From a virus, in IMG/VR virus record IMGVR_UViG_3300029432_000352: a DNA stretch of 64,000 bases. One strand, written 5' to 3'. The notes under the pieces were generated by a model. That model did not search any database, was not told the origin of the DNA, and saw only the letters and a program-made list of their open reading frames with translations. The position numbers and the translations under genes are program-made. Shown here one piece after another: positions 1 through 64,000 of this stretch (position 1 is its first letter; every line of letters begins with the position of its first letter).

Positions 1-1
1 A

Positions 2-190
2 CGCCCAAACGGAGAAAAACACGGCTATTTCTGCCAAAATAGCTACAAAACCTTTGGTACGACTATTATAAACATTTTATATGTTAAAACTGTCGTAGTC
101 AAAGCTCCGGGCAAAGAAGTTTATCGTAATAATAACGAACCATTGTTCGTGTACAAAAACGGTAATATTTCATTTGTTGAAACAAAATAA
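2..190 (+). CDS. 3' end of a plus-strand gene entering from upstream (C-terminal ~62 aa, ...GYFCQNSYKTFG...NISFVETK); product unknown
   Basis: Frame 2 open from window edge to TAA 188-190; followed by hairpin+T-tract; GC somewhat higher than rest of window. Confidence 0.35.
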   Translation, partial: RPNGEKHGYFCQNSYKTFGTTIINILYVKTVVVKAPGKEVYRNNNEPLFVYKNGNISFVETK

Positions 191-195
191 GAAAA

Positions 196-230
196 AGGTC
201 GGTACATTATGTGTACTGACCTTTTTGAAT
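196..230 (+). terminator. rho-independent terminator (ggtcggtaca...tgtactgacc + TTTTTG)
   Basis: 10-bp stem with one G.T pair followed by T-run directly after stop at 190. Confidence 0.5.
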
Positions 231-244
231 GTGTTCATATAATT

Positions 245-796
245 TTACTCTAAGATAGTATTAATAGTATTTTTGATTTCATTAACTGAATTAAATGCAG
301 GTAATTCAGGAAGAATTGATAACTGATCAATAATTATATCACGAACGGTATTATACTCAACTTCACCATCAGTAGAAGTATTATGCGTTGTAATAAAATT
401 TTTGATAATAGGGTCAATAACATTTTTATGCTTTATAAGAAGCTGTAATATAGTTGTTCTTTTAGTTTGCGATTCAATTTCTTGCTTGATAAGTACATTT
501 TCTATTGTGAATAAAGCATAATTGAAGAATGTTTGATGCTTTTCTAAGATTGAAATAGCATTATCATAGGCTTGGGGAATAGTAGTGAGTCTAATAGCGT
601 TTAACCATTGCTGAGCACAATAGTTAATATATTCTGACAACTGTTCATCAGAAATTTGAATGTTTTGTTTAATAAAAATTTGTTTTGCTTTTTCGGTTAA
701 TAAATTCATATCAATATCATTTAATATGTTGTGAATTGTAATCAATCTGATTTGTTGTGTAGATTTGTTATTTAGTATTTCTTTATAAGTTTTCAT
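245..796 (-). CDS. hypothetical protein (183 aa from ATG 796; ORF-track start at 865 lacks RBS)
   Basis: ATG at 796 preceded by GGAGG (801-810 on plus strand); no recognizable motif. Confidence 0.5.
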   Translation of the reverse strand: MKTYKEILNNKSTQQIRLITIHNILNDIDMNLLTEKAKQIFIKQNIQISDEQLSEYINYCAQQWLNAIRLTTIPQAYDNAISILEKHQTFFNYALFTIENVLIKQEIESQTKRTTILQLLIKHKNVIDPIIKNFITTHNTSTDGEVEYNTVRDIIIDQLSILPELPAFNSVNEIKNTINTILE

Positions 797-1035
797 AATT
801 AAAACCTCCGTTAAAATGTATTTGAATACAAAAAAACATAGAATCAGAATTTTTGAATTCCTCAACTATGTTTATTTGTTAAATACTATTTTATTTTATT
901 TATATAATACCATAATTCTACGGATTTGTCAATGCTTTATTGAATTAATGATGTCAGGAACAAGCTGAATGCTGTTATATATACACATACAACAGCAGAA
1001 CATAACGAAATACGGGGAGATATAATCTTAAATCT

Positions 1036-1571
1036 ATGGTACAAACATTACATAAAAATAAAAAGTCAGATAATAAAATCTCAATCAATTAATCAAATTA
1101 ATTTAGCGTTTAAGAATTATATCAGTCCTGTTTTAGGAAACATCTTGATGTGTCAAATAAATACAAATGATATTATCATGCTGATTAATTCGTTAGATAT
1201 GAAAAATGTCTCTGAATCGTATAAAACGATTATATTAAGACATGCAAAGGCAATGTTTAACTTTGCTACAAACGAAGGAGTTAAATGAGTATGTATATAT
1301 AAACAGACGCGGAACTCCGTTTGAAACTCAACATATTGATAGTAAATTCAAATATTTAAAACAATGTGTACAGAATGAATATCCTGAAGATGATTTGACA
1401 GATGTAACTCCTCATTGCTTACGGCATACGTTTGCAACACAAGGTTTAAAATCCGGTGTTTCTATAAAAGAGATACATATAAAAAATCGCATAGGTAAGC
1501 CGTTTTTTAGGGCTGATTTTAGAAATATCAATCCAAGTATAATAAAGCGTCATTTATCTTACTTAGATTGA
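1036..1571 (+). pseudogene. tyrosine recombinase/integrase remnant (core-binding fragment + box II HCLRHTFAT, internal deletion, multiple frameshifts/stops)
   Basis: Translations in three frames give integrase-like core-binding and catalytic-domain box II (HxLRHTFAT) fragments; the box-I (Arg) segment between them is absent (internal deletion), catalytic Tyr motif degenerate. Confidence 0.55.
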
Positions 1572-1655
1572 TATTTTGAATTTTACCCCCTACAAACGAC
1601 TTACCTATGCGGTTTCTGACATTGTGCATTTTGACGAATGTGTTAATTTGACCAC

Positions 1656-1679
1656 TTATTGACCACTTATGGTTTTATT
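1656..1679. repeat. tandem direct repeat ttgaccacttat x2 next to integrase remnant
   Basis: seen directly; possible att/arm-site remnant. Confidence 0.4.
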
Positions 1680-1862
1680 GTTGATATTGCACATATGCTT
1701 TTTTAATATATTGCCATTTATGTTTCTTAAATTATTTTACTGTCAATGAGTTAAGTCCCTTCACTGTTACGGTATAAGTTCCGTCATCGGCTATTGATAT
1801 TGACATTCTGTCTGAATTCTTATATAGCTCCGCATCAAATTTAATATCAACAACATCATCAC

Positions 1863-2759
1863 CTACCACTCGTATTTTTTTTTGTTTGTCTTTTTCGTAG
1901 AGTAGCTTGAAATAGATAGAGTATCTTCCCCATCACCGACTATTCCCTTTTTTACTGCATTATCAATGATAACTTGTCTATCCGAAGGTGCTTGAATTGT
2001 ATTTTCGATTACTTCATTAAGTGTGTATTTCGTATTCTTTTTATTGATATTGTCAATCATAAAATCTTTATATTTGACCGCCGATTCTATTTGTTGTATA
2101 GGTTCGTCCGAATAGATTTTATTAAGTGCTTTTGTGATATAACTACTAACCTCTTTATCCGAAGCAGTTTCACAGATACATTCCAAAACAATATCTGACA
2201 TAATATATGCAGTTTCACCGTCTATTTGATATTTCTTGTCCTTGTAGAATACTTCTTCTTTTTCAAGATCAATAAACGCACATTCTGTTACTACTTTTGT
2301 CTTAGGTGGAAGAATTGAATTAATATCAGCAATTTCAACGGTTACTTCTTCACCGCTATTTATAACCTTATGCAGATATTCAACTTTATTTTCACACTTT
2401 AAGATTGCTATATACTTAACTTCGTCTTTAATAAATTCTGCAACGATGACATCAGATGGAATTCTATCTTTACTCTTTTCTGTAGCCGATAACGATTCGT
2501 ACATTCTTTCGGATATTGTTCTTGAAATTTCTCCGAATTCACTTTCATTATTTTTGTATTGTCGTATTAAACTCAGTACGGTACTGTTAGATGCAAAGTT
2601 ACCGAATTTTAATTGAGATATATTGAATGCCTTCTCAATTAATGAATTCACATACTGATAAGTTGTTCCGGAGGTTATGTCAAGCTCATTGCGAGATTGA
2701 ATTGTTATTCCTTGTTCAGGGTTAAGAATATGTATGATTGCTTTAGTTATATTTACCAT
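1863..2759 (-). CDS. hypothetical protein, 298 aa as written; reading frame continues to 1732 if T9 tract 1875-1883 had one extra base
   Basis: Long ORF; +1 frame after A9 run encodes 44 further protein-like residues (VGDDVVDIKFDAELYKNSDRMSISIADDGTYTVTVKGLNSLTVK). Confidence 0.5.
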   Translation of the reverse strand: MVNITKAIIHILNPEQGITIQSRNELDITSGTTYQYVNSLIEKAFNISQLKFGNFASNSTVLSLIRQYKNNESEFGEISRTISERMYESLSATEKSKDRIPSDVIVAEFIKDEVKYIAILKCENKVEYLHKVINSGEEVTVEIADINSILPPKTKVVTECAFIDLEKEEVFYKDKKYQIDGETAYIMSDIVLECICETASDKEVSSYITKALNKIYSDEPIQQIESAVKYKDFMIDNINKKNTKYTLNEVIENTIQAPSDRQVIIDNAVKKGIVGDGEDTLSISSYSTKKTNKKKYEW

Positions 2760-2847
2760 TTTAATCTTCCTTTCGCTTTTTCAAAATTAGAACTACTATT
2801 TTACAATGTAAATCTGTTAAAAAAAGGTCTAAAAAAATACCCTTATT

Positions 2848-3267
2848 TTAAAAGAGTTGACCTACGAGATTATTCGTTTTTTTCTTTTTTGCTATCGGCT
2901 TTTTACTATGACATTTACATATTGGAATCTTGTTAATGTCTTTATTAGCTAAATTCAAACTACTTATTATTATTTTACGACCGCATTTTAAGCATTTGCA
3001 CTCCCACGATAAATGCGTTTCATTATTGATTTTCCCTACTTTTCTTATTACAAGATAACCGTCAATAATTCTTCCTTTAAAGTCTGTATTTCTTACACAG
3101 GATGAACATTTTGTCGTTGCTCCGGTGAGAAGTCTGTTTTGCCGAACGGAAAAGCTCTTTCCACAGCTACATTTCACTTTATACATATGAGACTTATTTA
3201 TTATGCCCATATCTTTTATGACTGTTAATTCTCCGAATTTATCGCCTTTATGTATTTTTGATTCCAT
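2848..3267 (-). CDS. Cys-rich zinc-ribbon-like small protein (139 aa, multiple CxxC pairs)
   Basis: CSCGK...CSSC...CKCLKCGRK...CKCH spacing typical of zinc ribbons. Confidence 0.45.
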   Translation of the reverse strand: MESKIHKGDKFGELTVIKDMGIINKSHMYKVKCSCGKSFSVRQNRLLTGATTKCSSCVRNTDFKGRIIDGYLVIRKVGKINNETHLSWECKCLKCGRKIIISSLNLANKDINKIPICKCHSKKPIAKKKKTNNLVGQLF

Positions 3268-3278
3268 AGTAATGCCTC

Positions 3279-3890
3279 CTACATTTGTGATATGCTGTAC
3301 AAGATACCGTTATTATATTCTCTATAACCTATTTTAAGCAAAATTTCTTTGGCTTTATCAGAATAAAACTTCGTTTTGTCTTGATTAAGCAAATTCTCAA
3401 TATGGTTATATTCTTTTTCTGTAAAATTCACATCAAGGTCTACTGCTGCAATTTTTCCGATTATTATCGTATCAATTTCGCTATTAGTGTATTCTGTCAG
3501 TATTCTTGGTAATACCTGTAATACTCTCTCTAATATACGTTTGCCTTTTTTGATATGTATTGAAGTGATTACACCAACTCCTATTTCTTCACCTTTACGG
3601 CTTCGCATTAAATCTGTTGCAAATCTTAGGCTTGAATATATTTCATCACCGGTAAAATCTTCTGCTATTTCATTGATAAATGTTTCTGTTCCGTGTACTG
3701 CCATCAACGTAATTTTACCAACTAACTGATTATTTTTTAAAATCGCAATCGTTGGGACTTCAAATCTTGACGGCTTTTTATCATATGTGAGTTTCACAGG
3801 TTTTAAACTGAATTCGTTTTTATCTGTTTCAATTTTATACAAACCCATTTTGTTACAATTATTTGTTATTAGTATCTCGTATGTACTCAT
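3279..3890 (-). CDS. hypothetical protein (203 aa)
   Basis: ORF with upstream promoter; no motif recognized. Confidence 0.5.
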   Translation of the reverse strand: MSTYEILITNNCNKMGLYKIETDKNEFSLKPVKLTYDKKPSRFEVPTIAILKNNQLVGKITLMAVHGTETFINEIAEDFTGDEIYSSLRFATDLMRSRKGEEIGVGVITSIHIKKGKRILERVLQVLPRILTEYTNSEIDTIIIGKIAAVDLDVNFTEKEYNHIENLLNQDKTKFYSDKAKEILLKIGYREYNNGILYSISQM

Positions 3891-3943
3891 TTGTTTTCCT
3901 CCTTATTAAACTTAGCTACTTTTAACATAAATAAAACTATATC

Positions 3944-3980
3944 CCTATTATACCACATTTTTAATTAAAAATCAAGTTTA
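3944..3980 (-). promoter_or_regulatory. sigma-A-type promoter, extended -10 TGTGGTATAAT with TTGATT -35 (minus strand)
   Basis: plus-strand attataccaca at 3944-3954; 17-nt spacer to cttgat; 50 nt upstream of start 3890. Confidence 0.4.
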
Positions 3981-4101
3981 AATTGTAATTCATATGCTTA
4001 AATAATTATTTATTAATTATTTTTTTATGTTATCTTATTCATTCACTTTTAATAATGTAATGTGAAATTATTATTTTAATTATTATTTTAATTATTTTTT
4101 A

Positions 4102-5283
4102 TTAAATAATTAAATATTTTATTTTTTTGGGCATTATTCTCTCATAAAATTCTTTTTGCCACGCTTCGCAAATGACATAACATTCTTCATCTGTTTTACT
4201 GTTAAGTCTTTCTATCAGTGTTTCTACTTCTGCAAGGTTCATTGTAATTCCGATATAGGCTTTTTTATTCTGATACTCTGCTTGAAACAGCTTCGCACCA
4301 TATTCTTTTATACTCGGATACTTCTCTTTTATTATGTTATAATAATAATCGTTTACCTTTTCCTCATATTTTACTATATTGTTTAGGATTGCAATGCTTT
4401 CGTATCGAATCGGCAAGCAATACATATTTTGAAACAGTTGTGATATTCTGCAACGGTATCGCTGATTATCAGGGTCTGTATAGATTTGTACCCACTCTTT
4501 TGCATTTTTTGAAAAGACTATTGCTGAATTTAATTGGTCAAACATCTCTGTTGTTAAGTTTTTATTCTTGATATACAAAAACAGTGATTGTCTTGCTCGT
4601 TTTATCGTTCGTTTGGTTATATATAACCCTCGCTTATTTGTATGATATACAAGATAAGATTTTGAACGGCTTGTTAATATACCGCTTTGTGTTTGAAAAC
4701 TATATTGTATTTTATCTTCTTCTGTATATCTTGATTCTGTGTGTATTTGACTTGTTGGATAATACGTTCCTTGTTCCGGCGATAATAATTCTTTTTCATA
4801 TTGTTCAAATTTATAGCCGTTCGATTGCTTATATTGGTCTTTAATGTTACTCATTAATTCTTCAAATGAACAGTCTTTGGACTGATTATCTTGTTTTACA
4901 TCAATATTTGCCTTGTTAAACATCATATATAAAGAATTTTCTTTGAGTACCCGATAGACTATAAACTGGTTTTTAATTGCCATTGTTTCAAATTTCGGTA
5001 TCGGATTCGGTATATAGCTTAATATCTTCTTTTCTTCTGAATAATAATTCTTTAAATATGTCAGTCCTTGTTCTGTTATTGAGTAAAATGGTATTATGTA
5101 ATTACGATAATTACGTTTTAATTTTCTTTGACGTTTAACTATCAAACCGTCTTTAATCAATTCTGCAACTGCATTTTTTACAACTTGTGTTTTTTCATAA
5201 ACAAGTATTAAATTTGACATATCGGCTATTCCATTCCTTAAAAAGCAGTATAAAATTTGACATTTCAGCTCTCTTTTTCTCAT
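4102..5283 (-). CDS. winged-helix protein, possible replication/relaxation-like function (393 aa from ATG 5283)
   Basis: GAGGTGA RBS 8 nt before ATG 5283; N-terminal wHTH-like segment (GIADMSNLILVYEKTQVVKNAVAELIKDGLIV); family assignment tentative. Confidence 0.4.
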   Translation of the reverse strand: MRKRELKCQILYCFLRNGIADMSNLILVYEKTQVVKNAVAELIKDGLIVKRQRKLKRNYRNYIIPFYSITEQGLTYLKNYYSEEKKILSYIPNPIPKFETMAIKNQFIVYRVLKENSLYMMFNKANIDVKQDNQSKDCSFEELMSNIKDQYKQSNGYKFEQYEKELLSPEQGTYYPTSQIHTESRYTEEDKIQYSFQTQSGILTSRSKSYLVYHTNKRGLYITKRTIKRARQSLFLYIKNKNLTTEMFDQLNSAIVFSKNAKEWVQIYTDPDNQRYRCRISQLFQNMYCLPIRYESIAILNNIVKYEEKVNDYYYNIIKEKYPSIKEYGAKLFQAEYQNKKAYIGITMNLAEVETLIERLNSKTDEECYVICEAWQKEFYERIMPKKIKYLII

Positions 5284-5440
5284 AATAAAAATCACCTCGT
5301 TTTCTCTACCCTTTTTTGTGATATTTATATTCTCTAATCAATTGCAATAAAAATTTAATGCTTTAATATCCCTCAAACCATCTGAATACCTCAACATTTT
5401 TGCTTATATAACCGTTATTTTTTTCTTAATGATTTTTTTG

Positions 5441-5454
5441 CGGTTTTAAAACCG
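5441..5454. promoter_or_regulatory. perfect 14-bp palindrome CGGTTTTAAAACCG upstream of 4102..5283
   Basis: seen directly; no flanking U-tract so operator-like rather than terminator. Confidence 0.3.
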
Positions 5455-5476
5455 ATAATTGCTTATTAAAAATTGG

Positions 5477-6289
5477 TTATATTTTTGTAAAAACTTGATA
5501 GCTTTTTATTATATCTATTGACGACCTATCCAAAGTTTGTTCCGGCAGACATGGTTCGGCAATTATATAACTGCCCTCGTACAATTCATCTGTTATAAAA
5601 CTTTCAATTAGAATTTTACAACGAATTCCGTTATCAGTGCCGGCAGTATAATCTGATATATTATCAATGACATTTCTGAGATTATATTTATCATTGTCAG
5701 GTATTGAATGTATTCTTGTTGCAGATGAAAAAATGTTTACTACTCGAATAATCTTTTCTTTCATTTGAGGTATTTCTTTACTTAGCATAAGATTATCAAG
5801 TAAATTTACCATTAGATCATTTTCAATCCTGTCATTAAAGATTACTTTCTTCTTAGGTAAATACGGTAAATGAACGATTACCGTATTACCGTCAGTATCA
5901 GCTATCAGTGCCGGATATGAATTATAGTTAAGTTCAGTCTTTAATTTATGAAAATCTGAAACGGTCATAAATTCTGAAAATAACTGATTTATGTAGTTGT
6001 GTACAACTATAATTCTGTTCATTAAATCCGTATACATATTATTATTGTCTTTAATAAACGAATCAGGAAGTTCACGATCTATGTACGTTAACATATCATA
6101 TTCATAAGAGATTACTTTACTTAAAGTTTCACACATATGTTTAACAATTTCATTGAAATTCTCGTATATTCTTTGAAATTCATAATCAGCATTGTGAATA
6201 CTATCCTCATTATAATGTTCAAGGCATGATTTAAACATAGATACTTTTTCAATCATATTATTAATGCTGTTTATCTGATCATTTAACAT
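5477..6289 (-). CDS. hypothetical protein (271 aa, start moved to ATG 6289 adjacent to upstream stop)
   Basis: ORF-track start 6382 overlaps upstream gene by 89 nt; ATG 6289 has GGAAGTG RBS. Confidence 0.45.
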   Translation of the reverse strand: MLNDQINSINNMIEKVSMFKSCLEHYNEDSIHNADYEFQRIYENFNEIVKHMCETLSKVISYEYDMLTYIDRELPDSFIKDNNNMYTDLMNRIIVVHNYINQLFSEFMTVSDFHKLKTELNYNSYPALIADTDGNTVIVHLPYLPKKKVIFNDRIENDLMVNLLDNLMLSKEIPQMKEKIIRVVNIFSSATRIHSIPDNDKYNLRNVIDNISDYTAGTDNGIRCKILIESFITDELYEGSYIIAEPCLPEQTLDRSSIDIIKSYQVFTKI

Positions 6290-6293
6290 ATTT

Positions 6294-6848
6294 TCACTTC
6301 CAATCATAATAATGAGGTTTATGTTCTTTATCCAAAATACAATAAGTATCAAACTCAAGATTTTGAATGTCATTTGCCACATCTTTGTCTGCCACCAACG
6401 CTATATGTATAATCGAATCTTCGGCATCTTCCGACAACATAGCCTTTCGTCTTATCGGAACAATCATAGATAACGAATCAACTGTATATGCCGAGAATGT
6501 TGTTATATCATATACTTCGTCATCTTCTGTGATTATAAGAAATTGGCAAGGGTAATCAGAAGCCCAAAATTCACGGATTTTCGATACACCCATAGAAGCA
6601 ATAATCCAAGCTGCATTAGTGCGTTGCTTTTGCTGAAAATCAGATAAATCTATATTACCACGTCTTGTTATCAAGTCAGTTTCACTGTCTTTTGATATTA
6701 AGCATTCAGCAATTAACTGTTTCACCGACCACTTAATTGTATCTTTATCATATACGTTGCCGTACATTAACTGTATTTGTTCATAGCTTACTGCTCCGAT
6801 TTTGTTAATGAAGTTGTACATTGATTCTTTTAAAATATATCCATTCAT
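6294..6848 (-). CDS. hypothetical protein (185 aa from ATG 6848; ORF-track N-terminus is translated repeat DNA)
   Basis: AAAGGAA RBS before ATG 6848; upstream part of listed ORF is low-complexity Y/I/L from AT-rich repeats. Confidence 0.45.
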   Translation of the reverse strand: MNGYILKESMYNFINKIGAVSYEQIQLMYGNVYDKDTIKWSVKQLIAECLISKDSETDLITRRGNIDLSDFQQKQRTNAAWIIASMGVSKIREFWASDYPCQFLIITEDDEVYDITTFSAYTVDSLSMIVPIRRKAMLSEDAEDSIIHIALVADKDVANDIQNLEFDTYCILDKEHKPHYYDWK

Positions 6849-6854
6849 AATGAA

Positions 6855-7100
6855 ATTCCTTTCTTTTTCGATATTAAGAGTAAGTATAATATAAGTATAC
6901 AATACGTAGTATGTACGTAATATATAAGTATTATATAAGTACATACTACTTATTATGTAAGTATTGAATACGCTTAATATTATGATTTTGTATTGATATA
7001 ATCTCAAATTATATACTTCTTTGATTCATATTAATATTTTCTTTACGTATTATGTAAGTATATTATACTTATAATCTACTTATAATCTACTTATACATTA
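6855..7100. repeat. AT-rich iteron-like repeat region (ATAAGTA-type units; 14-bp tattatgtaagtat x2; cttataatcta x2.5)
   Basis: repeats at 6951-6964/7047-7060 and 7068-7089 seen directly; lies between VirB4 stop and next gene. Confidence 0.5.
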
Positions 7101-9625
7101 CTCATAATGTTTGGTTTTAATTGTTTTTTTCTTTGTAGAGCCTTTCGCTTTTCTTCGACTTGCTTAGCCAAATCCTCACGATCTGTTGTTACTAAATCAT
7201 GTTCGTGTTTTGATGATTTAAACTTAATCAAGATATGGTTACTGTTCGCAGTAAGTAAAGATTCGCCTTTTTGAAAGTGTGTTATCTGCTGAACTTCAGA
7301 TTCTGATAAATTCAGTGTTTCAGATACTCTCAAAGCCTCTTCTTGTTCGAGCTGAAGAACCATTTTGATTTTTGAGTTATTGATAATACCTTTTCCGTAT
7401 GCACCGTCTTTAAGAGCAAAAAAGTCATTCAAATCTTGTGTTGAAGCTATGGCACTACCACCATAAGCACGAATAACTTTGAAAATTCTAAGTACGAATT
7501 TTGCCGCTTCTTCTGATGCGTTTGCACCTATCAAAGTCCATAGTTCGTCCAAGAAAATCGCTTTTTCCTTTGTTCTATCTTCTCTTACTTTGTCCCAAAC
7601 ATAATCAACAACAATGAACATACCGATAGGCAACATTTCTTCTGTTAAATCAGATATATCAAAAACAATATATTGATTATCCAAATTGACATTTGTATGA
7701 CCGTTAAATGATGATGCTGAACCGGTTACATATCGTGATAAGATGTTATATAGTCGTTCGGCTCTCGGTCCGAGATTATGAAGATGTCTATGTAAATCAC
7801 CAAGTATAGGCATCTGTTTATACTTAGATGGATTTTGAGGATCAATTAATGAATCATTGTCGATTGTAATACCAAATTCAGCATATGTTTCAACCAATGC
7901 TTCATCTAAAAGCTGTCTTTCCTCATTTGTTATATCACGAATAAGCAAAGTAAAGAAAGTATGTAACTGCTGTATTTTATTTGTTAGAATTGCAACTTTA
8001 GAATCACCATCTATAAGCAAAGATGCTTCATCATCTTTTTTTCGTATTTCCATTACGTTGATATTTTGAGAACTGCCGGCAGAAATCTTTACATATTGTC
8101 CTCCTATACCGTCACAAGCACGTTTAAATTCATGACCTTTATCCGGTGCAATAATAAATACTTGTTTTTTCTGACTTCTCATTCTTAATGCCATACACTG
8201 CAGTGTATATGTTTTACCTGCACCGGTAGTACCTAAAATAGCTATATTAGCATTTTTGTACTTTCTCGAATCAAAGTTATTCAATATAACGAGAGAATTA
8301 TTAGCCTTGTTAATTCCGTATAAAATGCCGTTTTCATCATTAACTTCATATGCAACAAAAGGATATGCAGCAGCTAAAGATGAACTAAGCAGATTTCTTT
8401 TTGAGTTTTTAAATATTTGTGAATTAAATTGGCATACAGGTAAAGACATTTTGAATGCTTCTTCTTGCATAAACCAACATAATTTCAGCTTTAATCCTTG
8501 TCCTATTAAATAAGTCTTAATTTCATTTGTTTTCCATTCCAATTCATCAATCGAATGTGCTGTTATAGTCAAAAGAGTTGACATATAGCAAAAATCTTCA
8601 CCGGAAGCTATTCCTGCTTTTAGGTAATAACCGGAACGTATAGCACTTGAAATATCATCAAAATCTGTTGAAGTATCTTCCATACCTCTTGCTTTGACTT
8701 TGTTGTATCTCAGTGCATATTGCAATTTTTGTGTTACTATTGCAATATTTTCTTTATGCACGAAGAAATCTACATCAATACCTTCTCCGAGATTAATCAA
8801 CATTGATAGCCAACCGGCTACTGCTGATTCGCCATATGATTTACTCGGTATATATCCGAATGAATAGTAAACATCATCAATTTTTATATACTTAGGTGAT
8901 GTTTTGGTATCTATTGACAGAGGTGCTATATAATCATTTATCGGTACATATGCTTCTTTATCAGGATCATAATTCTCATCTGCAAGATATTTTGAAATTA
9001 CTTCATTCATTCGTGTTTCAAATGGTTTCTTCTCACTTTCGGATTTTGCCATAATTGTATAAAGAACTTCACATATGTCTTCATCATTTTCAAGCGGCAT
9101 AACTTCGTTACCGCATCTAAATAACATATTTTGAATACGTAAAGCGGTAGTATCCAAATCAGCTTTTATTTCATAAAATGAAGGTGTCTTTTTCAAACCA
9201 ACTGATTCTGAATATTCAAATATAATAAAAAATCTTCTTGAAACACCTTCTTTAGAACTTACCGATTTAATTAAATCAATCTGCTCTTTTTGAAGTGTTC
9301 TGCAATTCTTATTTTGTTCTGTTTCAATATCCTTTTCGATACCTTTAATAAGTCGAGTGACGTCTGTTTTTCGTGATATAACCTTAAATTGAATAGTGAC
9401 AGGCATTATTCTAAGAGTTGCATCAAAATTAGCTATAATATCACGTTTTTCATCTTCAGAACGAAGTAAAAAATTTATAGGTGATATTTCAAGAATTTTT
9501 ATAAAACGTCTGTCTTTAGTAATGATTATTCCTTCGGATACGTCTTGAATTGGTGAAAAACTTTGAGTGCTTTGAATAGTCATCATCGTTTTTTTAGCTT
9601 TTTCTTTTTTTGATTGGTTTAACAT
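7091..9625 (-). CDS. VirB4/TrsE-family conjugative type IV secretion ATPase (844 aa)
   Basis: Walker A ILGTTGAGKTYTL, Walker B FLDELW, size and position after small membrane protein typical of Firmicute T4SS. Confidence 0.7.
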   Translation of the reverse strand: MLNQSKKEKAKKTMMTIQSTQSFSPIQDVSEGIIITKDRRFIKILEISPINFLLRSEDEKRDIIANFDATLRIMPVTIQFKVISRKTDVTRLIKGIEKDIETEQNKNCRTLQKEQIDLIKSVSSKEGVSRRFFIIFEYSESVGLKKTPSFYEIKADLDTTALRIQNMLFRCGNEVMPLENDEDICEVLYTIMAKSESEKKPFETRMNEVISKYLADENYDPDKEAYVPINDYIAPLSIDTKTSPKYIKIDDVYYSFGYIPSKSYGESAVAGWLSMLINLGEGIDVDFFVHKENIAIVTQKLQYALRYNKVKARGMEDTSTDFDDISSAIRSGYYLKAGIASGEDFCYMSTLLTITAHSIDELEWKTNEIKTYLIGQGLKLKLCWFMQEEAFKMSLPVCQFNSQIFKNSKRNLLSSSLAAAYPFVAYEVNDENGILYGINKANNSLVILNNFDSRKYKNANIAILGTTGAGKTYTLQCMALRMRSQKKQVFIIAPDKGHEFKRACDGIGGQYVKISAGSSQNINVMEIRKKDDEASLLIDGDSKVAILTNKIQQLHTFFTLLIRDITNEERQLLDEALVETYAEFGITIDNDSLIDPQNPSKYKQMPILGDLHRHLHNLGPRAERLYNILSRYVTGSASSFNGHTNVNLDNQYIVFDISDLTEEMLPIGMFIVVDYVWDKVREDRTKEKAIFLDELWTLIGANASEEAAKFVLRIFKVIRAYGGSAIASTQDLNDFFALKDGAYGKGIINNSKIKMVLQLEQEEALRVSETLNLSESEVQQITHFQKGESLLTANSNHILIKFKSSKHEHDLVTTDREDLAKQVEEKRKALQRKKQLKPNIMSNV

Positions 9626-10452
9626 TAAATCACCTCCGTTTCATCAAGTACCGTTATCTCATCACTGTTAATAATGATTTCGTCATTAATTGTACAATCA
9701 TCATTTTCTTCGTCTGCAACAGCAGCCTCACTGAATTCAATATCGTCAACGGATATTTCTATCGGTTCAGATTCAGCAGATACTGTTGTTTGCTCAGGCA
9801 AAATTGTGTTTTGTTCACTTAATAACAATGTATTCTTTTTTCTTTTCTTTTTAGATTTTTGTATATCTAAACCTAATAATTTCTTTTCTGTATTTAAAAA
9901 GCCGGAACTATATTCTTCATCTTCATTAAATTCAAAATCTTCACCTTCAATGTATGAGATGTTTTTATTTTTGTTTTGACGTTTTTCTTTCCATTTTTCA
10001 ATAGTAGAAACAAGTTTATCTTTTGGCATTTCTTGTGCCATAACAACTTCCATAGGTCGTACTGATCGAGAATGTAAGTGATTATTGTACAACATCATTC
10101 GTTGACCTTTTTTCCATTTATATAACTGATGTAAAAATGTCAAAAAAGAACTATCATTTATACCCATTACCGCAATTAAAAAAAACGGTAGAATTACACT
10201 AAGCACCACAGTTATTTTAACTGTAAATGATGGATAGTGTATATTCCATAACGGAAATGCTAAAACTGCTGAAATTCCTATTGCTTCTAAAAAATTTCTT
10301 GTTTTAAACATTCCATTAAGTATTCTACCGCCTTCGATAAAATTATCAGGTATAATATAACTATTATGAGTTTCTTTAGACATAACTAACTCCTTTCTTA
10401 TTGTGGTAGAACCACTGTTATAGCATAATAGTTCTACCACAAAATACTTCAT
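9625..10452 (-). CDS. TcpE/PrgI-like small membrane protein with acidic C-terminal tail (275 aa)
   Basis: two N-terminal TM helices, stop overlaps VirB4 start (translational coupling). Confidence 0.4.
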   Translation of the reverse strand: MKYFVVELLCYNSGSTTIRKELVMSKETHNSYIIPDNFIEGGRILNGMFKTRNFLEAIGISAVLAFPLWNIHYPSFTVKITVVLSVILPFFLIAVMGINDSSFLTFLHQLYKWKKGQRMMLYNNHLHSRSVRPMEVVMAQEMPKDKLVSTIEKWKEKRQNKNKNISYIEGEDFEFNEDEEYSSGFLNTEKKLLGLDIQKSKKKRKKNTLLLSEQNTILPEQTTVSAESEPIEISVDDIEFSEAAVADEENDDCTINDEIIINSDEITVLDETEVI

Positions 10453-10479
10453 ACAAAAGTTAAATAATGCTTTTATGCA

Positions 10480-11766
10480 TTACATTTGTTTATGTACCGT
10501 TTGAATAATCTTACCGGCAACATAACCTGTATCTTCATTCTTACGCAACACTTGGAACAATACTGTATCGCCACTGTTAGGGGCTGTAGCAGTATTTTCA
10601 ACTCTTGCTGCGATTGCGTAGGCAGGAACACCAAAATCATCAATAAACAGATGTATACGGACTCTTCCGTCTTGTCTATGCGATATTCTTGTAATGTGTG
10701 CCAAACATCTTGAATTTTCGGTAATATTCTTCATTTTAGGAATAAAGCCCTGAATTTCCGCTTCTCTGCCGGACACTTCAAGTTTTTCTACATTACCTTT
10801 TTCATCATATGTGATATTTTTAATAACAACAGGGATTGTCATTCCGGTTGAATACATATCCTTTACAATCTTCACATATCTATGTGTTAGCTGAAATTGT
10901 TGAATAAATGTATCTACACCCTTAACATTGACCATAACTGCGTGAAAGCCTGCTGAAAGAACTACTGCATCAACAGTATCGCCGACTTTTACCAATGCTT
11001 CTTTTTGATGCTTGCTTGTCTTGAAGTTGTATGTTTCAATTCTGCGAAGTGCAAGTTTTCGTGAAGCCAAAATAGCATATTCACCGTCAAATTTACCTGT
11101 AACTTGTGTAATTACAAAAGGAATTTCAAGACCGAGTAATTTTGACATCATCTGATTTTCTCTTTTGATTTTATCTTCAATATCCTCAATTGTGGAATAA
11201 TCGACCAAATCATTTTTGAACATTTCAGATGCCGGAATTATAATACGATATTCGCCGAATTTCACAACACCTACAATCATTGTATCGTTGAGCGTTTCAA
11301 TGGAAATAAGGTTGCCGTAAACAATTCTGTTCTCACGTCTTGACGTTCTTATCTGTTCCCATTTCATGATTCGATCTTCACGAATTGCATTTTTTTCGGC
11401 TCTTTCTTGTTCATTTTTATTCTTTTGAGCAATAAGTTCTCGTCTTGAAATAGCTTTATAATCTTCAACATTTGCTTCTTCGGTATTATCGCCATTTTCT
11501 GTTTCGTTAACATTTTCGATATTTTCCGGCTCAACTGAATCTGCTGAATTATCTGGATTTTCATCAGAATCACTGTTTTCAGATTCTGAATTTTCCGCCG
11601 GTTCTGTTTCACTTTCGGAACTTTGAGTTGATTCGATTTCTGTATTAATCTCTGCTTCCTCATTAACATTTTCTTGTGAATCATATTCTTCGTTTTCTAC
11701 GTCCATTTCAATGTCTGTAGGTTCAACTGATTCAATAGCTTCATTTGAATTTTTTCTTCTTGCCAT
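10480..11766 (-). CDS. hypothetical protein with highly acidic E/D/S/N-rich N-terminal 120 aa (428 aa)
   Basis: AAAGGAGAAAA RBS; overlapping plus/minus ORFs in this region are low-complexity artifacts. Confidence 0.55.
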   Translation of the reverse strand: MARRKNSNEAIESVEPTDIEMDVENEEYDSQENVNEEAEINTEIESTQSSESETEPAENSESENSDSDENPDNSADSVEPENIENVNETENGDNTEEANVEDYKAISRRELIAQKNKNEQERAEKNAIREDRIMKWEQIRTSRRENRIVYGNLISIETLNDTMIVGVVKFGEYRIIIPASEMFKNDLVDYSTIEDIEDKIKRENQMMSKLLGLEIPFVITQVTGKFDGEYAILASRKLALRRIETYNFKTSKHQKEALVKVGDTVDAVVLSAGFHAVMVNVKGVDTFIQQFQLTHRYVKIVKDMYSTGMTIPVVIKNITYDEKGNVEKLEVSGREAEIQGFIPKMKNITENSRCLAHITRISHRQDGRVRIHLFIDDFGVPAYAIAARVENTATAPNSGDTVLFQVLRKNEDTGYVAGKIIQTVHKQM

Positions 11767-11802
11767 AATATTTTCTCCTTTCGGTTTAATTCCCCTTCTA
11801 TA

Positions 11803-11855
11803 AATATAGTCCTTATTTTTTTACGTTTTTCTACTTTTTCATAAGCAAATGGCGG
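11803..11855 (-). promoter_or_regulatory. conserved two-block upstream element copy 1 (ccgccatttgcttatgaaaaagta ... aataggactatatt on coding strand)
   Basis: same ~53-bp element at 16293-16346 and 27066-27118, each 30-220 nt before an operon start. Confidence 0.4.
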
Positions 11856-11924
11856 TAAATTAATTTTTTGCACAAAAAAAACTGCCTTGCAAAATCTGCA
11901 AGACAGCTTTATAAATAAACAATA

Positions 11925-12794
11925 TTAAATTTTAGATAATATAAATGTTTCGGCTAAAATATCATTTTTCTTTTCTTCTGCATACAAATATAAGGATAAA
12001 ACTTTTTTTTCTTCATCTGACAAATATACTTTTGTACCGTTTTCATCCGTATAATATATTTGATTATAAGGAGTATAATCAATACAACATAGATAGTCTA
12101 AAGAACAATTTTTAGTTAACGCTTCAAAAAACATTCTGCTTAAAATGAAATTACAACTGTGTTGTGCTAACATCAATTGAAATGTTTCATATTTTCGACC
12201 GATTACTGAAGATGAAACCAACTCTACAAGAGATACACCTCTTAAATCTGCTAAATCAATAAAACGTAAATACATCAATTCTTTTAAATACTCATCATAA
12301 TCAGATAATCGAGCTCCAAGAGCTTCCGGCTTATGAATAAATGTGTACGTAAAATTTAATTTGGCTTTTTCTAAAAGGTTATCTATTTTATTTTTATTAT
12401 CTGAATTTAATTCCTTGTAAGCCTTAATAAATGTTCTTTCTTTTAACGGCAGTTCAATATCAAATTCTTTTCCCATAATTAATTTATTACAAGAACAATT
12501 AAATAATGGTACTAAATAATTTAATCCGATAGGAGATATTCTTATTATTTTGTCATTTGTCAACCATTGAGGATTCTCTTTAAGAGATACATATTTCCTA
12601 TAAGCATTATATATAGCTAATGAATTTATATTATTGTCCTGATTATCAAATTGATTAGAATTATCAAGGGTTAATTTATTATTAATTATTGCAAAATTAG
12701 CATTCAGCAAAGTTATGATTTTTTTACTAATATATTCTTCATTTTTATTTTTTGAATCCATATTCTGAAAATCTTCTTGATTAAATACATTCAT
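11925..12794 (-). CDS. hypothetical protein (289 aa)
   Basis: ORF only. Confidence 0.5.
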   Translation of the reverse strand: MNVFNQEDFQNMDSKNKNEEYISKKIITLLNANFAIINNKLTLDNSNQFDNQDNNINSLAIYNAYRKYVSLKENPQWLTNDKIIRISPIGLNYLVPLFNCSCNKLIMGKEFDIELPLKERTFIKAYKELNSDNKNKIDNLLEKAKLNFTYTFIHKPEALGARLSDYDEYLKELMYLRFIDLADLRGVSLVELVSSSVIGRKYETFQLMLAQHSCNFILSRMFFEALTKNCSLDYLCCIDYTPYNQIYYTDENGTKVYLSDEEKKVLSLYLYAEEKKNDILAETFILSKI

Positions 12795-12810
12795 TTCTTA
12801 CACCTCCCTT

Positions 12811-13713
12811 TTAATTTGCTAAGTGTTTTACAAATGTCTTAACAGCTTCTTTTGTATAAGCATTTGATAGCTTATATAAGTCAAAAATAGTCTCTATTGT
12901 TGGATTATTTGAATATATACAATATTCATTAAAACACAATAACCAGTGAATTGATACATCAAACAATTTTGAATATCTAAAATAATCTTCAAATTCTGCT
13001 ACATTGTTTGCGACAAAATCATTAGTAATACAAATTGTGTCGAGAGTATCATTAGTCAAAAGTTTATATTGGTACATTAAAGCAGACAATTCGTTATTTT
13101 TTTGCTTCTGTTTGAATAGGTTATATAATCTTTCGGAAGGAGAAGTATAATAGGTATATTCGTATGACTTCATTTCTGCTTCTAACTTATGCAAATTTTC
13201 ATTTATTGCATTTGTTTTATCTGACCATTTTTTCATTCTCTCTCTTAATTCTTCAAGTTTTTTGTCGTTTGCATTTAATTTTGATATAGAAGCATACTTG
13301 CCTTTTATTGATTGTAACCTCTCTACAAAACTACCTTGTCTAATCATTGCATTATCAATGGCAGTTTGTGTTTTTTGAACATCTGCTTGGCAAGTGTTTT
13401 TTATTACATCTTTTTCCCACCAAATAGGTGATATATTCAGTATAAACTCATATAAAATATTTATTTTAATTTCAGACAATGATTGTATTGAATTTATTAA
13501 ATCTTGATCTTCTTCACTTAATTTTATATATTTATCATATAATTCTTCACCAATAAAATCTTTGAAGTCTATTTTATTTTCAATTAAATATGGTTCAAGT
13601 TTATCATATAACTTAATACATTCTATTTTATCTGCCAATATTGATGATTTAATTACTTTTCTTTTTTTTATTTTGGGGATTTTCATTTTAATCCTCCTTT
13701 CTTGAAATTTCAA
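12811..13713 (-). CDS. hypothetical protein, coiled-coil rich (300 aa)
   Basis: ORF only. Confidence 0.5.
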   Translation of the reverse strand: MKFQERRIKMKIPKIKKRKVIKSSILADKIECIKLYDKLEPYLIENKIDFKDFIGEELYDKYIKLSEEDQDLINSIQSLSEIKINILYEFILNISPIWWEKDVIKNTCQADVQKTQTAIDNAMIRQGSFVERLQSIKGKYASISKLNANDKKLEELRERMKKWSDKTNAINENLHKLEAEMKSYEYTYYTSPSERLYNLFKQKQKNNELSALMYQYKLLTNDTLDTICITNDFVANNVAEFEDYFRYSKLFDVSIHWLLCFNEYCIYSNNPTIETIFDLYKLSNAYTKEAVKTFVKHLAN

Positions 13714-13731
13714 CCGTTATTCTACAATTTC

Positions 13732-13760
13732 ATTATACCATATTTTATATTTTGTGTCAA
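13732..13760 (-). promoter_or_regulatory. sigma-A promoter TTGACA-17-TGgTATAAT (minus strand)
   Basis: plus-strand attatacca 13732-13740 and tgtcaa 13755-13760. Confidence 0.45.
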
Positions 13761-13837
13761 TTATATCGGTCAAAATATTATTTTTTTATCCATAAAAAAA
13801 GCAGAAAGAAGTGAATTTCTCTCTGCTTGTGGAATAA

Positions 13838-14284
13838 TTATAATTGTTGATAAGCAACTATATATTCAGGATTATTTTGATTTATGTACAGTTTATATCG
13901 GAGATTCTCATAAAATACACCTTTTTTATTTCCATAATTGAATTTGTATGTCGCTCCGTTATCATCACAAAAAACAATATCCAATACTACATTTGTACCG
14001 TAACGTCTCTTAGATGTGGAGATGCACACTAATTCATATTCTTTAATCGTATCACTCACGTAATCATAATCCGTTTTAATAGCTGCTATAAGCATATAAA
14101 GACCAACTATTAAGCCTATTAATATGCCAACGCTTTTCAGGAGTATAGCTGCTATAACAGATATGGTTATAATTGATATACCAATCATTAATCGCATTGT
14201 TTTTAAGCGTGTTAATGCCGGAGGTAAATCAATTTCTTTCATTTGTTTAAATTTTTCCTTTAGTTTTGTTATATACTCGTTCAT
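13838..14284 (-). CDS. membrane protein (148 aa, 2 TM helices)
   Basis: hydrophobic segments ISIITISVIAAILL / ILIGLIVGLYMLIAAI. Confidence 0.5.
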   Translation of the reverse strand: MNEYITKLKEKFKQMKEIDLPPALTRLKTMRLMIGISIITISVIAAILLKSVGILIGLIVGLYMLIAAIKTDYDYVSDTIKEYELVCISTSKRRYGTNVVLDIVFCDDNGATYKFNYGNKKGVFYENLRYKLYINQNNPEYIVAYQQL

Positions 14285-14294
14285 ATTAAGCTCC

Positions 14295-15755
14295 TTATTC
14301 TTCTTTATCTTTTACCGGATACAACGATTTTACTATATTAACTTCTGTATTGTAGAAATTTTTCTTTTCGTCATTATCTGTATCTGCTGTTTCTAATAAT
14401 TCAACTTTAATTTCTGATTTATTTGATATTGCTTTCTTTATAGTGTCAACATAATCTTTTTCTAAAATAATTCTTATTTTAGCCGGAGTTACACTTGAAA
14501 CATATTCTTTATTACTTTTTATTTTATTTTCAATGTAATGAGATAAATCTGCTTCAGGGATTGATTCTAAAGGTGCAAATTCCGAATATAAGTCGGTATC
14601 GTTATCGGTTAATATATTTGCTATTACTGCATTACTGATTGTGTATTCTTCAGCAGTTGCTGTGCTTGTATCTTTTTTAATAGTAGTACCGTTCTGATTT
14701 TGAGACTCATTACTTTGATTTTTACCGCTTTGACTGTCAATTCTGAAGCTAATATTAACTTTTTGTCCTATTAACAGCTTTACTTTATCTAAATCTTCGG
14801 TTATCGGAATATCTACATAGCTAAAATTTGAATTTGACGAACCATATGGGTTTGCTTTTAATTCAAAATTTGATGAAACTGAATTTACACTCATATATTG
14901 TTCCTGTGGAATATATTCAGTTGCATATAAGCCTATAACATCTTTACACCTATCCCATTTGTATATATCGGTATTATTCATTGCAATCTGGTTATATGTT
15001 TTATTATCTATTTTCGCCTGAGCAAGCATATCTTCTGTTATCACATCACCGGGAACTACATCTTGCTTTAAAGTAATTACCGAAATTGCATCCGTATCGT
15101 TATTTACGGTAGGAGCTTTAAAATTGGCTATTAATGGCTTTACAGTAAATATACTTACTGCAATTATTCCAACTGCAATAATCACTGCAAACATACCTTT
15201 TTTGCTTTTAGATTTGGTATCTTTCGGCTTGTCTGAATCTTTGCTTGAAGATTTTGATTTTTCATCTCGGAAATTTTTGAGCTTATCTTTAAAAGTTTGT
15301 GCCTTATCTTTTACCGATAAGCTCTTGTCAGGTGCAGTCGGCTTATATTGTGGTGCAGGCTTAGGCGGTGTATTGGCTGATTTACGTATTTTGGCTCTTT
15401 CTCCGGTTAAATTACCGTCATCTTTCATAAAATAAACACAACCGTTAACTTTATCCACATAACCTCGTTTTATGGTATCACCTATTCTTATTTGTCGTAT
15501 AGGCAATTTTTTTATTTTATCAAGCATATTTTCGTTTTTATTGAGCTTTTGCATAGTTGCTTCAGGTTGAGGTTTTGTGTAAAATTTAGCATTTTGTTCT
15601 CCTGTAATCGGTTTAGTTGAAGCCTGTTTCTTTACCGGCTTTGATTTATCAACAGAAGTTTTAGGTGTATTTGATACATTTTTATGCTGTTCGCTTATGC
15701 TTCTGTCTGAATTGATTGTTTTTTTCTTCTTTGGCGGCATATTTACTTCTGACAT
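14295..15755 (-). CDS. lysine-rich membrane-anchored protein, possible SAF/CpaB-like domain (486 aa)
   Basis: K/P-rich N-terminal 190 aa, single TM, then VVPGDVITEDML segment; domain call tentative. Confidence 0.45.
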   Translation of the reverse strand: MSEVNMPPKKKKTINSDRSISEQHKNVSNTPKTSVDKSKPVKKQASTKPITGEQNAKFYTKPQPEATMQKLNKNENMLDKIKKLPIRQIRIGDTIKRGYVDKVNGCVYFMKDDGNLTGERAKIRKSANTPPKPAPQYKPTAPDKSLSVKDKAQTFKDKLKNFRDEKSKSSSKDSDKPKDTKSKSKKGMFAVIIAVGIIAVSIFTVKPLIANFKAPTVNNDTDAISVITLKQDVVPGDVITEDMLAQAKIDNKTYNQIAMNNTDIYKWDRCKDVIGLYATEYIPQEQYMSVNSVSSNFELKANPYGSSNSNFSYVDIPITEDLDKVKLLIGQKVNISFRIDSQSGKNQSNESQNQNGTTIKKDTSTATAEEYTISNAVIANILTDNDTDLYSEFAPLESIPEADLSHYIENKIKSNKEYVSSVTPAKIRIILEKDYVDTIKKAISNKSEIKVELLETADTDNDEKKNFYNTEVNIVKSLYPVKDKEE

Positions 15756-16261
15756 TTCTTTTCACCTTCCTTAACTTGAAATTTTGAACAAACATATCGG
15801 CAATACATTTTTCGCATTACAATATAATCATTTAAAATCAGAATGACTATTTCAATAATCGCATTTAAAAAATCTTTTGTATAATTACCGCTATATGCTT
15901 CAATTATTTGTTCTGTCAGTTCATTTGCTTTATCAAGTGATGCTGTTTTACTCTCGTATATTTTTTCAGTAAAGCGTTTTAACTCATCTAAATTTTCGTT
16001 ATTCTTTGATTGTTGATTATTGATTTCACGATAAAAATTTATAATCTTATATATAACTTGTTTAGGTGCTGTTTCTGCTGATTGAGATATTTCATTAATA
16101 AAATGTTCGGTTTTATCAACTGTTTTTAATTGTAATAACAAACTATTAATAAAATAACTTTGTATTTTTTTATTATTTGAACCTTTACCTAATTGATATT
16201 GTTGAAGTTCATTTGTAATTGTTACTCTTGATTTTTTCAAACCGTTTATAGTTAAATCCAA
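15743..16261 (-). CDS. hypothetical protein (172 aa, probably TTG start)
   Basis: ORF; AAAGGATGGTGA RBS. Confidence 0.4.
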   Translation of the reverse strand: MDLTINGLKKSRVTITNELQQYQLGKGSNNKKIQSYFINSLLLQLKTVDKTEHFINEISQSAETAPKQVIYKIINFYREINNQQSKNNENLDELKRFTEKIYESKTASLDKANELTEQIIEAYSGNYTKDFLNAIIEIVILILNDYIVMRKMYCRYVCSKFQVKEGEKKCQK

Positions 16262-16292
16262 TTAAATCACCATCCTTTAATCTACTTCCTAT

Positions 16293-16346
16293 TAATATAG
16301 TCCCTATTTTATTTCATTTTTCTACCTTTTCATAAGCAAATGGCGG
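16293..16346 (-). promoter_or_regulatory. conserved two-block upstream element copy 2
   Basis: see 11803..11855. Confidence 0.4.
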
Positions 16347-16529
16347 TTTTTTATGAATTTATTTGTTAAATCAAAAAACACACCCCAAATATTTGGGGTG
16401 TAATATGTCATTTTCACTTTTTTCTTTCAGAGGCTATCTCCTATTCAAGAATTGGCTAAGTGAGAACCAATAAGAGCCTCAATAACAAACTCCTTGAAAA
16501 AGCTGTTATTTCACAGGCTAATTACCTTA

Positions 16530-17114
16530 TTATGCACAATTTTTGAATATATCTATCATTTTCGATTTTAAACCGGCTTTTAATTTTGATAGGTATTTCA
16601 TACTGGTATCTAAAATTTCTACTATCTCTTCATCGGAATATCCATCTAAAATTAAAGATAACAATGTTTGCTCGGCAGCATTTGTTACTTTAATTAAATC
16701 TAACATAGAATCCACAACCATTGTATCATCTTTGGTGATTTTAAATTGATCGGGAACTATTTGCTTATTTCTTTGAACAGTATCGCTAAGTGATTCTACA
16801 TCAATAAATTGTGTTGGCATATTATCTTTTTTTACATTATGGGATTTTGCTGAAATCATGCCTTTGGAATATTCCGTCTGTAAATAAGTCCATACGTCCC
16901 ACTTTATCTTAACTGTAGCAAAAACGTAAAATTCGCCTTTTTTCTTGTTATATGATTGAGCTGCTTGGCACAGACTTACATTAGCTGTTGCAATACAATC
17001 TTCATATAAGTCTGCATCATTTCTTATTTTTGATTCTGTAAGCATTTTATAACAAATTTGCTTTGGCAAATTGATATTATCCTCTACCAATCTTAATTGT
17101 TCTTCAGTTAGCAT
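16530..17114 (-). CDS. sigma-70-family RNA polymerase sigma factor (194 aa)
   Basis: region-2-like segment and C-terminal region-4 HTH (LILDGYSDEEIVEILDTSMKYLSKLKAGLKSKM). Confidence 0.55.
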   Translation of the reverse strand: MLTEEQLRLVEDNINLPKQICYKMLTESKIRNDADLYEDCIATANVSLCQAAQSYNKKKGEFYVFATVKIKWDVWTYLQTEYSKGMISAKSHNVKKDNMPTQFIDVESLSDTVQRNKQIVPDQFKITKDDTMVVDSMLDLIKVTNAAEQTLLSLILDGYSDEEIVEILDTSMKYLSKLKAGLKSKMIDIFKNCA

Positions 17115-17162
17115 AGCATTTCCCCCTTAACAAAGGTGCTGAAAATCAGCACCTTTACTGAT

Positions 17163-19928
17163 TTAATTCCAAATTATTGAGTTATCATCATCATCACCCG
17201 GTATACCCTCAAAAGTATGATTGTTTTCATACATATTACCTTCAATGATATAATCCTTTGTGAATTCATAACAGAATTCAGTATTGTTAATACCGCCACC
17301 GGAATACTTGAACAGAACTTTATGATTACCGTCAGATAACGAAACAGGTGTGAATATTCTTCTTCTCATATTTTCACTATCGGAATACGTTATCCTTGTT
17401 TCAGGTATACGTGCTGTTACTATATAACGAGCATCTTCACCTTTTTGTTCAATAGTTCGACTATATGAAACATCTTCTAAATCAAAAACTTTTGGTTGCA
17501 TTTGAGTTACAAAATCATCAAATCCCCAAAAATCATCAAATTCGTTTTGAACAGTTACTTTTGTTGGTGGATTAACTTCACTTGCACATTCCTCTCTAAA
17601 ACTGCTGCTGCAATATTTCTTTTGGGATATTCTTTCGCTTTTAATACTTACCCAACAATATGCTGTTAATGTATCTGTTCCCTCTTGACCGCCGTGATTC
17701 AAACTTGCATCACAGAAATTAAATCCATAACCGCTTTGAAAATGGTTTGGCTTCCAATTCGGACTATCTTCGTGAGAAAAGTTTTTCTCATAATAATTTC
17801 CGTTTATTTGGAACTTTTTGAGCTTTTCAGTATCTATACCGGCTGTACCAGTAATCGTATGTTTACAAGTTCTTTTCTCGCCTTTTGCATTATAAACATA
17901 ATGGTATCTGTATGTTTTAAATCTTATCTGACCGCTTGAACAATCTTTTTCTATTTCGCTCTCATTAGGTCTATTTGATTTTACAACAATTTTTACAATA
18001 ACGGTCGGTTCTACTTCTGTTACATCTACACATACTTCATTTGGAATGTTTTCGGTGTAGGTATTAATTACTTTTCCGTCCTTATGCGTTATAACAACTC
18101 GGACCAAAGTATATTCAGCAGTATTATAATCTATTGTTGTACAAATCTTTTTTACCTCTTGTCCTGTAACACTTTCACCCGGTATAATCTTATCATCATC
18201 TACCGGATTATCATCTTCGTCTACATATCTTTTTATAATCTTTGTAGGTGCATCATCATCTGGATCACCGTCACCGTTATCTCCATCGTTTGGAGCAAGG
18301 TTTACGTGTAGAATTCTCTTAGGACGTACTTTTTTAATTGGAACAACAACATCATTTCCTGTACCGGTTGAGACTTCTTCTTGTTCGTCATCTTCAAGAA
18401 CAGTATATCCTTTAATTACATAACCCGGTACACTGCCAATCGTATAATTAATATTGACTTCTTGCTGACCTGTTTCAAACGGATTTCCGTTAACTGTTTC
18501 TTGCTTAACAACAGTATTTGTTGAGCTATCTATGTATTTTACTTCAAGTTGTGGTAAATCATCACCAAAATACAGATTAACTATTTTATGCAATGAACCT
18601 GCTGTTTTTGCAAACTCAAATATTTCACTATATTGTGTAGATTTATCGGCTATTTGAGATTTTTCGATATTACCGGTATCGGCATCTACAACTTCATATG
18701 ATACAAGTTGCAGTTTGTCCAAAAACAAACCATCAATAGTAATGTTGTTTTTCTTATCATTTAAAAACTTTGTTACTTGTGCAGTACCGTCATCATTGAA
18801 GTTTATAGTAAACAGTTTTTCTGTAACACAACTGTTATCATGATTATCAATCAATCTCATATTAATAGTCGGATGATCGTCTATTGAGAATGATATTTTC
18901 AAAGGAAAATGAAAACTGTAACCGACAGCACCGCCATATGTGTAATACCACAAATCACCTTTACGCTTGTACTGCTGTCCTATTCGGATACTGTTACTTT
19001 CAAGAGTATCTGCTTGAATAGTATCTTTCCATAATCCCTCTTTATTTACTTGACCTGCCTCATAGTTTGGCAGTATCATACCTTCAAAAATAGTACCGTT
19101 TTTGCCGATATTACCGTATGTAAAACCGTTAAATACATAACGGTCCGAATCATATGTATCATATCTTGGATCTTCAGGTTCAATTACTTCCAAAGCACCG
19201 TAATGCTTCTGTACTTCATTTTCGCTTTTTGGTTTATTTTTCTGCCACATTGAAAAGATAACACTGCTGTATGGATATTGAGCTTTTGGTAAAGTCGGTG
19301 TTTTTGAATAATCTATATACGGTAGTTTTGCATTTTCATCATTTCTTTCGCCTTCTCGAAGTTTAAACCTTGGTGTCATTTTCAATGCAAGCTGAGGTTC
19401 TCCGTTTTCATCCGTTGTCCAACGGTATTCAACTTGACTGTTTTCAAATATTTGTTCTGCTTTTTTTCCTGCAATAGTTTTATTGAAATCATCATCAGCA
19501 ACATCAATATCCAAATCAACATCAAACTTCATTTTGATATTATTCGGATTACCTCCGTTTCTTAGATAATCTTTAACATTATCCGGCATTTCATAATATG
19601 AACTTTCAATAGGTTTAACAACATCCGTTCCTTTGAATATTGCCTTGACTTCATCATCCGAAAGTTCGCCTAAACTGCTTTTCCAAACGGTATTATTACC
19701 ATTGTTTTCAATAACATCTTTATCTACATATCTCCAAAAATCTACATCTTTATTATATGTGTAAGATAAATCGTCTGTAACATATTGATTAGCCGACCAA
19801 TCAACTGTCTGCCAATCCGTTGTTTGAACTTCTGCCTTGGCTGTTAGAGGTATTGTTATACAAGAACCGATGACTGCCAAAGACATTATTGTTGATATTG
19901 CTTTTTTTAATAAGTTCATTTGAATCAC
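17163..19928 (-). CDS. large secreted protein with signal peptide (921 aa), putative surface/adhesion protein
   Basis: N-terminal signal peptide ...LTAKAEV; no LPXTG or SLH seen. Confidence 0.55.
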   Translation of the reverse strand: MIQMNLLKKAISTIMSLAVIGSCITIPLTAKAEVQTTDWQTVDWSANQYVTDDLSYTYNKDVDFWRYVDKDVIENNGNNTVWKSSLGELSDDEVKAIFKGTDVVKPIESSYYEMPDNVKDYLRNGGNPNNIKMKFDVDLDIDVADDDFNKTIAGKKAEQIFENSQVEYRWTTDENGEPQLALKMTPRFKLREGERNDENAKLPYIDYSKTPTLPKAQYPYSSVIFSMWQKNKPKSENEVQKHYGALEVIEPEDPRYDTYDSDRYVFNGFTYGNIGKNGTIFEGMILPNYEAGQVNKEGLWKDTIQADTLESNSIRIGQQYKRKGDLWYYTYGGAVGYSFHFPLKISFSIDDHPTINMRLIDNHDNSCVTEKLFTINFNDDGTAQVTKFLNDKKNNITIDGLFLDKLQLVSYEVVDADTGNIEKSQIADKSTQYSEIFEFAKTAGSLHKIVNLYFGDDLPQLEVKYIDSSTNTVVKQETVNGNPFETGQQEVNINYTIGSVPGYVIKGYTVLEDDEQEEVSTGTGNDVVVPIKKVRPKRILHVNLAPNDGDNGDGDPDDDAPTKIIKRYVDEDDNPVDDDKIIPGESVTGQEVKKICTTIDYNTAEYTLVRVVITHKDGKVINTYTENIPNEVCVDVTEVEPTVIVKIVVKSNRPNESEIEKDCSSGQIRFKTYRYHYVYNAKGEKRTCKHTITGTAGIDTEKLKKFQINGNYYEKNFSHEDSPNWKPNHFQSGYGFNFCDASLNHGGQEGTDTLTAYCWVSIKSERISQKKYCSSSFREECASEVNPPTKVTVQNEFDDFWGFDDFVTQMQPKVFDLEDVSYSRTIEQKGEDARYIVTARIPETRITYSDSENMRRRIFTPVSLSDGNHKVLFKYSGGGINNTEFCYEFTKDYIIEGNMYENNHTFEGIPGDDDDNSIIWN

Positions 19929-20130
19929 TCTCCTTTTACTATTTTTTAAATTTAAACCTTTACTTTACAAAGTAAACGCAAGAAAAGAAGGTCAAAAAAT
20001 AGATATAGGAGTTAACCTACATCTTTTAACCTTATTTCACACAATAACTGCTACAATCATATGAATCACCTACTTTATATTAAGATGCCCCTGCGAAGAG
20101 AGGCATCTTATCTGCCGTTTGTTATATCTG

Positions 20131-21504
20131 TTAGCCAAATATCATTTGATATTCCTTATCAGTCATATTAGTTCCGAATTCGTTTTTATAGTCTATAAAT
20201 GATTTACCCGGCTGCCAATCGTACTCATCATCACCACTTTCGTAATGAAATGCGATTTTACCTTTCATATATTCTTGATCATAAAAACCGTCATGATATT
20301 CAGGAGCACCATTAACATAAACATCTATTGAGTAAGTGCTGCTTCTGTCTTGATTATCTACCTCTTTAGGCAAAACGGTAATACGAATTTTTTCATGACC
20401 TGTAGTATCAATCGTATATTCACCCGGTTCTGAGTAACGAACTTTATTCACAACGAATTGCCAACAGTCAGGCAAAAGGTCCGGAATAGTGAATGTTGCT
20501 TGCTTTGTTGCTTCATCAAACGTAAATGATTGTAGTACAACATCTTCAAGTTTTATTACTTTACTTGATAGTTTTGAATTATTTAAACAATGTTCTACAT
20601 CTACTACCCCTTCTTTAATACCATCAACATGGTTACTCATACCGAAAAGATCACTCATACTAACCTGATATTCTTTCGGTACATCATCACGGATTGGAGA
20701 AGTCCAAGTGATTTCTTTGCCCTGATACATATATGTTCTCTTACCTTTTGTTTCTCTCATGCTTTGATCTACCAATCTAACCAATACAGAGGATGCTTCA
20801 GCACGAGTCAGCTTTCTGTCACCGTGAAAACTGCCGTCCTCGTAACCGCTTAATACACCCTTGCCGTATGCTTGAAGAACATAACCCTTATATTCATCAG
20901 GAATATAGTCATAGTCTTTTAAAGCTGCTTTGTAGACATCAGTATTTTCAATTTTTTCTTCACCCAAATAATCCATAGTTCTTGCAATGAGTTTTGCCAT
21001 ATCAAAACGGCTCATCTCATCCCTCGGACCTCCAAAGTTGTAATCTTCAGTATCCATAATTGAATTATCATATTTGATTAACCCTTTATCAAGAGCGAAA
21101 TTCAAATATGGTTGTGCCCAATCGTCCCAAGCGTGATGCCAACGGTAATCAGCATCATATGGTTCTTTACCACTTAGAACTGCCGGTGTAAATTTATAAA
21201 TTTCATATCCATCTTCAACAGGTTCAATCTTATCTTCCAATGGATTTAAGATAAGTCCAACAACTGTTTTAGTGAATTCCTGATAAGTAATCACATTATC
21301 AGGGCGAAATGTTCCATCTTCGTAGCCACTGAAAGCTCCAAGTCCGGTGATTTTGTTAATATAGCTGTTAGCCCAATGGCTATCACTTACATCTGAATAT
21401 GCAGATGCGAATACAGGGATAGCTGATGAAGCAATAGTAGTTGTTGCCAATATGGCAGTTATGATTTGTTTTGTTCTCTTTAACATATTTAAAACCCCTT
21501 TCAA
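20131..21504 (-). CDS. SLH-domain cell-surface protein (457 aa)
   Basis: N-terminal signal peptide; SLH motifs DVSDSHWANSYINKI...GYEDGTFRP and GYEDGSFHGDRKLTRAEAS. Confidence 0.65.
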   Translation of the reverse strand: MKGVLNMLKRTKQIITAILATTTIASSAIPVFASAYSDVSDSHWANSYINKITGLGAFSGYEDGTFRPDNVITYQEFTKTVVGLILNPLEDKIEPVEDGYEIYKFTPAVLSGKEPYDADYRWHHAWDDWAQPYLNFALDKGLIKYDNSIMDTEDYNFGGPRDEMSRFDMAKLIARTMDYLGEEKIENTDVYKAALKDYDYIPDEYKGYVLQAYGKGVLSGYEDGSFHGDRKLTRAEASSVLVRLVDQSMRETKGKRTYMYQGKEITWTSPIRDDVPKEYQVSMSDLFGMSNHVDGIKEGVVDVEHCLNNSKLSSKVIKLEDVVLQSFTFDEATKQATFTIPDLLPDCWQFVVNKVRYSEPGEYTIDTTGHEKIRITVLPKEVDNQDRSSTYSIDVYVNGAPEYHDGFYDQEYMKGKIAFHYESGDDEYDWQPGKSFIDYKNEFGTNMTDKEYQMIFG

Positions 21505-21536
21505 AGTTAAATTATATTTCTTTTCTTTATACCTAT

Positions 21537-21565
21537 ATTATACCACATTTCACTCTCAAAGTCAA
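21537..21565 (-). promoter_or_regulatory. sigma-A promoter TTGACT-17-TGgTATAAT (minus strand)
   Basis: plus-strand attatacca 21537-21545, agtcaa 21560-21565. Confidence 0.45.
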
Positions 21566-21587
21566 TGCCAAATTGTAATATAACGTA

Positions 21588-22250
21588 TTAAATTTTATTT
21601 TTCGATATTTTTTCTACTATAACAGATAGCTCTGCCCTTGTGACATAATTAGTTCCTCTAAAAGTCCCATCTTCATAACCTGTTATAATTCCTTTTGCAT
21701 AAACTTGTGCAACATACGGTTTGCATAAGCCGCATACATTATTCCAATCTGATATTTTATTTGTATATTCGTCTGTATTATCTATATGTTCACTACCCAT
21801 ATACTCAATAGCTCTGGCAACTATTTTACTCATATCTTCTCTTGATACCAACATATTCTTGTATGCATATGCAGTATCATTGGTATTAAGTATTCCTGAA
21901 TTCAATGCAATATTCAAATATGGTTGTGACCAATTGTCCCAACGGTTTGTCCAATAATCACGATTAGGTATATCATCATTAAGATTATCAGATGGAATAT
22001 CGTTTAACTTATCTTTCATCAATGAGATAATCACTTTGGTTAATTCTTCGTGTGTTAATTGTTTTTCCGGCTTGAAAGAACCATCCTCATAACCTTCAAA
22101 GATGCCGTTTTCGGTTGCATTTTCAATATATGTATAAGCCCAATGGTTCTCAGGAACATCATTGTAGTCTTGTGCAAAAGCCGGTATTGAAAAAGATATT
22201 GCTGCGGCGGTAAGTAATGGTATTAATTTATGTTTGATCATTATATTCAC
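21588..22250 (-). CDS. SLH-domain protein (220 aa)
   Basis: signal peptide plus two SLH-like motifs (YNDVPENHWAYTYIE...GYEDGSFKP; GYEDGTFRGTNYVTRAELS). Confidence 0.65.
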   Translation of the reverse strand: MNIMIKHKLIPLLTAAAISFSIPAFAQDYNDVPENHWAYTYIENATENGIFEGYEDGSFKPEKQLTHEELTKVIISLMKDKLNDIPSDNLNDDIPNRDYWTNRWDNWSQPYLNIALNSGILNTNDTAYAYKNMLVSREDMSKIVARAIEYMGSEHIDNTDEYTNKISDWNNVCGLCKPYVAQVYAKGIITGYEDGTFRGTNYVTRAELSVIVEKISKNKI

Positions 22251-22302
22251 CCCTATTATGATATTTGTTTACATTTACATTATACAGTATTTACGAACAA
22301 AC

Positions 22303-23457
22303 TCAACCATTTTTTCGTATTGATTTTCGATAATAGTCAAATGCTTGATCAAATCGCATAGTTCTTCTACATACTTTATTGCATTCAGCATCAGGAAAAG
22401 TTCTAAACCAACCGTCAAACGGACAATAGTATGTTGTTATCGTATCATTTGATTTTTCTATTGAATACAAATGTTGCTGACAATTATTGAAACTAAAATA
22501 TCCGATTGTATAATTGTTATTTTCTTTGAATTCGCCATTGTTATATTTTTGCTCTCGAATTTTAATTTTTGCTTGTTTTTGAGCATATGTATATTGTGGC
22601 AATCTCTCTATAACTTTTGATATTTCTTCTTGTTCATCTTTTGTTAAGTAAATTCCACTGTGAGTGTACTTATTTATGTTTGAGAAAGATAAGTTAGCCC
22701 AATTTTCGTATAATCCACCGTTGTAGAAATTATTTGGAAATACAAGAGAATCATTATGAATTATCGTATTACAAAATGAATTATCGTATAGTTTCTTTAC
22801 AATAAAATCAGAATTATCAAGATGATTATATAACAATGTTCTTATATAGTTCATATGTATGCTATTCTGATAAAAAGGATTTTCCATTTCGTACACTTCA
22901 TTGCCTGCCTGAACAGATAATGTTTTATCACGAATGTTCCCGGTTATCGTTCCTACCCTATTTTTTACTTCACAAACATGGATTCCAAATTTTGAAACAA
23001 TCAACATATCAATTTCAGCAAAATTATCATTACCGAGTGGAATTATCACACTTGTATACACTTTTGCATTTTCATCTAATTTTTTAAATCTTTTTGATAA
23101 TTTCTTAAATACAAGATATTCACCGTATACACCTTTATCAAGCAATTCTGATAAATCAGCTTTTGTTTGCTGATACCATTCGGATTTTTCATAACAGAAA
23201 GTTAAATGTAATTCTTTAAATAGTTTAAATTTTGAATATATCATTATTGAAAGAATTATTATTATCCAAACTAAAACAGATATTATGTATTCTAAACATA
23301 AGACAACATTAGTTGACAAATTCATATGCTCTATTATAAAACAAATTAGTGAACTTATAGCTCCTGATAAAAAATAAATCAAACAGCCAAACCCACATCC
23401 ATTTCTACAATTTTCGTTATTATTCACTATTTGTTTTGCAATTTTAAATTTGGACAT
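22303..23457 (-). CDS. NERD-domain membrane protein with C-terminal Cys-rich zinc-ribbon (384 aa)
   Basis: 2 N-terminal TM helices; FAEIDMLIVSKFGIHVCEVKN...NPFYQNSIH resembles NERD; C-terminal CPFDGW...ECNKVC. Confidence 0.5.
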   Translation of the reverse strand: MSKFKIAKQIVNNNENCRNGCGFGCLIYFLSGAISSLICFIIEHMNLSTNVVLCLEYIISVLVWIIIILSIMIYSKFKLFKELHLTFCYEKSEWYQQTKADLSELLDKGVYGEYLVFKKLSKRFKKLDENAKVYTSVIIPLGNDNFAEIDMLIVSKFGIHVCEVKNRVGTITGNIRDKTLSVQAGNEVYEMENPFYQNSIHMNYIRTLLYNHLDNSDFIVKKLYDNSFCNTIIHNDSLVFPNNFYNGGLYENWANLSFSNINKYTHSGIYLTKDEQEEISKVIERLPQYTYAQKQAKIKIREQKYNNGEFKENNNYTIGYFSFNNCQQHLYSIEKSNDTITTYYCPFDGWFRTFPDAECNKVCRRTMRFDQAFDYYRKSIRKNG

Positions 23458-23521
23458 TTTTATACCTCTTTCTCATTTTTTTCTATATTATACCACAAAA
23501 TCTCTAAAACGTCAAAATGTG

Positions 23522-23559
23522 ATAAAAAAAGAGCTGCTTAGTTTTTTCCAAGCAGCTCA
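23522..23559 (-). terminator. rho-independent terminator (9-bp perfect stem gagctgctt/aagcagctc + U-run)
   Basis: seen directly; downstream of 23569..23937. Confidence 0.6.
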
Positions 23560-23568
23560 AAAATTTTT

Positions 23569-23937
23569 TTACATATAAATATCTACTATGTCTGACAATT
23601 TATCAATAATTGTTTTAATCACCTCTGTATGTGTATCATATACTGATGAAATTAATATAGCATTTTTATTATTCGGCTTTATATGTATATCCGGGAATAA
23701 TTCCATTAATTCATTAATTGCATCCATAGTTGACGTAAAAACCAACAAATCTATACATCCAAAGAATTCTTTACTTTTAAATAACCCGACTCTAATATAC
23801 TTAAAAATATCAGCAGCATTGTTCTCTGCTAAAAATTTTTTTGTATACATCGGCATAGTATTTAGGTTGATTTTTGTTACATAATTATTTGTACTTTCTG
23901 AAATTACTAATTCAATATTATCCAATCTCGTCTCCAC
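23569..23937 (-). CDS. hypothetical protein (122 aa; start uncertain, GTG as listed)
   Basis: ORF; strong RBS AAAGGAGGG lies upstream in front of a 3-codon ORF. Confidence 0.4.
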   Translation of the reverse strand: METRLDNIELVISESTNNYVTKINLNTMPMYTKKFLAENNAADIFKYIRVGLFKSKEFFGCIDLLVFTSTMDAINELMELFPDIHIKPNNKNAILISSVYDTHTEVIKTIIDKLSDIVDIYM

Positions 23938-24363
23938 CCTTCTTTTTTATCAGTTATACTTGAAAATCAAAAATAAATTATTAAATTTGTTTATATGCTC
24001 ATAGTATCCCTCCTTTACTGTATTTGTTAAATAAATAACAAAAAAACAGGAAAATACAGTTGTTCTACTGAATTCTCCTGTTCATTGAACTTCATATGGC
24101 TAAACTGATTGTGTGATTTTTGAAAATTCCCTACTATTATATATAATAAAGAATATTTACCAAATTATTTCGGCAGTTTCTACCATTTATATTGACAATT
24201 CATCTCACCGTTTTGCTAACACGTTAATAGCTAAAATGAGTATACTTGTCAATTTTTTAAAATATTTAATTGTTTCAGATTTCATTAAAATTTATATTAC
24301 TATAATAATATATATTTTTACAGTACAAAAGCCAATAAAGATTCTATGAAAATAATATTACAA

Positions 24364-26091
24364 TTATATTGCAGCTTGTTCTAAATTAGTTGCATTTAAC
24401 CACTTTAATTCATTATCTTTTTTTGTTTTTAATGTTTCTACTACTGCATTTGCTAAATCCTTTTTGTTTTTTAGTGCATTAAGAATATATTCATCAATTG
24501 TATCTTTGGCAAGCAAATGAATATAAGTACATTTATTGGTTTGACCGATACGATGTATTCTTGCCTTTGCTTGAATATAATCTGCATAATTAAAAGTAAG
24601 ACTGTAAAAAATCATCGTTGAAGCGGCGGTAAGTGTTATACCCATACTTGTTGCTTGAATTTGACCAACAAAGACTTTACAATCAGGATTAGTTTGAAAT
24701 TTTATTCTTTCAGCATCTCTGTCTTTTGTTTTACCGGTTATAACTGCTGTTTCAATCTTTTTCTTTTTTAACATTTTACATATAGCATCAATTTCGGCTG
24801 TAAATTTTGCCATAATAACAACTTTTTGATTTTGGGAGATTAGTGTTTCAACCAATTCTTCCAATGTATTAAGTTTGCTGTTTGAAACATTTATATACTT
24901 GGCAGCTTTATCTCCTTTGATAAAACCACCGGTTATTTGCTGTAATCGAAGAAATTTGGTTAAAATGCTTTTAATTGAAACGGTATTGCTTTTTGAAAGT
25001 TTTAATTCACCTTCCAATACCGATTCGTATGCTTTTATTGCATCTTTTTCTAATTGGATTGGAATTGCAACGTCTGTTTCTTCCGGAAGGTCTAAAGCAT
25101 CATCCTTTGTTACTCTGTATGCAACTGAATGTGCTTTATCTATTAACTCTTTCATATTAAGCCAAGCAGATGTTCTGTAATGAGTACCACACCACTCTTG
25201 TACAGAATACTTATCACGAAACTTATCATAATCATATCCGAACACTTCAGGACTAATCACTCTGTATTGTCCAAATAAATCAAGAGGATTATTTTGAACT
25301 GGCGTGCCGGTCAAAATCATTCTGTAATCTGCAACAGCAGCTATATGTGATGCTGCTATACTTGCTTTTCCGTCAGGTGATTTAATTTTTGTGCTTTCAT
25401 CACAGATTAAAAAGTTCGGATTCCATTCAAGCAATTCATCTTCAAGTCTATACATACTTTCATAATTAACGATAGCTACCTTTAAACAATCTTTATAATT
25501 TGAAAGTTCATCTAATTTCTTTAATTTTTCAGCTTTGTTTTTTCCATCTATAACAACGCTCTTAACAGCAAAATCAGCGAATTTATTTAGTTCCTCTGTC
25601 CATACCCCTAAAATTGACTTAGGAGCTAAAATAAGAGCTTTTTCTACTAAGCCGTTTAGATAAGCTCTGCCTAATACAGCAATAGAAGTGAGAGTTTTTC
25701 CACATCCCATTTCAAATTCAAGTCCGTATCCCGGTGATTTTTTTTCTGAATCAGGGAAAATCCCCATCATATCACAAGCTAAAGCATAACCATCGGTTTG
25801 ATATGAATATGGTTTAGCTTTTAACGGAAGCGGTTGTTTAGGTTCAGGAACAAAAATCGCAGTTTTTTCTATATATTTATCGAAAAAGTTGGGAAATGTA
25901 CAGCCTAATATAGAAAGTTCGTTGAGAACATACTTATTATATGGTAATCTCCAAATTTTTTCTTTTCCATCCCATATGGCATTTCCTATTTCTTTTATAC
26001 AAAATCTAAACATATAGCTGTCATATACCTTAAATTGTCTTTGTACTTTATCAACAGTTGCGTACATAAACATCATCCTTTCACAATGCAA
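24364..26091 (-). CDS. SNF2-family DEAD/H helicase (575 aa)
   Basis: motif I EMGCGKTLT, motif II ICDESTKIK, C-terminal helicase domain. Confidence 0.75.
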   Translation of the reverse strand: MHCERMMFMYATVDKVQRQFKVYDSYMFRFCIKEIGNAIWDGKEKIWRLPYNKYVLNELSILGCTFPNFFDKYIEKTAIFVPEPKQPLPLKAKPYSYQTDGYALACDMMGIFPDSEKKSPGYGLEFEMGCGKTLTSIAVLGRAYLNGLVEKALILAPKSILGVWTEELNKFADFAVKSVVIDGKNKAEKLKKLDELSNYKDCLKVAIVNYESMYRLEDELLEWNPNFLICDESTKIKSPDGKASIAASHIAAVADYRMILTGTPVQNNPLDLFGQYRVISPEVFGYDYDKFRDKYSVQEWCGTHYRTSAWLNMKELIDKAHSVAYRVTKDDALDLPEETDVAIPIQLEKDAIKAYESVLEGELKLSKSNTVSIKSILTKFLRLQQITGGFIKGDKAAKYINVSNSKLNTLEELVETLISQNQKVVIMAKFTAEIDAICKMLKKKKIETAVITGKTKDRDAERIKFQTNPDCKVFVGQIQATSMGITLTAASTMIFYSLTFNYADYIQAKARIHRIGQTNKCTYIHLLAKDTIDEYILNALKNKKDLANAVVETLKTKKDNELKWLNATNLEQAAI

Positions 26092-26345
26092 ATATCACAA
26101 TATGTATTTAATTCACTCAATATTATCCATACATATATTATACCACAAATCAGCATTTTTTTCAAGATTAAATTGTATATTTACCGTTTAAAATTTGATT
26201 TTTTTGAATAGCAAATCTCTGTAATGTCAAAAAAGGATAATGAAAAAAAACGCATATAGTCAATACGGTTTATACTATACAAAAGCAGTGTTTTTGTTGT
26301 TTTGGATTTTCCATAATATAGGTAAAATAGTGGTGAGTTTTTTCA

Positions 26346-26407
26346 TTGTCAAAATAATTCAACGGCAGATGATAGATTGTCAAAATGAATTTAGATATTG
26401 TCAAAAT
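26346..26407. repeat. three direct repeats of ATTGTCAAAAT at 30- and 21-bp phasing (iteron-like)
   Basis: 26346-26356, 26376-26386, 26397-26407. Confidence 0.45.
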
Positions 26408-26562
26408 TGATGTCGTACAATCCCAAAATTGGGCTTAATAATAAAGATTTTATAACTAAGCTTTGCTTCTAAAAAAGTTCCTCGCCTGCCAAGGAAGAAT
26501 TGTGGCGGTAGCCATAAAAAAATTCTAAGTTTTAAAAATATATTAAATAAACGTGTATTATA

Positions 26563-26665
26563 TATACGTGTACGTGTGTACGTGTGCGTGTGTACGTGTG
26601 TACGTGTACGTGTGTGTGCATGTGTACGTGTGTACGTGTGCGTGTGTATGTGTACGTGTATGAGC
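26563..26665. repeat. ~100-bp alternating purine-pyrimidine microsatellite (TACGTGTG-type units, GT/AC rich)
   Basis: seen directly; ORFs called across it (HTHTYTRT...) are artifacts. Confidence 0.8.
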
Positions 26666-26696
26666 AATCTGTCTTTGCCTTTTCACCGGTTACTTT

Positions 26697-27035
26697 TCAC
26701 AACGACTTATCAAATCTTCTGTTTCGGCAAATATTGTTCCCCCCTTTGTTCCAAATGCTGAATTGTTGTTTTGAATTTCCACTTATTGTTGAATCAAAGC
26801 CCTTGTAACGACTCATGTGATTATTTTTTGCTTGAATAACTCGACAGTCAAACATTTTCATTGCAACAGAAGCCGTTGTGTTGAGGACCACAACTTTATC
26901 CTTGGCAGTCAAACCGGTTGCATTTGTATTATCAGCTAAATATCCGTCATCAGCTATTTGTATTATCCGGTTCGATTTTAAGCAGTTATTTGTTTGATAA
27001 TCGGCTTGTTTACAGGCTTTTTGCAAATTATTCAC
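26697..27035 (-). CDS. hypothetical protein (112 aa; GTG/TTG start)
   Basis: ORF; weak start signals. Confidence 0.4.
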   Translation of the reverse strand: MNNLQKACKQADYQTNNCLKSNRIIQIADDGYLADNTNATGLTAKDKVVVLNTTASVAMKMFDCRVIQAKNNHMSRYKGFDSTISGNSKQQFSIWNKGGNNICRNRRFDKSL

Positions 27036-27065
27036 CTCACTGAAAGATTGTTAAATTTTTATTTA

Positions 27066-27118
27066 CCGCCATTTGCTTATGAAAAAGTAAAATTTTTGGT
27101 CTAAATAGGGACTATATT
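27066..27118 (+). promoter_or_regulatory. conserved two-block upstream element copy 3 (plus orientation, upstream of plus-strand HTH operon)
   Basis: see 11803..11855. Confidence 0.4.
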
Positions 27119-27238
27119 AGTGAGAGGGCAAGTGAAAAAAGCATTAAGAACAGCATTTGCAAAAAATACTATTGTCAAAATATACAAAATCTCAATGAAA
27201 AATTAGATAAAAGTTAAATTTAATACACCGAATTACAA

Positions 27239-27273
27239 TTTGACATTGATAAAAATGTGAAATTATGTTATAA
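27239..27273 (+). promoter_or_regulatory. extended -10 promoter TGtTATAAT (27265-27273) with distant TTGACA
   Basis: -35 to -10 spacing is 23 nt so -35 assignment is doubtful. Confidence 0.3.
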
Positions 27274-27339
27274 TGCAAGTACAGTTAAACTTTCAAACAA
27301 CAAAAAACAAGATTAAGGGATTATAAGGAGTGAGTAAAA

Positions 27340-27639
27340 ATGATTAAAGAGGCATTAGATGTATGGATGTGGATGTTTAATATCGGATTATCCGGTAATG
27401 AAGTGCTTATATATGCGTATATATACGATTGTTCGTCAAGGGGCAGAGTATTTAAACATAGCTATCAAGAAATCGCTGACAGTATCGGTTCAAGTGAACA
27501 AACTGTACGAAGAGCCATTGACAAAATGCTTAAACTCGGTGCTATTAAAACCTGTATTAATCCTAAAGACGGACAACGAGTTTTTGTTCATTCCGCTGAT
27601 TATATCAAAGACGTTAAGAAAACAGATTATACACTGTAA
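27340..27639 (+). CDS. HTH protein, phage replisome-organizer/RepA-N-like domain (99 aa)
   Basis: IYAYIYDCS...SYQEIADSIGSSEQTVRRAIDKMLKLGAIK motif. Confidence 0.5.
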   Translation: MIKEALDVWMWMFNIGLSGNEVLIYAYIYDCSSRGRVFKHSYQEIADSIGSSEQTVRRAIDKMLKLGAIKTCINPKDGQRVFVHSADYIKDVKKTDYTL

Positions 27640-27671
27640 AACGTAAAATACAAGATAAGGAGCAGACGAAA

Positions 27672-28718
27672 ATGTTTAATTTTAGAATATACAACTGGAT
27701 GTCAAAATCATTGAATTTAAAGAAATTCACATTGCTTATATACGCATATGTGTATAGTTTTACTAACCACGAAGGCGGTTTTTTTGAATGTACGATTGAA
27801 ACTATATCGAAAAATTTAGGTATATCAAGAAATTCTGTAGGTACTGCCTTGAAATATTTATCAGACAATAATTTTTTAATTAAGACTACATACACATATA
27901 AAAATTTAAAACGTGTTAAATATATGCATAATCGTGATATTGCATCAAAAGCAATTGCTGAATGTGAAGAAAATACAAAACATAATGCTATGGCTTATAT
28001 TACAATTTATGATTGGATGGTGACAGAATATCATCTATCCGGTCATGAGCTGATTACGTATGCTTTGATTTATTCGTTTAGTAATTCACAAAAGCAATAT
28101 TATCAAGGCACATTGGATTATATTTGCAATCGCTTTAACTTGGATATTCGCACAGCTTATCGTGTAATAAATAACCTTGAATCTAAGAATATGATTACGC
28201 TTTATGGCAAAGGAAGAAAAGAAAAAGTGTATAGAACGAATTTTGACTATATCCCTGATAACGATATTATAAGCGAATATGATGATCTTGAAGAAACTTT
28301 TGAAACCAATAACAGTGAGAAAAAAAATGATTGTCAGAAATCGGATTTTGATGATATTGATGCAATTTTGCAACGTGAAATAGAGCAAGAAACAAAGCAA
28401 AATGAGACTGAAAAAAATAGTTCGCTTGATACAGAGAAAGCAGTTGAATCAGAGCCGGATTATGAAAAAGACTTGCAGTTGTTAGAAAACTCAATTGCGT
28501 ATTTTTGTGATACACACGGTGTAAACTTGGATGAACTGGCTTATATGCTTGAGGAGGATTATATTAATCGTTCTCGCTTGCATAAAGTTATTGAGCTTGT
28601 CAAAGACCGACAGCAAAAAGAATTAATCAGCGAGAAAAAGAAAGCCGATAAGAAAAAAATTGTAGCTAATCGCAATATGAGAAGAATGCTCGCTAAAAAC
28701 AGACGAAAGGCTTGTTAA
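27672..28718 (+). CDS. protein with two replisome-organizer-like HTH repeats and acidic/basic C-terminal tail (348 aa)
   Basis: LLIYAYVYSF...TIETISKNLGISRNSVGTALKYL and ELITYALIYSF...LDYICNRFNLDIRTAYRVINNL. Confidence 0.5.
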   Translation: MFNFRIYNWMSKSLNLKKFTLLIYAYVYSFTNHEGGFFECTIETISKNLGISRNSVGTALKYLSDNNFLIKTTYTYKNLKRVKYMHNRDIASKAIAECEENTKHNAMAYITIYDWMVTEYHLSGHELITYALIYSFSNSQKQYYQGTLDYICNRFNLDIRTAYRVINNLESKNMITLYGKGRKEKVYRTNFDYIPDNDIISEYDDLEETFETNNSEKKNDCQKSDFDDIDAILQREIEQETKQNETEKNSSLDTEKAVESEPDYEKDLQLLENSIAYFCDTHGVNLDELAYMLEEDYINRSRLHKVIELVKDRQQKELISEKKKADKKKIVANRNMRRMLAKNRRKAC

Positions 28719-28779
28719 AATATAGTAAACTACCATACACTATAAAGGTATGTGGTTTTATGATAAATTAATTTATTAA

Positions 28780-30125
28780 GAAAGTGAGAATACTCGTCAC
28801 TTTAGTGATGAGATGAATCACCATTTAGAGAATATACATACGAGGTGATAAGTATGGAGGTAGTTACAGTAAAAAATTGGAGATATTAAAAATTGAAAAA
28901 GTAAAGGGGTGAATACAGTGGAAAAGGCTTATAAATATCGTATTTATCCAAATAAAAGTCAAAAAATTCAAATTGCTAAAACATTTGGATGCTGTCGTTT
29001 TGTGTATAACTATTATTTAGCTAAACGTATTGAGTTGTATGAAAAGAATAAAGAAACATTCTCATATGTTCAATGTGCAAATGATATGAAAAAACTCAAA
29101 TCTCAATTGCAATGGTTAAAAGAAGTTGATTCCACTGCACTTCAATCAGCACTTAGAGATTTAGATATGGCATACAAAAAATTTTTTAAAGAACATACCG
29201 GTTATCCTAAATTTAGGTCAAAGAAAACATATAGATTTTCTTATAAGTCAAAACAAGTAAATGGAAATGTTCAATATTGTGGTAAATACATTAAATTGCC
29301 TAAACTCGGAATGATTAAAACAAAAAATAAGTTAGTTCCACAAGGAAGAATACTTAACGCAACTGTTTCACAAGAGCCGAGTGGTAAATATTATATATCA
29401 CTTTGTTGTACAGATGTTGATATTAAACCATTAAAGCGAACAGGAAATTCTGTAGGATTGGATTTAGGTATTAAAGAATTTTGTATTACATCTGATGGTA
29501 AAATGATAGAAAATCCTAAATATCTTAAAAAGTCATTAGCTAAACTTGTTAAACTACAGCGAAAGCTATCTCGAAAACCAAAAGGTAGTTCAAACCGTAA
29601 TAAAGCAAGAATAAAAATTGCACGTCAACATGAGAAAATTGCTAATCAGAGAAAAGATTTTCTGCAAAAGTTATCTACTGAACTAATTAAGGAAAATGAT
29701 ATTATCTGTATTGAAGACCTTCAAATAAAGAATATGATAAAAAATCATAAACTTGCCAAAAGTATTGCAGATGTATCGTGGTCTGAATTTGTAAGGCAAC
29801 TTGAATATAAAGCAAATTGGTATGACAAACAGATTGTTAAAGTAGATAAGTTTTTTGCAAGTTCTCAGATTTGCAATGTGTGTGGATATATAAACAAGGA
29901 AACTAAAAATCTTGGTGTAAGGAAATGGGATTGCCCTTGTTGTAACATACACCACAACAGGGATATAAATGCTGCAATTAATATCTTAAATGAAGGATTA
30001 AGAATATTAGATGTAGCTTAAATTGAAATATAAGAACCGTCGGGACAATGGGGTTAGCTTAGTAAATATCTTTTCAATAGAAAAGAGTTCCTAAGAATCT
30101 CGTGACTTTAGTCATGAGAGGTTCA
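28780..30125 (+). mobile_element. IS200/IS605-family element (IS1341-like, tnpB only) with subterminal hairpins
   Basis: LE hairpin ctcgtcactttagtgatgag 28794-28813, RE hairpin ctcgtgactttagtcatgag 30099-30118 flank tnpB. Confidence 0.65.
28909..30021 (+). CDS. tnpB: TnpB (OrfB) RuvC-like RNA-guided endonuclease (370 aa)
   Basis: N-terminal [14 protein letters not shown]-terminal zinc finger CNVCGY...CPCCN...[10 protein letters not shown]. Confidence 0.85.
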
Positions 30126-30140
30126 AAAATACATAAAGAG
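29990..30140 (+). ncRNA. putative omega RNA (reRNA) overlapping tnpB 3' end and right end
   Basis: inferred from TnpB family architecture; RE hairpin present; not independently demonstrable from sequence. Confidence 0.3.
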
Positions 30141-30152
30141 GAGGATTATAAA

Positions 30153-31550
30153 ATGAAAATTATGAGAAAACTATTAGCCGGTGTATTAACCACCACAACG
30201 TTGTTTGCATCATTCGGTGTGAATGCTGAACCAAATGAGGCTCGTTATAAGCAATTACATAATTTGTTGGAAGAAGATACAAATGAAATCCATGTGATTT
30301 ATAACGACAAGGTTATTGACAGCGATGTATCCCCTATTAATGATGATGGACATGTTCTAATACCGTTTAGAGCAGCATTAGAGGGTTTAGGTGCTACAGT
30401 GCTGTACGATGATGATACAAAACAAGTGAAAGCAGAAAAAGACGATATTGATGTTTCTTTCAAATTATTGGACACTTCAGTTAATGTATATAAAGACGGC
30501 TATACTTCTGTAATGAATTTGGAAACACCGATGCAAGTCATTGACGGTTACACGCTTGTCCCTATTCGATTATTTAGCGAGGCATTCGGATTAGATGTTG
30601 ATTGGGATGGTGATAAACAAGCAGTAATCATCACAAGTTTACAAAAATTCAATGATGATTTGCAAAATGTTGGTCCGAATATATCTAAATTATCAGAAAT
30701 GAAAAATGTTAATTGGAATGAAGGTGATTTTGAGTTTAATGTTACTCTTTCAATTCCAAATATTATTGATGATGCAAATGTGAGCGGTACAGCAAGCATC
30801 AAAAAAGATAGTGATAAAATATTAATTGATGTAAATGCAAATATAGCAACATCTGATTTTTCAATATCAGATTGTAATTTTAATGTTATTACCGTTGACA
30901 ATAAAGAGGTTTATTTCAAATCAAACATTAGAGATAAAATCCCTAAAGATTCAGATGTAACAATTCCTGATTTTGTAACTGATTCTTGGGCGAAGATTGA
31001 TATTGAGAAATATCTTAACGAGGCGAATATATCGGAAAGTGAAAAGGAAGAATTGCAAGCATTTTTAAATGGCAATATTGAAAATATTAATTATACTCAG
31101 CTTTCTAAATTATTTATGAAAGATACATCATTGTTCACTTCTTACGGTATGGCTATTGCTTTGGATATGCAAGAAAACTTAAATAATTATTGCAAGGTAT
31201 CTCAAAATACAGACGGTTCTATAACTGCAACTTTAGATATTTCAACAGATGAATCTAAAGTAATCGCAGATCATATATTTAATGCCGGAACAATGATTCA
31301 AACTCTTGATATACATAGCAATATGAAAAAAGATAAAACATCATACACTAATATATCAACATTGAATGGTTCGATTAATTTAGGATTTTTTCAAGTAAAT
31401 ATTAATTCAAATATAAAAACTTCATTGCAGAATACAAATGATATTTCAATTAATATTCCGGAAGCTAACAATGTTACTGATGATGCAATTAATTCTACTA
31501 ACGAGACCAAAAATAGTGCTGATTCCTTAAATATAAGCATTAAATTTTAA
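30153..31550 (+). CDS. secreted protein with copper-amine-oxidase-N-terminal-like (stalk) domain repeats (466 aa from ATG 30153)
   Basis: GAGGAGG RBS; signal peptide; HVLIPFRAALEGLGATV and YTLVPIRLFSEAFGLDVDWDGDKQAVIIT motifs. Confidence 0.6.
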   Translation: MKIMRKLLAGVLTTTTLFASFGVNAEPNEARYKQLHNLLEEDTNEIHVIYNDKVIDSDVSPINDDGHVLIPFRAALEGLGATVLYDDDTKQVKAEKDDIDVSFKLLDTSVNVYKDGYTSVMNLETPMQVIDGYTLVPIRLFSEAFGLDVDWDGDKQAVIITSLQKFNDDLQNVGPNISKLSEMKNVNWNEGDFEFNVTLSIPNIIDDANVSGTASIKKDSDKILIDVNANIATSDFSISDCNFNVITVDNKEVYFKSNIRDKIPKDSDVTIPDFVTDSWAKIDIEKYLNEANISESEKEELQAFLNGNIENINYTQLSKLFMKDTSLFTSYGMAIALDMQENLNNYCKVSQNTDGSITATLDISTDESKVIADHIFNAGTMIQTLDIHSNMKKDKTSYTNISTLNGSINLGFFQVNINSNIKTSLQNTNDISINIPEANNVTDDAINSTNETKNSADSLNISIKF

Positions 31551-31568
31551 AAGAAAGAAGGTATTAAT

Positions 31569-32453
31569 ATGATTATATGTTTGATTATTTTGTGTATTAT
31601 GTTGGCAGTGATTATTTCTGCAAACATTAAAATTGTACCGCAAGCACATTCGTATATTATCGAACGCTTGGGCGGTTATTATGCAAGTTGGGGTGTCGGA
31701 CTTCACTTTAAAGTGCCGTTTATCGACCGAATTGCAAAGAAAGTTAATTTAAAAGAACACGTTGTTGACTTTCCTCCTCAACCTGTTATAACAGAAGATA
31801 ACGTAACAATGCAGATTGATACGGTTGTTTATTATCAAATAACAGATCCGAAACTATTCGCATATGGTGTTGAAAAGCCAATGATGGCTATTGAAAATCT
31901 TACTGCAACAACATTAAGAAATATTATAGGTGATCTTGAACTTGATGAAACATTGACATCTCGTGATACTGTAAATACAAAAATGCGTGCAATTCTTGAT
32001 GAAGCAACTGATCCGTGGGGTATTAAGATTAACAGAGTTGAACTTAAAAACATTATGCCTCCGGCTGAAATTCAAGATGCTATGGAACGTCAGATGAAAG
32101 CCGAAAGAGAAAGACGTGAATCAATCTTAAAAGCAGAAGGTGAAAAGAAGTCTGCAATTCTTTTGGCAGAGGGCGAAAAAGAGTCTGCAATTCTTCGTGC
32201 AGAAGCTAAAAAGCAATCTGCTATTAAAGAAGCAGAAGGTAAAGCTGAAGCAATTATCGCTGTTCAATCAGCGGTTGCAGAAGGTATTAAAAGAATTAAT
32301 GATGCTAAACCGAGTGAAGCATATATTAAAATGAAATCACTTGAAAGTTTTGAAAAAGCTGCTGATGGCAAAGCTACAAAGATAATTATTCCGTCAGAAA
32401 TTCAAAATATGGCAGGTATTATATCAAGTTTAAAAGAGGTTGCTGACAAATAA
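31569..32453 (+). CDS. SPFH/band-7 (stomatin/prohibitin-like) membrane protein (294 aa)
   Basis: N-terminal TM, SPFH core, C-terminal coiled-coil EAEGK repeats. Confidence 0.8.
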   Translation: MIICLIILCIMLAVIISANIKIVPQAHSYIIERLGGYYASWGVGLHFKVPFIDRIAKKVNLKEHVVDFPPQPVITEDNVTMQIDTVVYYQITDPKLFAYGVEKPMMAIENLTATTLRNIIGDLELDETLTSRDTVNTKMRAILDEATDPWGIKINRVELKNIMPPAEIQDAMERQMKAERERRESILKAEGEKKSAILLAEGEKESAILRAEAKKQSAIKEAEGKAEAIIAVQSAVAEGIKRINDAKPSEAYIKMKSLESFEKAADGKATKIIIPSEIQNMAGIISSLKEVADK

Positions 32454-32467
32454 TAGTCGAATGTATT

Positions 32468-32501
32468 AAAAAAGGACGATTTTAAAATCGCCCTTTTTTT
32501 C
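32468..32501. terminator. bidirectional rho-independent terminator between convergent genes
   Basis: ggacgattttaaaatcgccc hairpin with A-run before and T-run after. Confidence 0.6.
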
Positions 32502-32870
32502 TTACTTTAAAATATATGTGCCGTAAGGTATATCCATATTAATATCCTTTTCATCAATTTCCGAGAATTTTTCTCGCAAAATCATTGCAACTTGTTGTTC
32601 ATCACAATCTGCAATAGTTTGATTATAGAATTCTTGATGGTTTTCTTCATACGCCGAGAACCCTTCATTAAGGACTTCACTTAACGGCACAAAGAAACCA
32701 ACATATTCTAAATGACAATACATATTATCATATTCAGAGGCATATAAATATCCCCAAAAATGAACATATTTAAAGTTACCTATTTTTTCAATATCGAACA
32801 TTGTTCTATTTAACATTTTTGCTATTGACATAATCTTTTCTCCTTTACCAAGTGATTGTTCCTGCAACAT
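32502..32870 (-). CDS. hypothetical protein (122 aa)
   Basis: ORF. Confidence 0.45.
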   Translation of the reverse strand: MLQEQSLGKGEKIMSIAKMLNRTMFDIEKIGNFKYVHFWGYLYASEYDNMYCHLEYVGFFVPLSEVLNEGFSAYEENHQEFYNQTIADCDEQQVAMILREKFSEIDEKDINMDIPYGTYILK

Positions 32871-33978
32871 CGAAATCTTTCCATTTATAATATAGTATTT
32901 TTGCTATATTTTCTTCAAGATCAAGCAATTGCATTGATGACATACCTTTTTGCTGTGCTGCTGACATAACACCGGCAATACTTAGGTATATATCATCCAT
33001 ATAACAACCACTGCCATTAGAAAAACGTTCAATTTCTTCTACTGCATCTGTAGCTATTCGTTTACCAATACCGGCTTTTTTACAAAAGCCAATCATAGCA
33101 TTAACCGGATGTTCAATGTAACAATTAGACATTGCTCCCATTGTCTTTTCCATATCAATAAACTTAGAGAAAATGGTATCTATTTCTTTTTCGTAGTTTT
33201 CAATACCGACTTTATTCCCTGTTCCAAGTTTATGAGCTACTTTTATACCGGAATTGATACGGAAGTAAGTACCATTCATTTTAAATAGCGGTATAGCAGT
33301 CGCAGCGTATTTACCAACATCAGATGAAATAAATCTTATTGCAGGCATAAAGTTTTTGCCATGAAGTCTTTTTGTATGCTTTTGTACACATTTATCATAC
33401 GCTTCAAGCAAATCGTCTTGGGCTTCAGGTAATTCCCATAATGCTGATGTATAGGTGTAGTTATTTTCTGCCGATACAAATTTTAAGTTGCCAAATTTAT
33501 CATTTAATGCCCTTTCTGTAATATCAACTAATTTTGATATAGGCATTATTTCGTATAAATCCGATAAACAAGCACATACTTTTTCACCTCGTAAAAGTAG
33601 TAGTGAATCACCCTTTGCTACAGTGAAACACTTATTTAGTACTTCTGCAAACAGATATTGAGGCATTCTTGTAAGAGCAGCACCTTTAATCTTAGCTGTT
33701 TCTAAGATACTATCAAGTGCAGTATCTCGTACTAAGTATGAGTTTTTTCCGTATTTAAGGACAAATCCGGTATTGTTACTTGTATCAATAGCAGACTCTA
33801 AAGATACATTGCATTCTTGTGCAATTTCCGGAGATTCAATCTCTTCAAATGATTTTAGTGTTAATACACTTGAATCAATTTTCGGTATCCATGTTGAATT
33901 TGTATCAACATTTTTTATCTCCTCTTTGAATTCATCAAAATCCACAAAAACTCTGTTATAATTATCATTATTTTTCAT
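32845..33978 (-). CDS. hypothetical protein (377 aa)
   Basis: ORF with AGGAGGAATTTTATT RBS. Confidence 0.5.
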   Translation of the reverse strand: MKNNDNYNRVFVDFDEFKEEIKNVDTNSTWIPKIDSSVLTLKSFEEIESPEIAQECNVSLESAIDTSNNTGFVLKYGKNSYLVRDTALDSILETAKIKGAALTRMPQYLFAEVLNKCFTVAKGDSLLLLRGEKVCACLSDLYEIMPISKLVDITERALNDKFGNLKFVSAENNYTYTSALWELPEAQDDLLEAYDKCVQKHTKRLHGKNFMPAIRFISSDVGKYAATAIPLFKMNGTYFRINSGIKVAHKLGTGNKVGIENYEKEIDTIFSKFIDMEKTMGAMSNCYIEHPVNAMIGFCKKAGIGKRIATDAVEEIERFSNGSGCYMDDIYLSIAGVMSAAQQKGMSSMQLLDLEENIAKILYYKWKDFDVAGTITW

Positions 33979-34013
33979 AATAAAATTCCTCCTAAAAAAT
34001 TAAAATTGTTTCT

Positions 34014-34172
34014 TAATTCCTGTAGTCCCATTCCACATCAGAATTTTTCAAAACTGACTCAAGGAAACTGTTAACTGCCTCTTCAACATCACATTCTAAA
34101 GGAATAGGAATAGACATTTCGTATAGCACGTTATCAAAAATCACAACTGTTATATATCTATAATTGCTCATT
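34014..34172 (-). CDS. small hypothetical protein (52 aa), not in ORF track
   Basis: AGGTGGAG RBS 7 nt before ATG 34172; fills 210-nt gap. Confidence 0.3.
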
Positions 34173-34187
34173 GTCTACTCCACCTTT

Positions 34188-34535
34188 TTACTTGATGATT
34201 GAAAAATGTACCACCGTAATGTTTAGATACACTTTTCCATTATCGGCTTTGTGAGTCTGCAATTTTCCGGTAAGTATAATTCTGCATTTATCAGAAATAC
34301 CTTCTTCCAAAAATTTTTGAGCTTGATCGCCGAACATTCGGATAGTAGCCCATAAAACGCCGTTGTTTACCGAATAATGTGTATTCATAAACATATTCAT
34401 TGCTTTAGTAGAAACAGCCATTCTGCCGTCAATATAAAGCTGATTCTGCTTAGAATTCAAAGTTCTTATTGAACTCATTGTACCTTCAATTACTGCATAT
34501 TTTTCGTTGTTGTGTACGAATGTTTGTGTAAACAT
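34188..34535 (-). CDS. ssb: single-stranded DNA-binding protein, short OB-fold form (115 aa)
   Basis: ATIRMFGDQAQKFLEEGISDKCRIILTGKLQTHKADNGKVYLNITVV matches SSB core pattern; no acidic tail. Confidence 0.55.
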   Translation of the reverse strand: MFTQTFVHNNEKYAVIEGTMSSIRTLNSKQNQLYIDGRMAVSTKAMNMFMNTHYSVNNGVLWATIRMFGDQAQKFLEEGISDKCRIILTGKLQTHKADNGKVYLNITVVHFSIIK

Positions 34536-34601
34536 TTTTTTCCCTCCTTAAAAAATTAATAATATATATATATACCGTTTGTTAAACAGTAAAAAAGAAA
34601 A

Positions 34602-34748
34602 TAAAAAAAAGAGCAACTAAGCCCGGTTAGGGTTTAATTACTCTTATAAAAAAACTTTATTAACGAAAAGAAAACAGTTTTATTATAACTATTTTCGTAA
34701 ACTTCATATCTTATATATTTATTATAACACAGTATATAATGAAGTCAA
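34602..34748 (-). promoter_or_regulatory. leader module copy a: promoter TTGACTTCA-16-TGtTATAAT, hairpin, terminator-like hairpin+U-run
   Basis: plus strand: attataaca 34721-34729, agtcaa 34743-34748; hairpin 34610-34644 preceded by A-run. Confidence 0.5.
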
Positions 34749-34752
34749 TAGA

Positions 34753-35028
34753 TTAATTTAGGAATTTGCGTTCTACGAACCATTTTCCTATGTTACAACC
34801 GGATATTGCAGCATTTCTCTCAAAGAAAAGATAACTGCATTGATTGTTCACTTGAATAGTATATCTATCCCCTTGCCCTCCTGCTTTCATTGCTGCCGCA
34901 GGACGAACATCTAATATTTTGTCAATTATGAATCTATGCCCATCTTCCCAAATAATACTTTTGGGTATCATATGTCCAATATCGTCAAAATCAACAGTAA
35001 CAGGAACATATACTTTGTATTTATTCAT
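34753..35028 (-). CDS. hypothetical protein (91 aa) distal in XRE-ImmA operon
   Basis: ORF overlapping ImmA stop. Confidence 0.45.
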   Translation of the reverse strand: MNKYKVYVPVTVDFDDIGHMIPKSIIWEDGHRFIIDKILDVRPAAAMKAGGQGDRYTIQVNNQCSYLFFERNAAISGCNIGKWFVERKFLN

Positions 35029-35572
35029 AATAGCCGCCTCCTAAATCACGTTTAAGAAATGTATTCTTTGTATTTATAGGTGAAACTAATTTATATCCTT
35101 TCTGTTTTAAGATTTTAAACTTAAAATCTAATAATTCTACCGGAACATTTAATTTAGATGCCACCTGAAAGAAAGAATAATTTTCATTTAGATATTCTAA
35201 GACTACATCATCATCTAAAAGCATTTCAGCAGCAAAAATATTCGCTTCATATTCCAAAGTTGATACTTCATCAAATAGTTGAAACTCATGGAATAGATGT
35301 GAAGTAGCATTTTTATGCAAAATAGCATGTCCTAATTCGTGAGCTAATACAATATTTTGTATTAATTCCGGTAAATCAGTATTAATCGTAATGGTTTTAA
35401 TCTTACTGTGAGTCAGAAAAAAGCCTTTACAAGCATTTTCGGTTTTGCCCATACCAGAATACATCAGTATAATACTTAAATCACGGCATAGTTCTTTTAA
35501 ATTTCTTACATCATATGATTTTTTTATACTGTCTACAATATCGGAAATTGTTAAAATACTTAATTTCACCAT
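35021..35572 (-). CDS. ImmA/IrrE-family zinc metallopeptidase (183 aa)
   Basis: HEXXH VLAHELGHAILH; immediately downstream of XRE repressor. Confidence 0.7.
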   Translation of the reverse strand: MVKLSILTISDIVDSIKKSYDVRNLKELCRDLSIILMYSGMGKTENACKGFFLTHSKIKTITINTDLPELIQNIVLAHELGHAILHKNATSHLFHEFQLFDEVSTLEYEANIFAAEMLLDDDVVLEYLNENYSFFQVASKLNVPVELLDFKFKILKQKGYKLVSPINTKNTFLKRDLGGGYYE

Positions 35573-35574
35573 AG

Positions 35575-36003
35575 TTATTTATTCCCTTTTCCGTATTTTT
35601 CTTTAGCAGCATTTTTACAAGCAAAATATGCTTCTGTAACTGCCTGAAAATATGCATCCTTTGTTTCTTCAGAAATAGAACCACCGGCAAATAAAGCTCT
35701 ATTTGCATTTAATAATTCGGTAATTTCTTTTTCACCGTTTAAGCCATACTTATCAAAGGCTTGTTCTTTATATCCGGCAATATCTTGATTGTATTGTGGA
35801 TTGTCTATTTCATCTATGTCTAAATACTCGTATGAGACGTCTAACGCTTTTGCCATTTTATGAATTGCCGATGCTCTCGGAATAGAAGTGCCATTTTCAT
35901 ATTTTATAATAGAACGTTTTGAAATACCTATCATCTCACCTAATTGTTCTTGACTTAAATTTTTGCTAAGTCTTTCTTTTCTCAATTTTTCTGCAAACTT
36001 CAT
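35575..36003 (-). CDS. XRE-family (Cro/C1-type) HTH repressor, ImmR-like (142 aa)
   Basis: LSQEQLGEMIGISKRSIIKYENG HTH. Confidence 0.75.
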   Translation of the reverse strand: MKFAEKLRKERLSKNLSQEQLGEMIGISKRSIIKYENGTSIPRASAIHKMAKALDVSYEYLDIDEIDNPQYNQDIAGYKEQAFDKYGLNGEKEITELLNANRALFAGGSISEETKDAYFQAVTEAYFACKNAAKEKYGKGNK

Positions 36004-36024
36004 TGTATCTTCTCTCCTATATAT

Positions 36025-36129
36025 GAACTTTATTTCACTTTTCGCTTGACAAAGTTCACTTTGTATGATATATTCTTGGTGAACTTTATTTCACTTTATC
36101 ACATTTAACTTCACTTGTCAAGTGAAGTT
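36025..36129. promoter_or_regulatory. divergent control region: 17-bp direct repeats gaactttatttcacttt (36025-36041, 36081-36097), promoter TTGACA-17-TATATT (36046-36074, plus), perfect 23-bp palindrome AACTTCACTTGTCAAGTGAAGTT (36107-36129)
   Basis: all seen directly; palindrome contains TTGACA on minus strand, i.e. overlaps -35 of the XRE promoter. Confidence 0.55.
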
Positions 36130-36150
36130 TTGAAAAAGGAGTAATTTTTT

Positions 36151-37389
36151 ATGGACAGAGTAATCTTGCATAGCGATATGAATAGTTTTTATGCTTCAGT
36201 TGAAATTATGTTAAATCCTGAATTAAGAAACAAACCTGTTGCCGTTGGTGGTAGTACAGAAGAACGACACGGTATTATTCTGACTAAAAATCAGATTGCG
36301 AAGAAATATGGCATTAAAACAGGTATGGTTAATTGGGAAGCAAAACTACTATGCCCCGATTTAGTTATTATCACACCACATTATGAACAGTATATCAAAT
36401 ATTCAAAAATGGCACGAGAAATATACAGTAGATATACAGATAAAATTGAACCGTTTGGTATGGATGAATGTTGGCTTGATATGACTGAAAGTACAGAATT
36501 GTTCGGAAATGGCTTTGATATTGCCAATAATATTAGAAAAACAATTAAGTCAGAGTTAGGTTTAACAGTTAGTATAGGTGTATCTTTTAATAAGATATTT
36601 GCCAAATTAGGTTCAGATATGAAAAAGCCTGATGCTATAACTGTTATAAACAGAGAAAATTATAAAGATAAAGTATGGAACTTGCCTGTCGAAGATTTAT
36701 TCTATGTTGGTCCGGTAACAAAACGTAAACTTAATTCTATAGGTGTTCAAACTATCGGTAATTTAGCCAAATTTCCTGTGAATATTCTTAAAGATAAATT
36801 AGGCAAGAATGGAATTATGTTAAGTGCATATGCTAATGGAGCAGATACTTCACCTGTTATGCCACAAGATTTTGAATCACAAATAAAATCTATTGGACAT
36901 GGTTTAACATTTGTTAGAGATTTAAAAGATAATAATGATGCTTGGCAGGTAATATTTGAACTATCTCAAAATATTGGCAAAAAGCTCCGTAAACATCATT
37001 TACTGTGTGGTGGTATACAATTATCTATCCGAACATCTAATCTGTGGTATAAGCAATGGCAGAGCCTTATAGATGGTAACAGTAGAAGTGTACGAACAAT
37101 AGCCCATACCACTCAAAACTTGTTAGAAACACATTTTAATTGGAATGATACTATTCGGTCATTAACGGTACGAGCAATATATCTTGTTCCTGATAATATT
37201 CCCTATCAAAGAAGTTTATTTGTTGATGATGAAAAAAATGAGAATACAGAAAAATTAGAAAGGACCGTTGAAGTTTTAAGAAATAGATTCGGTCCGAATA
37301 CTATAACATATGCTTCTTTGCTTAATAATGATAAGATACCAAATATTCGCTTGGAAGAAATGATTATGCCGAAACTATTGTCAAGATAA
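36151..37389 (+). CDS. Y-family DNA polymerase (DinB/UmuC-like, 412 aa)
   Basis: N-terminal ILHSDMNSFYASVE...KPVAVGG motif. Confidence 0.8.
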   Translation: MDRVILHSDMNSFYASVEIMLNPELRNKPVAVGGSTEERHGIILTKNQIAKKYGIKTGMVNWEAKLLCPDLVIITPHYEQYIKYSKMAREIYSRYTDKIEPFGMDECWLDMTESTELFGNGFDIANNIRKTIKSELGLTVSIGVSFNKIFAKLGSDMKKPDAITVINRENYKDKVWNLPVEDLFYVGPVTKRKLNSIGVQTIGNLAKFPVNILKDKLGKNGIMLSAYANGADTSPVMPQDFESQIKSIGHGLTFVRDLKDNNDAWQVIFELSQNIGKKLRKHHLLCGGIQLSIRTSNLWYKQWQSLIDGNSRSVRTIAHTTQNLLETHFNWNDTIRSLTVRAIYLVPDNIPYQRSLFVDDEKNENTEKLERTVEVLRNRFGPNTITYASLLNNDKIPNIRLEEMIMPKLLSR

Positions 37390-37424
37390 AAGGGTGCAAA
37401 CAATATGTTTACACCCTTTTTTGC

Positions 37425-38765
37425 TTATAATGATAAACAAAAATTACCTTCTTCGTTAATTTTGAATTTTATCGTCTTTATGTATTTGTCTATAAAATTC
37501 TGTCGTTCATTCTCGGTTGCATTAATGCGACACTTTTTATATAATTGATCAACGAATAATCTACTGTTTAATTCACTCCAATTACCTGTTATATTAAACT
37601 TATCTAATTCTTTCTGTAATGCATCTTTCAGTGCCGCATTATATATTTGAGAAATATTAAATGTCGAAAAATCATCAACCGAACAATAGTATATACGGTT
37701 TTCCCTAAGTGTTTCTTTTATATTTTCCCCACACTTTGAGGATTCAATCATTACCAAAAAATTAGCTGTCGGCAATGATGAAATAAGTCCCCAAAAATCA
37801 GAATCACTGGAAAATAAGATAAACGAATCAACATGGTTTTCGTAAAACTCTTTACATACTCCGGCAGTCAATTTAATGTCCACCAAAGATTTTGCATAAG
37901 TTACTCTTTCAACATTAATATGTTCTGTTTCAATATCAGTGAATTGCTTTAATAATTTCCAAGCAAATGTAGTATTTTTATCGTCATATAATATGATTTT
38001 ACTGATTTTACTCAATTCATTCGGATTTAATCCTTTTAATACAGAATATAATTTATATACATCTGCGTTTTCACAATCAACAACAATAATTGATGAATTG
38101 CTGTTATCAATAAAATTATATATATTTTGTTTTATTCCGTCATTTGCATCATATATTTTTGAATTATCGTCAAATACATCATTATGTAATTGATAGAGAA
38201 GATTAAGTAATTTCTTATCATTCATAAGAATATTACCGTATTCACCTTGATTCCAATGAATATACATTTGGAATGGATAATTGTTTAAATTATTTTGAAA
38301 TTTTGCACCTTCTTCTTTTAAATATTTTTGAGCTATTGCTTCACCTCCTAAAGTTTTAGGAATAATGAATAAGTCTTTTATGTATTCCCATTTTACCCAT
38401 TCCGGGAATAAATTTTTACAATCATTAATATGCTCGTTTATTAAAATGCCGATTTTGTATAGATATTTGTCAGCTGAACAATTTGATTGCATTACTTTAA
38501 TATCATGTTCCAATAACCATGTTATTTCATCATAATTAAAATAGTCTATGGTATTAATATTTTTCATATTATATTGTATTTCTTTTGATATATATTTATA
38601 ATGCAAAAATAATGTTGTTCTAATACGATTTAAGTATCGTATTTTTAGAGCATTCTCATTTTCAAAAAGTATATCACATTCATTATCAAAATGATTATCT
38701 AATGTAAATTTATCAATTCCAATTAAGAATGCTAAAATTGCTGAAATTTTTTTCTTTAGTAACAT
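37425..38765 (-). CDS. protein with C-terminal NYN/LabA-like (PIN-related) domain (446 aa from ATG 38765)
   Basis: IIVVDCENADV...ILFSSDSDFWGLISSL match NYN acidic motifs; AAGGGAG RBS. Confidence 0.45.
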   Translation of the reverse strand: MLLKKKISAILAFLIGIDKFTLDNHFDNECDILFENENALKIRYLNRIRTTLFLHYKYISKEIQYNMKNINTIDYFNYDEITWLLEHDIKVMQSNCSADKYLYKIGILINEHINDCKNLFPEWVKWEYIKDLFIIPKTLGGEAIAQKYLKEEGAKFQNNLNNYPFQMYIHWNQGEYGNILMNDKKLLNLLYQLHNDVFDDNSKIYDANDGIKQNIYNFIDNSNSSIIVVDCENADVYKLYSVLKGLNPNELSKISKIILYDDKNTTFAWKLLKQFTDIETEHINVERVTYAKSLVDIKLTAGVCKEFYENHVDSFILFSSDSDFWGLISSLPTANFLVMIESSKCGENIKETLRENRIYYCSVDDFSTFNISQIYNAALKDALQKELDKFNITGNWSELNSRLFVDQLYKKCRINATENERQNFIDKYIKTIKFKINEEGNFCLSL

Positions 38766-38831
38766 TGACTTTCTCCCTTCTAAATTTATTATGTTATTAT
38801 ATATTATACAATGTTTTACAAATTTTTTCAA

Positions 38832-38869
38832 TAAAAAAAACCACATACACTAATAATTAGTGTATGTGG
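38832..38869 (-). terminator. rho-independent terminator (12-bp perfect stem ccacatacacta + U8)
   Basis: seen directly downstream of 38878..39375. Confidence 0.65.
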
Positions 38870-38877
38870 TAGGTAGA

Positions 38878-39375
38878 TTAATCAAAAAAATCAATATAGT
38901 TGAAGTATGTAAGTAAATCAGTATAAGCGATAATTACATAGTCTGCCGAATTTGTTTCAATTACATTATTCAGTTTATAGAAGTCAACAATATACTTGAA
39001 TTGTTCTAAATCTTCTAATGTATACTCCTCATTTTCGACTAAATCAACCCATTCTTCAGGATCAACAAAGCACATATTTGAGTCACTTTGAGCTAATCCC
39101 ATAAATATATATTTTAAAAGTTTATTTGGAATGTAAATCAGTCGAGGTTTATTAAGAATATTATCAAGATTTTCTTCTATATACTTTTTATAAACTGTCA
39201 TTTCCTGCTCAGGTTCAGTAAAATCAATAGAGTTATATTCAACTGAATCCGTACTTTCGATGATGAGCTTATCGCCAAGATAGACTGAATAATCGAAATA
39301 CTGTTCATCATCAACGTGATAAGTTTGATTAATTTTTACTTTGATATTTGTATTTTTTACTGTAAATTCGTACAT
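38878..39375 (-). CDS. hypothetical acidic protein (165 aa)
   Basis: ORF. Confidence 0.5.
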   Translation of the reverse strand: MYEFTVKNTNIKVKINQTYHVDDEQYFDYSVYLGDKLIIESTDSVEYNSIDFTEPEQEMTVYKKYIEENLDNILNKPRLIYIPNKLLKYIFMGLAQSDSNMCFVDPEEWVDLVENEEYTLEDLEQFKYIVDFYKLNNVIETNSADYVIIAYTDLLTYFNYIDFFD

Positions 39376-39440
39376 ATTTAAAATTCTCCTTTAATATTTT
39401 TAGTCCTATTTCTCAAAAAAGAGAAACAGGACTATACATT

Positions 39441-39716
39441 TTAGCATCTAATCAAGATATAATCTTTGATTACACTTTCCCAAATATCATTATCCGGAAA
39501 ATTGCAATCTTTTTTATCCTCAAACTCATCTGCCAAAATTTCTTTTGCAGAAATCAAACTTGAATATAATTCGTAATCATTATAATCAAGTTCTTCTTTA
39601 GCATCATCATCTTCGTTTAAACCGAAATATTCATTAACCTGATTAACAGCATCTTCTACGTAAAATGAATGCTGCATTTCACGAAAGATTTTGTATTTTT
39701 CTTTATATGTAAGCAT
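39441..39716 (-). CDS. hypothetical protein (91 aa)
   Basis: ORF. Confidence 0.5.
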   Translation of the reverse strand: MLTYKEKYKIFREMQHSFYVEDAVNQVNEYFGLNEDDDAKEELDYNDYELYSSLISAKEILADEFEDKKDCNFPDNDIWESVIKDYILIRC

Positions 39717-39719
39717 CTA

Positions 39720-39995
39720 TCATTCAACCTCCTTAAAAAGTTTACGACATTCTTCGCTATGATAAATAAATACCATAGAAATGTAGTCGTTAGCCAATAC
39801 TAATGTTGACAGCCATCCGTCTCCTAAATTATCTGTATATTCGGCAATTGCCGGAATAGAGATACAATAACCATCAAGTGCTTGTTTCATTGTTCTGACG
39901 TTATCTTTAGGCTCGACATATATTTCAACATTTGGATCGTTTTTCTTCAGATATTCAATATATCCGTTTATGCGTTCTTGAATTTCTTGTTTCAT
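39720..39995 (-). CDS. hypothetical protein (91 aa)
   Basis: ORF with GGAGGAATT RBS. Confidence 0.5.
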   Translation of the reverse strand: MKQEIQERINGYIEYLKKNDPNVEIYVEPKDNVRTMKQALDGYCISIPAIAEYTDNLGDGWLSTLVLANDYISMVFIYHSEECRKLFKEVE

Positions 39996-40010
39996 TTTAG
40001 AATTCCTCCT

Positions 40011-40145
40011 TTAAAAATCACGTTTCCAACTTTTATCTTTTCGATTATACGCTTTTTTATTTTTAAACACCTGAGTTGCCGGCTTTACCATACCCCAAGT
40101 ATTTCTGTCAATCGAATTGATTTTCTTTTGAGCTTTTTTGCTCAT
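40011..40145 (-). CDS. small very basic K/R-rich protein (44 aa), not in ORF track
   Basis: ATG 40145, TAA 40011-40013; weak RBS. Confidence 0.25.
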   Translation of the reverse strand: MSKKAQKKINSIDRNTWGMVKPATQVFKNKKAYNRKDKSWKRDF

Positions 40146-40178
40146 TTTCTTTTTAGTTACAAATTTTTCCATTCATAA

Positions 40179-40352
40179 TCACCCCATTAAATAATTCACT
40201 GCTTTAAAAGAAGCAAAAAAGTACATAATCGCAATACAAACAGCGATTGAGATAAGTAAAAGTGCAACTTCTATACAAAGTTCACACCAAAACTTTTTTG
40301 CTTTTTCTTTTTGAAAATGCTTTTTTAATTTAATTTTCGTTAAATTATCCAT
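40179..40352 (-). CDS. small membrane protein (57 aa, one TM), not in ORF track
   Basis: GGGAGTAAG RBS before ATG 40352; antisense plus-strand ORF 39882..40178 is likely spurious. Confidence 0.3.
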   Translation of the reverse strand: MDNLTKIKLKKHFQKEKAKKFWCELCIEVALLLISIAVCIAIMYFFASFKAVNYLMG

Positions 40353-40366
40353 ACTATCTTACTCCC

Positions 40367-40630
40367 TTAAAAGTCACCTTCCGTAATCAATTTCATCATA
40401 TTTGAAATATTGACTTCTAAACCACGATGTTCAAGTATCGTACTTAGATTAACGATATTTTCATCATTGTAATGGGTATAAGAAAAGTGTGATAAGTCAC
40501 AATACTCGTTAATAAAAATTTCACGAGTCTTTTTATTGAAATATATAATTCCGTAATGACCGTTACCTTGCTTTTTATAGTCATTATATTTATTAACTAC
40601 ATGAACAACATCTGCTGCTTTACAAACCAT
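40367..40630 (-). CDS. hypothetical protein (87 aa), paralog of 49241..49540
   Basis: shared HYG[IL][IL].F.K.T....EY.DL..SY..YN...IV.L pattern. Confidence 0.5.
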   Translation of the reverse strand: MVCKAADVVHVVNKYNDYKKQGNGHYGIIYFNKKTREIFINEYCDLSHFSYTHYNDENIVNLSTILEHRGLEVNISNMMKLITEGDF

Positions 40631-40663
40631 ATTGAATTCCTCCTTATATTTTTACGTTTTCCT

Positions 40664-41182
40664 TTATTCTTCGTCAAGACGTTGTTGGTATTGGGTGAAG
40701 TACCATTCTAATTCAACTTTAAACACATTTATAGCTCTTTGGGCTGTTTCTCTTGTAGTAAAATACACATCATTTAAACATCTTTCACAGAAATTTGGAA
40801 TTACATTGAACATATTCATAGCATAGTCATATCTTATAGTATATTTGTGAATATCCTTATTTTTCCAATTTATCGCCCTATCATTCAATGCCTGCCACTG
40901 TCTTAAACAGCACAATAATCTGTCTGCTCTTGCATTGTTCTTGGCAATCTCATAGTCACTATAATAGTTGCCGCTATCGTAAAAACCTTGATCCACTATA
41001 TCTTTTTCTTCTTTCGTTCTATTCATGTCGCTTAATCCGTCATTGAAAAAATACGTGCTACCCTTTTCCACTCTTTCATAGCCAGTCTTAGGTTTATCTA
41101 TAGTTAAACCTAAAATTTTAGCTTGTTCTTCATTGATTTCAGTTTGTATAGTTTTACCGTTTGCTGTTATTTCAATTTTCAT
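40664..41182 (-). CDS. hypothetical protein (172 aa), paralog of 41484..42005
   Basis: shared R[QH]WQALND, GYE.VE, C-terminal W[YY] motifs. Confidence 0.5.
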   Translation of the reverse strand: MKIEITANGKTIQTEINEEQAKILGLTIDKPKTGYERVEKGSTYFFNDGLSDMNRTKEEKDIVDQGFYDSGNYYSDYEIAKNNARADRLLCCLRQWQALNDRAINWKNKDIHKYTIRYDYAMNMFNVIPNFCERCLNDVYFTTRETAQRAINVFKVELEWYFTQYQQRLDEE

Positions 41183-41331
41183 TTTCTTATTCCTCCTTTG
41201 AATTGGTTGTTGCTTTTTAAATTAACTTTCACTTTAAATTTTAATTTGAACGTAAAAAGTCTTTTTTGATTCCTCCTTATGAAATTTAATAGATATATAT
41301 AATCCGTTTTTTAAAACGGTAAAAAAGAAAA

Positions 41332-41468
41332 TAAAAAAAGAGCAATCAAGCCCTTATTAGGGTTAGATTACTCTTTAAATTTAACTATATTAGCATAAAA
41401 GAATACATTGTATTCTTAAACCTTCATACTTCTTAATATAATTATATCATTTACAATTGTGAAGTCAA
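41332..41468 (-). promoter_or_regulatory. leader module copy b (TTGACTTCA-16-TGaTATAAT; terminator-like hairpin 41339-41374)
   Basis: plus: attatatca 41441-41449, agtcaa 41463-41468. Confidence 0.5.
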
Positions 41469-41483
41469 TATGTAAATACAAAA

Positions 41484-42005
41484 TTATTTTGAATCTAAAC
41501 GTTGTTTATATTTGGTGTAATACCACATCAAATCATTATGGAATTCTAACATTGCTTTATACGCAATTTCATATGATGAAAAATATATTGTACCGAATGT
41601 TTTATAATGACAATCAGACAAAATTTCTATTTGATTTTTAGTATAATTGTAATAAAAATAGAATTTATCCGATTCTTGCTCCCATTCTACCTTGTCTATA
41701 GATTTATCATTAAGAGCTTGCCAATGTCGTATTTTTTGAAATAATGTATCTGCTTTTTTATTCATTAAAGCTATTTTGATATTTGAATATACATTACCGG
41801 TATTATATTGTTTTACATCATTTTTACTGCCGGTATAGATTTTCTTTTTAATACCATTATTAGAAACGATATAAATAGGCTTATTTTCTACGGCTTCATA
41901 TCCGGTGTATGATTTGTTTATAAAACCAAAACGTATATATTTAGCATATTCATCTTCAATATTAATTGGTATTAATATACCGTTTAAATTCAAAATTAAT
42001 TTCAT
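41484..42005 (-). CDS. hypothetical protein (173 aa), paralog of 40664..41182
   Basis: see paralog. Confidence 0.5.
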   Translation of the reverse strand: MKLILNLNGILIPINIEDEYAKYIRFGFINKSYTGYEAVENKPIYIVSNNGIKKKIYTGSKNDVKQYNTGNVYSNIKIALMNKKADTLFQKIRHWQALNDKSIDKVEWEQESDKFYFYYNYTKNQIEILSDCHYKTFGTIYFSSYEIAYKAMLEFHNDLMWYYTKYKQRLDSK

Positions 42006-42019
42006 TATTTTCCCTCCAT

Positions 42020-42484
42020 TTATTTAATTTGATTTAAGTTTTTTAATGCTTTTGGATTATCATGAATATTGTCAATTACTTCAATATCTGAGCCATTGAT
42101 ATTGTTCATAAAATCAACAGAAAATGTGCTGGCATCCACAAAAAAACCACCATCATCATAAGTTATAATACCGAATTCCTCATTTTCGGTGAGAATGTTT
42201 ACTATATCACCCTAAAAAATTTTTCTTCCGTTTCGGTCAGTCAAACCTGTATATTGACCGACTGTATCGGCTATGACCTCAACGGCTTGCATTGTTCGCG
42301 GCATATTCCAATCCGCAAACGAATTTACTGTTATTACGTATGATATTTCATCATCTTTCAGGCTGTCATTACTTAAAGCACATACTTGTCGCTTTTCCCA
42401 TATATGAAAACCACCGTAAATCCATTGATTCGTTTTGATGCTTTTACCTCTGAATAGTATCTCTCGCATTTTTTTGCCCTCCAA
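42020..42484 (-). pseudogene. YopX-family gene with in-frame TAG (42212-42214) after codon 90; full frame 154 codons ending IDNIHDNPKALKNL
   Basis: N-terminus MREILFRGKS...W.YGG and C-terminus I.NIHDNP match YopX; TAG codon is in frame with downstream 64 codons. Confidence 0.55.
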
Positions 42485-42496
42485 TAACTTTTGTTT

Positions 42497-42898
42497 TTAA
42501 TTTTTACTCTTTTCATATTTTTTTACAATCTCATAAATAGCTTTTATATCTTCAGTAGAAAAACTACCGATTTTATATTGAATAATAGTTGAAATTTTAG
42601 GCTTTAGCTGTAATCTTTTAATTTCTTCTTCTGCCGAATTTTTAGAACTATAAAGCAAAGTTGAGATGCCATAATTTTCTTTAGGTCTAAATACGTTTGA
42701 ATCATCATCATAACAATATTCACTGCTATAACTTTCCAAGCCTTTAACAGTAACATATTTCCGACCAACTTTAGTAATTATAACTTCTTTCATTCGAGGT
42801 GGGGTATTATATCCGATATTAGCATATACTACATATGCTTTTTCACCCACGTTGAAATCTTTGATTGATTGATTATTCATTTTCGTTTCCTCCTTCAT
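42497..42898 (-). CDS. hypothetical protein (133 aa)
   Basis: ORF. Confidence 0.5.
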   Translation of the reverse strand: MKEETKMNNQSIKDFNVGEKAYVVYANIGYNTPPRMKEVIITKVGRKYVTVKGLESYSSEYCYDDDSNVFRPKENYGISTLLYSSKNSAEEEIKRLQLKPKISTIIQYKIGSFSTEDIKAIYEIVKKYEKSKN

Positions 42899-43124
42899 CT
42901 TGTGCTATATGATTTTCAAAAAAATGTATATAACTATCTATAGCTGAAGCTGAAAGCATATAATTCAAATCTTTTTGATTCATACTACTGTCAACCGAAA
43001 ACACATATAATGCAAGGGTATAACCTTTTTTTGAAATCCAATATGAACATTTATCATTGAATGCATTTTTTATAGGTGTAAGTACATATTCACCTATCGT
43101 TATTTGTTTAAGTGTTGTAATCAT
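42873..43124 (-). CDS. hypothetical protein (83 aa from ATG 43124)
   Basis: AAGGAGGAATTTT RBS before ATG 43124; ORF-track start 43202 lies in module c. Confidence 0.45.
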   Translation of the reverse strand: MITTLKQITIGEYVLTPIKNAFNDKCSYWISKKGYTLALYVFSVDSSMNQKDLNYMLSASAIDSYIHFFENHIAQDEGGNENE

Positions 43125-43187
43125 AAAATTCCTCCTTAAATTATTCATTTGATATATATATAAACCACTAAATAGTAGTAAAAAAGA

Positions 43188-43333
43188 ATAAAAAAAGAAC
43201 AATTATATTTTCCGGTTAGGAATTTATAATTGTTCTATGTTAAACTATTAAATACAAAAAGAGAATATTATATCTCTCTTGAGCACTTCATATTTATACT
43301 ATAAGTATAACATAGCATATAATTGAAGTCAAT
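43188..43333 (-). promoter_or_regulatory. leader module copy c (TTGACTTCA-17-TGtTATACT; 12-bp perfect terminator-like stem 43197-43237)
   Basis: plus: agtata 43305-43310, agtcaa 43328-43333. Confidence 0.5.
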
Positions 43334-43338
43334 ATACA

Positions 43339-43370
43339 AAAAACAGACTCTCAATAAATGAGAGTCTGTA
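43339..43370 (-). terminator. rho-independent terminator (11-bp stem acagactctca + U6) ending methyltransferase transcript
   Basis: seen directly. Confidence 0.65.
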
Positions 43371-43514
43371 GGCTCTTTCTATATTTAAGTAGATGAGCGA
43401 GAAGTGTAAACACTTAAAATGAATTATCATTATTAATATTATATCACATTATATTTGAAAATTCATTAAACTTTACAAATTGATAAAAAACTTTATGAAT
43501 TAGTATCTTATTTT

Positions 43515-44567
43515 TTATATCTTATATATTAGCCCATATACACCGTTACCATAATTCTTATATTGGTCCTTATGTTCATATACAGTGGCTCTTATTCTCT
43601 CTCTGTAATGAGGATTTTTCTTAGCTTTAGGATGTTCTTTAAGAAAATCGGCTAAGTCGGATAATTTTGCCGAACCGCCTAATTCTTCAAGTGACATTCT
43701 AATAAGATGATGCCAAGTTAATGCTTTACTGTCACATTCTTTCATAGAGATTTGTCTGCTTATTCTTTTTGAAAAATCAATTATGAACGGATCGTTCTTA
43801 TGGAAAACCAACATATATTCTGTTACAATCGGAATAAATGGTTTTTTATAAGTTCTACTGTCCGAAACACAATTAAACTGTCCTTTAACAATAAAACTTT
43901 CAAAATCTCCAATTTTCATCATATCATGTTGCATAGAATGAAATTCGCCCTTAGAACGAATATCACCGACTAAAATGGCTAATCTGCCATCTTTTCTTAA
44001 TGCCATATATAGTTTTTGAATTACAAAGTTTAATTTTTCAATAAAATCATTATAATTTTCACATCGTGATAAATCGTCAGGATTAGCTTTGCCCCACATA
44101 TTACCACTATATTTTATAATATCGTGATAAGGCGGATGAAAGAAAATTAAGTCGGCACTATCTTCTACATCATTTTTTAAAGCATTCCAATTTCCGATAC
44201 CGCATTTAGGATTCGGGTTTAAATCGTATAAAACCGAATTTATACCTAATTTATCAGCAACTCCCTTTGAAGTGCCAGAACCACTCATTGGATCAAGCAG
44301 TGTAAATTGAGAAACATCTTTATCATAGTATCTTTTTGAAGCAAGTACATATTTTGTAATAGCTTCAATCACTTTAGGCGAACAATTACCTCTCCATTGA
44401 TTATTACCTCCATCTCCACGATCAGGAAAAGCCATAAACGAAGTTAATTCTTTCCCTACTCGATGTCTTAAATTTTCAGTGCCTAAATTTTGAACAATAT
44501 TTTGCCATTCTTCACCGAATTCTTGTTTCAGTAAATTTATTGCTCTATTAAAATTATAATTTGTCAT
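43515..44567 (-). CDS. DNA methyltransferase, orphan (350 aa; motif I DPMSGSGT, motif IV-like HPPY)
   Basis: SAM-binding and catalytic tetrapeptide motifs; no adjacent restriction endonuclease. Confidence 0.55.
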   Translation of the reverse strand: MTNYNFNRAINLLKQEFGEEWQNIVQNLGTENLRHRVGKELTSFMAFPDRGDGGNNQWRGNCSPKVIEAITKYVLASKRYYDKDVSQFTLLDPMSGSGTSKGVADKLGINSVLYDLNPNPKCGIGNWNALKNDVEDSADLIFFHPPYHDIIKYSGNMWGKANPDDLSRCENYNDFIEKLNFVIQKLYMALRKDGRLAILVGDIRSKGEFHSMQHDMMKIGDFESFIVKGQFNCVSDSRTYKKPFIPIVTEYMLVFHKNDPFIIDFSKRISRQISMKECDSKALTWHHLIRMSLEELGGSAKLSDLADFLKEHPKAKKNPHYRERIRATVYEHKDQYKNYGNGVYGLIYKI

Positions 44568-44630
44568 TAAAATTGCTCCTTTCGTAAAAAAATAATAGCT
44601 ATCTACCCGAAGGTAAATAGCTATTTGACA

Positions 44631-44969
44631 TTACATTATAAAATCCTCCTTTACAATGTCAATACGGATAAGTCGTTCCCACTTAACAAAGCGGAACTCT
44701 GCCTTATCCTCAGTACCGTCAGCTTGTTTGATAAGCACTCGGTCATTAACTGCCATTATGACCGGTTTGCCATTAGCCAATTTAATGAACTGCTGTTGCA
44801 AATTAATTGGTGCGACTATGGCAATTATATCGCACTCATTAATTTCGTCTTGCAATTCGTAAGCTGATTGAACTGTCTTGTTTACTTGTATAATTTCCAC
44901 ATCGCCAAGAGCAGCTCTCTGCTCCGGTGTCATCTCGTGACGTGAAAACCATAACACTTTCTTTTTCAT
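44631..44969 (-). CDS. hypothetical protein (112 aa), locally higher GC
   Basis: ORF. Confidence 0.5.
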   Translation of the reverse strand: MKKKVLWFSRHEMTPEQRAALGDVEIIQVNKTVQSAYELQDEINECDIIAIVAPINLQQQFIKLANGKPVIMAVNDRVLIKQADGTEDKAEFRFVKWERLIRIDIVKEDFIM

Positions 44970-45004
44970 TTTAATTTCCTCCTTAATTTTAATTGCATTA
45001 ATGA

Positions 45005-45394
45005 TCAGAAAAGACGTTTGCCTTCCATATAGCCGCCGTCTTTTGTTCTTACAACATCAAATATAGCTGTAACATTGCCATACCACTTCTTTGAATACCC
45101 TTGTTCAAAAGTATCCACTAAGTGGCATGATTCATCTTCATACCAGAATATAAATTTATTCATTTGAAAAACCTCCTTTATTTTATGCTCTAATAACATT
45201 CTCATAAGAATTATAGATGTTATTAAATACATAATGAATAACTTAGTTGCCGAAATAACTTTTATATCAGGTTTAATAATTAATATCCCGATAATTGAAG
45301 CTAAAATAATAATATTTGTTAGCTTCTTAAAAGTGTCTTTCTTTGCAAACACAGCAACTTCAATAAAAGTGATAAAATTTTCTATCCCTTTCAT
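45005..45394 (-). CDS. membrane protein (129 aa)
   Basis: 2-3 TM helices. Confidence 0.45.
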   Translation of the reverse strand: MKGIENFITFIEVAVFAKKDTFKKLTNIIILASIIGILIIKPDIKVISATKLFIMYLITSIILMRMLLEHKIKEVFQMNKFIFWYEDESCHLVDTFEQGYSKKWYGNVTAIFDVVRTKDGGYMEGKRLF

Positions 45395-45428
45395 TTTAAT
45401 TTCCTCCTTAAAAACAATAAGAGAGGTA

Positions 45429-45701
45429 TTACGCTACCTCTCCATACCAATAAGCAGCCTGATCAAGAACTGCCTTTAAAAAGTCACGAGCTTGAGCTTG
45501 AAGCTCATCAATTCGATCCCAACCGGTTGGCTCTTCGCCATTCATGATCGGGATTAAATGAAAACCAAGCAAATCAACGGTTAGATGATAAACGCTCTCA
45601 GCGTTGAGAGGCATTTCATCAAATACCGTTTCAACGTTGTACGAATTGAACTCAATTGGTTTATGATAACGTGTCATTTTAATTTCCTCCTTAAAAAACA
45701 A
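45429..45701 (-). CDS. hypothetical protein (90 aa)
   Basis: ORF. Confidence 0.5.
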   Translation of the reverse strand: MFFKEEIKMTRYHKPIEFNSYNVETVFDEMPLNAESVYHLTVDLLGFHLIPIMNGEEPTGWDRIDELQAQARDFLKAVLDQAAYWYGEVA

Positions 45702-45764
45702 AAAAATTCCGGATACTTTTTTGTATATAAACTGTCAATAATGGCAGATAATAAAATTAAATCT

Positions 45765-45906
45765 ATAAAAAAAGAACAAACTAAATCCCTTTAGGGTTTG
45801 TTAGTCTGTTCTTGAACTTTAATTAAAATCGAAACATGGTATAACCATGTTTCAATAACCTTCATATCTTATATTTTTATTATAACATACATAGAAATGA
45901 AGTCAA
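45765..45906 (-). promoter_or_regulatory. leader module copy d (TTGACTTCA-16-TGtTATAAT; hairpin 45773-45812 + U-run)
   Basis: plus: attataaca 45869-45877, agtcaa 45901-45906. Confidence 0.5.
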
Positions 45907-46376
45907 TAACTTTTTATACAATATTTTTTTAAAAGTTTTATATAATTTCTTTACATAGCATCCCATTGCTTATATTCCTCTAAGCGATGAATAAATCCAC
46001 TGAATTGAGGAATGGTAAAATCTAATTCTCGATATTTTACCGTATAAATACGTAAAAATAATACGATAAGTTTAAAACTTACCGTATTATTTGAAATCAA
46101 AACTTGTTATTGTGGTTTACCTATTTTTGACTATTTTGCATAATTGACAAAATCATAACTATAATATATAATAAAATTATCAATATAGATAACTTTAGCA
46201 CACGGCAAATACACTACAATGTTAATTGTACGTAAATTTGTCCTCTGTGCTTTTTTTATTTCTTCACAAAATAATTATATTTTATTATTTTTAATCAATA
46301 CTTCCTATATATATAATGCCTATTTTTTATGGTTTTCTACATTTTCATAAGTAAATAGGCACTTATATATTTGCTA

Positions 46377-46805
46377 TTATGAAATTTTATGCTCTGTTAA
46401 ATCATCAAGTTCTAATATTATCTCTTTCTTTTTATACATTTCCTCTACTTTTTTTACAGCTTCTTCATATGAATTGGCTTTCACTGGAATTTGCGTAGAA
46501 TAAACTTCATAGACATTAATATTGAATATTCCATTATCTCCGATATAATGTTTGACCATTTCAGCAAGTCGTTCTTTTTGTTCAGGATTTTTATCAAGTT
46601 CCTTAGCAAAATCAACTTTTCGCATAAATTCGGACCAACAAACATCTGAATTTGGCTCTTTTTTTACAACTTCTATATATCCTCGACTATAATCGCCTTG
46701 CAATATACCGTATTTTAAAGCCATATTAATTAATATCATTGTTGGATGCAATCCATTATATTCTTTTCCTAAATCTGCATTATGCTTATTATTACTCATT
46801 TTCAT
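46377..46805 (-). CDS. hypothetical protein (142 aa)
   Basis: ORF. Confidence 0.5.
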   Translation of the reverse strand: MKMSNNKHNADLGKEYNGLHPTMILINMALKYGILQGDYSRGYIEVVKKEPNSDVCWSEFMRKVDFAKELDKNPEQKERLAEMVKHYIGDNGIFNINVYEVYSTQIPVKANSYEEAVKKVEEMYKKKEIILELDDLTEHKIS

Positions 46806-46811
46806 TCTCCT

Positions 46812-47231
46812 TTACTCCGTCATATATTTTTGTACAAACAATGGGGTTTCATCATACAAATAGTATTGGTATTCGGTATTTAATTCATCAACCATAAAGT
46901 CAGAATAAACCTCATCATAGTCATTCCAATCAATACCTTTAATTTCTTCAAGCCATTTTGAAAATGACAGCTTATCCGAAGTATCGACTTTTGGGATTTC
47001 CTCAATCAGAAAATCATTTTCTTCAATATCAATCCATTTTAATACCCAAGTTGAATTGCCGGCATTAAAGTAATATATTGCAACCATACCGTTATTTTCC
47101 CAACCGGATGTCACAATTTTTTGATTGGTTTCGGTATCAATACCGTACCAAAAATTTGGCTGCAAGGTGAATCCATAATATCCTTTCCATGTATCTCCCT
47201 TATATTGTTTTAACTGTAACATAATAATCAC
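46812..47231 (-). CDS. hypothetical protein (139 aa)
   Basis: ORF. Confidence 0.5.
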   Translation of the reverse strand: MIIMLQLKQYKGDTWKGYYGFTLQPNFWYGIDTETNQKIVTSGWENNGMVAIYYFNAGNSTWVLKWIDIEENDFLIEEIPKVDTSDKLSFSKWLEEIKGIDWNDYDEVYSDFMVDELNTEYQYYLYDETPLFVQKYMTE

Positions 47232-47269
47232 TCCTTCACTTAAATATCTTTCGATTTTTCATGGTAACG

Positions 47270-47866
47270 CTAAAATATATGATAATGCTTTGTTAGTGTA
47301 AAATATTCGACTTTTCTAATCATTTCTTTCTTTAACTGCCAAAAAGTAGCTTGAATATACGAACCTGCAATTCTTATATCATTATTTACCGCTTCAAGAT
47401 TGAAAATTCTTTGCCAACTATTAATAATTGCTGTTTTTCTTTTATCTTCCGGTAAATTATCTAACCATTGCTGTTCTTCGTCCCATTCCTTTCCGTTATT
47501 ACATTCGGTAACAAAATCATTATTAAGAATTAATAACCAGTTATCAAAATCAGAAAGTAAAACTTCATTATCAGAGATTTCAAATTCAATGCATATTAAT
47601 TCATCGCCTTCTTTGCCAAAACCCATTTCATAATAATCCGGTTTTTGATGCTTATATTCTATTGTATGCCAAGCCCAAAGAGGTAATTGTAATTTTTTTG
47701 GGTGATATATACCTCTATTATCCATTTCTTTCACAAGCCAATCATAAGCTCTGTGAAATTCATTTGACGAATTATACCATTCACTTTTGGTTGTATCACA
47801 CGTAAAAACACCTTTCTCTTTAATAATATCCAATGTACTTTTTGGTTGAATTGTCCATAAAATCAA
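47270..47866 (-). CDS. DUF3841-like protein (198 aa)
   Basis: MILWTIQP...AYDWLVKEM...PLWAWH pattern recalled for DUF3841; tentative. Confidence 0.4.
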   Translation of the reverse strand: MILWTIQPKSTLDIIKEKGVFTCDTTKSEWYNSSNEFHRAYDWLVKEMDNRGIYHPKKLQLPLWAWHTIEYKHQKPDYYEMGFGKEGDELICIEFEISDNEVLLSDFDNWLLILNNDFVTECNNGKEWDEEQQWLDNLPEDKRKTAIINSWQRIFNLEAVNNDIRIAGSYIQATFWQLKKEMIRKVEYFTLTKHYHIF

Positions 47867-47880
47867 TAGAATTCCTCCTT

Positions 47881-48342
47881 TTAAAATATAATTTCAAGAC
47901 AGTATATACCGTCTTTGCATCTGTAAGCATATACATCATATGATCCATCACCATATCCTGATGAGGTACAAAAGCCATGTTCATTTATCAGATAATCAAA
48001 ATTATTTGCTTTGATGGCTTTACAAAAGTCATACCATTCTCCCTCAGAATAATTGGGCTTATCTTGATAAAATCCTGCCATACTGAGATCTACTCTGATA
48101 CTTCCAATGCATTCTTTTTTACTGTTTTGTTGGGGCGAATTATGCCCTTGCAGGCAAATCTGACATATGAAAGTTCTTTTACTTACACTGTCAATGTACG
48201 ATATGCAGTTATATTTACCCGGTATAATTTTTACATTATCCATCCTACACCATACATCATCGCTATAGCACGGATCGGTAACAGATACAATACCCTTATC
48301 AAATGTAAATGTTCCTCTTACTTGTTTCTTTAATTTTTTCAT
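47881..48342 (-). CDS. hypothetical protein (153 aa)
   Basis: ORF. Confidence 0.5.
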   Translation of the reverse strand: MKKLKKQVRGTFTFDKGIVSVTDPCYSDDVWCRMDNVKIIPGKYNCISYIDSVSKRTFICQICLQGHNSPQQNSKKECIGSIRVDLSMAGFYQDKPNYSEGEWYDFCKAIKANNFDYLINEHGFCTSSGYGDGSYDVYAYRCKDGIYCLEIIF

Positions 48343-48369
48343 AAGTTATTCTCCTTTAAATTCAGTTAT

Positions 48370-48696
48370 TTATATTCTTACATCTCTTGTTTGATTAACC
48401 GGCACTTCTAATAACTTTGCAATATTACTTGAAAGTTCAATTAATGTACTGGCGAATCTGTTATGATAACCGGTGTAATCTTTCAGATTATCCGCATATC
48501 TGTACATATAGCGTAATACATATGTACTTATTTCAGTATTAACATAAACGATTGCGTTGTTATTAGGGTTTCGTATAAATCCCGAGCAACCTCTTTTGCT
48601 ACCATTCACATTGATTGTATGCAAATGATATTCCATTCCTTGAATGTGTTTCTCAATTGCATTCCGTAATTTTCTACCTAAAATAATATCATTCAT
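48370..48696 (-). CDS. hypothetical protein (108 aa)
   Basis: ORF with AGGAGG RBS. Confidence 0.5.
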   Translation of the reverse strand: MNDIILGRKLRNAIEKHIQGMEYHLHTINVNGSKRGCSGFIRNPNNNAIVYVNTEISTYVLRYMYRYADNLKDYTGYHNRFASTLIELSSNIAKLLEVPVNQTRDVRI

Positions 48697-48761
48697 ACTG
48701 AATTCCTCCTTAAAAATAATTATGTTTAATATATAAACAGCTTAATAGCTGTAACAAAAAT

Positions 48762-48904
48762 AATAAAAAAAGAGTGATTAAGCCCTATTTGGGTTTAATC
48801 ACTCATAAAAAACTATATTAATTAAAAAAGAAAACAATTTCAATTATTTTCTTAAAAACTTCATACTTATATTTTAATTATAACATGATATAAAATGAAG
48901 TCAA
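48762..48904 (-). promoter_or_regulatory. leader module copy e (TTGACTTCA-16-TGtTATAAT; hairpin 48771-48804 + U-run); ~100 bp identical to copy f
   Basis: plus: attataaca 48877-48885, agtcaa 48899-48904. Confidence 0.55.
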
Positions 48905-48961
48905 TACCTGTTTATCTTTAGCCAATGAATATACCTCATAAATAATCTCTTTTTCCAACTA

Positions 48962-49231
48962 TCAAATAAACTCGAACAATTCGTGTTCACCCGGAATATA
49001 TAATTTTCCGTTTTCGACACATCGGAACAGATCACACTTGCTTCCACAACTTGCTGTATAAAACTTTTTCAAGCTATAGTTGCATTTCTTCCAATCGTAA
49101 TCACACATTCCAAGTTCTCTATCGCTTCTAAGGTGCTTAGAAAGCGTATAAAGATTTTTATCTTCATATTCTTTTAAATTTCGTTCCGGTTCAAAATGAT
49201 AATTGCTATATTTAAACATAATATTCCTCAC
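48962..49231 (-). CDS. hypothetical Cys-containing protein (89 aa)
   Basis: ORF. Confidence 0.5.
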   Translation of the reverse strand: MRNIMFKYSNYHFEPERNLKEYEDKNLYTLSKHLRSDRELGMCDYDWKKCNYSLKKFYTASCGSKCDLFRCVENGKLYIPGEHELFEFI

Positions 49232-49240
49232 TTTCTATTC

Positions 49241-49540
49241 TTAAAATTCAAATCCTTCATAATTTTTTAGTATAAAATCTTTAACTGTTTTCATGGTGAC
49301 TTCTGGCTCATACTTACCAAACTCACGCAAGTAATAATCCCGCATTTCAAGTACTAAAGCCACTATATCAGCACTGTTATACTCAATATATGAATTACGT
49401 CCTAAATCATAAAATTCATCAGTCCACAACTTGCCTGTTGATTTATCAAACATCAATAAACCATAATGTGGGTCACATCGACCACCTTTATTAAACTTTT
49501 GATAATCTCCAACTGCCTTTTTCAATCCTGTAACTTTCAT
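49241..49540 (-). CDS. hypothetical protein (99 aa), paralog of 40367..40630
   Basis: see paralog. Confidence 0.5.
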   Translation of the reverse strand: MKVTGLKKAVGDYQKFNKGGRCDPHYGLLMFDKSTGKLWTDEFYDLGRNSYIEYNSADIVALVLEMRDYYLREFGKYEPEVTMKTVKDFILKNYEGFEF

Positions 49541-49558
49541 TTTAATCTTCCTTTCATA

Positions 49559-50143
49559 TTAATCTTCTGCTTCTATTTCTTCTCTGCTCATAATTGTTAT
49601 GATGTCCATAATTCTTCGAGTGTTATTTGCTAATACCTCACTCATTTTACTGATTGTAACATAATCGTATTTTTCTAACTCTACACCATAAATGTCAGAG
49701 CCGAAAATTAAAACATATGTTTCGCCGATATTTTCATAGTTTAAAGCGTTTTTGCCGTTCACAGTACGGGTAAATGTATTAATACAATCAATATCTTCTA
49801 TACTTCTCGGCTTTATTACAAAAACTCGGTCATTATCCCAACCGCCTAAAAGATAGAACTTTTCGTCCTCATCTATATACTCTCTGCAATTTCGGAAAGT
49901 ATTTAAGAGATAATTAATAGCCTTTTTATATTCACTTGTTTCGTCCTCAAATGGGACGTCTGCATATTGCCAAGCCGTTACATTGTTATAGAATACATCA
50001 TCATTACCATATTGAGTGAAGTAACCCTCGGAGTATTTTGCTAAGGCTATATCACCTTGTGTTGTGACTAAGCAAGCAGCTCCCTCTTTCGGCATTTTTA
50101 TATTTGTCTTTATCCAATTATTACTCATTGTAGTATCCTCCAT
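49559..50143 (-). CDS. DUF551-like protein (194 aa)
   Basis: N-terminal W.K......P.EG...LV...G......W-type domain ending VTAWQYADVP. Confidence 0.45.
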   Translation of the reverse strand: MEDTTMSNNWIKTNIKMPKEGAACLVTTQGDIALAKYSEGYFTQYGNDDVFYNNVTAWQYADVPFEDETSEYKKAINYLLNTFRNCREYIDEDEKFYLLGGWDNDRVFVIKPRSIEDIDCINTFTRTVNGKNALNYENIGETYVLIFGSDIYGVELEKYDYVTISKMSEVLANNTRRIMDIITIMSREEIEAED

Positions 50144-50168
50144 CTTCCATCTTTCTGATTATCGTAAA

Positions 50169-50750
50169 TTATTTAAGTATATCCTTATAGCTGTTTAACT
50201 CCTCTGTAATTTTGCGGACTGCTTTATCATATTTTTCTATTCGTATATACTCACAATCCCTGAAGTCATTCATATCGCAAACTATAACAATTAAAGAGCC
50301 AATGTCTTTTTGTGTAAGTGGTGGTTCAGTATCAACATCATGTATACTTCCACAATTCGTATAAAGATATAGCTCATTTATAGCGTTAATGTCCACTTGC
50401 AAAGTAGGTTTTGCAATATAAACTGTATCGCTCACACTGCCACTAAGAATACGGTGAGCCTCACTGTTAAAATCAAGCTCTTTGTGCTTAATATACTGTC
50501 TGAAATGTTCAATGTTCATTTCAAAACGATTTTTGTCAAATTCCTCTAAGGCACAAGGACTGCAAGGATATTGCCAAGCAATCACTTTATACTTAAAAGG
50601 AATAATACTGCCATCAGTGTCCTCTGTATACCATTCACTGCCAACCAATACAGCGAATACATCACAATATTCTTTATTATTTTTTAAATAAGTAACTTGC
50701 ACCTTCTCTTTTTCATTAGGTAATGTACAATCAGTTAATTCCCAACTCAT
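50169..50750 (-). CDS. DUF551-like protein (193 aa), paralog of 49559..50143
   Basis: VIAWQYPCSP motif; similar length and layout. Confidence 0.45.
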   Translation of the reverse strand: MSWELTDCTLPNEKEKVQVTYLKNNKEYCDVFAVLVGSEWYTEDTDGSIIPFKYKVIAWQYPCSPCALEEFDKNRFEMNIEHFRQYIKHKELDFNSEAHRILSGSVSDTVYIAKPTLQVDINAINELYLYTNCGSIHDVDTEPPLTQKDIGSLIVIVCDMNDFRDCEYIRIEKYDKAVRKITEELNSYKDILK

Positions 50751-51097
50751 ATTAATTCTCCTCCATTCTTAATTCTCTTTGTGTCACTCCATCCGTCTTT
50801 ATTAAAATGTTTTTTACAAAATTCATAAGATAATTCTAAATAAGAATCTCTTTTAAGCTCTCTGTCAAAATCGTCATTATCAAGAATATTACCGCCAACA
50901 CTGAGAAATGCAGACCAATCCTCATTGTATTTTTTTGATTTAACAGAAAGGTCCGTTGCTTTTTCTTCACTTATAATATAAGTGCATAATGCTCCGGCTT
51001 CATTATATAGAAACACATAAAGCTCAAGTAACGGATTATACAGATCACCTTCATTCTCTAAATAGCGATACATTTCTTCCCAAGTTTTAAATTTCAT
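50747..51097 (-). CDS. hypothetical protein (116 aa)
   Basis: ORF with GGAGG RBS. Confidence 0.5.
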   Translation of the reverse strand: MKFKTWEEMYRYLENEGDLYNPLLELYVFLYNEAGALCTYIISEEKATDLSVKSKKYNEDWSAFLSVGGNILDNDDFDRELKRDSYLELSYEFCKKHFNKDGWSDTKRIKNGGELI

Positions 51098-51162
51098 AAT
51101 TCTTTTTCCTCCGTTTCATTTAACTTAATATATATAAACAGCTTAATAGCTGTAACAAAAAT

Positions 51163-51298
51163 AATAAAAAAGAGTGATTAAGCCCTATTTGGGTTTAATC
51201 ACTCATAAAAAACTATATTAATTAAAAAGGAAACATTAAAATGTTCCATAAACTTCATATTTATAATATAATTATATCATATCGTAAATTGAAGTCAA
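51163..51298 (-). promoter_or_regulatory. leader module copy f (TTGACTTCA-16-TGaTATAAT; hairpin 51171-51204 + U-run)
   Basis: plus: attatatca 51271-51279, agtcaa 51293-51298. Confidence 0.55.
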
Positions 51299-51347
51299 CA
51301 ATATATTTATTGCTCTTATTTATTTGACTTGCTTTCATTGAATAAAA

Positions 51348-53141
51348 TCATTCCAATCTTAGAATTTGATTATTGGTAACAGGTGCAAGGTAATAATCTG
51401 AATTATTCATAATTTTGTTGTATTCCTTTTCACCTTGAAAACTATCTACAACCGCTTTTTCTTCGTTTGACATATCTTTATATGTTTTTCTGCCATAACT
51501 CGGCGGTAACCACTGCTTTTGCTGTGCTGCATAAATATTAAAGCGATCAATAAGTTCAGGACAAGTAAATACTAAATGTACTGTACCTTTTTTATAAAAT
51601 GTTGCTTTGAAATACTTACATTCAATATTTTTTGTGACACCATTTTTGAAGTTATAATCTATGAAATTCCAAGAATTTAATTCTCTTGTCATTCCACCAT
51701 CAAGAAAATTAAATATACGTTCAATATCCTCTAATACGTTTCGGGCTTTATATGCTCGTGGTTCGCCACTCCAGTCACAAAATACATCATAACAAGGTAT
51801 TATTACCTTGTTGCCTATTTTATGTGCTTTATTGGTTTTCCAACCGTTATAATAATGTCTGTTTTTAGAGAATTCAGGATAATAAGAATGCTCGGCAGTC
51901 AAACGGTCAAACATGGCTATTATTTCATCTTCTATACCCTGTTTTACTTGTGAATTCATCTCCACAATAACAGTCTGTATATTAAATTCAGTAAAGTCAT
52001 AATCTGATAGTGTTCCGACTTTTTCACGCCATTCATCTTGTAATTTACTCGTTAGCTTTTCTGTAAATTTCCGATTTGAAAACAGTTTTCTCCAATATTT
52101 AAGGCGTGTATCTTTCAGATATTCATTTACTGAAATCTGATCATAAGAATTGCCATTTTTATTTGTCAATCGTAAAATACCACCTTTTTCATACGGATTA
52201 TCACTGAAGCTACATGTTATGTATGGTTTTAATGCTCTATACTGTCTGATTAATTCAAGACCGGCTTTTACCTCAACATTAAAATGTACAATCATTGATT
52301 TTATGTAATCAGTAACATCAAGATATGTGCTATCTTCAAATACATCATCTACATTTTCAGCTTTAGCCATTTTCTCATATATGTCGCTTTTCTCCTGTAC
52401 ATTTTCTATTGCGATTTTTATAAGTGCAATTTCAACGCCTGTTTTGCGTTCTGACGATATAAAAGCATTTTCTATATATTCAATATCTGCATCATATTTA
52501 TCAAGTTGTCTAATTAACTCTTTTCTGCTTTCTGTATATGGATTGCGAAGCGTTTCGGCATTAAGTAAGCAAACAATATTACCGCCTTTCTCTTGCATTT
52601 GCAGAGCTTTCAATAGATGCTTATCACCGTTAGAAAATGGTGGATTCATGAGGATAAGATCGTAACGCTTATACGGTTTATATGTGAGAAAATCATCGTG
52701 AATAATATGTATTCCGTTTGAGAAAAATGTTTCTTTTTCCATTTTTATTTTCTCTAACTTCTCAACATCTTTACGAGGTAAATCTTCATATTGTTTTGTT
52801 GTGTTATTATAATATCGAAATAAATTAGGATTACAACAGTTGTATTTGCTTGTTATATTCTCTATTTCATTTTGTAATTCTAATTTTCTATCTCCAAAAT
52901 TATATTTAAGTACCTGTCGCAAATTAGAATCAATTTCAATACAATCAACATCAAATTGTTTATATTCTTCATTTTTTGCAACTTCTCTTAAAATATCTCC
53001 CTTGCCTGCTGACGGCTCTAAAATAGTTTTTACACTTTCCCAATGTATTCCACTAATCATTTTTTCAACCAAACTCGCCGGAGTTGGATAAAATTCACTT
53101 GATTGTTCGTTTTCAACTATATTCAATACATTATTCAACAT
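51348..53141 (-). CDS. N6-adenine DNA methyltransferase, orphan, gamma-class (597 aa)
   Basis: motif I ILEPSAGKGDIL, motif IV LILMNPPFSNG. Confidence 0.7.
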   Translation of the reverse strand: MLNNVLNIVENEQSSEFYPTPASLVEKMISGIHWESVKTILEPSAGKGDILREVAKNEEYKQFDVDCIEIDSNLRQVLKYNFGDRKLELQNEIENITSKYNCCNPNLFRYYNNTTKQYEDLPRKDVEKLEKIKMEKETFFSNGIHIIHDDFLTYKPYKRYDLILMNPPFSNGDKHLLKALQMQEKGGNIVCLLNAETLRNPYTESRKELIRQLDKYDADIEYIENAFISSERKTGVEIALIKIAIENVQEKSDIYEKMAKAENVDDVFEDSTYLDVTDYIKSMIVHFNVEVKAGLELIRQYRALKPYITCSFSDNPYEKGGILRLTNKNGNSYDQISVNEYLKDTRLKYWRKLFSNRKFTEKLTSKLQDEWREKVGTLSDYDFTEFNIQTVIVEMNSQVKQGIEDEIIAMFDRLTAEHSYYPEFSKNRHYYNGWKTNKAHKIGNKVIIPCYDVFCDWSGEPRAYKARNVLEDIERIFNFLDGGMTRELNSWNFIDYNFKNGVTKNIECKYFKATFYKKGTVHLVFTCPELIDRFNIYAAQQKQWLPPSYGRKTYKDMSNEEKAVVDSFQGEKEYNKIMNNSDYYLAPVTNNQILRLE

Positions 53142-53173
53142 TATATTTATCTCTCCTTTAAATTATTATTTTA

Positions 53174-53401
53174 TTAGCTTAATTTAAACGCATCATTATA
53201 AGCAGTAGCTAAAGTTGTTTTTCCATTAATATGTTTGTAATCTTCTTTTGAAATTCCGTTTGTCATTTCTCCATATAAACCACAGTAGTTTTTTACCAAA
53301 GTTAAATCATCAAAATAAGGATGTTTTATTACTTTCCATTTTGAGATTTTGTTTCCTTTTTTGACTTCAAACACTTTATTTAATTTTATTAATTCACTCA
53401 T
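53174..53401 (-). CDS. hypothetical protein (75 aa from ATG 53401)
   Basis: GGAGGAATTTGT RBS before ATG 53401; ORF-track N-terminal extension MNCLHKLNN... is translated module hairpin. Confidence 0.45.
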   Translation of the reverse strand: MSELIKLNKVFEVKKGNKISKWKVIKHPYFDDLTLVKNYCGLYGEMTNGISKEDYKHINGKTTLATAYNDAFKLS

Positions 53402-53467
53402 ACAAATTCCTCCTTTGGAAATTACATTGTTTAATTTATGTAAACAGTTCATACTGTAAAAAAGAAA

Positions 53468-53604
53468 ATAAAAAAAGAGTAATCAAACCCAAATAGGATT
53501 CGATTACTCTAAAAAAACTATATAAATATTAAAGAAAACATTAAGATGTTTCCATAAACTTCATATTTATAATATAATTATATCATGTCATAAATTGAAG
53601 TCAA
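53468..53604 (-). promoter_or_regulatory. leader module copy g (TTGACTTCA-16-TGaTATAAT; hairpin 53476-53510 + U-run)
   Basis: plus: attatatca 53577-53585, agtcaa 53599-53604. Confidence 0.5.
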
Positions 53605-53620
53605 TATATTATTTTTTTAA

Positions 53621-53779
53621 TCAATTACCTAAATACTTGTCAATCTTCATTGTCAGCTTATCACATAGCTTTAATATTCCGCCTGTTCCATTCTTTTTAC
53701 CGTCATCAAATATTGTTTCACTTGCTTCATCTGCCAAATCTGCAAGTTGATTTAATAGCCGTATCATTTCTTTTGTCAT
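53621..53779 (-). CDS. small hypothetical protein (52 aa), not in ORF track
   Basis: AAAGGTGAA RBS before ATG 53779; an overlapping 36-codon ORF with GGAGG RBS starts at 53836. Confidence 0.3.
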   Translation of the reverse strand: MTKEMIRLLNQLADLADEASETIFDDGKKNGTGGILKLCDKLTMKIDKYLGN

Positions 53780-53854
53780 AACAATTCACCTTTCTTTTAT
53801 CTTCTAAGATCAAATCTAAAATATTTGTTATTTTCATAGCTATTACCTCCAAAC

Positions 53855-54502
53855 TTAAATATGGCAATCAACTACTGTTACAATAGTATCTTCATCTAAA
53901 TTGTCAAGAAATTCTTTAAACTCTGATTTCCAATCTTCTATATTTTTCCCATTGGAAACACAAGCCCACCAACCCATTTCACCTCTTTCGTGCCATTCTC
54001 CAATAGGAGTAACAAAGGCAAAAGGTATTATATCTTTCCAATCAATTTCGGATGCATAATCTTCATTTGTAGTTTCGCCGGACAATGTTTTAAGATAATT
54101 ATTCCATCTTCCTCCGATAGTATACCAGTCCCATTTTGAATTAGGGTTATAAGTAGATAATAAATCTCCATTGAGTTTAATCATATCTTCATCAAAACGC
54201 CCTTTCATGTCCTCATAACATTCGTCATCAGTCCATTCTAATTTTTTGGGGAATTTATTTTTTAAATAATTAATATGTTCTGCATTGGGGTGACTTTCCT
54301 CATACTTTTTTGGGCTTGATACATATTCCGTATAAGGTCCATTCTTGTAATCTTCTATTTCTTTTCTTATTTTTGCTATTGCTTGTTCTCGTGTATACAG
54401 TACATATGGAGCATACACAATATTTTCATCATATGGAGCAAGCAATTCCTCAACTGTTCTTCCATTTTCTTTTGTAAATACTAATGTAATAAAATGTGAC
54501 AT
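53855..54502 (-). CDS. hypothetical Trp-rich protein (215 aa)
   Basis: ORF. Confidence 0.5.
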   Translation of the reverse strand: MSHFITLVFTKENGRTVEELLAPYDENIVYAPYVLYTREQAIAKIRKEIEDYKNGPYTEYVSSPKKYEESHPNAEHINYLKNKFPKKLEWTDDECYEDMKGRFDEDMIKLNGDLLSTYNPNSKWDWYTIGGRWNNYLKTLSGETTNEDYASEIDWKDIIPFAFVTPIGEWHERGEMGWWACVSNGKNIEDWKSEFKEFLDNLDEDTIVTVVDCHI

Positions 54503-54521
54503 AATATTTTCCTCCTTATAA

Positions 54522-55457
54522 TTAAACTCTCACGCCAACACATTCATAAAATATATCAGCATCAAAATATGGTAACGACTTAATAAATTCTTTATCATCA
54601 TCGCTAACATCTTCATCCCACCATTTTTGCTTGTCAGCTTCAACTATTATTGTTTTGATATATCCGCCAATAGTTTCACATTCAGGGTGTTCCATAATTT
54701 CTTCCTCACTCATTTTGTTTTTGGAAATAAAATCCGAATATTCATATGATTGAGGGCAATCCAATAAAATCTCGTTAAATCTAACTATTGACTTATCATT
54801 AAAATCAAATTCTGTTTCATGATTAAACATTCTCACTTTAGGTGAATTTGTATTACAAATTCCACTGTTATAATTTCCACTGTTATAATCTCCAGAATTA
54901 TAATTTCCGCTATTATAATCTCCACTATTATGACAACCAGAATTATAATCTCCATTGTTACAATTTCCGGTGTTATAATCTCCTGTGTTATAATTTCCGC
55001 TGTTATGATAACCGGAATTATAATCTCCACTGTTACAATTTCCGGTGTTATAATCTCCGGTGTTATCATTTCCGGTGTTATCATTTCCGGTGTTATAATT
55101 TCCGCTGTTATGATAACCGGAATTATAAGTTCCACTGTTACACTTTCCGGAATTTCCTTTTCCAGTATTGCACATATCCAACACTTCGCTCCACTTCAAT
55201 TCTTTTAAGATAACTATCTTATTTGTGCAACACTTAGAGTTGGTATCATCAAAATGAATTTCTCCTATTGCCTCAATTTCAGCCACCTTATTGTTTGGAT
55301 CAAATGAATAATAATTAAAGCAATCTACTAATTTTTCACAAAAATGAAAACCCACCTTACAACACTTTGGACTTTCTGCTATCTCATAAGTCTTTCCAAT
55401 TTCATATTGATAACCTCTGCATGTCCAATCTGAATTAAATACTTTATAACCTTTCAT
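54522..55457 (-). CDS. pentapeptide-like repeat protein: ~27 tandem 5-aa units (N-[ST]-G-[DN]-[YCD]) after a Cys-containing N-terminal domain (311 aa from ATG 55457)
   Basis: GGAGGAATTTAAA RBS; repeats GNYNSGDYNSGYHNSGNYNTGNDNTG... seen directly. Confidence 0.5.
   Translation of the reverse strand: MKGYKVFNSDWTCRGYQYEIGKTYEIAESPKCCKVGFHFCEKLVDCFNYYSFDPNNKVAEIEAIGEIHFDDTNSKCCTNKIVILKELKWSEVLDMCNTGKGNSGKCNSGTYNSGYHNSGNYNTGNDNTGNDNTGDYNTGNCNSGDYNSGYHNSGNYNTGDYNTGNCNNGDYNSGCHNSGDYNSGNYNSGDYNSGNYNSGICNTNSPKVRMFNHETEFDFNDKSIVRFNEILLDCPQSYEYSDFISKNKMSEEEIMEHPECETIGGYIKTIIVEADKQKWWDEDVSDDDKEFIKSLPYFDADIFYECVGVRV
54843..55170. repeat. tandem 15-bp coding repeats (pentapeptide units) producing spurious ORFs in other frames
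   Basis: seen directly; ORFs 54833..55135(-), 54842..55213(+), 54930..55208(+) are artifacts. Confidence 0.7.
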
Positions 55458-55520
55458 TTTAAATTCCTCCTTAAAATTTTTAATAATATATATAATCCGA
55501 AAAAGCGGTAAAATAGAAAT

Positions 55521-55660
55521 AAAAAAAAGAGCAATTAAGCCCAATTAAGGTTTAATTACTCTTATAAAAAAACTATATTAATATCAATGAAAATAGTTAA
55601 TCTATTTTCTGAAACTTCATATTTATAATATAATTATAACATATCATAAATTAAAGTCAA
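55521..55660 (-). promoter_or_regulatory. leader module copy h (TTGACTTTA-16-TGtTATAAT; hairpin 55528-55562 + U-run)
   Basis: plus: attataaca 55633-55641, agtcaa 55655-55660. Confidence 0.5.
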
Positions 55661-55849
55661 TAAACAAAATTTATTTTTAAATTTCGTATAAAATCTACAT
55701 TTCATTATACATATAAATGTCGCCCTATATAATGTCTTTCCTATGAGGAATCGTATTCTACATTCTGTAAAAAGTCAATAATTTTAGTATTATCTTCACA
55801 TTCTCTATTTTTTGTACTCGGAAAAATATCATATGCGTTTGCCAAACAA

Positions 55850-56155
55850 TCAAACTTTCTTATTATATCCTTTCCAAAAGTTCATTCGTAGTTCCATTGA
55901 AACTGGTTTATTTATAAGTTCGTCCATTTCATCAACGTCCAACATATCCATTAGATTACCAATTTCCTGATTTAATTCATCGGATATATAAGGCATAGTT
56001 CGTTTAATCATTGTTGTGATACTTCTCATAGGAAACATATCACATTGTCCTTGAAATGGATCGTTAAATCCTTTTAGCTGAGTTAATTGGGCGTATACAC
56101 TACCCATCGCCTCTAAATTTTCTACTGTATACATTATTATTTCACACCTTTCCAT
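55850..56155 (-). CDS. hypothetical protein (101 aa)
   Basis: ORF. Confidence 0.45.
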   Translation of the reverse strand: MERCEIIMYTVENLEAMGSVYAQLTQLKGFNDPFQGQCDMFPMRSITTMIKRTMPYISDELNQEIGNLMDMLDVDEMDELINKPVSMELRMNFWKGYNKKV

Positions 56156-57158
56156 TTTCTTTTAAGAATACATTTGTAGTTACAACATTATCGTTTACAT
56201 CATATCCTTTTATGAATATTGGTGCAAGCCATTTTAAAATTAATTTTCTATGACTTGAACCCCTCTCTCCTTTCCAGTAATGATGCCAATGTCCACGCCG
56301 TGTATGTGGGCGTTTCGGAGAACCATGTGCTTCCACTCCCGAATTATTATAAATAATATGAGATTTAACCTTCTTTTGTTTTATTTGGCGAATAATATTT
56401 CCGGTTTGAGTGCCACAATTCCATTTTTGAATTTCTCTATATTTATCTTTTATGTATTCTTTTTTTTGGGGCTTACGAGTTATGTATTTTTGTCGTTCAT
56501 CTTCAGTAATTTCGCTGTTCTGTGCACAGATATATAACACAAGTTGCAATTTTGATGTTATTAAGTTTGTTACAAAATCAATATAATCTTTATCGACAAA
56601 ATTCTTTGATGAATTCTTTTCTACTTCTTGTAACATTCGGTCAATTCCATCTTTGATTGTACCATTTTCTATAAGATGTAAAGAAATAGGCATAACTGAA
56701 TAGTCATTATTTATAAACAAAAATCGCAATTCCAATTCTCCGTTGTTAGTATCTGATTCAAAGTAGACGAAGAATCCATTGTACTCATCATCGTTTACTG
56801 CTATGTAAATACAGGGATATGGAAGATTACTTAAAACTTCGATTGGTATAATTAAATCTTCACTTCCTTGTTCAGTAAGAACATCTTCCATATCTTTATC
56901 AAAGCTGAAGATTTGTTTATACAATCTCCATGTAGCAGTTGCAACAATTATATTGGCTTCTGATATTATGCTCAAATTAATATTGTCATTTCCGCCACTT
57001 GCAATAGCAATCCCTACCCCTATCGGTATATAGCAACGAGCATCCCAATTCACTTCTTTGCCGTTCATTTTTCTCATATCTTCTACTTGTTTCCAAGCAT
57101 TCGGATATTTCTTATTGACTTTTTGAGTTAAAATTAATGGTGCAATTTTTTCTTCCAT
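56142..57158 (-). CDS. hypothetical protein with basic His/Arg-rich C-terminal segment (338 aa)
   Basis: ORF. Confidence 0.5.
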   Translation of the reverse strand: MEEKIAPLILTQKVNKKYPNAWKQVEDMRKMNGKEVNWDARCYIPIGVGIAIASGGNDNINLSIISEANIIVATATWRLYKQIFSFDKDMEDVLTEQGSEDLIIPIEVLSNLPYPCIYIAVNDDEYNGFFVYFESDTNNGELELRFLFINNDYSVMPISLHLIENGTIKDGIDRMLQEVEKNSSKNFVDKDYIDFVTNLITSKLQLVLYICAQNSEITEDERQKYITRKPQKKEYIKDKYREIQKWNCGTQTGNIIRQIKQKKVKSHIIYNNSGVEAHGSPKRPHTRRGHWHHYWKGERGSSHRKLILKWLAPIFIKGYDVNDNVVTTNVFLKENGKV

Positions 57159-57334
57159 AATATATTACCTATCATTTTAATAAAACTAACATTTAATTGT
57201 TTTTAAGTTATTTTTCAATAAATCACGATTCAATTGATCTATATAATTCATACGTTCATTTTCGGCAATAGAATCTTTTTTTACGCCATTTTTAGTATAT
57301 ATAAATTGTATAGGCAACCTCATTATATCACTTT

Positions 57335-57598
57335 TTAATTTATTTCAATGACTTCCCAAGTCCATATATATTCTTTGTCATCCACTGACAAATAAGCTAT
57401 ACCATCATCCCCACATGTAAAATCAATCTTTGCATTCCAATCATCATCTGAATTGTGGCTTTTTTGTTTATATAAATTTTGTGAATCTTCTTTTACAAAT
57501 ATGTACGCATCTTTTTTATTATCGAATGTTTTATATCTTTCAATTTTCTCCTCATGTACTGCATAGCAGATTACTACATATTTCTTCATATTCTCCAT
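57335..57598 (-). CDS. hypothetical protein (87 aa)
   Basis: ORF. Confidence 0.5.
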   Translation of the reverse strand: MENMKKYVVICYAVHEEKIERYKTFDNKKDAYIFVKEDSQNLYKQKSHNSDDDWNAKIDFTCGDDGIAYLSVDDKEYIWTWEVIEIN

Positions 57599-57611
57599 AT
57601 AAATATCACTC

Positions 57612-57851
57612 CTAATTTATTGTGTTATTTTTTAATTTTTCATTATACCACCTGTCCGATATTACATGTGTCAATTCTACCTGTAATACAAACATAGCTC
57701 GTGAGGCGAATTCCGCTTCATATTTTGCTTTAATTTTCCCAAGTTCAGTATCTCTTTCAAAATTTCCTGATTTCTCTGCTTTAAGAAATTGTGAATATAA
57801 CTTTGCCAATTCATCATTAGTTTTGCCTTCAAATTTATTTGTCCAACTCAT
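57612..57851 (-). CDS. hypothetical protein (79 aa)
   Basis: ORF. Confidence 0.5.
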   Translation of the reverse strand: MSWTNKFEGKTNDELAKLYSQFLKAEKSGNFERDTELGKIKAKYEAEFASRAMFVLQVELTHVISDRWYNEKLKNNTIN

Positions 57852-57869
57852 TTTATGTCCTCCAATTTT

Positions 57870-58202
57870 TTAATTAAATGTAAATTCAATTTTATCATTA
57901 ATAAAATCTTCTACATTATTGGCTCTAAAGTCCTCTACTGCAAAGCATCCTTCTCCATTTTCACATCTATATCCAACTACTGGTTCTTCCCAACCTGTGA
58001 CCTCAATCCAATATGATGTACCGTCATTATCTATTGCCGGCATACCAAAACAAAGTGTTCCATTCGGATTGGGACATCTTGGAGCTTCGGTGTAAGGTGT
58101 TTTTGATGTGATTTCTTTTATAAGAGCCTTACCGCTTTCAGTAAACTCTCTTTCATATTTTGCCACCTCTATTGATAGAGGTTCATTTCTGTATTTTTTC
58201 AT
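57870..58202 (-). CDS. hypothetical protein (110 aa)
   Basis: ORF with GAGGCGATT RBS; candidate promoter TTGACT-17-TGgTAAAAT at 58234-58262. Confidence 0.5.
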   Translation of the reverse strand: MKKYRNEPLSIEVAKYEREFTESGKALIKEITSKTPYTEAPRCPNPNGTLCFGMPAIDNDGTSYWIEVTGWEEPVVGYRCENGEGCFAVEDFRANNVEDFINDKIEFTFN

Positions 58203-58490
58203 TTTAATCGCCTCTTAATCTTTCCTTTATTTTACCATATTTATGTTGAATAGTCAACGGCTAAATATATCATTACATTAATCCTGTGAATTGTTGTTGA
58301 ATGACAATCATAATCTTATCATCAAAATTTCCCTCTGAACATTCTTTTATAGATGTGATAATAGCCGTTGTGGTTGAAATAGGAAGCTCGGCAACTTGTT
58401 GCCGAGTAGTTCACCTTTGCCTCCAATCTCTTTTGAGTTTTAATCTTATAACACATAAACTTCACCGTCCTCAATAACATATTCTCAACA

Positions 58491-58527
58491 CAAAAAAGAA
58501 GATACTCACTACAGCAAGTATCTTCTT
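58491..58527 (-). terminator. rho-independent terminator (11-bp perfect stem aagaagatact + U-run)
   Basis: seen directly downstream of 58551..58823. Confidence 0.6.
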
Positions 58528-58550
58528 AGTACCTCTTTGAAATTTCCGTT

Positions 58551-58823
58551 TCATTGGTTTAATTGCTTTTCATATAATTTAACAAGGTAATTGTAAAATC
58601 CTTCACCCTGCCAGTCATCAAACCATTTCTTCATTTTTTCATAAGTTTTAAAGAAAGTAATAGCAAAATCTCCGTCCGTATTAATCTCGCTTGATACCTC
58701 ATAATACTCATTGTATCCAATACTGTTCGTATTTTTACCATGAAGTATGACCTTACCAAATGATGTATCTGCAAGCTCAACCCAAAACTCTTCACTTTGC
58801 ATTGCCTGTTCTAATTTATCCAT
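58551..58823 (-). CDS. hypothetical protein (90 aa)
   Basis: ORF. Confidence 0.5.
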   Translation of the reverse strand: MDKLEQAMQSEEFWVELADTSFGKVILHGKNTNSIGYNEYYEVSSEINTDGDFAITFFKTYEKMKKWFDDWQGEGFYNYLVKLYEKQLNQ

Positions 58824-58859
58824 AATATTCCTCGCTTTCCACAGTAAATCATCGTTTCA

Positions 58860-59144
58860 TTATCTCTTTTCAAAATATTTTCCATTGTATGAATATCCAT
58901 TAGATAAACAATGCTTTATTGCTTTCTGCTTAACGTACTCTTTATCTTCATTAGAAATATTCCAAGCATCATTATCATCTTCATATAACAACCAAAATCT
59001 CCATTCTGCATCGTCTTTGCATGGAATATCTATTCCTAAATAGCATTTATTACCTTTATAATCTCTCGTAATACCTAATGTAAAATCATAATTATCGCAG
59101 GATGGTGTAAACACAATTTTAGTAATATCAAAATTTACTTTCAT
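58860..59144 (-). CDS. hypothetical protein (94 aa)
   Basis: ORF. Confidence 0.5.
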   Translation of the reverse strand: MKVNFDITKIVFTPSCDNYDFTLGITRDYKGNKCYLGIDIPCKDDAEWRFWLLYEDDNDAWNISNEDKEYVKQKAIKHCLSNGYSYNGKYFEKR

Positions 59145-59230
59145 AATCTTCTCCTTATCTAAAAAAACTCTTGTTTCATTAAAATTTAATAGTTGTATCT
59201 TCTGAAACTACCATAAAGATATGTGGTAGT

Positions 59231-59482
59231 TCACTCAATTATTTCTAATACATAATAACCAAGACATTTTTGCATTCTGGTATTAATATATTCCTTATTC
59301 TTTTTCTCATATTCAGAAAAAGATATACAAGGAAGCAATAATCGTTTTTTGCCTCTTGCATTTATATGAGAATAATAGATACCTTCACGCAATACATTTT
59401 CAGGATTTTTTAGTCCTAATAGTTTTATATACTGAATAGCGGCTAATTTTTTGTTTTTCTCCGCTAAATCAAATGCTAACAT
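59231..59482 (-). CDS. hypothetical protein (83 aa)
   Basis: ORF. Confidence 0.5.
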   Translation of the reverse strand: MLAFDLAEKNKKLAAIQYIKLLGLKNPENVLREGIYYSHINARGKKRLLLPCISFSEYEKKNKEYINTRMQKCLGYYVLEIIE

Positions 59483-59514
59483 ATTTTTCCTCCTTAATCA
59501 AATTATCGTTTCAT

Positions 59515-59712
59515 TTACTTTAATACAATTAACTCTGCTTCTTCGACATATTTCTTTGCAGCATTATATCCATTTCTATTAAGTTCACCTTCAATACTAA
59601 ACCAAAGTGAATCTAAAAAATTTGGAATAGATACAAAATCTTTGTTTGGATATTTTTCTCTATATCGTTTATACGCCGTTTTATATAATTCATCTACTAA
59701 ATCACGCTTCAT
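59515..59712 (-). CDS. hypothetical protein (65 aa)
   Basis: ORF. Confidence 0.45.
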   Translation of the reverse strand: MKRDLVDELYKTAYKRYREKYPNKDFVSIPNFLDSLWFSIEGELNRNGYNAAKKYVEEAELIVLK

Positions 59713-59735
59713 AATAATTTATCTCGCCTTTCAAA

Positions 59736-59975
59736 TCATATATTTTTAATTTCAATAATTGCATCGTGTTCTTTCGCATATTTGTAAAAATCCACCGTGT
59801 CATCGCAAGTATAGTTGTCCAAAAATTCGTCAAATGTGGTGTAATATTCCGACTGCCTTTCTTCCCAATAATTTTTTGCAAAATCTCTTGTTACTTTAAC
59901 ATAAGAAATATTATTATCGGCAATATTTTTGCGACTTATTGTATCTTTGTATACTGCAATCCATATAGTTTTCAT
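59736..59975 (-). CDS. hypothetical protein (79 aa)
   Basis: ORF. Confidence 0.5.
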   Translation of the reverse strand: MKTIWIAVYKDTISRKNIADNNISYVKVTRDFAKNYWEERQSEYYTTFDEFLDNYTCDDTVDFYKYAKEHDAIIEIKNI

Positions 59976-59989
59976 TAAATCACTCCAAT

Positions 59990-60607
59990 CTACATATACA
60001 CTTTTTTCAATTCTCTATCTTCCAATCCAATAGTACCATCAAGTAATGAAACCAACGCATTATACTGTTCATTTTCTTCAGGATAATTTGCTTCTATGTA
60101 ACTAAGGATATTCCAAATTAATCTTTGACTTGCACCGTCAATGTTGAAATTTTCTTGAATATACTCAAAAAATTGCTGTTTATTCATTGTGTCTGTTTCC
60201 TCTTTGTCTAAATTATTGTACAAATTTTGTAACTTTTCAGCAATTTTTTTTAATGCGTTCTCTTTATATTCTTCATTATGTACAAGGGCAACCACATCAG
60301 GCACTCCCGAAAACCCATTTCTCTTTGCCTCCAACATAAGATGTGTTTCTTCTTCTACATCAAAAACCTCATAGAGTGTCCATATCTCATTAGCCAAAAT
60401 TTTAGTTAATTCTTTTTTTGTCGTTGGATTATCTATTATAATTTCATTACGCCAATCCTCACAACAAGGATTATCACCTTGCATATACAACTCAATCGTT
60501 TCATCTGTTACTTCTGATATTCCAAATGAAAAATCCGTTCCGTCCGATAATTCGTCAAGATATTGTTCTAATTTGTCTGTGTTCATAATATTAATCCTCC
60601 TTCTCAA
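59990..60607 (-). CDS. hypothetical acidic protein (205 aa)
   Basis: ORF. Confidence 0.5.
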   Translation of the reverse strand: MRRRINIMNTDKLEQYLDELSDGTDFSFGISEVTDETIELYMQGDNPCCEDWRNEIIIDNPTTKKELTKILANEIWTLYEVFDVEEETHLMLEAKRNGFSGVPDVVALVHNEEYKENALKKIAEKLQNLYNNLDKEETDTMNKQQFFEYIQENFNIDGASQRLIWNILSYIEANYPEENEQYNALVSLLDGTIGLEDRELKKVYM

Positions 60608-61049
60608 TCGTCACTTTATATCCCATCTGTTTCCAAAACTTTTCCGCTGCTTGTTTACATTCGGATAAAAGATAACTATAGGCTTCTCCATAATATTCCT
60701 CCATATATGATTCTACGCACATTATTGAAGGATATTTTAAAGGCTCAGTAAAATCCCAACTACTACCTATATATGCCTCATTAACAATTCTGAAATCATC
60801 TTCGTTTGTCAACTTATACCATATATAGGTATGGTCCTCGTTTAGTTCTTCATCAATTAAAGGCATTACATTGTCTAATTTTATGATACGCAATTTTTCT
60901 GCCTTTTCGATTTTTGGTTTCATCTCGTTCTTTACCTCGTAATCTCTACACTCTGCTTCTGTATTAAATTCTGTTCCGTCATCTGCTATATATACCGGAA
61001 CTTCCTGTATTATTGCTTTTGTTTCTACTTTCATATATAACCACTCCAA
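60591..61049 (-). CDS. hypothetical protein (152 aa)
   Basis: ORF. Confidence 0.5.
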   Translation of the reverse strand: MEWLYMKVETKAIIQEVPVYIADDGTEFNTEAECRDYEVKNEMKPKIEKAEKLRIIKLDNVMPLIDEELNEDHTYIWYKLTNEDDFRIVNEAYIGSSWDFTEPLKYPSIMCVESYMEEYYGEAYSYLLSECKQAAEKFWKQMGYKVTIEKED

Positions 61050-61058
61050 TCTAAAATT

Positions 61059-61631
61059 TCAATTCAAAACTCTAACCTTAGCAATATATCTTATCCTTAT
61101 TTTATTTTGTAAAACATCGGTAACAAATATATTTGCAACTTCTTTTAAATCGGCTTCTGTACCATTATTGTCAATAACTATATCATAATCATAATTAAAA
61201 ACTCTGTCATCAGCCAAATTTGACGTAATATGTGGTATATTATCACGTTTAACAAGGATTGTTATTGCATTAAATTCTTGTACTGCTCTTTTTATTTCCT
61301 CCGGTTCTCGAATATGTAAAAAGAGTATATCTTCATCAGTCGAACTTTTAAAGGCATCAACTTTTCCTCTCATAGCTGCAAATGGTAAATCATTATATTC
61401 AGAAACAATCAATTTTAAATCACATAAAAATTTTCTGTCTCTTTCTGTTTTTGAACCTGTCCAACCTATGTCTTTTGCAATTTTTTTTATTTCATCTACT
61501 GATGAATAATTAATGACTTGTTTATTTGTTAAACGGCAATAAAATTCACTAACAAATTGTACGAATGTATCTTTGCCTACTCCACCACTACCGTTAATTA
61601 CAAATATTTTCTTACTATCAATCGTTGTCAT
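61059..61631 (-). CDS. P-loop nucleotide kinase-like protein (dNMP kinase-type, 190 aa)
   Basis: N-terminal Walker A FVINGSGGVGKDT; size typical of phage/plasmid nucleotide kinases. Confidence 0.45.
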   Translation of the reverse strand: MTTIDSKKIFVINGSGGVGKDTFVQFVSEFYCRLTNKQVINYSSVDEIKKIAKDIGWTGSKTERDRKFLCDLKLIVSEYNDLPFAAMRGKVDAFKSSTDEDILFLHIREPEEIKRAVQEFNAITILVKRDNIPHITSNLADDRVFNYDYDIVIDNNGTEADLKEVANIFVTDVLQNKIRIRYIAKVRVLN

Positions 61632-61655
61632 AATATATTCCTCCCTTTTGCTCCA

Positions 61656-61922
61656 TTAATTTGACTTGAAACGTGATTTTTCATCTTCGGTAATAATATC
61701 AGTAATGAATACTTTGATTATTTCAGCATCCTTATCATTAACTTGTGATAAAATGTGTCTTAAAGTGCTTCCAACACCTTGAATAATATCTTTGTGTTCA
61801 CCTTTTACTTCAACAACAACTTTATCTGAATCAGGATCAGATGTAATCAAGCAAAATGAACCATCTTTAAAATTTTTTGCTCTTGCTAAACGATTTACTA
61901 TTTCTGCAAATTCATTAGTCAT
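61656..61922 (-). CDS. hypothetical protein (88 aa)
   Basis: ORF. Confidence 0.5.
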   Translation of the reverse strand: MTNEFAEIVNRLARAKNFKDGSFCLITSDPDSDKVVVEVKGEHKDIIQGVGSTLRHILSQVNDKDAEIIKVFITDIITEDEKSRFKSN

Positions 61923-61938
61923 TATAATTCAACTCCTT

Positions 61939-62271
61939 TTATTTTACGATTGCTATTACATTTTCTTTATTATGACCATTGATTTTACACTTGGTTTCAT
62001 TAATGTTTTTTACGAAAACCAAAGATGTTTTATCAATGCAGTGTGACCATTTCGGTGTACCTTGATTAAATACACGTTTTAATAACAGAAATCTTGCCTT
62101 ACCGGGTTTTCTACTTGTTGCTTTGTTTATGAGATGTATAATTGTATTATGCAGTATTTCTTCTCGTTTGCGACAATACCTTTCCGGTATATTATTTTGT
62201 TCTTTTTCTGCTATTTGTAAAATCTTTTTATAATCAAGATAAGTAATATATTTCATCTTTAAATCCTCCAT
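61939..62271 (-). CDS. hypothetical basic protein (110 aa)
   Basis: ORF. Confidence 0.5.
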   Translation of the reverse strand: MEDLKMKYITYLDYKKILQIAEKEQNNIPERYCRKREEILHNTIIHLINKATSRKPGKARFLLLKRVFNQGTPKWSHCIDKTSLVFVKNINETKCKINGHNKENVIAIVK

Positions 62272-62296
62272 TAAAAATTTATATATTCATATTAAA

Positions 62297-62524
62297 TTAC
62301 TCTATTTCAACTTTTAAATAAATGGATTTACCATTTGTGCATTTAATTCTTATAGCATTTTTACTATGTTTTATTCTTAGCACACTTTTGACACAAGGTT
62401 CATAATGCTCTAATCCGTCTCCATAAGCGAATAAAGCATATAAATTATCCAGAACATCATTTTTGTCAAAATCAAAATCTCCTTTTTTAAAAGATTTATA
62501 TTGCTTATTTGTTAAAATCACCAT
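62297..62524 (-). CDS. hypothetical protein (75 aa)
   Basis: ORF. Confidence 0.5.
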   Translation of the reverse strand: MVILTNKQYKSFKKGDFDFDKNDVLDNLYALFAYGDGLEHYEPCVKSVLRIKHSKNAIRIKCTNGKSIYLKVEIE

Positions 62525-62550
62525 AATCTTTCTCCTCCTTCCTTGTTTAT

Positions 62551-62748
62551 TTAATCGTAAACAAATACTGCTCTTCCACCGAGTTTTTTTATTTCATTTG
62601 TAATATGTTCTATTTGATCAAGCATAACATCCATAGAACAAATACAAGCTCCTTCAGAAATATTACTATATATACTCCTACAATCGCTTATAGTAATTCT
62701 ACAAATATTATCATCTACCTTAATTATTCGGCATTTTATTGTTTCCAT
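62551..62748 (-). CDS. hypothetical Cys-rich protein (65 aa from ATG 62748)
   Basis: GGAGGAATTC RBS before ATG 62748; listed N-terminal extension is translated module sequence. Confidence 0.45.
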   Translation of the reverse strand: METIKCRIIKVDDNICRITISDCRSIYSNISEGACICSMDVMLDQIEHITNEIKKLGGRAVFVYD

Positions 62749-62814
62749 TAGAATTCCTCCTTTTAAAATTGCATTGTTTAATTTATATAAACAGTTCATA
62801 CTGTAAAATAGAAA

Positions 62815-62953
62815 ATAAAAAAAGAGTGATTAATCTATAAATAGGTTAAATCACTCTTTAAAAACTAAATTATTTATGTAGAAAACAGCTAATGCTATTT
62901 TCGTAAACTTCATATCTATAATTATATTATAGCATATCATAGAACAAAGTCAA
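62815..62953 (-). promoter_or_regulatory. leader module copy i (TTGACTTTG-16-TGcTATAAT; hairpin 62823-62857 + U-run)
   Basis: plus: attatagca 62916-62924, agtcaa 62948-62953. Confidence 0.5.
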
Positions 62954-62964
62954 CGCATATTTTT

Positions 62965-63630
62965 TTATATTAATAAATATTCATTTACTGCTTTAACTGT
63001 TTCTTTAAAGAATTTTTCTGTTATGAAATAATCATATTCTCCTAACAATGAAATGTGTAATATTTCTTTGTCATTATAAAGCGTATTTTCTATCATATCC
63101 CAAATATCATCATATATAAAGGTTTTGATATAATATTCGGATACACTATCTTCAGATACCCATTTTTCATTTCTTCGCTTTTCATATTCTTTTATCATCT
63201 CGTCATTTGACATATATCTATACTTATCAGCGATACTTTTGAAAAGCGGAATATCATTCCAATAATCATAATCATAATCTTGATCACAAGAATTCTGAAA
63301 TTGTAATGTACTATCAAATAAATGATATACTGATGTAGGTACAGCATATATACCTAATAGTTTTTTGTCTGCAAAGTAGAACCAACGATATTTGAATACG
63401 TGATTTTTAGCCCAAATTTCCGTCTTTCTTTCAAGTTCTTCTGCATTTTCAAGTGTTTTCAAGTCTATAAAACTTGTATCTTGATTTTCTCGCCAAACCG
63501 GACTGCATAGGCAATTTTCTTCAGCTATATTCGCATAATTTTTGCGACATTCTTGTTTATATTGCAATAAAAACAAATATAGGTCTGCCGGTTCAATGAT
63601 TTTAAAACTTATCGTACATCTGTAACTCAT
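62965..63630 (-). CDS. hypothetical protein (221 aa)
   Basis: ORF. Confidence 0.5.
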   Translation of the reverse strand: MSYRCTISFKIIEPADLYLFLLQYKQECRKNYANIAEENCLCSPVWRENQDTSFIDLKTLENAEELERKTEIWAKNHVFKYRWFYFADKKLLGIYAVPTSVYHLFDSTLQFQNSCDQDYDYDYWNDIPLFKSIADKYRYMSNDEMIKEYEKRRNEKWVSEDSVSEYYIKTFIYDDIWDMIENTLYNDKEILHISLLGEYDYFITEKFFKETVKAVNEYLLI

Positions 63631-63656
63631 AATTATATGCTCCTTTCATATTATCC

Positions 63657-63920
63657 TTATTCATAATATTTATATGTACAAGTATCATTAAACTCAGTAT
63701 CGAGAATCAATTTATTTTCTTCTTCATTCCAAAAAAGACTTGTACGCCCGACTTCGTATCCACTCTCAATTATAACTGCTCTCATTGCTTCAAGAGCTAA
63801 ATCAACCATAAATTCATATGGTTCTTTACCGTTTGGAATGGATATTGGTGTTTCAAAATCGCCGTTTGAATAAGTAATGGCTATCTGACCTCTTTTAACA
63901 TAGTCAACACCATACTGCAA
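63657..63920 (-). CDS. hypothetical protein (87 aa)
   Basis: ORF. Confidence 0.5.
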   Translation of the reverse strand: MQYGVDYVKRGQIAITYSNGDFETPISIPNGKEPYEFMVDLALEAMRAVIIESGYEVGRTSLFWNEEENKLILDTEFNDTCTYKYYE

Positions 63921-64000
63921 TCTACAAGATAAATTCTCATTATAATTTACAGTAAGCCCATTACAGATGCAATGTATCCCTTTAATATTAATTTTTTCGT

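What the first reader, a model, noticed from the sequence alone, without database searches (positions are those of the whole stretch)
34536..62964. Nine-copy promoter / hairpin / terminator-like leader module punctuating a minus-strand array of small genes
A ~200-bp intergenic unit recurs nine times, ending near 34748, 41468, 43333, 45906, 48904, 51298, 53604, 55660 and 62953. Read on the coding (minus) strand, each copy has a near-consensus promoter TTGACTTCA-N16/17-TG.TATAAT. About 35 nt further on is a hairpin whose sequence differs between copies but whose stem is kept by compensatory changes (e.g. GGAAACAT/ATGTTCC, GAAACATGGT/ACCATGTTTC, GAAAATAG/CTATTTTC). Then comes a 10-15-bp GC-containing hairpin followed by a U-run, which looks like an intrinsic terminator. 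A third short hairpin (ACAGCTTAATAGCTGT-type) follows, then the RBS and start of the next gene. A strong promoter followed directly by a terminator-like structure in front of every cassette is not ordinary operon architecture. It suggests either a regulated leader (conditional read-through/antitermination; the structured hairpin could be an RNA or protein recognition site) or a family of ~100-nt small RNAs that shares its promoter with the downstream gene. Covariation in hairpin A argues that the RNA structure is under selection.
Basis: seen in the sequence. Interest (0 to 1): 0.85.

Follow-up and report, generated by a model that had tools for sequence, protein, structure and literature searches.

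The report
Repeated promoter-leader-terminator operon control module
A ~200-base control unit (strong promoter, short structured leader RNA, strong terminator, small hairpin, ribosome site) sits in front of nine (at least eleven in the whole element) small-gene operons of the early/"establishment" region of a very common gut conjugative element. It is a new, undescribed type of the regulatory sequences that let mobile DNA switch on its anti-defence genes.

Summary
Nine copies, all on the minus strand, match a strict pattern that shuffled sequence never matches. About 34 more copies occur in 18 metagenome/IMG-VR loci. Each copy has TTGACT-16/17-TGnTATAAT, an invariant TATGAAG, variable hairpin A, an invariant AGTT, a 13-16-bp terminator with a U-run, hairpin C, AAGGAGG and a start codon.

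All three helices covary: 92% of cells are paired and 25 of 27 pairs show double changes. G·U outnumbers A·C about 5:1, so the structures are selected on the RNA-sense strand.

The setting is the early/establishment region of an ICE-like element. It carries SSB, orphan methylases, an AcrVA2-like protein, ImpB and an XRE+ImmA pair next to a VirB4 transfer module.

No Rfam family matches. The modules do not fit pLS20 EGeRS1, p576 EGeRS2, conAn, the zipper attenuator or Frpo.

Copies with only ~30 nt between terminator and RBS have no room for a second promoter, so the genes must be expressed by terminator read-through. My best reading is a repressible strong promoter plus an insulating/attenuating leader that is passed by factor- or RNA-mediated antitermination. 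That mechanism is inferred, not shown. I rate it a new variant of a known kind, of moderate-to-high interest.

The parts
62757..62953 (-). Module 1
   Evidence: Coordinates: -35 62953-62948; -10 62931-62926; TATGAAG 62914-62908; hairpin A 62902-62881; terminator 62859-62821 with U-run to 62817; hairpin C about 62803-62790; RBS 62762-62757; ATG 62748. Supported by pattern and CM hit of 109 bits.
55467..55660 (-). Module 2, upstream of the DUF7666/pentapeptide gene
   Evidence: Coordinates: -35 55660; -10 55638-55633; TATGAAG 55621-55615; hairpin A 55609-55589; terminator 55563-55527 with U-run to 55521; hairpin C 55508-55497; RBS 55472-55467; ATG 55457. Supported.
53410..53604 (-). Module 3
   Evidence: Coordinates: -35 53604; -10 53582-53577; TATGAAG 53565-53559; hairpin A 53553-53534; terminator 53510-53476 (15 bp; also found by the simple scan) with U-run to 53470; hairpin C 53457-53444; RBS 53415-53410; ATG about 53401. 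Supported.
51108..51298 (-). Module 4
   Evidence: Coordinates: -35 51298; -10 51276-51271; TATGAAG 51259-51253; hairpin A 51247-51230; terminator 51204-51172 with U-run to 51166; hairpin C 51153-51138; RBS 51114-51108; ATG 51097. Best CM score, 122 bits.
48706..48904 (-). Module 5
   Evidence: Coordinates: -35 48904; -10 48882-48877; TATGAAG 48865-48859; hairpin A 48853-48828; terminator 48804-48772 with U-run to 48765; hairpin C 48752-48737; RBS 48711-48706; ATG 48696. Supported.
45687..45906 (-). Module 6, divergent terminator type (GAACAGAC...)
   Evidence: Coordinates: -35 45906; -10 45884-45879; TATGAAG 45866-45860; hairpin A 45856-45828 (perfect 13 bp, -15 kcal/mol); terminator 45813-45772 with U-run to 45767; hairpin C 45753-45726; RBS 45692-45687; ATG 45677. 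Supported.
43132..43332 (-). Module 7 (-10 is TATACT, spacer 17), upstream of the cassette that holds the ProQ_C-like gene
   Evidence: Coordinates: -35 43332; -10 43309-43304; TATGAAG 43292-43286; hairpin A 43285-43253; terminator 43236-43196 with U-run to 43190; hairpin C 43179-43164; RBS 43137-43132; ATG 43124. Supported.
41273..41468 (-). Module 8 (RBS present, but no start codon within 16 nt; the first gene appears lost)
   Evidence: Coordinates: -35 41468; -10 41446-41441; TATGAAG 41428-41422; hairpin A 41421-41395; terminator 41376-41337 with U-run to 41333; hairpin C 41319-41304; RBS 41278-41273. Supported. Relative L161 has an ATG after the same module.
34544..34748 (-). Module 9, the last in the window
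   Evidence: Coordinates: -35 34748; -10 34726-34721; TATGAAG 34708-34702; hairpin A 34696-34670; terminator 34645-34609 with U-run to 34603; hairpin C 34591-34573; RBS 34549-34544; ATG 34535. Supported.
35021..36003 (-). Candidate regulator pair: XRE-type HTH repressor (35575-36003) and ImmA/IrrE M78 peptidase (35021-35572)
   Evidence: Pfam HTH_3 at 1.1e-16 and Peptidase_M78 at 1.2e-16. The assignment as regulator of the modules is an inference.
36004..36150 (.). Divergent XRE / ImpB control region. It holds the perfect palindrome AACTTCACTTG-A-CAAGTGAAGTT over a -35 TTGACA, and two copies of GTGAAATAAAGTTCA(C/T).
   Evidence: Sequence read. It shares the ACTTCA/TGAAGT hexamers and AAAGTT with the modules. 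Promoters here were found.
44594..44625 (-). Internal 14-bp terminator, 15 nt upstream of the RBS of the N6_N4 methylase gene, with no promoter after it
   Evidence: It shows that read-through of terminators is also needed inside a cassette.
43343..43369 (-). Conventional terminator that ends the upstream cassette just before the promoter of module 7
   Evidence: Only some cassettes have their own terminator of this kind. The others must end at the next module's terminator.

Best explanation
Each copy is the control unit of one operon in the early ('establishment'/leading-type) gene region of an integrative conjugative element of a low-GC gut Firmicute.

Step 1 (sequence shown, activity inferred). 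A near-consensus sigma-A promoter with an extended -10 fires strongly when it is not repressed. The promoter lies inside an imperfect dyad, ACTTCAT...ATGAAGT. This dyad resembles the perfect palindrome over the promoter of the element's own XRE/ImmA pair. The element's repressor therefore probably silences all modules in the resident state. On entry into a naive cell, or on induction, they would all fire together.

Step 2 (structure shown, function inferred). The first ~100-110 nt of RNA form hairpin A and then a long-stem (13-16 bp) intrinsic terminator with a U-run. This terminator stops RNA polymerase arriving from the upstream cassette or from outside, so it insulates the cassette. By default it also stops the module's own transcripts, so it attenuates.

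Step 3 (inferred). The genes are expressed by read-through of this terminator. The leader has no alternative antiterminator fold. Read-through is therefore most likely conferred on polymerases that started at a module promoter, through a signal in the leader: the invariant 5' UAUGAAG, hairpin A as a shape, and the invariant AGUU. That signal could act with an unidentified element or host factor, or as a cis-acting RNA. This is the logic known from Tn916 canT and pLS20 conAn.

Step 4 (inferred). In the read-through RNA, hairpin C sits upstream of a consensus RBS. It probably marks or stabilises the mature 5' end of the mRNA.

Step 5 (shown). The conserved modules also act as homologous joints at which cassettes are exchanged between elements.
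For: Copies and distribution:
- Nine of nine copies are on the coding strand, with 0 expected by chance. Thirty-four further copies lie in 18 loci, always co-oriented with the downstream ORF.
- The promoter is TTGACT-16-TGnTATAAT in 27 of 29 distinct versions.

RNA structure:
- All 37 distinct leaders fold as hairpin A plus terminator.
- 92% of cells are paired against 74% in shuffles. 25 of 27 pairs have double changes. 0 of 500 shuffles reach this. Slid controls give 36-56%.
- There are 24, 25 and 23 distinct hairpin A, terminator and hairpin C sequences.
- G·U versus A·C counts are 25/5, 26/19 (14 of the 19 at one conserved column) and 14/3. The RNA-sense strand is the one selected.
- Terminator hairpins are -12 to -24 kcal/mol with 12-22 bp and U4-8. 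B. subtilis terminators average 9±2 bp, and the 15-bp stem of pLS20 TerR gives very tight, antitermination-resistant termination (PMC10325885).

Read-through is required:
- Variants have only ~30 nt between the U-run and the RBS (L205_10960, L124_1393, L205_5776, L180_3198).
- Hairpin C covaries.
- An internal terminator sits directly before the methylase RBS.
- No conserved antiterminator fold exists.

Context:
- VirB4/TraC-like, PrgI-like, large serine recombinase.
- SSB at the head of the array and Topo III upstream of it.
- A DUF4942 methylase found on 3949 conjugative plasmids.
- An AcrVA2-like protein, SocA and NrdD.
- ImpB and XRE+M78.

Repressor link: the palindrome AACTTCAC...GTGAAGTT lies at the XRE promoter.

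Shuffling: the L156 chimera has its crossover in the conserved linker, and cassette order differs in L211 and L213.

Precedents: repeated regulatory sequences stand before establishment operons in pLS20 and p576 (PMC8708921). Terminator-plus-antiterminator logic is known in Gram-positive conjugative elements (PMC11658703, PMC8191782).
Against: - There are no transcript data, so promoter activity, termination and read-through are all predictions.
- No antiterminator protein was found. There is no pXO2-34/ConAn1, NusG-like or Q-like hit among the roughly 90 proteins scanned. Not every small ORF was scanned.
- Long-stem terminators are the class shown to resist conAn antitermination. This argues against easy read-through.
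- Hairpin A has no conserved sequence or loop, which is unusual for a factor-binding site.
- The simplest insulation design would place the terminator upstream of the promoter, as the same element does in its transfer region.
- The repressor link rests on shared hexamers at a very different spacing (about 15 versus about 37 bp centre to centre).
- Two variants lack the left half-site yet keep TATGAAG.
- The relaxase and oriT were not located, so 'leading region' in the strict sense is not shown. IMG/VR labels some of these contigs as viral.
Confidence: 0.5

Rival explanations
1. Leaky attenuator and insulator without any dedicated antitermination. The strong promoter is partly throttled by a constitutive terminator. 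A fixed small fraction of polymerases reads through and gives moderate, well-insulated expression of each cassette. Timing is controlled only by the repressor.
For: - No alternative fold exists and no antiterminator gene was found.
- The promoters are near-consensus, so even 5-10% read-through could be enough.
- The RBSs are consensus AAGGAGG.
- Many cassettes lack their own terminator and must use the next module's.
Against: - It does not explain the invariant UAUGAAG and AGUU motifs, or the strict conservation of a hairpin at one position despite free sequence drift.
- Terminators with 13-22-bp stems and U6-8 are expected to be very efficient.
- Wasting more than 90% of transcripts at eleven or more promoters is costly.
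Confidence: 0.2
2. The ~100-110-nt terminated RNAs are the main product. They would be a family of small RNAs with a common 5' seed (AUAUGAAGUUU) and a variable hairpin, acting in trans on host or element RNAs or as decoys against a host defence. Downstream gene expression would be secondary.
For: - The layout is the classical sRNA one: conserved single-stranded 5' end, stem-loop, A/U-rich linker, then a strong terminator with a U-tail.
- A ProQ-C-like protein is encoded in one cassette.
- The strong promoters would make these RNAs very abundant.
Against: - Every copy is followed at a fixed short distance by a consensus RBS and an ORF in the same orientation. No orphan copies were found.
- Hairpin C, beyond the terminator, is under RNA-level selection.
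- Variants leave no room for another promoter, so the same promoter must serve the genes.
- The only complement to the seed is the module's own -35 flank.
Confidence: 0.12
3. The hairpins work in transferred single-stranded DNA. The module would be a single-strand origin or ssDNA promoter (Frpo/ssi- or sso-like) that primes complementary-strand synthesis or early transcription in the recipient.
For: - The context is conjugative-element early genes including SSB.
- Four consecutive hairpins, including one spanning the promoter, all favour the same strand.
- In pLS20 the transferred strand is the coding-sense strand (PMC8708921).
Against: - The promoter is canonical in duplex form. In the hairpin the -10 lies in the loop and no downstream template exists, so it cannot mimic Frpo.
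- As DNA the promoter hairpin is only -1.6 to -5.7 kcal/mol, with z about -2, and hairpins A and C are weaker still.
- The U/T-run follows the big hairpin only on the coding strand, and the unit ends in an RBS. Both are RNA-level features.
- No CS-6 (TAGCGT) motif is present.
- The transferred strand is unknown.
Confidence: 0.05
4. The array is the early region of a prophage or phage-plasmid, not a conjugative leading region. The modules would be early promoters with N/Q-style antitermination sites.
For: - IMG/VR lists several carrier contigs as viral.
- NrdD with an intein, HNH, SSB, methylases and PHROG hits are phage-like.
- Promoter, short terminated RNA, terminator, then genes is the lambda pR'-6S-tR' layout (my own knowledge).
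Against: - There is no capsid, portal, terminase or tail gene in the 64-kb window or in about 30 kb of flanks.
- The neighbouring 25 kb encode VirB4/TraC-like, PrgI-like, DUF5697/DUF6100 and SLH proteins, ending at a serine recombinase next to chromosomal genes.
- DpnD/PcfM, Topo III and the DUF4942 methylase are conjugative-plasmid genes.
- This rival changes the label of the element, not the mechanism of the module.
Confidence: 0.08

Closest known systems
EGeRS2 of Bacillus pumilus plasmid p576 (establishment gene regulatory sequence type 2; Val-Calvo et al. 2021, PMC8708921)
   Same: - A conserved sequence repeated in front of several establishment operons of a Gram-positive conjugative element.
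- It contains a strong sigma-A promoter.
- The proposed logic is the same: an element-encoded repressor silences the promoters in the donor, and a transient burst follows in the recipient.
- Cassette content varies between related elements.
   Different: - p576 has 4 copies. Its operators are the direct dual heptamers TTATCCCnnTTATCCC, bound by an RHH protein, and no leader terminator is described.
- Here there are at least 11 copies, no TTATCCC, a dyad ACTTCAT...ATGAAGT, an XRE-type candidate repressor, and a structured leader with a strong terminator between promoter and RBS.
EGeRS1 of pLS20-family plasmids (PMC8708921)
   Same: - Repeated immediately upstream of the RBS of each establishment operon.
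- Multi-hairpin.
- Blocks transcription coming from upstream in an orientation-specific way.
- How the genes get expressed is unknown, which is the same puzzle as here.
   Different: - EGeRS1 is 420-750 bp, GC-rich (51%) and has no detectable sigma-A promoter.
- The present module is about 200 bp, 18-24% GC, and starts with a consensus promoter. There is no sequence similarity.
Terminator-plus-processive-antiterminator control in Gram-positive conjugative elements: Tn916 canT/T1 (PMC11658703) and pLS20 conAn1/conAn2 with TerR (PMC8191782, PMC10325885)
   Same: - The order is promoter, RNA element, intrinsic terminator(s), genes.
- Terminators act as insulators against spurious or outside transcription.
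- The module terminator has the same build as the long-stem TerR. TerR is GAGUGC-UAAU-CCCUU (15 bp); the module is GAGUGAUUAAACCC (13-16 bp).
   Different: - Those systems occur once per element, at the head of the long conjugation operon.
- Their RNA elements are 300-450 nt and complex.
- ConAn1 (Pfam pXO2-34) was not found here.
- The present leader is about 60 nt upstream of the terminator, has a single sequence-variable hairpin, is repeated at every small operon, and belongs to the establishment genes rather than the transfer genes.
Zipper-type attenuator cATT of pLS20 (PMC13401043)
   Same: A leader with a central stem-loop followed by an intrinsic terminator just upstream of the first gene of an operon on a Gram-positive conjugative element.
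   Different: In the zipper, the segment 5' of the central hairpin is complementary to the terminator and extends the stem into an antiterminator. Here the terminator 5' arm has no conserved partner. The 5' UAUGAAG can pair only weakly with the U-rich tail of hairpin A.
Frpo / ssi single-stranded DNA promoters of F-like and IncI plasmids (PMC11541004, PMC9849209)
   Same: Repeated, structured, orientation-specific elements in front of early (ssb, anti-defence) genes of a conjugative element.
   Different: Frpo becomes a promoter only by intrastrand folding of the transferred strand. The present promoter is canonical in duplex DNA, and its dyad places the -10 in the loop.
Lambda pR'-6S RNA-tR' with Q antitermination (my own knowledge, not tested)
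   Same: A strong constitutive-type promoter makes a short RNA that ends at a strong terminator directly upstream of the genes. Expression requires modification of the polymerase near the promoter.
   Different: There is one copy per phage, and it needs a Q protein and a Q-binding element. No Q homologue was seen, and the host clade and element type differ.

Membership tests
Sigma-A (sigma-70 type) promoter | -35 TTGACA-like and -10 TATAAT-like hexamers 16-18 bp apart, optionally with an extended -10 TG | tested here: met
   TTGACT, spacer 16 (27 of 29) or 17, TGnTATAAT.
Sigma-A (sigma-70 type) promoter | Transcription start about 7 nt downstream in vivo or in vitro | not testable with these tools
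   No transcript data.
Intrinsic (Rho-independent) terminator | Stable G+C-containing stem-loop immediately followed by a U-run on the transcribed strand only | tested here: met
   12-22 bp, -12 to -24 kcal/mol, U4-8. The stem covaries. The opposite strand has no T-run.
Intrinsic (Rho-independent) terminator | RNA 3' ends at the U-run | not testable with these tools
   Needs Term-seq or in vitro transcription.
Any described RNA family (Rfam 15, including riboswitches, EAR, known leaders and sRNAs) | Match to a curated covariance model | tested here: not met
   The gathering-threshold scan of the whole window finds only drum RNA, elsewhere. The E<=1 scan of 41-56 kb, covering seven modules, finds nothing.
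EGeRS2 (p576) | Reg576 operators TTATCCCnnTTATCCC flanking the promoter | tested here: not met
   No TTATCCC on either strand of any of the nine modules.
EGeRS2 (p576) | Repeated strong promoter in front of establishment operons, one of them driving the repressor gene | tested here: inconclusive
   Repeated strong promoters: yes. The candidate repressor (XRE, 35575-36003) has its own, different promoter that shares only hexamers with the modules.
EGeRS1 (pLS20) | 400-750 bp, GC-rich, multi-hairpin, no sigma-A promoter | tested here: not met
   191-220 bp, 18-24% GC, consensus promoter.
conAn processive antitermination | ConAn1 protein (Pfam pXO2-34, PF17362) encoded next to a ~300-nt conAn2 RNA | tested here: not met
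   No PF17362 hit among about 80 window proteins scanned against Pfam. Some ORFs under 80 aa were not scanned.
Zipper-type / alternative-fold attenuator | Conserved antiterminator pairing that sequesters the terminator 5' arm | tested here: not met
   In truncated-leader folds the 5' arm is unpaired (0 of 13-24 nt) in 14 of 37 leaders. In the rest it makes only weak, non-homologous A-U pairs.
Frpo/ssi ssDNA promoter | -35 and -10 boxes created only by intrastrand pairing of the transferred strand | tested here: not met
   The boxes are canonical in duplex form. The fold puts the -10 in the apical loop. DNA fold energies are -1.6 to -5.7 kcal/mol.
sso (ssoA-type single-strand origin) | RSB and CS-6 (TAGCGT) elements in a long ssDNA hairpin | tested here: not met
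   No TAGCGT in any module. RSB was not tested.
Leading region of a conjugative element (strict sense) | Lies next to oriT and enters the recipient first | not tested
   Relaxase and oriT were not found in the window or flanks. The gene content (SSB, orphan methylases, Acr-like, ImpB) is typical.
Leader-peptide attenuator | Conserved short ORF whose translation controls the terminator | tested here: not met
   The AUGAAG-initiated ORF is 3-24 codons long, and neither its sequence nor its stop position is conserved.

The most novel reading that the evidence does not exclude
The leader may be a self-licensing 'transcript-origin sensor'. RNA that starts at the module's own promoter carries a free 5' UAUGAAG. 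Together with hairpin A and AGUU, this would make the polymerase terminator-resistant, acting as a very small cis-acting antiterminator RNA.

RNA arriving from upstream also contains ACUUCAU from the -35 flank. That sequence captures AUGAAGU in a promoter-spanning hairpin, predicted in 7 of 9 copies at -5 to -16 kcal/mol and with G·U-tolerant variants. This would inactivate the signal, so outside transcripts stop at the long-stem terminator.

The result would be a roughly 60-nt RNA switch that reads where transcription began, repeated at every anti-defence operon of a very common gut ICE.
Probability: 0.1. Interest if true: 0.85.

Novelty: new variant of a known kind. Interest (0 to 1): 0.6.

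Why it matters
How conjugative elements of Gram-positive bacteria time the expression of their establishment and anti-defence genes is largely open. Only two regulatory sequence types are described, both in the Bacillus pLS20 family, and the mechanism of one of them is unknown.

This module is a third, compact and easily testable type. It comes from an element that appears in well over a thousand human-gut assemblies.

- It marks operon boundaries precisely. It can therefore serve as a flag for mining unknown anti-defence genes, since most of the ~60 small genes behind it have no family.
- It gives a natural set of at least 24 covarying variants for dissecting a promoter/terminator leader.
- It shows regulatory modules doubling as recombination joints that shuffle gene cassettes.
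- If a dedicated antitermination signal is confirmed, it would be the smallest known of its kind.

Tried and rejected
1. My first collection scan used a mis-spaced pattern. Its 30 loci (L001-L030) are chance hits and were ignored.
2. Megablast of 10 kb against phages and plasmids, and blastn of one module against plasmids, gave nothing useful.
3. MAFFT plus RNAalifold on unanchored leaders predicted no structure, because hairpin A was misaligned. I solved this with a hand-given structure and a CM re-alignment. The caveat is that this alignment is fitted to the model.
4. Second promoter between terminator and RBS. TTTAC(A/C)-16/18-TATAT(A/T) scores 9 of 12 in most hairpin-C copies. I rejected it as the general driver for three reasons: such matches are at chance frequency; hairpin C covaries in the RNA sense, which a spacer would not; and variants without hairpin C have no room for a promoter.
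5. Antisense promoter for countertranscript attenuation (pIP501/pT181 style). No conserved -35/-10 exists on the plus strand, and the invariant AGTT does not fall on key -10 positions.
6. Leader peptide: rejected.
7. Alternative antiterminator or zipper fold: rejected.
8. Frpo-like ssDNA promoter: rejected.
9. Pfam, NCBIfam and PHROGs on about 90 proteins. Most small array proteins have no family, and no antiterminator, relaxase or coupling protein was recognised.
10. Neither the host organism nor oriT could be identified.

Full report

Yes. A strict pattern taken from the copies (TTGACTT, 10-15 nt, TGNTATANT, 8-16 nt, TATGAAG) matches nine times. The direct-repeat finder recovers the same units in pieces.

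Read on the minus strand, each copy has these parts in order:
- TTGACT, a 16-nt spacer (17 in one copy), then TGnTATAAT.
- 11-12 nt further on, an invariant TATGAAG.
- 3-6 nt later, hairpin A.
- A U/A-rich linker with an invariant AGTT.
- A 13-16-bp hairpin followed by T6-8.
- About 12 nt later, a 4-6-bp hairpin C followed by TTATATA.
- 15-25 nt later, AAGGAGG and a start codon.

The predicted terminated RNA is 99-112 nt long.

**2. Relatives elsewhere**

The same pattern scanned against IMG/VR and metagenome contigs, followed by nhmmer and a covariance model, found about 34 further copies in 18 loci. Eleven more appeared in three 20-kb loci fetched through a window protein.

Many of these loci are near-identical sister elements. 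Others (L205, L120/L180, L199, L124, L147) carry clearly different versions. In every case the module is co-oriented with a downstream ORF. The window itself holds exactly nine copies. In sister contigs the array continues upstream of the window end with at least two more.

**3. Structure**

ViennaRNA folds all 37 distinct leaders into the same two hairpins. MAFFT plus RNAalifold failed because hairpin A varies in length. I therefore gave the three helices by hand on an 11-sequence alignment, built model R1 and re-aligned all hits to it.

On 38 distinct rows:
- 92% of cells are standard pairs, against 74% after shuffling partners and 36-56% after sliding partners.
- 25 of 27 pairs have changes on both sides.
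- 0 of 500 shuffles reach the observed values.

The alignment is fitted to the model, which inflates these numbers. The raw sequences nevertheless show 24 different hairpin A, 25 terminator and 23 hairpin C sequences that all pair.

Non-Watson-Crick cells are mostly G·U: 25 versus 5 A·C in hairpin A, 26 versus 19 in the terminator (14 of the 19 at one conserved A·C column), and 14 versus 3 in hairpin C. The helices are therefore selected on the coding-sense strand. With the one-sided U-run and the RBS, this points to RNA.

Three features are invariant and unpaired: TATGAAG near the RNA 5' end, AGTT 3-9 nt before the terminator, and TTATATA after hairpin C.

**4. What the leader is not**

- No Rfam family matches, even at E<=1.
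- When each leader is folded only up to the terminator loop, the 5' arm has no conserved partner. It is not a riboswitch-, T-box-, pT181- or zipper-type alternative-fold attenuator.
- The ORF that starts at the invariant AUGAAG is 3-24 codons long and has no conserved sequence or stop position.
- No conserved antisense promoter exists.
- The promoter-like match between terminator and RBS (TTTACA-16-TATATT type, 9 of 12) is at chance frequency in this AT-rich DNA. It would place hairpin C in a spacer, where RNA-sense covariation makes no sense.
- Four variant types lack hairpin C and have only about 30 nt between the U-run and the RBS.

The downstream genes must therefore be transcribed through the terminator. 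An unrelated 14-bp terminator sits 15 nt before the RBS of the N6_N4 methylase gene, again with no promoter after it. Terminator read-through thus looks like a general requirement in this region.

**5. Context**

*Transfer and replication region.* The first 26 kb of the window encode a VirB4/TraC-like ATPase, a PrgI-like protein, DUF5697/DUF6100 and SLH-domain proteins, an SNF2 helicase, a NERD protein, a sigma-like protein and a drum RNA. A Rep-like HTH_36/DnaD_N gene lies at 27.7 kb, next to a GT-rich repeat where the GC skew flips. Beyond the window start, sister contigs show a large serine recombinase and then chromosomal genes, on contigs of up to 252 kb. This is an integrative conjugative element.

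*The minus-strand array (34.5 to beyond 64 kb).* It holds about 60 mostly family-less small genes, together with:
- a DUF4942 orphan methylase, which gives tblastn hits on 4290 plasmids, 3949 of them conjugative;
- an N6_N4 methylase, DUF3841, a DUF7666/pentapeptide protein and a NYN protein;
- a ProQ-C-like protein and DpnD/PcfM;
- an AcrVA2-like protein, by precomputed Pfam in L212;
- ImpB/UmuC and an XRE-HTH plus ImmA/IrrE peptidase pair.

Upstream in sister contigs lie SocA, DUF5052, HD and NrdD. At the head of the array there is an SSB with an acidic ...EIPFA tail directly behind a module, preceded by Topo III.

This is the gene content of an establishment or leading-type anti-defence region (PMC11541004, PMC8708921). 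However, the relaxase and oriT were not found, so 'leading' in the strict sense is inferred.

*Prevalence.* The element is very common. One array protein occurs in 1729 collection blocks and the VirB4 in 128.

**6. The promoter dyad and a candidate repressor**

The bases just after the -35 (ACTTCAT) are the inverted repeat of ATGAAGT. The whole 46-nt promoter region is an imperfect dyad with the -10 at its centre.

As DNA the hairpin is weak: -1.6 to -5.7 kcal/mol, with z about -2 against dinucleotide shuffles on either strand. As RNA it is -5 to -16 kcal/mol. Variants such as ACTTTA and ACTTTG keep pairing through G·U.

The intergenic region between the XRE gene and impB carries a perfect palindrome, AACTTCACTTG-A-CAAGTGAAGTT, over its -35. 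It also has two GTGAAATAAAGTTCA(C/T) sites. The module shares the hexamers ACTTCA and TGAAGT, and the AAAGTT of some linkers.

I infer that the XRE/ImmA pair (ImmR/ImmA-like, as in ICEBs1; my own knowledge) or a similar protein represses all modules. The weaknesses are that the half-site spacing differs (about 15 versus about 37 bp) and that two variants lack the left half-site yet keep TATGAAG. TATGAAG therefore probably has an RNA-level role as well.

**7. Most likely mechanism**

I read the module as a repressible strong promoter followed by an insulating and attenuating leader.

The terminator has a long stem: 13-16 bp in the window and 12-22 bp overall, against an average of 9±2 bp in B. 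subtilis. It even resembles pLS20 TerR (GAGUGC-UAAU-CCCUU), whose long stem makes it exceptionally tight (PMC10325885). Only some cassettes have a terminator of their own before the next promoter. The module terminator therefore also ends the upstream operon.

The genes need read-through and no alternative fold exists. I therefore favour licensing of module-initiated polymerases by a leader signal (UAUGAAG, hairpin A as a shape, AGUU), with or without a protein. This is the logic shown for Tn916 canT and pLS20 conAn.

This step is inferred. No antiterminator gene was recognised, and long stems are the feature that resists conAn.

A plain leaky attenuator is the main rival (0.2). An sRNA family as the primary product (0.12) and an ssDNA function (0.05) are less likely, for the reasons given under the rival explanations.

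In the element's transfer region, a different three-copy repeat follows the ordinary order of terminator then promoter. This makes the inverted order in the array look deliberate.

**8. Modules as recombination joints**

L156 combines the promoter and hairpin A of the 34748-type module with the terminator, hairpin C and gene of the 55660 module. The crossover lies in the conserved TTAATATAGTT linker.

L211 lacks the 7-kb cassette between modules 62953 and 55660 and joins module 62953 to a different cassette. L213 has yet another order.

The mosaic arrangement of establishment operons noted for the pLS20 family (PMC8708921) has a visible mechanism here.

**9. Comparison and verdict**

The closest described things are the establishment gene regulatory sequences EGeRS2 (strong promoter plus repressor sites) and EGeRS1 (structured, blocks read-through, mechanism unknown) of the pLS20 family. 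Next come the terminator/antiterminator systems of Tn916 and pLS20.

The module fails the defining features of each of these, and of Frpo/ssi, sso and every Rfam family (see the membership tests). It works like a hybrid of EGeRS2 and a canT-type lock. It is small, AT-rich and repeated at every operon.

I class it as a new variant of a known kind. The role as an operon control module is well supported. The antitermination step and the repressor assignment are hypotheses that simple experiments or metatranscriptome mapping could settle.

Noticed in passing
window 11785-11856, 16276-16347, 46299-46356 (minus strand): A second, unrelated three-copy ~70-nt repeat: ACCGCCATTTGCTTATGAAAAAGTAGAAAAACG...GGACTATATTTATAGAAGG. 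Two copies follow a terminator and precede the RBS of transfer-region genes. It may be a promoter for the element's own sigma-like factor. The third copy lies in a 470-nt ORF-free gap next to a perfect plus-strand promoter (46144-46172).
   Followed up: partly
window 16412-16519 (-), with 16530-17114 (-): A drum RNA (RF02958, 47.4 bits against a gathering score of 43) lies directly downstream of a 194-aa gene with a weak Sigma70_r2 hit, and upstream of the three-copy repeat. Drum RNAs have no known function and are reported to associate with particular neighbouring proteins (PMC5737381).
   Followed up: partly
window 26554-26667, with 27672-28718 (+): A GTGTAC/GTGTGC microsatellite-like array (periods 8, 10 and 14) sits next to a Rep-like HTH_36/DnaD_N gene, where the GC skew changes sign. 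It is probably a replication origin inside an element that also has an integrase.
   Followed up: no
window 36004-36150: The divergent XRE / ImpB control region holds a perfect 23-bp palindrome over the -35 and two GTGAAATAAAGTTCA(C/T) operators. It looks like an SOS-like or ImmR-type switch that also controls an error-prone polymerase.
   Followed up: partly
window 54819-55178: A 15-bp periodic repeat of at least 16 units inside the DUF7666 gene. This is the pentapeptide-repeat domain, a possible DNA mimic, of the first gene behind module 55660.
   Followed up: no
window 56142-57158 (-); L212 16473-17489: The 338-aa protein is called AcrVA2-like (PF26125) in the precomputed annotation of the sister contig, and it matches phrog_6160. 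My Pfam copy gave no hit. It is a possible anti-CRISPR in the array.
   Followed up: partly
window 42497-42898 (-): A Phage_ProQ_C_like domain protein (2.5e-11) in the cassette behind module 43332. It is a possible RNA-binding partner for the abundant terminated leader RNAs.
   Followed up: no
window 28909-30021 (+); L213 1667-2800: IS605-family TnpB (OrfB_IS605 + Cas12f1-like TNB) copies are inserted at different places in sister elements. In L213 one is inside the NrdD region.
   Followed up: no
L211/L212 1-3100: The anaerobic ribonucleotide reductase NrdD at the head of the array carries an intein with a LAGLIDADG endonuclease in L212 and L213. In L211 it is split by an HNH gene.
   Followed up: no
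L205 11024-11600 (-); L120 1140-1787 (-): The gene behind the most upstream module that I inspected is an SSB with an acidic tail ending in EIPFA. It is followed by a conventional terminator and then the next module.
   Followed up: partly
window 41273-41182: Module 41468 has a perfect RBS but no start codon within 16 nt, and the next ORF starts about 90 nt later. The relative L161 has an intact gene here, so the first gene seems to have been lost in the window element.
   Followed up: no
window 32133-32231 (+): Three tandem 33-bp (11-aa) repeats inside the SPFH/Band-7 gene (31569-32453).
   Followed up: no

What the first reader, a model, noticed from the sequence alone, without database searches (positions are those of the whole stretch)
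36025..36129. Shared ACTTCA/TGAAGT half-site links the XRE repressor operator to all nine module promoters
The perfect palindrome AACTTCACTTGTCAAGTGAAGTT sits between the XRE/ImmA operon and the divergent Y-family polymerase gene. It overlaps the -35 of the XRE promoter, a classic autoregulated-repressor layout. Its half-site ACTTCA / TGAAGT is exactly the inverted pair that brackets every module promoter: TTGACTTCA at -35 and ATGAAGTT at about +5 to +12, spacing ~32 nt in all nine copies. This suggests that one ImmR-like repressor, inactivated by the adjacent ImmA-type protease as in ICEBs1-type switches, could hold the whole small-gene array silent and release it in one step. The different spacing (9 vs ~32 nt) means the binding mode would have to differ, so this is tentative.
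Basis: partly seen in the sequence, partly recalled or inferred. Interest (0 to 1): 0.6.

Follow-up and report, generated by a model that had tools for sequence, protein, structure and literature searches.

The report
Repressor operator beside repeated promoter modules
The palindrome is very probably part of the operator of a small, portable repressor/protease cassette that switches on an error-prone DNA polymerase. Its short sequence resemblance to nine repeated promoters in the neighbouring gene array of a conjugative element is real but too weak to show that the same repressor controls them.

Summary
The 23-bp palindrome (36107-36129), the XRE/ImmA operon, the divergent Y-family polymerase and the nine promoter modules all exist. 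The claim of an identical half-site "in all nine copies" is overstated. Both ACTTCA and TGAAGT are exact in 5 of 9 modules, and each arm alone in 7 of 9. The invariant block is TATGAAG.

The palindrome is one part of a cluster of seven RTGAASTT-like half-sites, which includes two 16-bp dyads. The cluster covers two overlapping, face-to-face promoters. The same polymerase/XRE/ImmA/small-protein cassette occurs in an unrelated element, with an XRE only 47% identical. There the promoter layout and the TGAAGTT half-sites are the same, and there are no modules. So the operator assignment is well supported, and the cassette looks self-contained.

The link to the modules stays open. In favour: module sites match the family half-site at up to 8 of 8 bases, and XRE is the only recognisable DNA-binding protein found in the array. 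Against: the conserved positions are offset, single half-sites are common by chance, the spacing differs, and every module also has an intrinsic terminator before its genes. All arrays found belong to one lineage, so no covariation test was possible.

As a system this is a new variant of plasmid "establishment regulons".

The parts
36107..36129 (.). 23-bp palindrome AACTTCACTTG-T-CAAGTGAAGTT. It consists of two outward-facing GTGAAGTT half-sites flanking the -35 of the XRE promoter, and it lies in the 5' UTR of the polymerase gene.
36023..36038 (.). 16-bp dyad ATGAACTTTATTTCAC (TGAA-N6-TTCA), just upstream of the -35 of the polymerase promoter.
36079..36094 (.). 16-bp dyad GTGAACTTTATTTCAC. 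It covers the predicted start sites of both promoters and reaches 2 nt into the -10 of the XRE promoter.
36052..36059 (-). Half-site GTGAACTT abutting the -35 of the polymerase promoter, inside its spacer. It occupies the same position as AACTTCAT in L029.
36046..36074 (+). Predicted polymerase promoter: TTGACA, 17-nt spacer, TG-extended TATATT (11 of 12).
36093..36121 (-). Predicted XRE operon promoter: TTGACA, 17-nt spacer, TG-extended TAAAGT (10 of 12). It faces and overlaps the polymerase promoter.
   Evidence: same layout in L029
35575..36003 (-). XRE-family repressor, 142 aa. It has an N-terminal HTH (P22 c2-like, rmsd 0.6 A over 59 residues), a linker modelled with low confidence, and a helical C-terminal domain.
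35021..35572 (-). ImmA/IrrE-type M78 metalloprotease, 183 aa, with an HELGH motif.
34753..35028 (-). Conserved 91-aa protein of unknown family, third gene of the XRE operon. It is 54-66% identical across cassettes.
36151..37389 (+). Y-family (UmuC/DinB-like) DNA polymerase, 412 aa. It is the only plus-strand gene in the array.
34564..34749 (-). Module 1: promoter TTGACTTCA..TGTTATAAT..TATGAAGTTT, followed by a structured leader with a terminator.
41294..41469 (-). Module 2 (+ site TATGAAGG).
43154..43333 (-). Module 3.
45722..45907 (-). Module 4 (+ site TATGAAGG).
48729..48905 (-). Module 5.
51129..51299 (-). Module 6.
53436..53605 (-). Module 7.
55487..55661 (-). Module 8 (-35 side TTGACTTTA).
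62783..62954 (-). Module 9 (-35 side TTGACTTTG).

Best explanation
The palindrome is one element of a dense operator region (about 36023-36129) that belongs to a self-contained, portable four-gene cassette. The cassette is a Y-family polymerase gene on one strand and, on the other, an XRE repressor, an ImmA/IrrE-type M78 protease and a conserved 91-aa protein.

Shown or read directly from sequence:
- The two cassette promoters face each other and overlap.
- Each promoter has an RTGAASTT half-site abutting its -35.
- Two 16-bp TGAA-N6-TTCA dyads lie over or beside them.

Inferred by analogy with ImmR/ImmA and DdrO/IrrE:
- XRE multimers occupy this cluster and repress both promoters, which gives autoregulation.
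- A damage or stress signal makes the protease cleave XRE, which induces the polymerase.

The nine module promoters are a separate device. They are a repeated regulatory sequence upstream of small operons in a conjugative element. Each is a strong sigma-A promoter, an invariant TATGAAG at about +6, and a structured leader that contains an intrinsic terminator. This is analogous to the establishment-gene regulatory sequences of Bacillus plasmids.

The modules share a 5-8-nt core with the XRE half-site. I judge regulatory coupling to XRE less likely than not. TATGAAG and its partial inverted copy at the -35 more probably serve another factor that has not been identified, or a promoter-proximal function.
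For: Cassette autonomy:
- The same gene quartet occurs with 47% (L029-L034), 45% (L041) and 35% (L004) identical XREs.
- In L029-L034 it sits in a different element (PolA, VapE, PD-(D/E)XK) that has its own second XRE/M78 pair and no module leaders.

Conserved operator architecture:
- L029 has 12/12 and 11/12 promoters facing each other.
- TTGACA-AG-ATGAAGTT and TTGACA-C-AACTTCAT in L029 mirror TTGACA-A-GTGAAGTT and TTGACA-AAGTTCAC in the window.
- The recognition helix is nearly identical.
- TGAAGTT sites cluster only in the cassette intergenic region of L029-type loci.
- L041 has TGAACTTT repeats.

Repressor architecture:
- The fold is an HTH plus a helical C-terminal domain. Two-domain XRE repressors such as SinR, DdrO and phage repressors appear among the weak full-length matches (TM about 0.4, large rmsd).
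- The protease has the HEXXH motif.

Against coupling to the modules:
- The conserved block in 21 module types is TATGAAG. The two following positions vary (T or G, then T, C, A or G), also between orthologous copies.
- The -35-side CA is present in only 15 of 21 types.
- A position weight matrix trained on cassettes outside the window ranks module + sites among many scattered coding-region hits.
- The spacing is 32-33 nt, against 9 in the palindrome.
- Leaders have strong terminators (RNA z-scores -4 to -7.5) and compensatory changes in hairpins 2 and 3.
Against: - The module + site ATGAAGTT (6 of 9 copies) is an exact match to the half-site used four times in the L029 operator. The -35-side site GACTTCAT matches at 7 of 8. 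The two sites form an outward-facing pair that brackets the promoter core. The palindrome brackets its -35 in the same way (9-nt gap), and so does the L029 pair (16-nt gap).
- TATGAAG is as invariant as the -35 and -10 elements, yet RNA polymerase recognition does not explain it. No conserved RNA pairing partner was found for it.
- No other recognisable DNA-binding protein was found among about 55 array proteins in the window or in ten multi-copy clusters from extended arrays.
- Half-sites of this XRE family occur as inverted, everted and direct repeats at varying spacing. Unusual spacing is therefore not disqualifying.
- No binding data exist.
Confidence: 0.5

Rival explanations
1. The XRE repressor also binds the ACTTCA/TGAAGT pair at every module promoter: one site overlaps the -35 and one lies at about +6 to +13, bridged by a multimer. 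It thereby keeps the whole array silent in established hosts. The array fires when no repressor is present, just after transfer, or when ImmA cleaves the repressor.
For: - Match of 8 of 8 (+ site) and 6-7 of 8 (-35 site) to the family half-site RTGAASTT, which was derived independently from L029 and L041.
- The outward-facing pair brackets promoter elements, as in the cassette promoters.
- TATGAAG is invariant in 21 module types.
- XRE is the only recognisable transcription factor in the array.
- The model shows a two-domain repressor. SinR and other two-domain XRE repressors appear among the weak full-length fold matches. That SinR tolerates varied site arrangements is from my own knowledge.
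- Precedent: Reg576 of plasmid p576 represses four establishment promoters through operators just upstream of the -35 and, in two of them, just downstream of the start site (PMC6294495, PMC8708921).
Against: - The conserved positions are offset by two bases from the operator consensus, and the TT of the half-site is not conserved in the modules.
- Six of the seven half-sites in the window's own operator region begin with G; the module sites begin with A or T.
- Single half-sites are common by chance.
- The cassette functions without modules in other elements.
- The XRE gene has its own, different promoter rather than a module promoter.
- All arrays found are one lineage with a 99-100% identical XRE, so there is no covariation evidence.
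- Terminators in every leader mean promoter derepression alone may not express the genes.
Confidence: 0.28
2. The inverted pair lets the promoter region fold into a hairpin in the transferred single strand, making a single-strand promoter or priming signal like Frpo/ssi of F-like plasmids. The resemblance to the XRE operator is irrelevant.
For: - The region is probably a leading/establishment region of a conjugative element: a T4SS ATPase lies in the same window, and orphan methylases, DpnD/PcfM and DUF4942 genes lie in the array.
- Eight of nine promoter regions fold slightly better than shuffles as DNA.
Against: - Predicted DNA hairpins are weak (-1.6 to -5.8 kcal/mol; z from +0.7 to -3.0).
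- Changes in one arm are never compensated in the other: ACTTTA, ACTTTG and ACTTTT pair with TGAAGT or TGAAGG.
- The -35 and -10 would not be reconstituted as duplex.
- The promoters are already near-consensus double-strand sigma-A promoters.
Confidence: 0.04
3. The palindrome acts mainly at RNA level, as a hairpin in the 5' UTR of the polymerase mRNA (an attenuator or translational element), rather than as a protein operator.
For: - With the predicted plus-strand start near 36082, the palindrome is transcribed at about +26 to +48 and is followed by TTTTG.
- The L029 inverted pair also lies in the polymerase 5' UTR.
Against: - Between lineages the arm sequence is conserved (AACTTCAY / RTGAAGTT) rather than covarying, while the spacing changes from 7 to 16 nt between the 8-mers.
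- The same 8-mer recurs unpaired, as direct repeats and inside the promoter spacers.
- The tail has only four T.
Confidence: 0.08

Closest known systems
ImmR/ImmA of ICEBs1 (Bacillus subtilis) and the wider XRE/COG2856 pairs such as DdrO/IrrE of Deinococcus (PMC8072749)
   Same: An XRE HTH repressor is co-transcribed with an M78/COG2856 HEXXH metalloprotease. Operators overlap the repressor's own promoter. The repressor has two domains, with a C-terminal helical domain. The pair sits on a mobile element.
   Different: The divergent target is a single Y-family polymerase gene, not an excision/transfer operon or a repair regulon. No integrase follows the protease. The promoters are face to face and overlapping. 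A conserved 91-aa third gene is present. Cleavage has not been tested.
EGeRS2/Reg576 establishment regulon of plasmid p576, and EGeRS1 of pLS20 (PMC6294495, PMC8708921)
   Same: Multiple copies of a conserved regulatory sequence each precede a small, mosaic operon in one region of a Gram-positive conjugative element. As in EGeRS2, each copy holds a strong sigma-A promoter with short conserved motifs at the -35 and just after the start site. As in EGeRS1, each has a structured region that should stop read-through.
   Different: There is no sequence similarity. At least 13 copies exist here, against 4-5. The candidate repressor is an XRE with a protease partner, not a ribbon-helix-helix protein, and it is not expressed from a module promoter. 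One unit combines a promoter with an intrinsic terminator. No ArdC/ArdA homologue was detected.
434 / P22 c2-type operators and SinR-type site arrangements (own knowledge; structural matches)
   Same: The HTH superposes on P22 c2 (rmsd 0.6 A). The two 16-bp dyads have the TGAA-N6-TTCA geometry, like ACAA-N6-TTGT of phage 434. Half-sites also occur as everted and tandem repeats, as described for SinR.
   Different: The recognition sequence differs. The oligomeric state and binding mode are unknown.
CUP-controlled regulon with ArdK/ArdR in the leading region of IncN plasmid pKM101, and the HdiR-umuC SOS cassette of streptococci (both from memory, not checked here)
   Same: In the first, repeated promoter-bearing sequences upstream of leading-region genes are under one plasmid repressor. 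In the second, a repressor is divergently paired with a umuC-like gene as a portable mutagenesis cassette.
   Different: The repeat sequences and regulator families are unrelated. HdiR is a self-cleaving LexA-like protein, not an XRE with a separate metalloprotease.

Membership tests
ImmR/ImmA-type (XRE + COG2856) switch | Repressor with an XRE/Cro-C1 HTH domain | tested here: met
   HTH_3 E=1.1e-16. The HTH superposes on P22 c2 at 0.6 A.
ImmR/ImmA-type (XRE + COG2856) switch | Adjacent, co-oriented M78/COG2856 metalloprotease with an HEXXH motif | tested here: met
   Peptidase_M78 E=1.2e-16. The motif is HELGH. The gene starts 3 nt after the XRE stop codon.
ImmR/ImmA-type (XRE + COG2856) switch | Repressor binding sites overlap its own promoter and a divergent promoter | tested here: inconclusive
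   Sequence evidence only. Half-sites abut both -35 boxes in the window and in L029. There are no binding data.
ImmR/ImmA-type (XRE + COG2856) switch | Controls the element's excision/transfer operon, with an integrase in the repressor operon (ICEBs1 layout) | tested here: not met
   The divergent gene is only the polymerase. The downstream genes (91 aa, 115 aa, 52 aa, 377 aa, 122 aa) have no integrase or recombinase domain.
ImmR/ImmA-type (XRE + COG2856) switch | Site-specific cleavage of the repressor by the protease on a signal | not testable with these tools
   Needs biochemistry.
Establishment regulon of the EGeRS2/Reg576 type | Several copies of a conserved sequence, each upstream of an operon, within one region of a conjugative element | tested here: met
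   Nine copies in the window and more beyond its right end. A T4SS ATPase lies in the same window.
Establishment regulon of the EGeRS2/Reg576 type | Each copy contains a strong sigma-A promoter | tested here: met
   TTGACT, 16-17-nt spacer, TG-extended TATAAT; 11 of 12 for module 1. Activity has not been measured.
Establishment regulon of the EGeRS2/Reg576 type | Repeated operator motif flanking the promoter, bound by an element-encoded repressor | tested here: inconclusive
   An invariant TATGAAG at about +6 and a partial inverted copy at the -35 are present. The binding protein is unknown.
Establishment regulon of the EGeRS2/Reg576 type | The repressor gene is itself driven by one of the repeated promoters | tested here: not met
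   XRE has its own promoter of a different sequence. No DNA-binding domain was found in the module genes.
Establishment regulon of the EGeRS2/Reg576 type | Sequence similarity to EGeRS1 or EGeRS2 | not tested
Megablast against the plasmid collection gave no match.
Frpo-type single-strand promoter | Stable hairpin in the transferred strand that rebuilds a duplex -35 and -10 | tested here: not met
   DNA folds are -1.6 to -5.8 kcal/mol, the -10 lies in the loop, and there are no compensatory changes.
Any described RNA family (Rfam 15) for the module leader | Match to a covariance model | tested here: not met
   No match at gathering score or at E<=1 over 33000-64000.

The most novel reading that the evidence does not exclude
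A single XRE repressor, paired with an ImmA-type protease, is the master switch of an array of at least 13 promoter-leader modules that drive the establishment and anti-defence genes of a gut Firmicute conjugative element. The array would then be expressed both on entry into a new host, when no repressor is present, and on demand through proteolysis, for example after DNA damage. Leader terminators would add a second gate. This would be a new regulatory logic for leading-region genes.
Probability: 0.25. Interest if true: 0.65.

Novelty: new variant of a known kind. Interest (0 to 1): 0.4.

Why it matters
How conjugative elements time the burst of establishment and anti-defence genes after entering a new cell is known for only a few plasmids. 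This human-gut element carries an unusually large and regular array: at least 13 near-identical promoter-leader units in front of mosaic small operons. A repressor/protease cassette sits inside that array.

If the repressor controls the array, transfer-triggered and stress-triggered expression would be tied to one protease-sensitive protein. If it does not, two features stand on their own as testable regulatory designs that these searches did not match to anything described:
- the cassette itself, a portable module for inducible error-prone synthesis with overlapping face-to-face promoters;
- the unassigned leader with its built-in terminator.

Tried and rejected
- **Covariation test of operator against module motif.** It was not possible. 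All module arrays recovered from IMG/VR and from metagenomes are one lineage with a 99-100% identical XRE. The diverged XRE cassettes lack modules.
- **Single-strand hairpin promoter.** Rejected: weak folds and no compensation.
- **Leader peptide starting at the ATG of TATGAAG.** Rejected by reading the nine copies: reading-frame lengths range from 3 codons to more than 20, and there is no ribosome-binding site.
- **RNA pairing partner for the 5' UAUGAAG.** None is conserved. The pairing seen in module 7 depends on a base that differs in the consensus.
- **Known RNA family for the leader.** None.
- **Near-identical DNA in the plasmid or phage collections.** None. The palindrome core is absent from IMG/VR.
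- **Alternative regulator inside the array.** No HTH or ribbon-helix-helix domain appeared in about 55 window proteins or in ten multi-copy clusters from extended arrays. The two HTH_3 and two sigma-70 hits among 130 extended-locus proteins could not be assigned to specific proteins or loci.
- **Half-site weight matrix trained on non-window cassettes.** It does not single out the modules, so it is uninformative for single sites.
- **Extended dyad symmetry around the -10.** It is present in some copies but is not maintained when one arm changes.

Full report
**What is in the sequence**

The window has 30% G+C. At 36107-36129 lies AACTTCACTTG-T-CAAGTGAAGTT, with 11-bp arms around a central T; none is expected by chance.

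To its left, on the minus strand, are three genes:
- a 142-aa XRE protein (35575-36003; HTH_3, E=1e-16);
- a 183-aa M78 metalloprotease (35021-35572; E=1e-16, motif HELGH);
- a 91-aa protein with no family match (34753-35028).

To its right, on the plus strand, is a 412-aa Y-family polymerase (36151-37389).

The consensus scan places the best minus-strand promoter with its -35 TTGACA exactly at the palindrome centre (36121-36116; 17-nt spacer; TG-extended TAAAGT). The best plus-strand promoter is at 36046-36074 (TTGACA, 17-nt spacer, TG-extended TATATT). With these positions the two promoters face each other. Their predicted start sites lie within a few bases of each other near 36082-36086. 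Each operon therefore has a 5' UTR of about 70-80 nt that runs through the other promoter.

**The palindrome is not alone**

The degenerate 8-mer RTGAASTT occurs 33 times in the window against 13.8 expected. Six of these lie in 35996-36129:
- ATGAAGTT at the XRE start codon;
- ATGAACTT at 36023;
- GTGAACTT at 36052 (minus strand) and at 36079;
- the two palindrome arms.

Two further GTGAAATA sites complete two 16-bp dyads, ATGAACTTTATTTCAC (36023) and GTGAACTTTATTTCAC (36079). These have TGAA-N6-TTCA geometry, which is the geometry of phage 434-type operators (own knowledge). One half-site abuts the -35 inside the spacer of each promoter.

**Comparative evidence for the operator**

The protein search found this XRE itself (99%, 132 members), frameshifted copies of it, and a 45-47% identical group. 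The 47% protein (P0006) lies in the same four-gene arrangement, polymerase opposite XRE, M78 protease and an 89-aa protein. The element around it is different: it carries PolA, VapE, a PD-(D/E)XK nuclease and a second XRE/M78 pair.

Its intergenic region otherwise differs from the window, yet it keeps two things:
- two face-to-face promoters, 12/12 and 11/12;
- the half-sites: AACTTCAT-N16-ATGAAGTT around the XRE -35, AACTTCAT next to the polymerase -35, and a run ATGAATTT-G-ATGAAGTT-ATGAATTG.

The recognition helices are ISKRSI and ISKRAI. In 12-20 kb of these loci, TGAAGTT sites cluster only there.

A 45% homologue (L041) has TGAACTTT repeats. More distant homologues (33-40%) use GTGAAAT/ATTTCAC or other palindromes. 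L004 again carries the full quartet.

I conclude that the palindrome belongs to the XRE operator, and that polymerase, XRE, protease and small protein form a portable unit. The AlphaFold model (pLDDT 78) has an HTH that superposes on P22 c2 at 0.6 A, a low-confidence linker and a helical C-terminal domain. SinR, DdrO and phage repressors appear among the weak full-length matches. Repressor cleavage by the protease is inferred from the ImmR/ImmA and DdrO/IrrE precedents (PMC8072749). It is not shown here.

**The modules**

Nine minus-strand copies of a unit of about 180 nt were found. Each unit contains, in order:
- TTGACTT(C/T)(A/G);
- a 16-17-nt spacer including TG, then TATAAT;
- 11-12 nt, then TATGAAG(T/G);
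- a first hairpin of variable sequence;
- TAATATAGTTTTT;
- a long G+C-centred hairpin followed by 7-8 T;
- a third hairpin;
- a ribosome-binding site.

As RNA the leaders fold far better than shuffles (z -4 to -7.5). Hairpins 2 and 3 show compensatory changes across 17 types. No Rfam family matches.

The genes behind the modules include orphan DNA methylases, DUF4942, DpnD/PcfM, DUF3841, a pentapeptide/DUF7666 protein, a ProQ-C-like protein and YopX. Most have no family.

The left part of the window encodes a VirB4/TraG-like ATPase, an SNF2 helicase and other genes on the same strand. The context is therefore a conjugative element, and the array resembles an establishment or leading region.

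Pattern searches recovered the same element from IMG/VR and from 59 metagenome stretches, many labelled human gut. The array continues beyond the right end of the window, giving at least four more modules in L014/L021.

**How good is the shared half-site?**

Both hexamers are exact in 5 of 9 modules and each arm alone in 7 of 9. The spacing is 32-33 nt.

I searched the recovered loci with a leader model that excludes the promoter. This gave 78 complete copies, which collapse to 21 types at less than about 88% similarity. All were found in loci that had been retrieved through at least one pattern match. In these types the invariant positions are TTGACTT, TG, TA.A.T and TATGAAG. CA after TTGACTT occurs in 15 of 21 types. 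The base after TATGAAG is T in 13 and G in 8, and the next base also varies.

Orthologous copies differ at exactly these flanking positions:
- TTGACTTTA against TTGACTTCA;
- TATGAAGG against TATGAAGT;
- TATGAAGTT against TATGAAGTC.

The module's constrained block is thus shifted two bases 5' of the operator consensus RTGAASTT, whose TT is kept in all strong cassette sites. Six of the seven half-sites in the window's own operator region start with G; the module sites start with A or T.

On the other side, ATGAAGTT (6 of 9 modules) is identical to the L029 half-site. GACTTCAT is a 7 of 8 match. The pair is outward-facing and brackets promoter elements, as in both cassettes.

A weight matrix trained only on L029 and L041 sites ranks module + sites 5th and 14th-17th in the window. 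They sit among many scattered coding-region hits and above the window's own intergenic sites. A single half-site therefore carries little information in this AT-rich DNA.

**Other readings of the inverted pair**

As single-stranded DNA the promoter regions fold weakly (-1.6 to -5.8 kcal/mol; z +0.7 to -3.0), and changes in one arm are never compensated in the other. A Frpo-like single-strand promoter is therefore unlikely.

The ATG of TATGAAG does not open a conserved reading frame. No conserved RNA partner was found for it.

No other DNA-binding domain was found among the array proteins of the window, or in ten multi-copy protein clusters from extended arrays. Among 130 protein clusters from the extended loci, two HTH_3 and two sigma-70 hits appeared that I could not place. 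Small unrecognised repressors cannot be excluded.

**Conclusion and comparison**

Best supported (confidence about 0.5): the palindrome and its neighbours form the operator of an autonomous cassette in which an XRE repressor and an ImmA-type protease control a translesion polymerase. The modules are a separate repeated regulatory sequence.

It has a clear precedent in Reg576 of plasmid p576. There, four strong promoters carry operators just upstream of the -35 and, in two cases, just after the start site, and expression is transient after transfer (PMC6294495, PMC8708921).

Compared with that system, this one differs in several ways:
- the candidate regulator belongs to a different family and has a protease partner;
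- it is not driven by a module promoter;
- there are at least 13 modules;
- each module combines a promoter with an intrinsic terminator, which recalls the read-through block of EGeRS1 in pLS20 (PMC8708921).

The ICEBs1 comparison holds for the protein pair but not for the layout: there is no integrase, and the divergent target is only the polymerase.

I rate the whole as a new variant of a known kind. The specific claim of a shared operator is an interesting hypothesis that has not been demonstrated.

Noticed in passing
window 36046-36121; L029 9857-9944: The polymerase and XRE promoters are face to face and overlap, with predicted start sites a few bases apart (about 15 nt apart in L029). 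Each mRNA therefore reads through the other promoter. The layout is conserved between cassettes whose XREs are only 47% identical.
   Followed up: partly
window, minus strand: 34564-34700, 41294-41420, 43154-43284, 45722-45858, 48729-48857, 51129-51251, 53436-53557, 55487-55613, 62783-62906: Every module promoter is followed by a structured leader. It has a variable hairpin, a conserved TAATATAGTTTTT, a strong intrinsic terminator with 7-8 U, and a third hairpin before the ribosome-binding site. RNA z-scores are -4 to -7.5, there are compensatory changes, and no Rfam family matches. How the genes are expressed past the terminator is unexplained.
   Followed up: partly
L014 4800-11245 and L021 (IMG/VR contig 3300014824_000073): The module array continues beyond the right end of the window, with at least four further modules. 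Extended arrays in metagenome loci carry an intein-containing anaerobic ribonucleotide reductase, and HD, YopX and DUF5052 genes.
   Followed up: partly
window 34753-35028 (minus strand): The 91-aa third gene of the XRE operon is more conserved between cassettes (54-66% identity) than XRE (35-47%) or ImmA (28-50%). It has no Pfam or PHROG match. It may be a polymerase accessory subunit comparable to UmuD/YolD, which is speculation.
   Followed up: no
L028 about 1507 and L035 about 1162 (metagenome copies of the XRE gene): Low-coverage metagenome contigs carry a 1-nt deletion or a 55-nt deletion in the C-terminal domain of XRE. Both shift the frame into the ImmA gene. They could be assembly errors or natural repressor-defective variants.
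   Followed up: partly
window 16412-16519 (minus strand): A match to the drum RNA family (RF02958, 47.4 bits, above the gathering score), between genes of the conjugation region.
   Followed up: no
window 28909-30021 (plus strand): An IS605-family TnpB (OrfB_IS605 plus a Cas12f-like TNB domain), next to an HTH_36/DnaD-N-like gene (27672-28718) that may be a replication initiator.
   Followed up: no
window 54819-55178: A run of about 24 tandem 15-nt units encodes pentapeptide repeats in a DUF7666 protein (54522-55544). This may be a DNA mimic, which would fit an anti-restriction role (speculation).
   Followed up: no
window 35996-36003: The XRE start codon region, ATGAAGTT, is itself a perfect half-site and is identical to the module + site. 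More distant homologues also begin with MKFAEK, so this is probably dictated by coding.
   Followed up: partly
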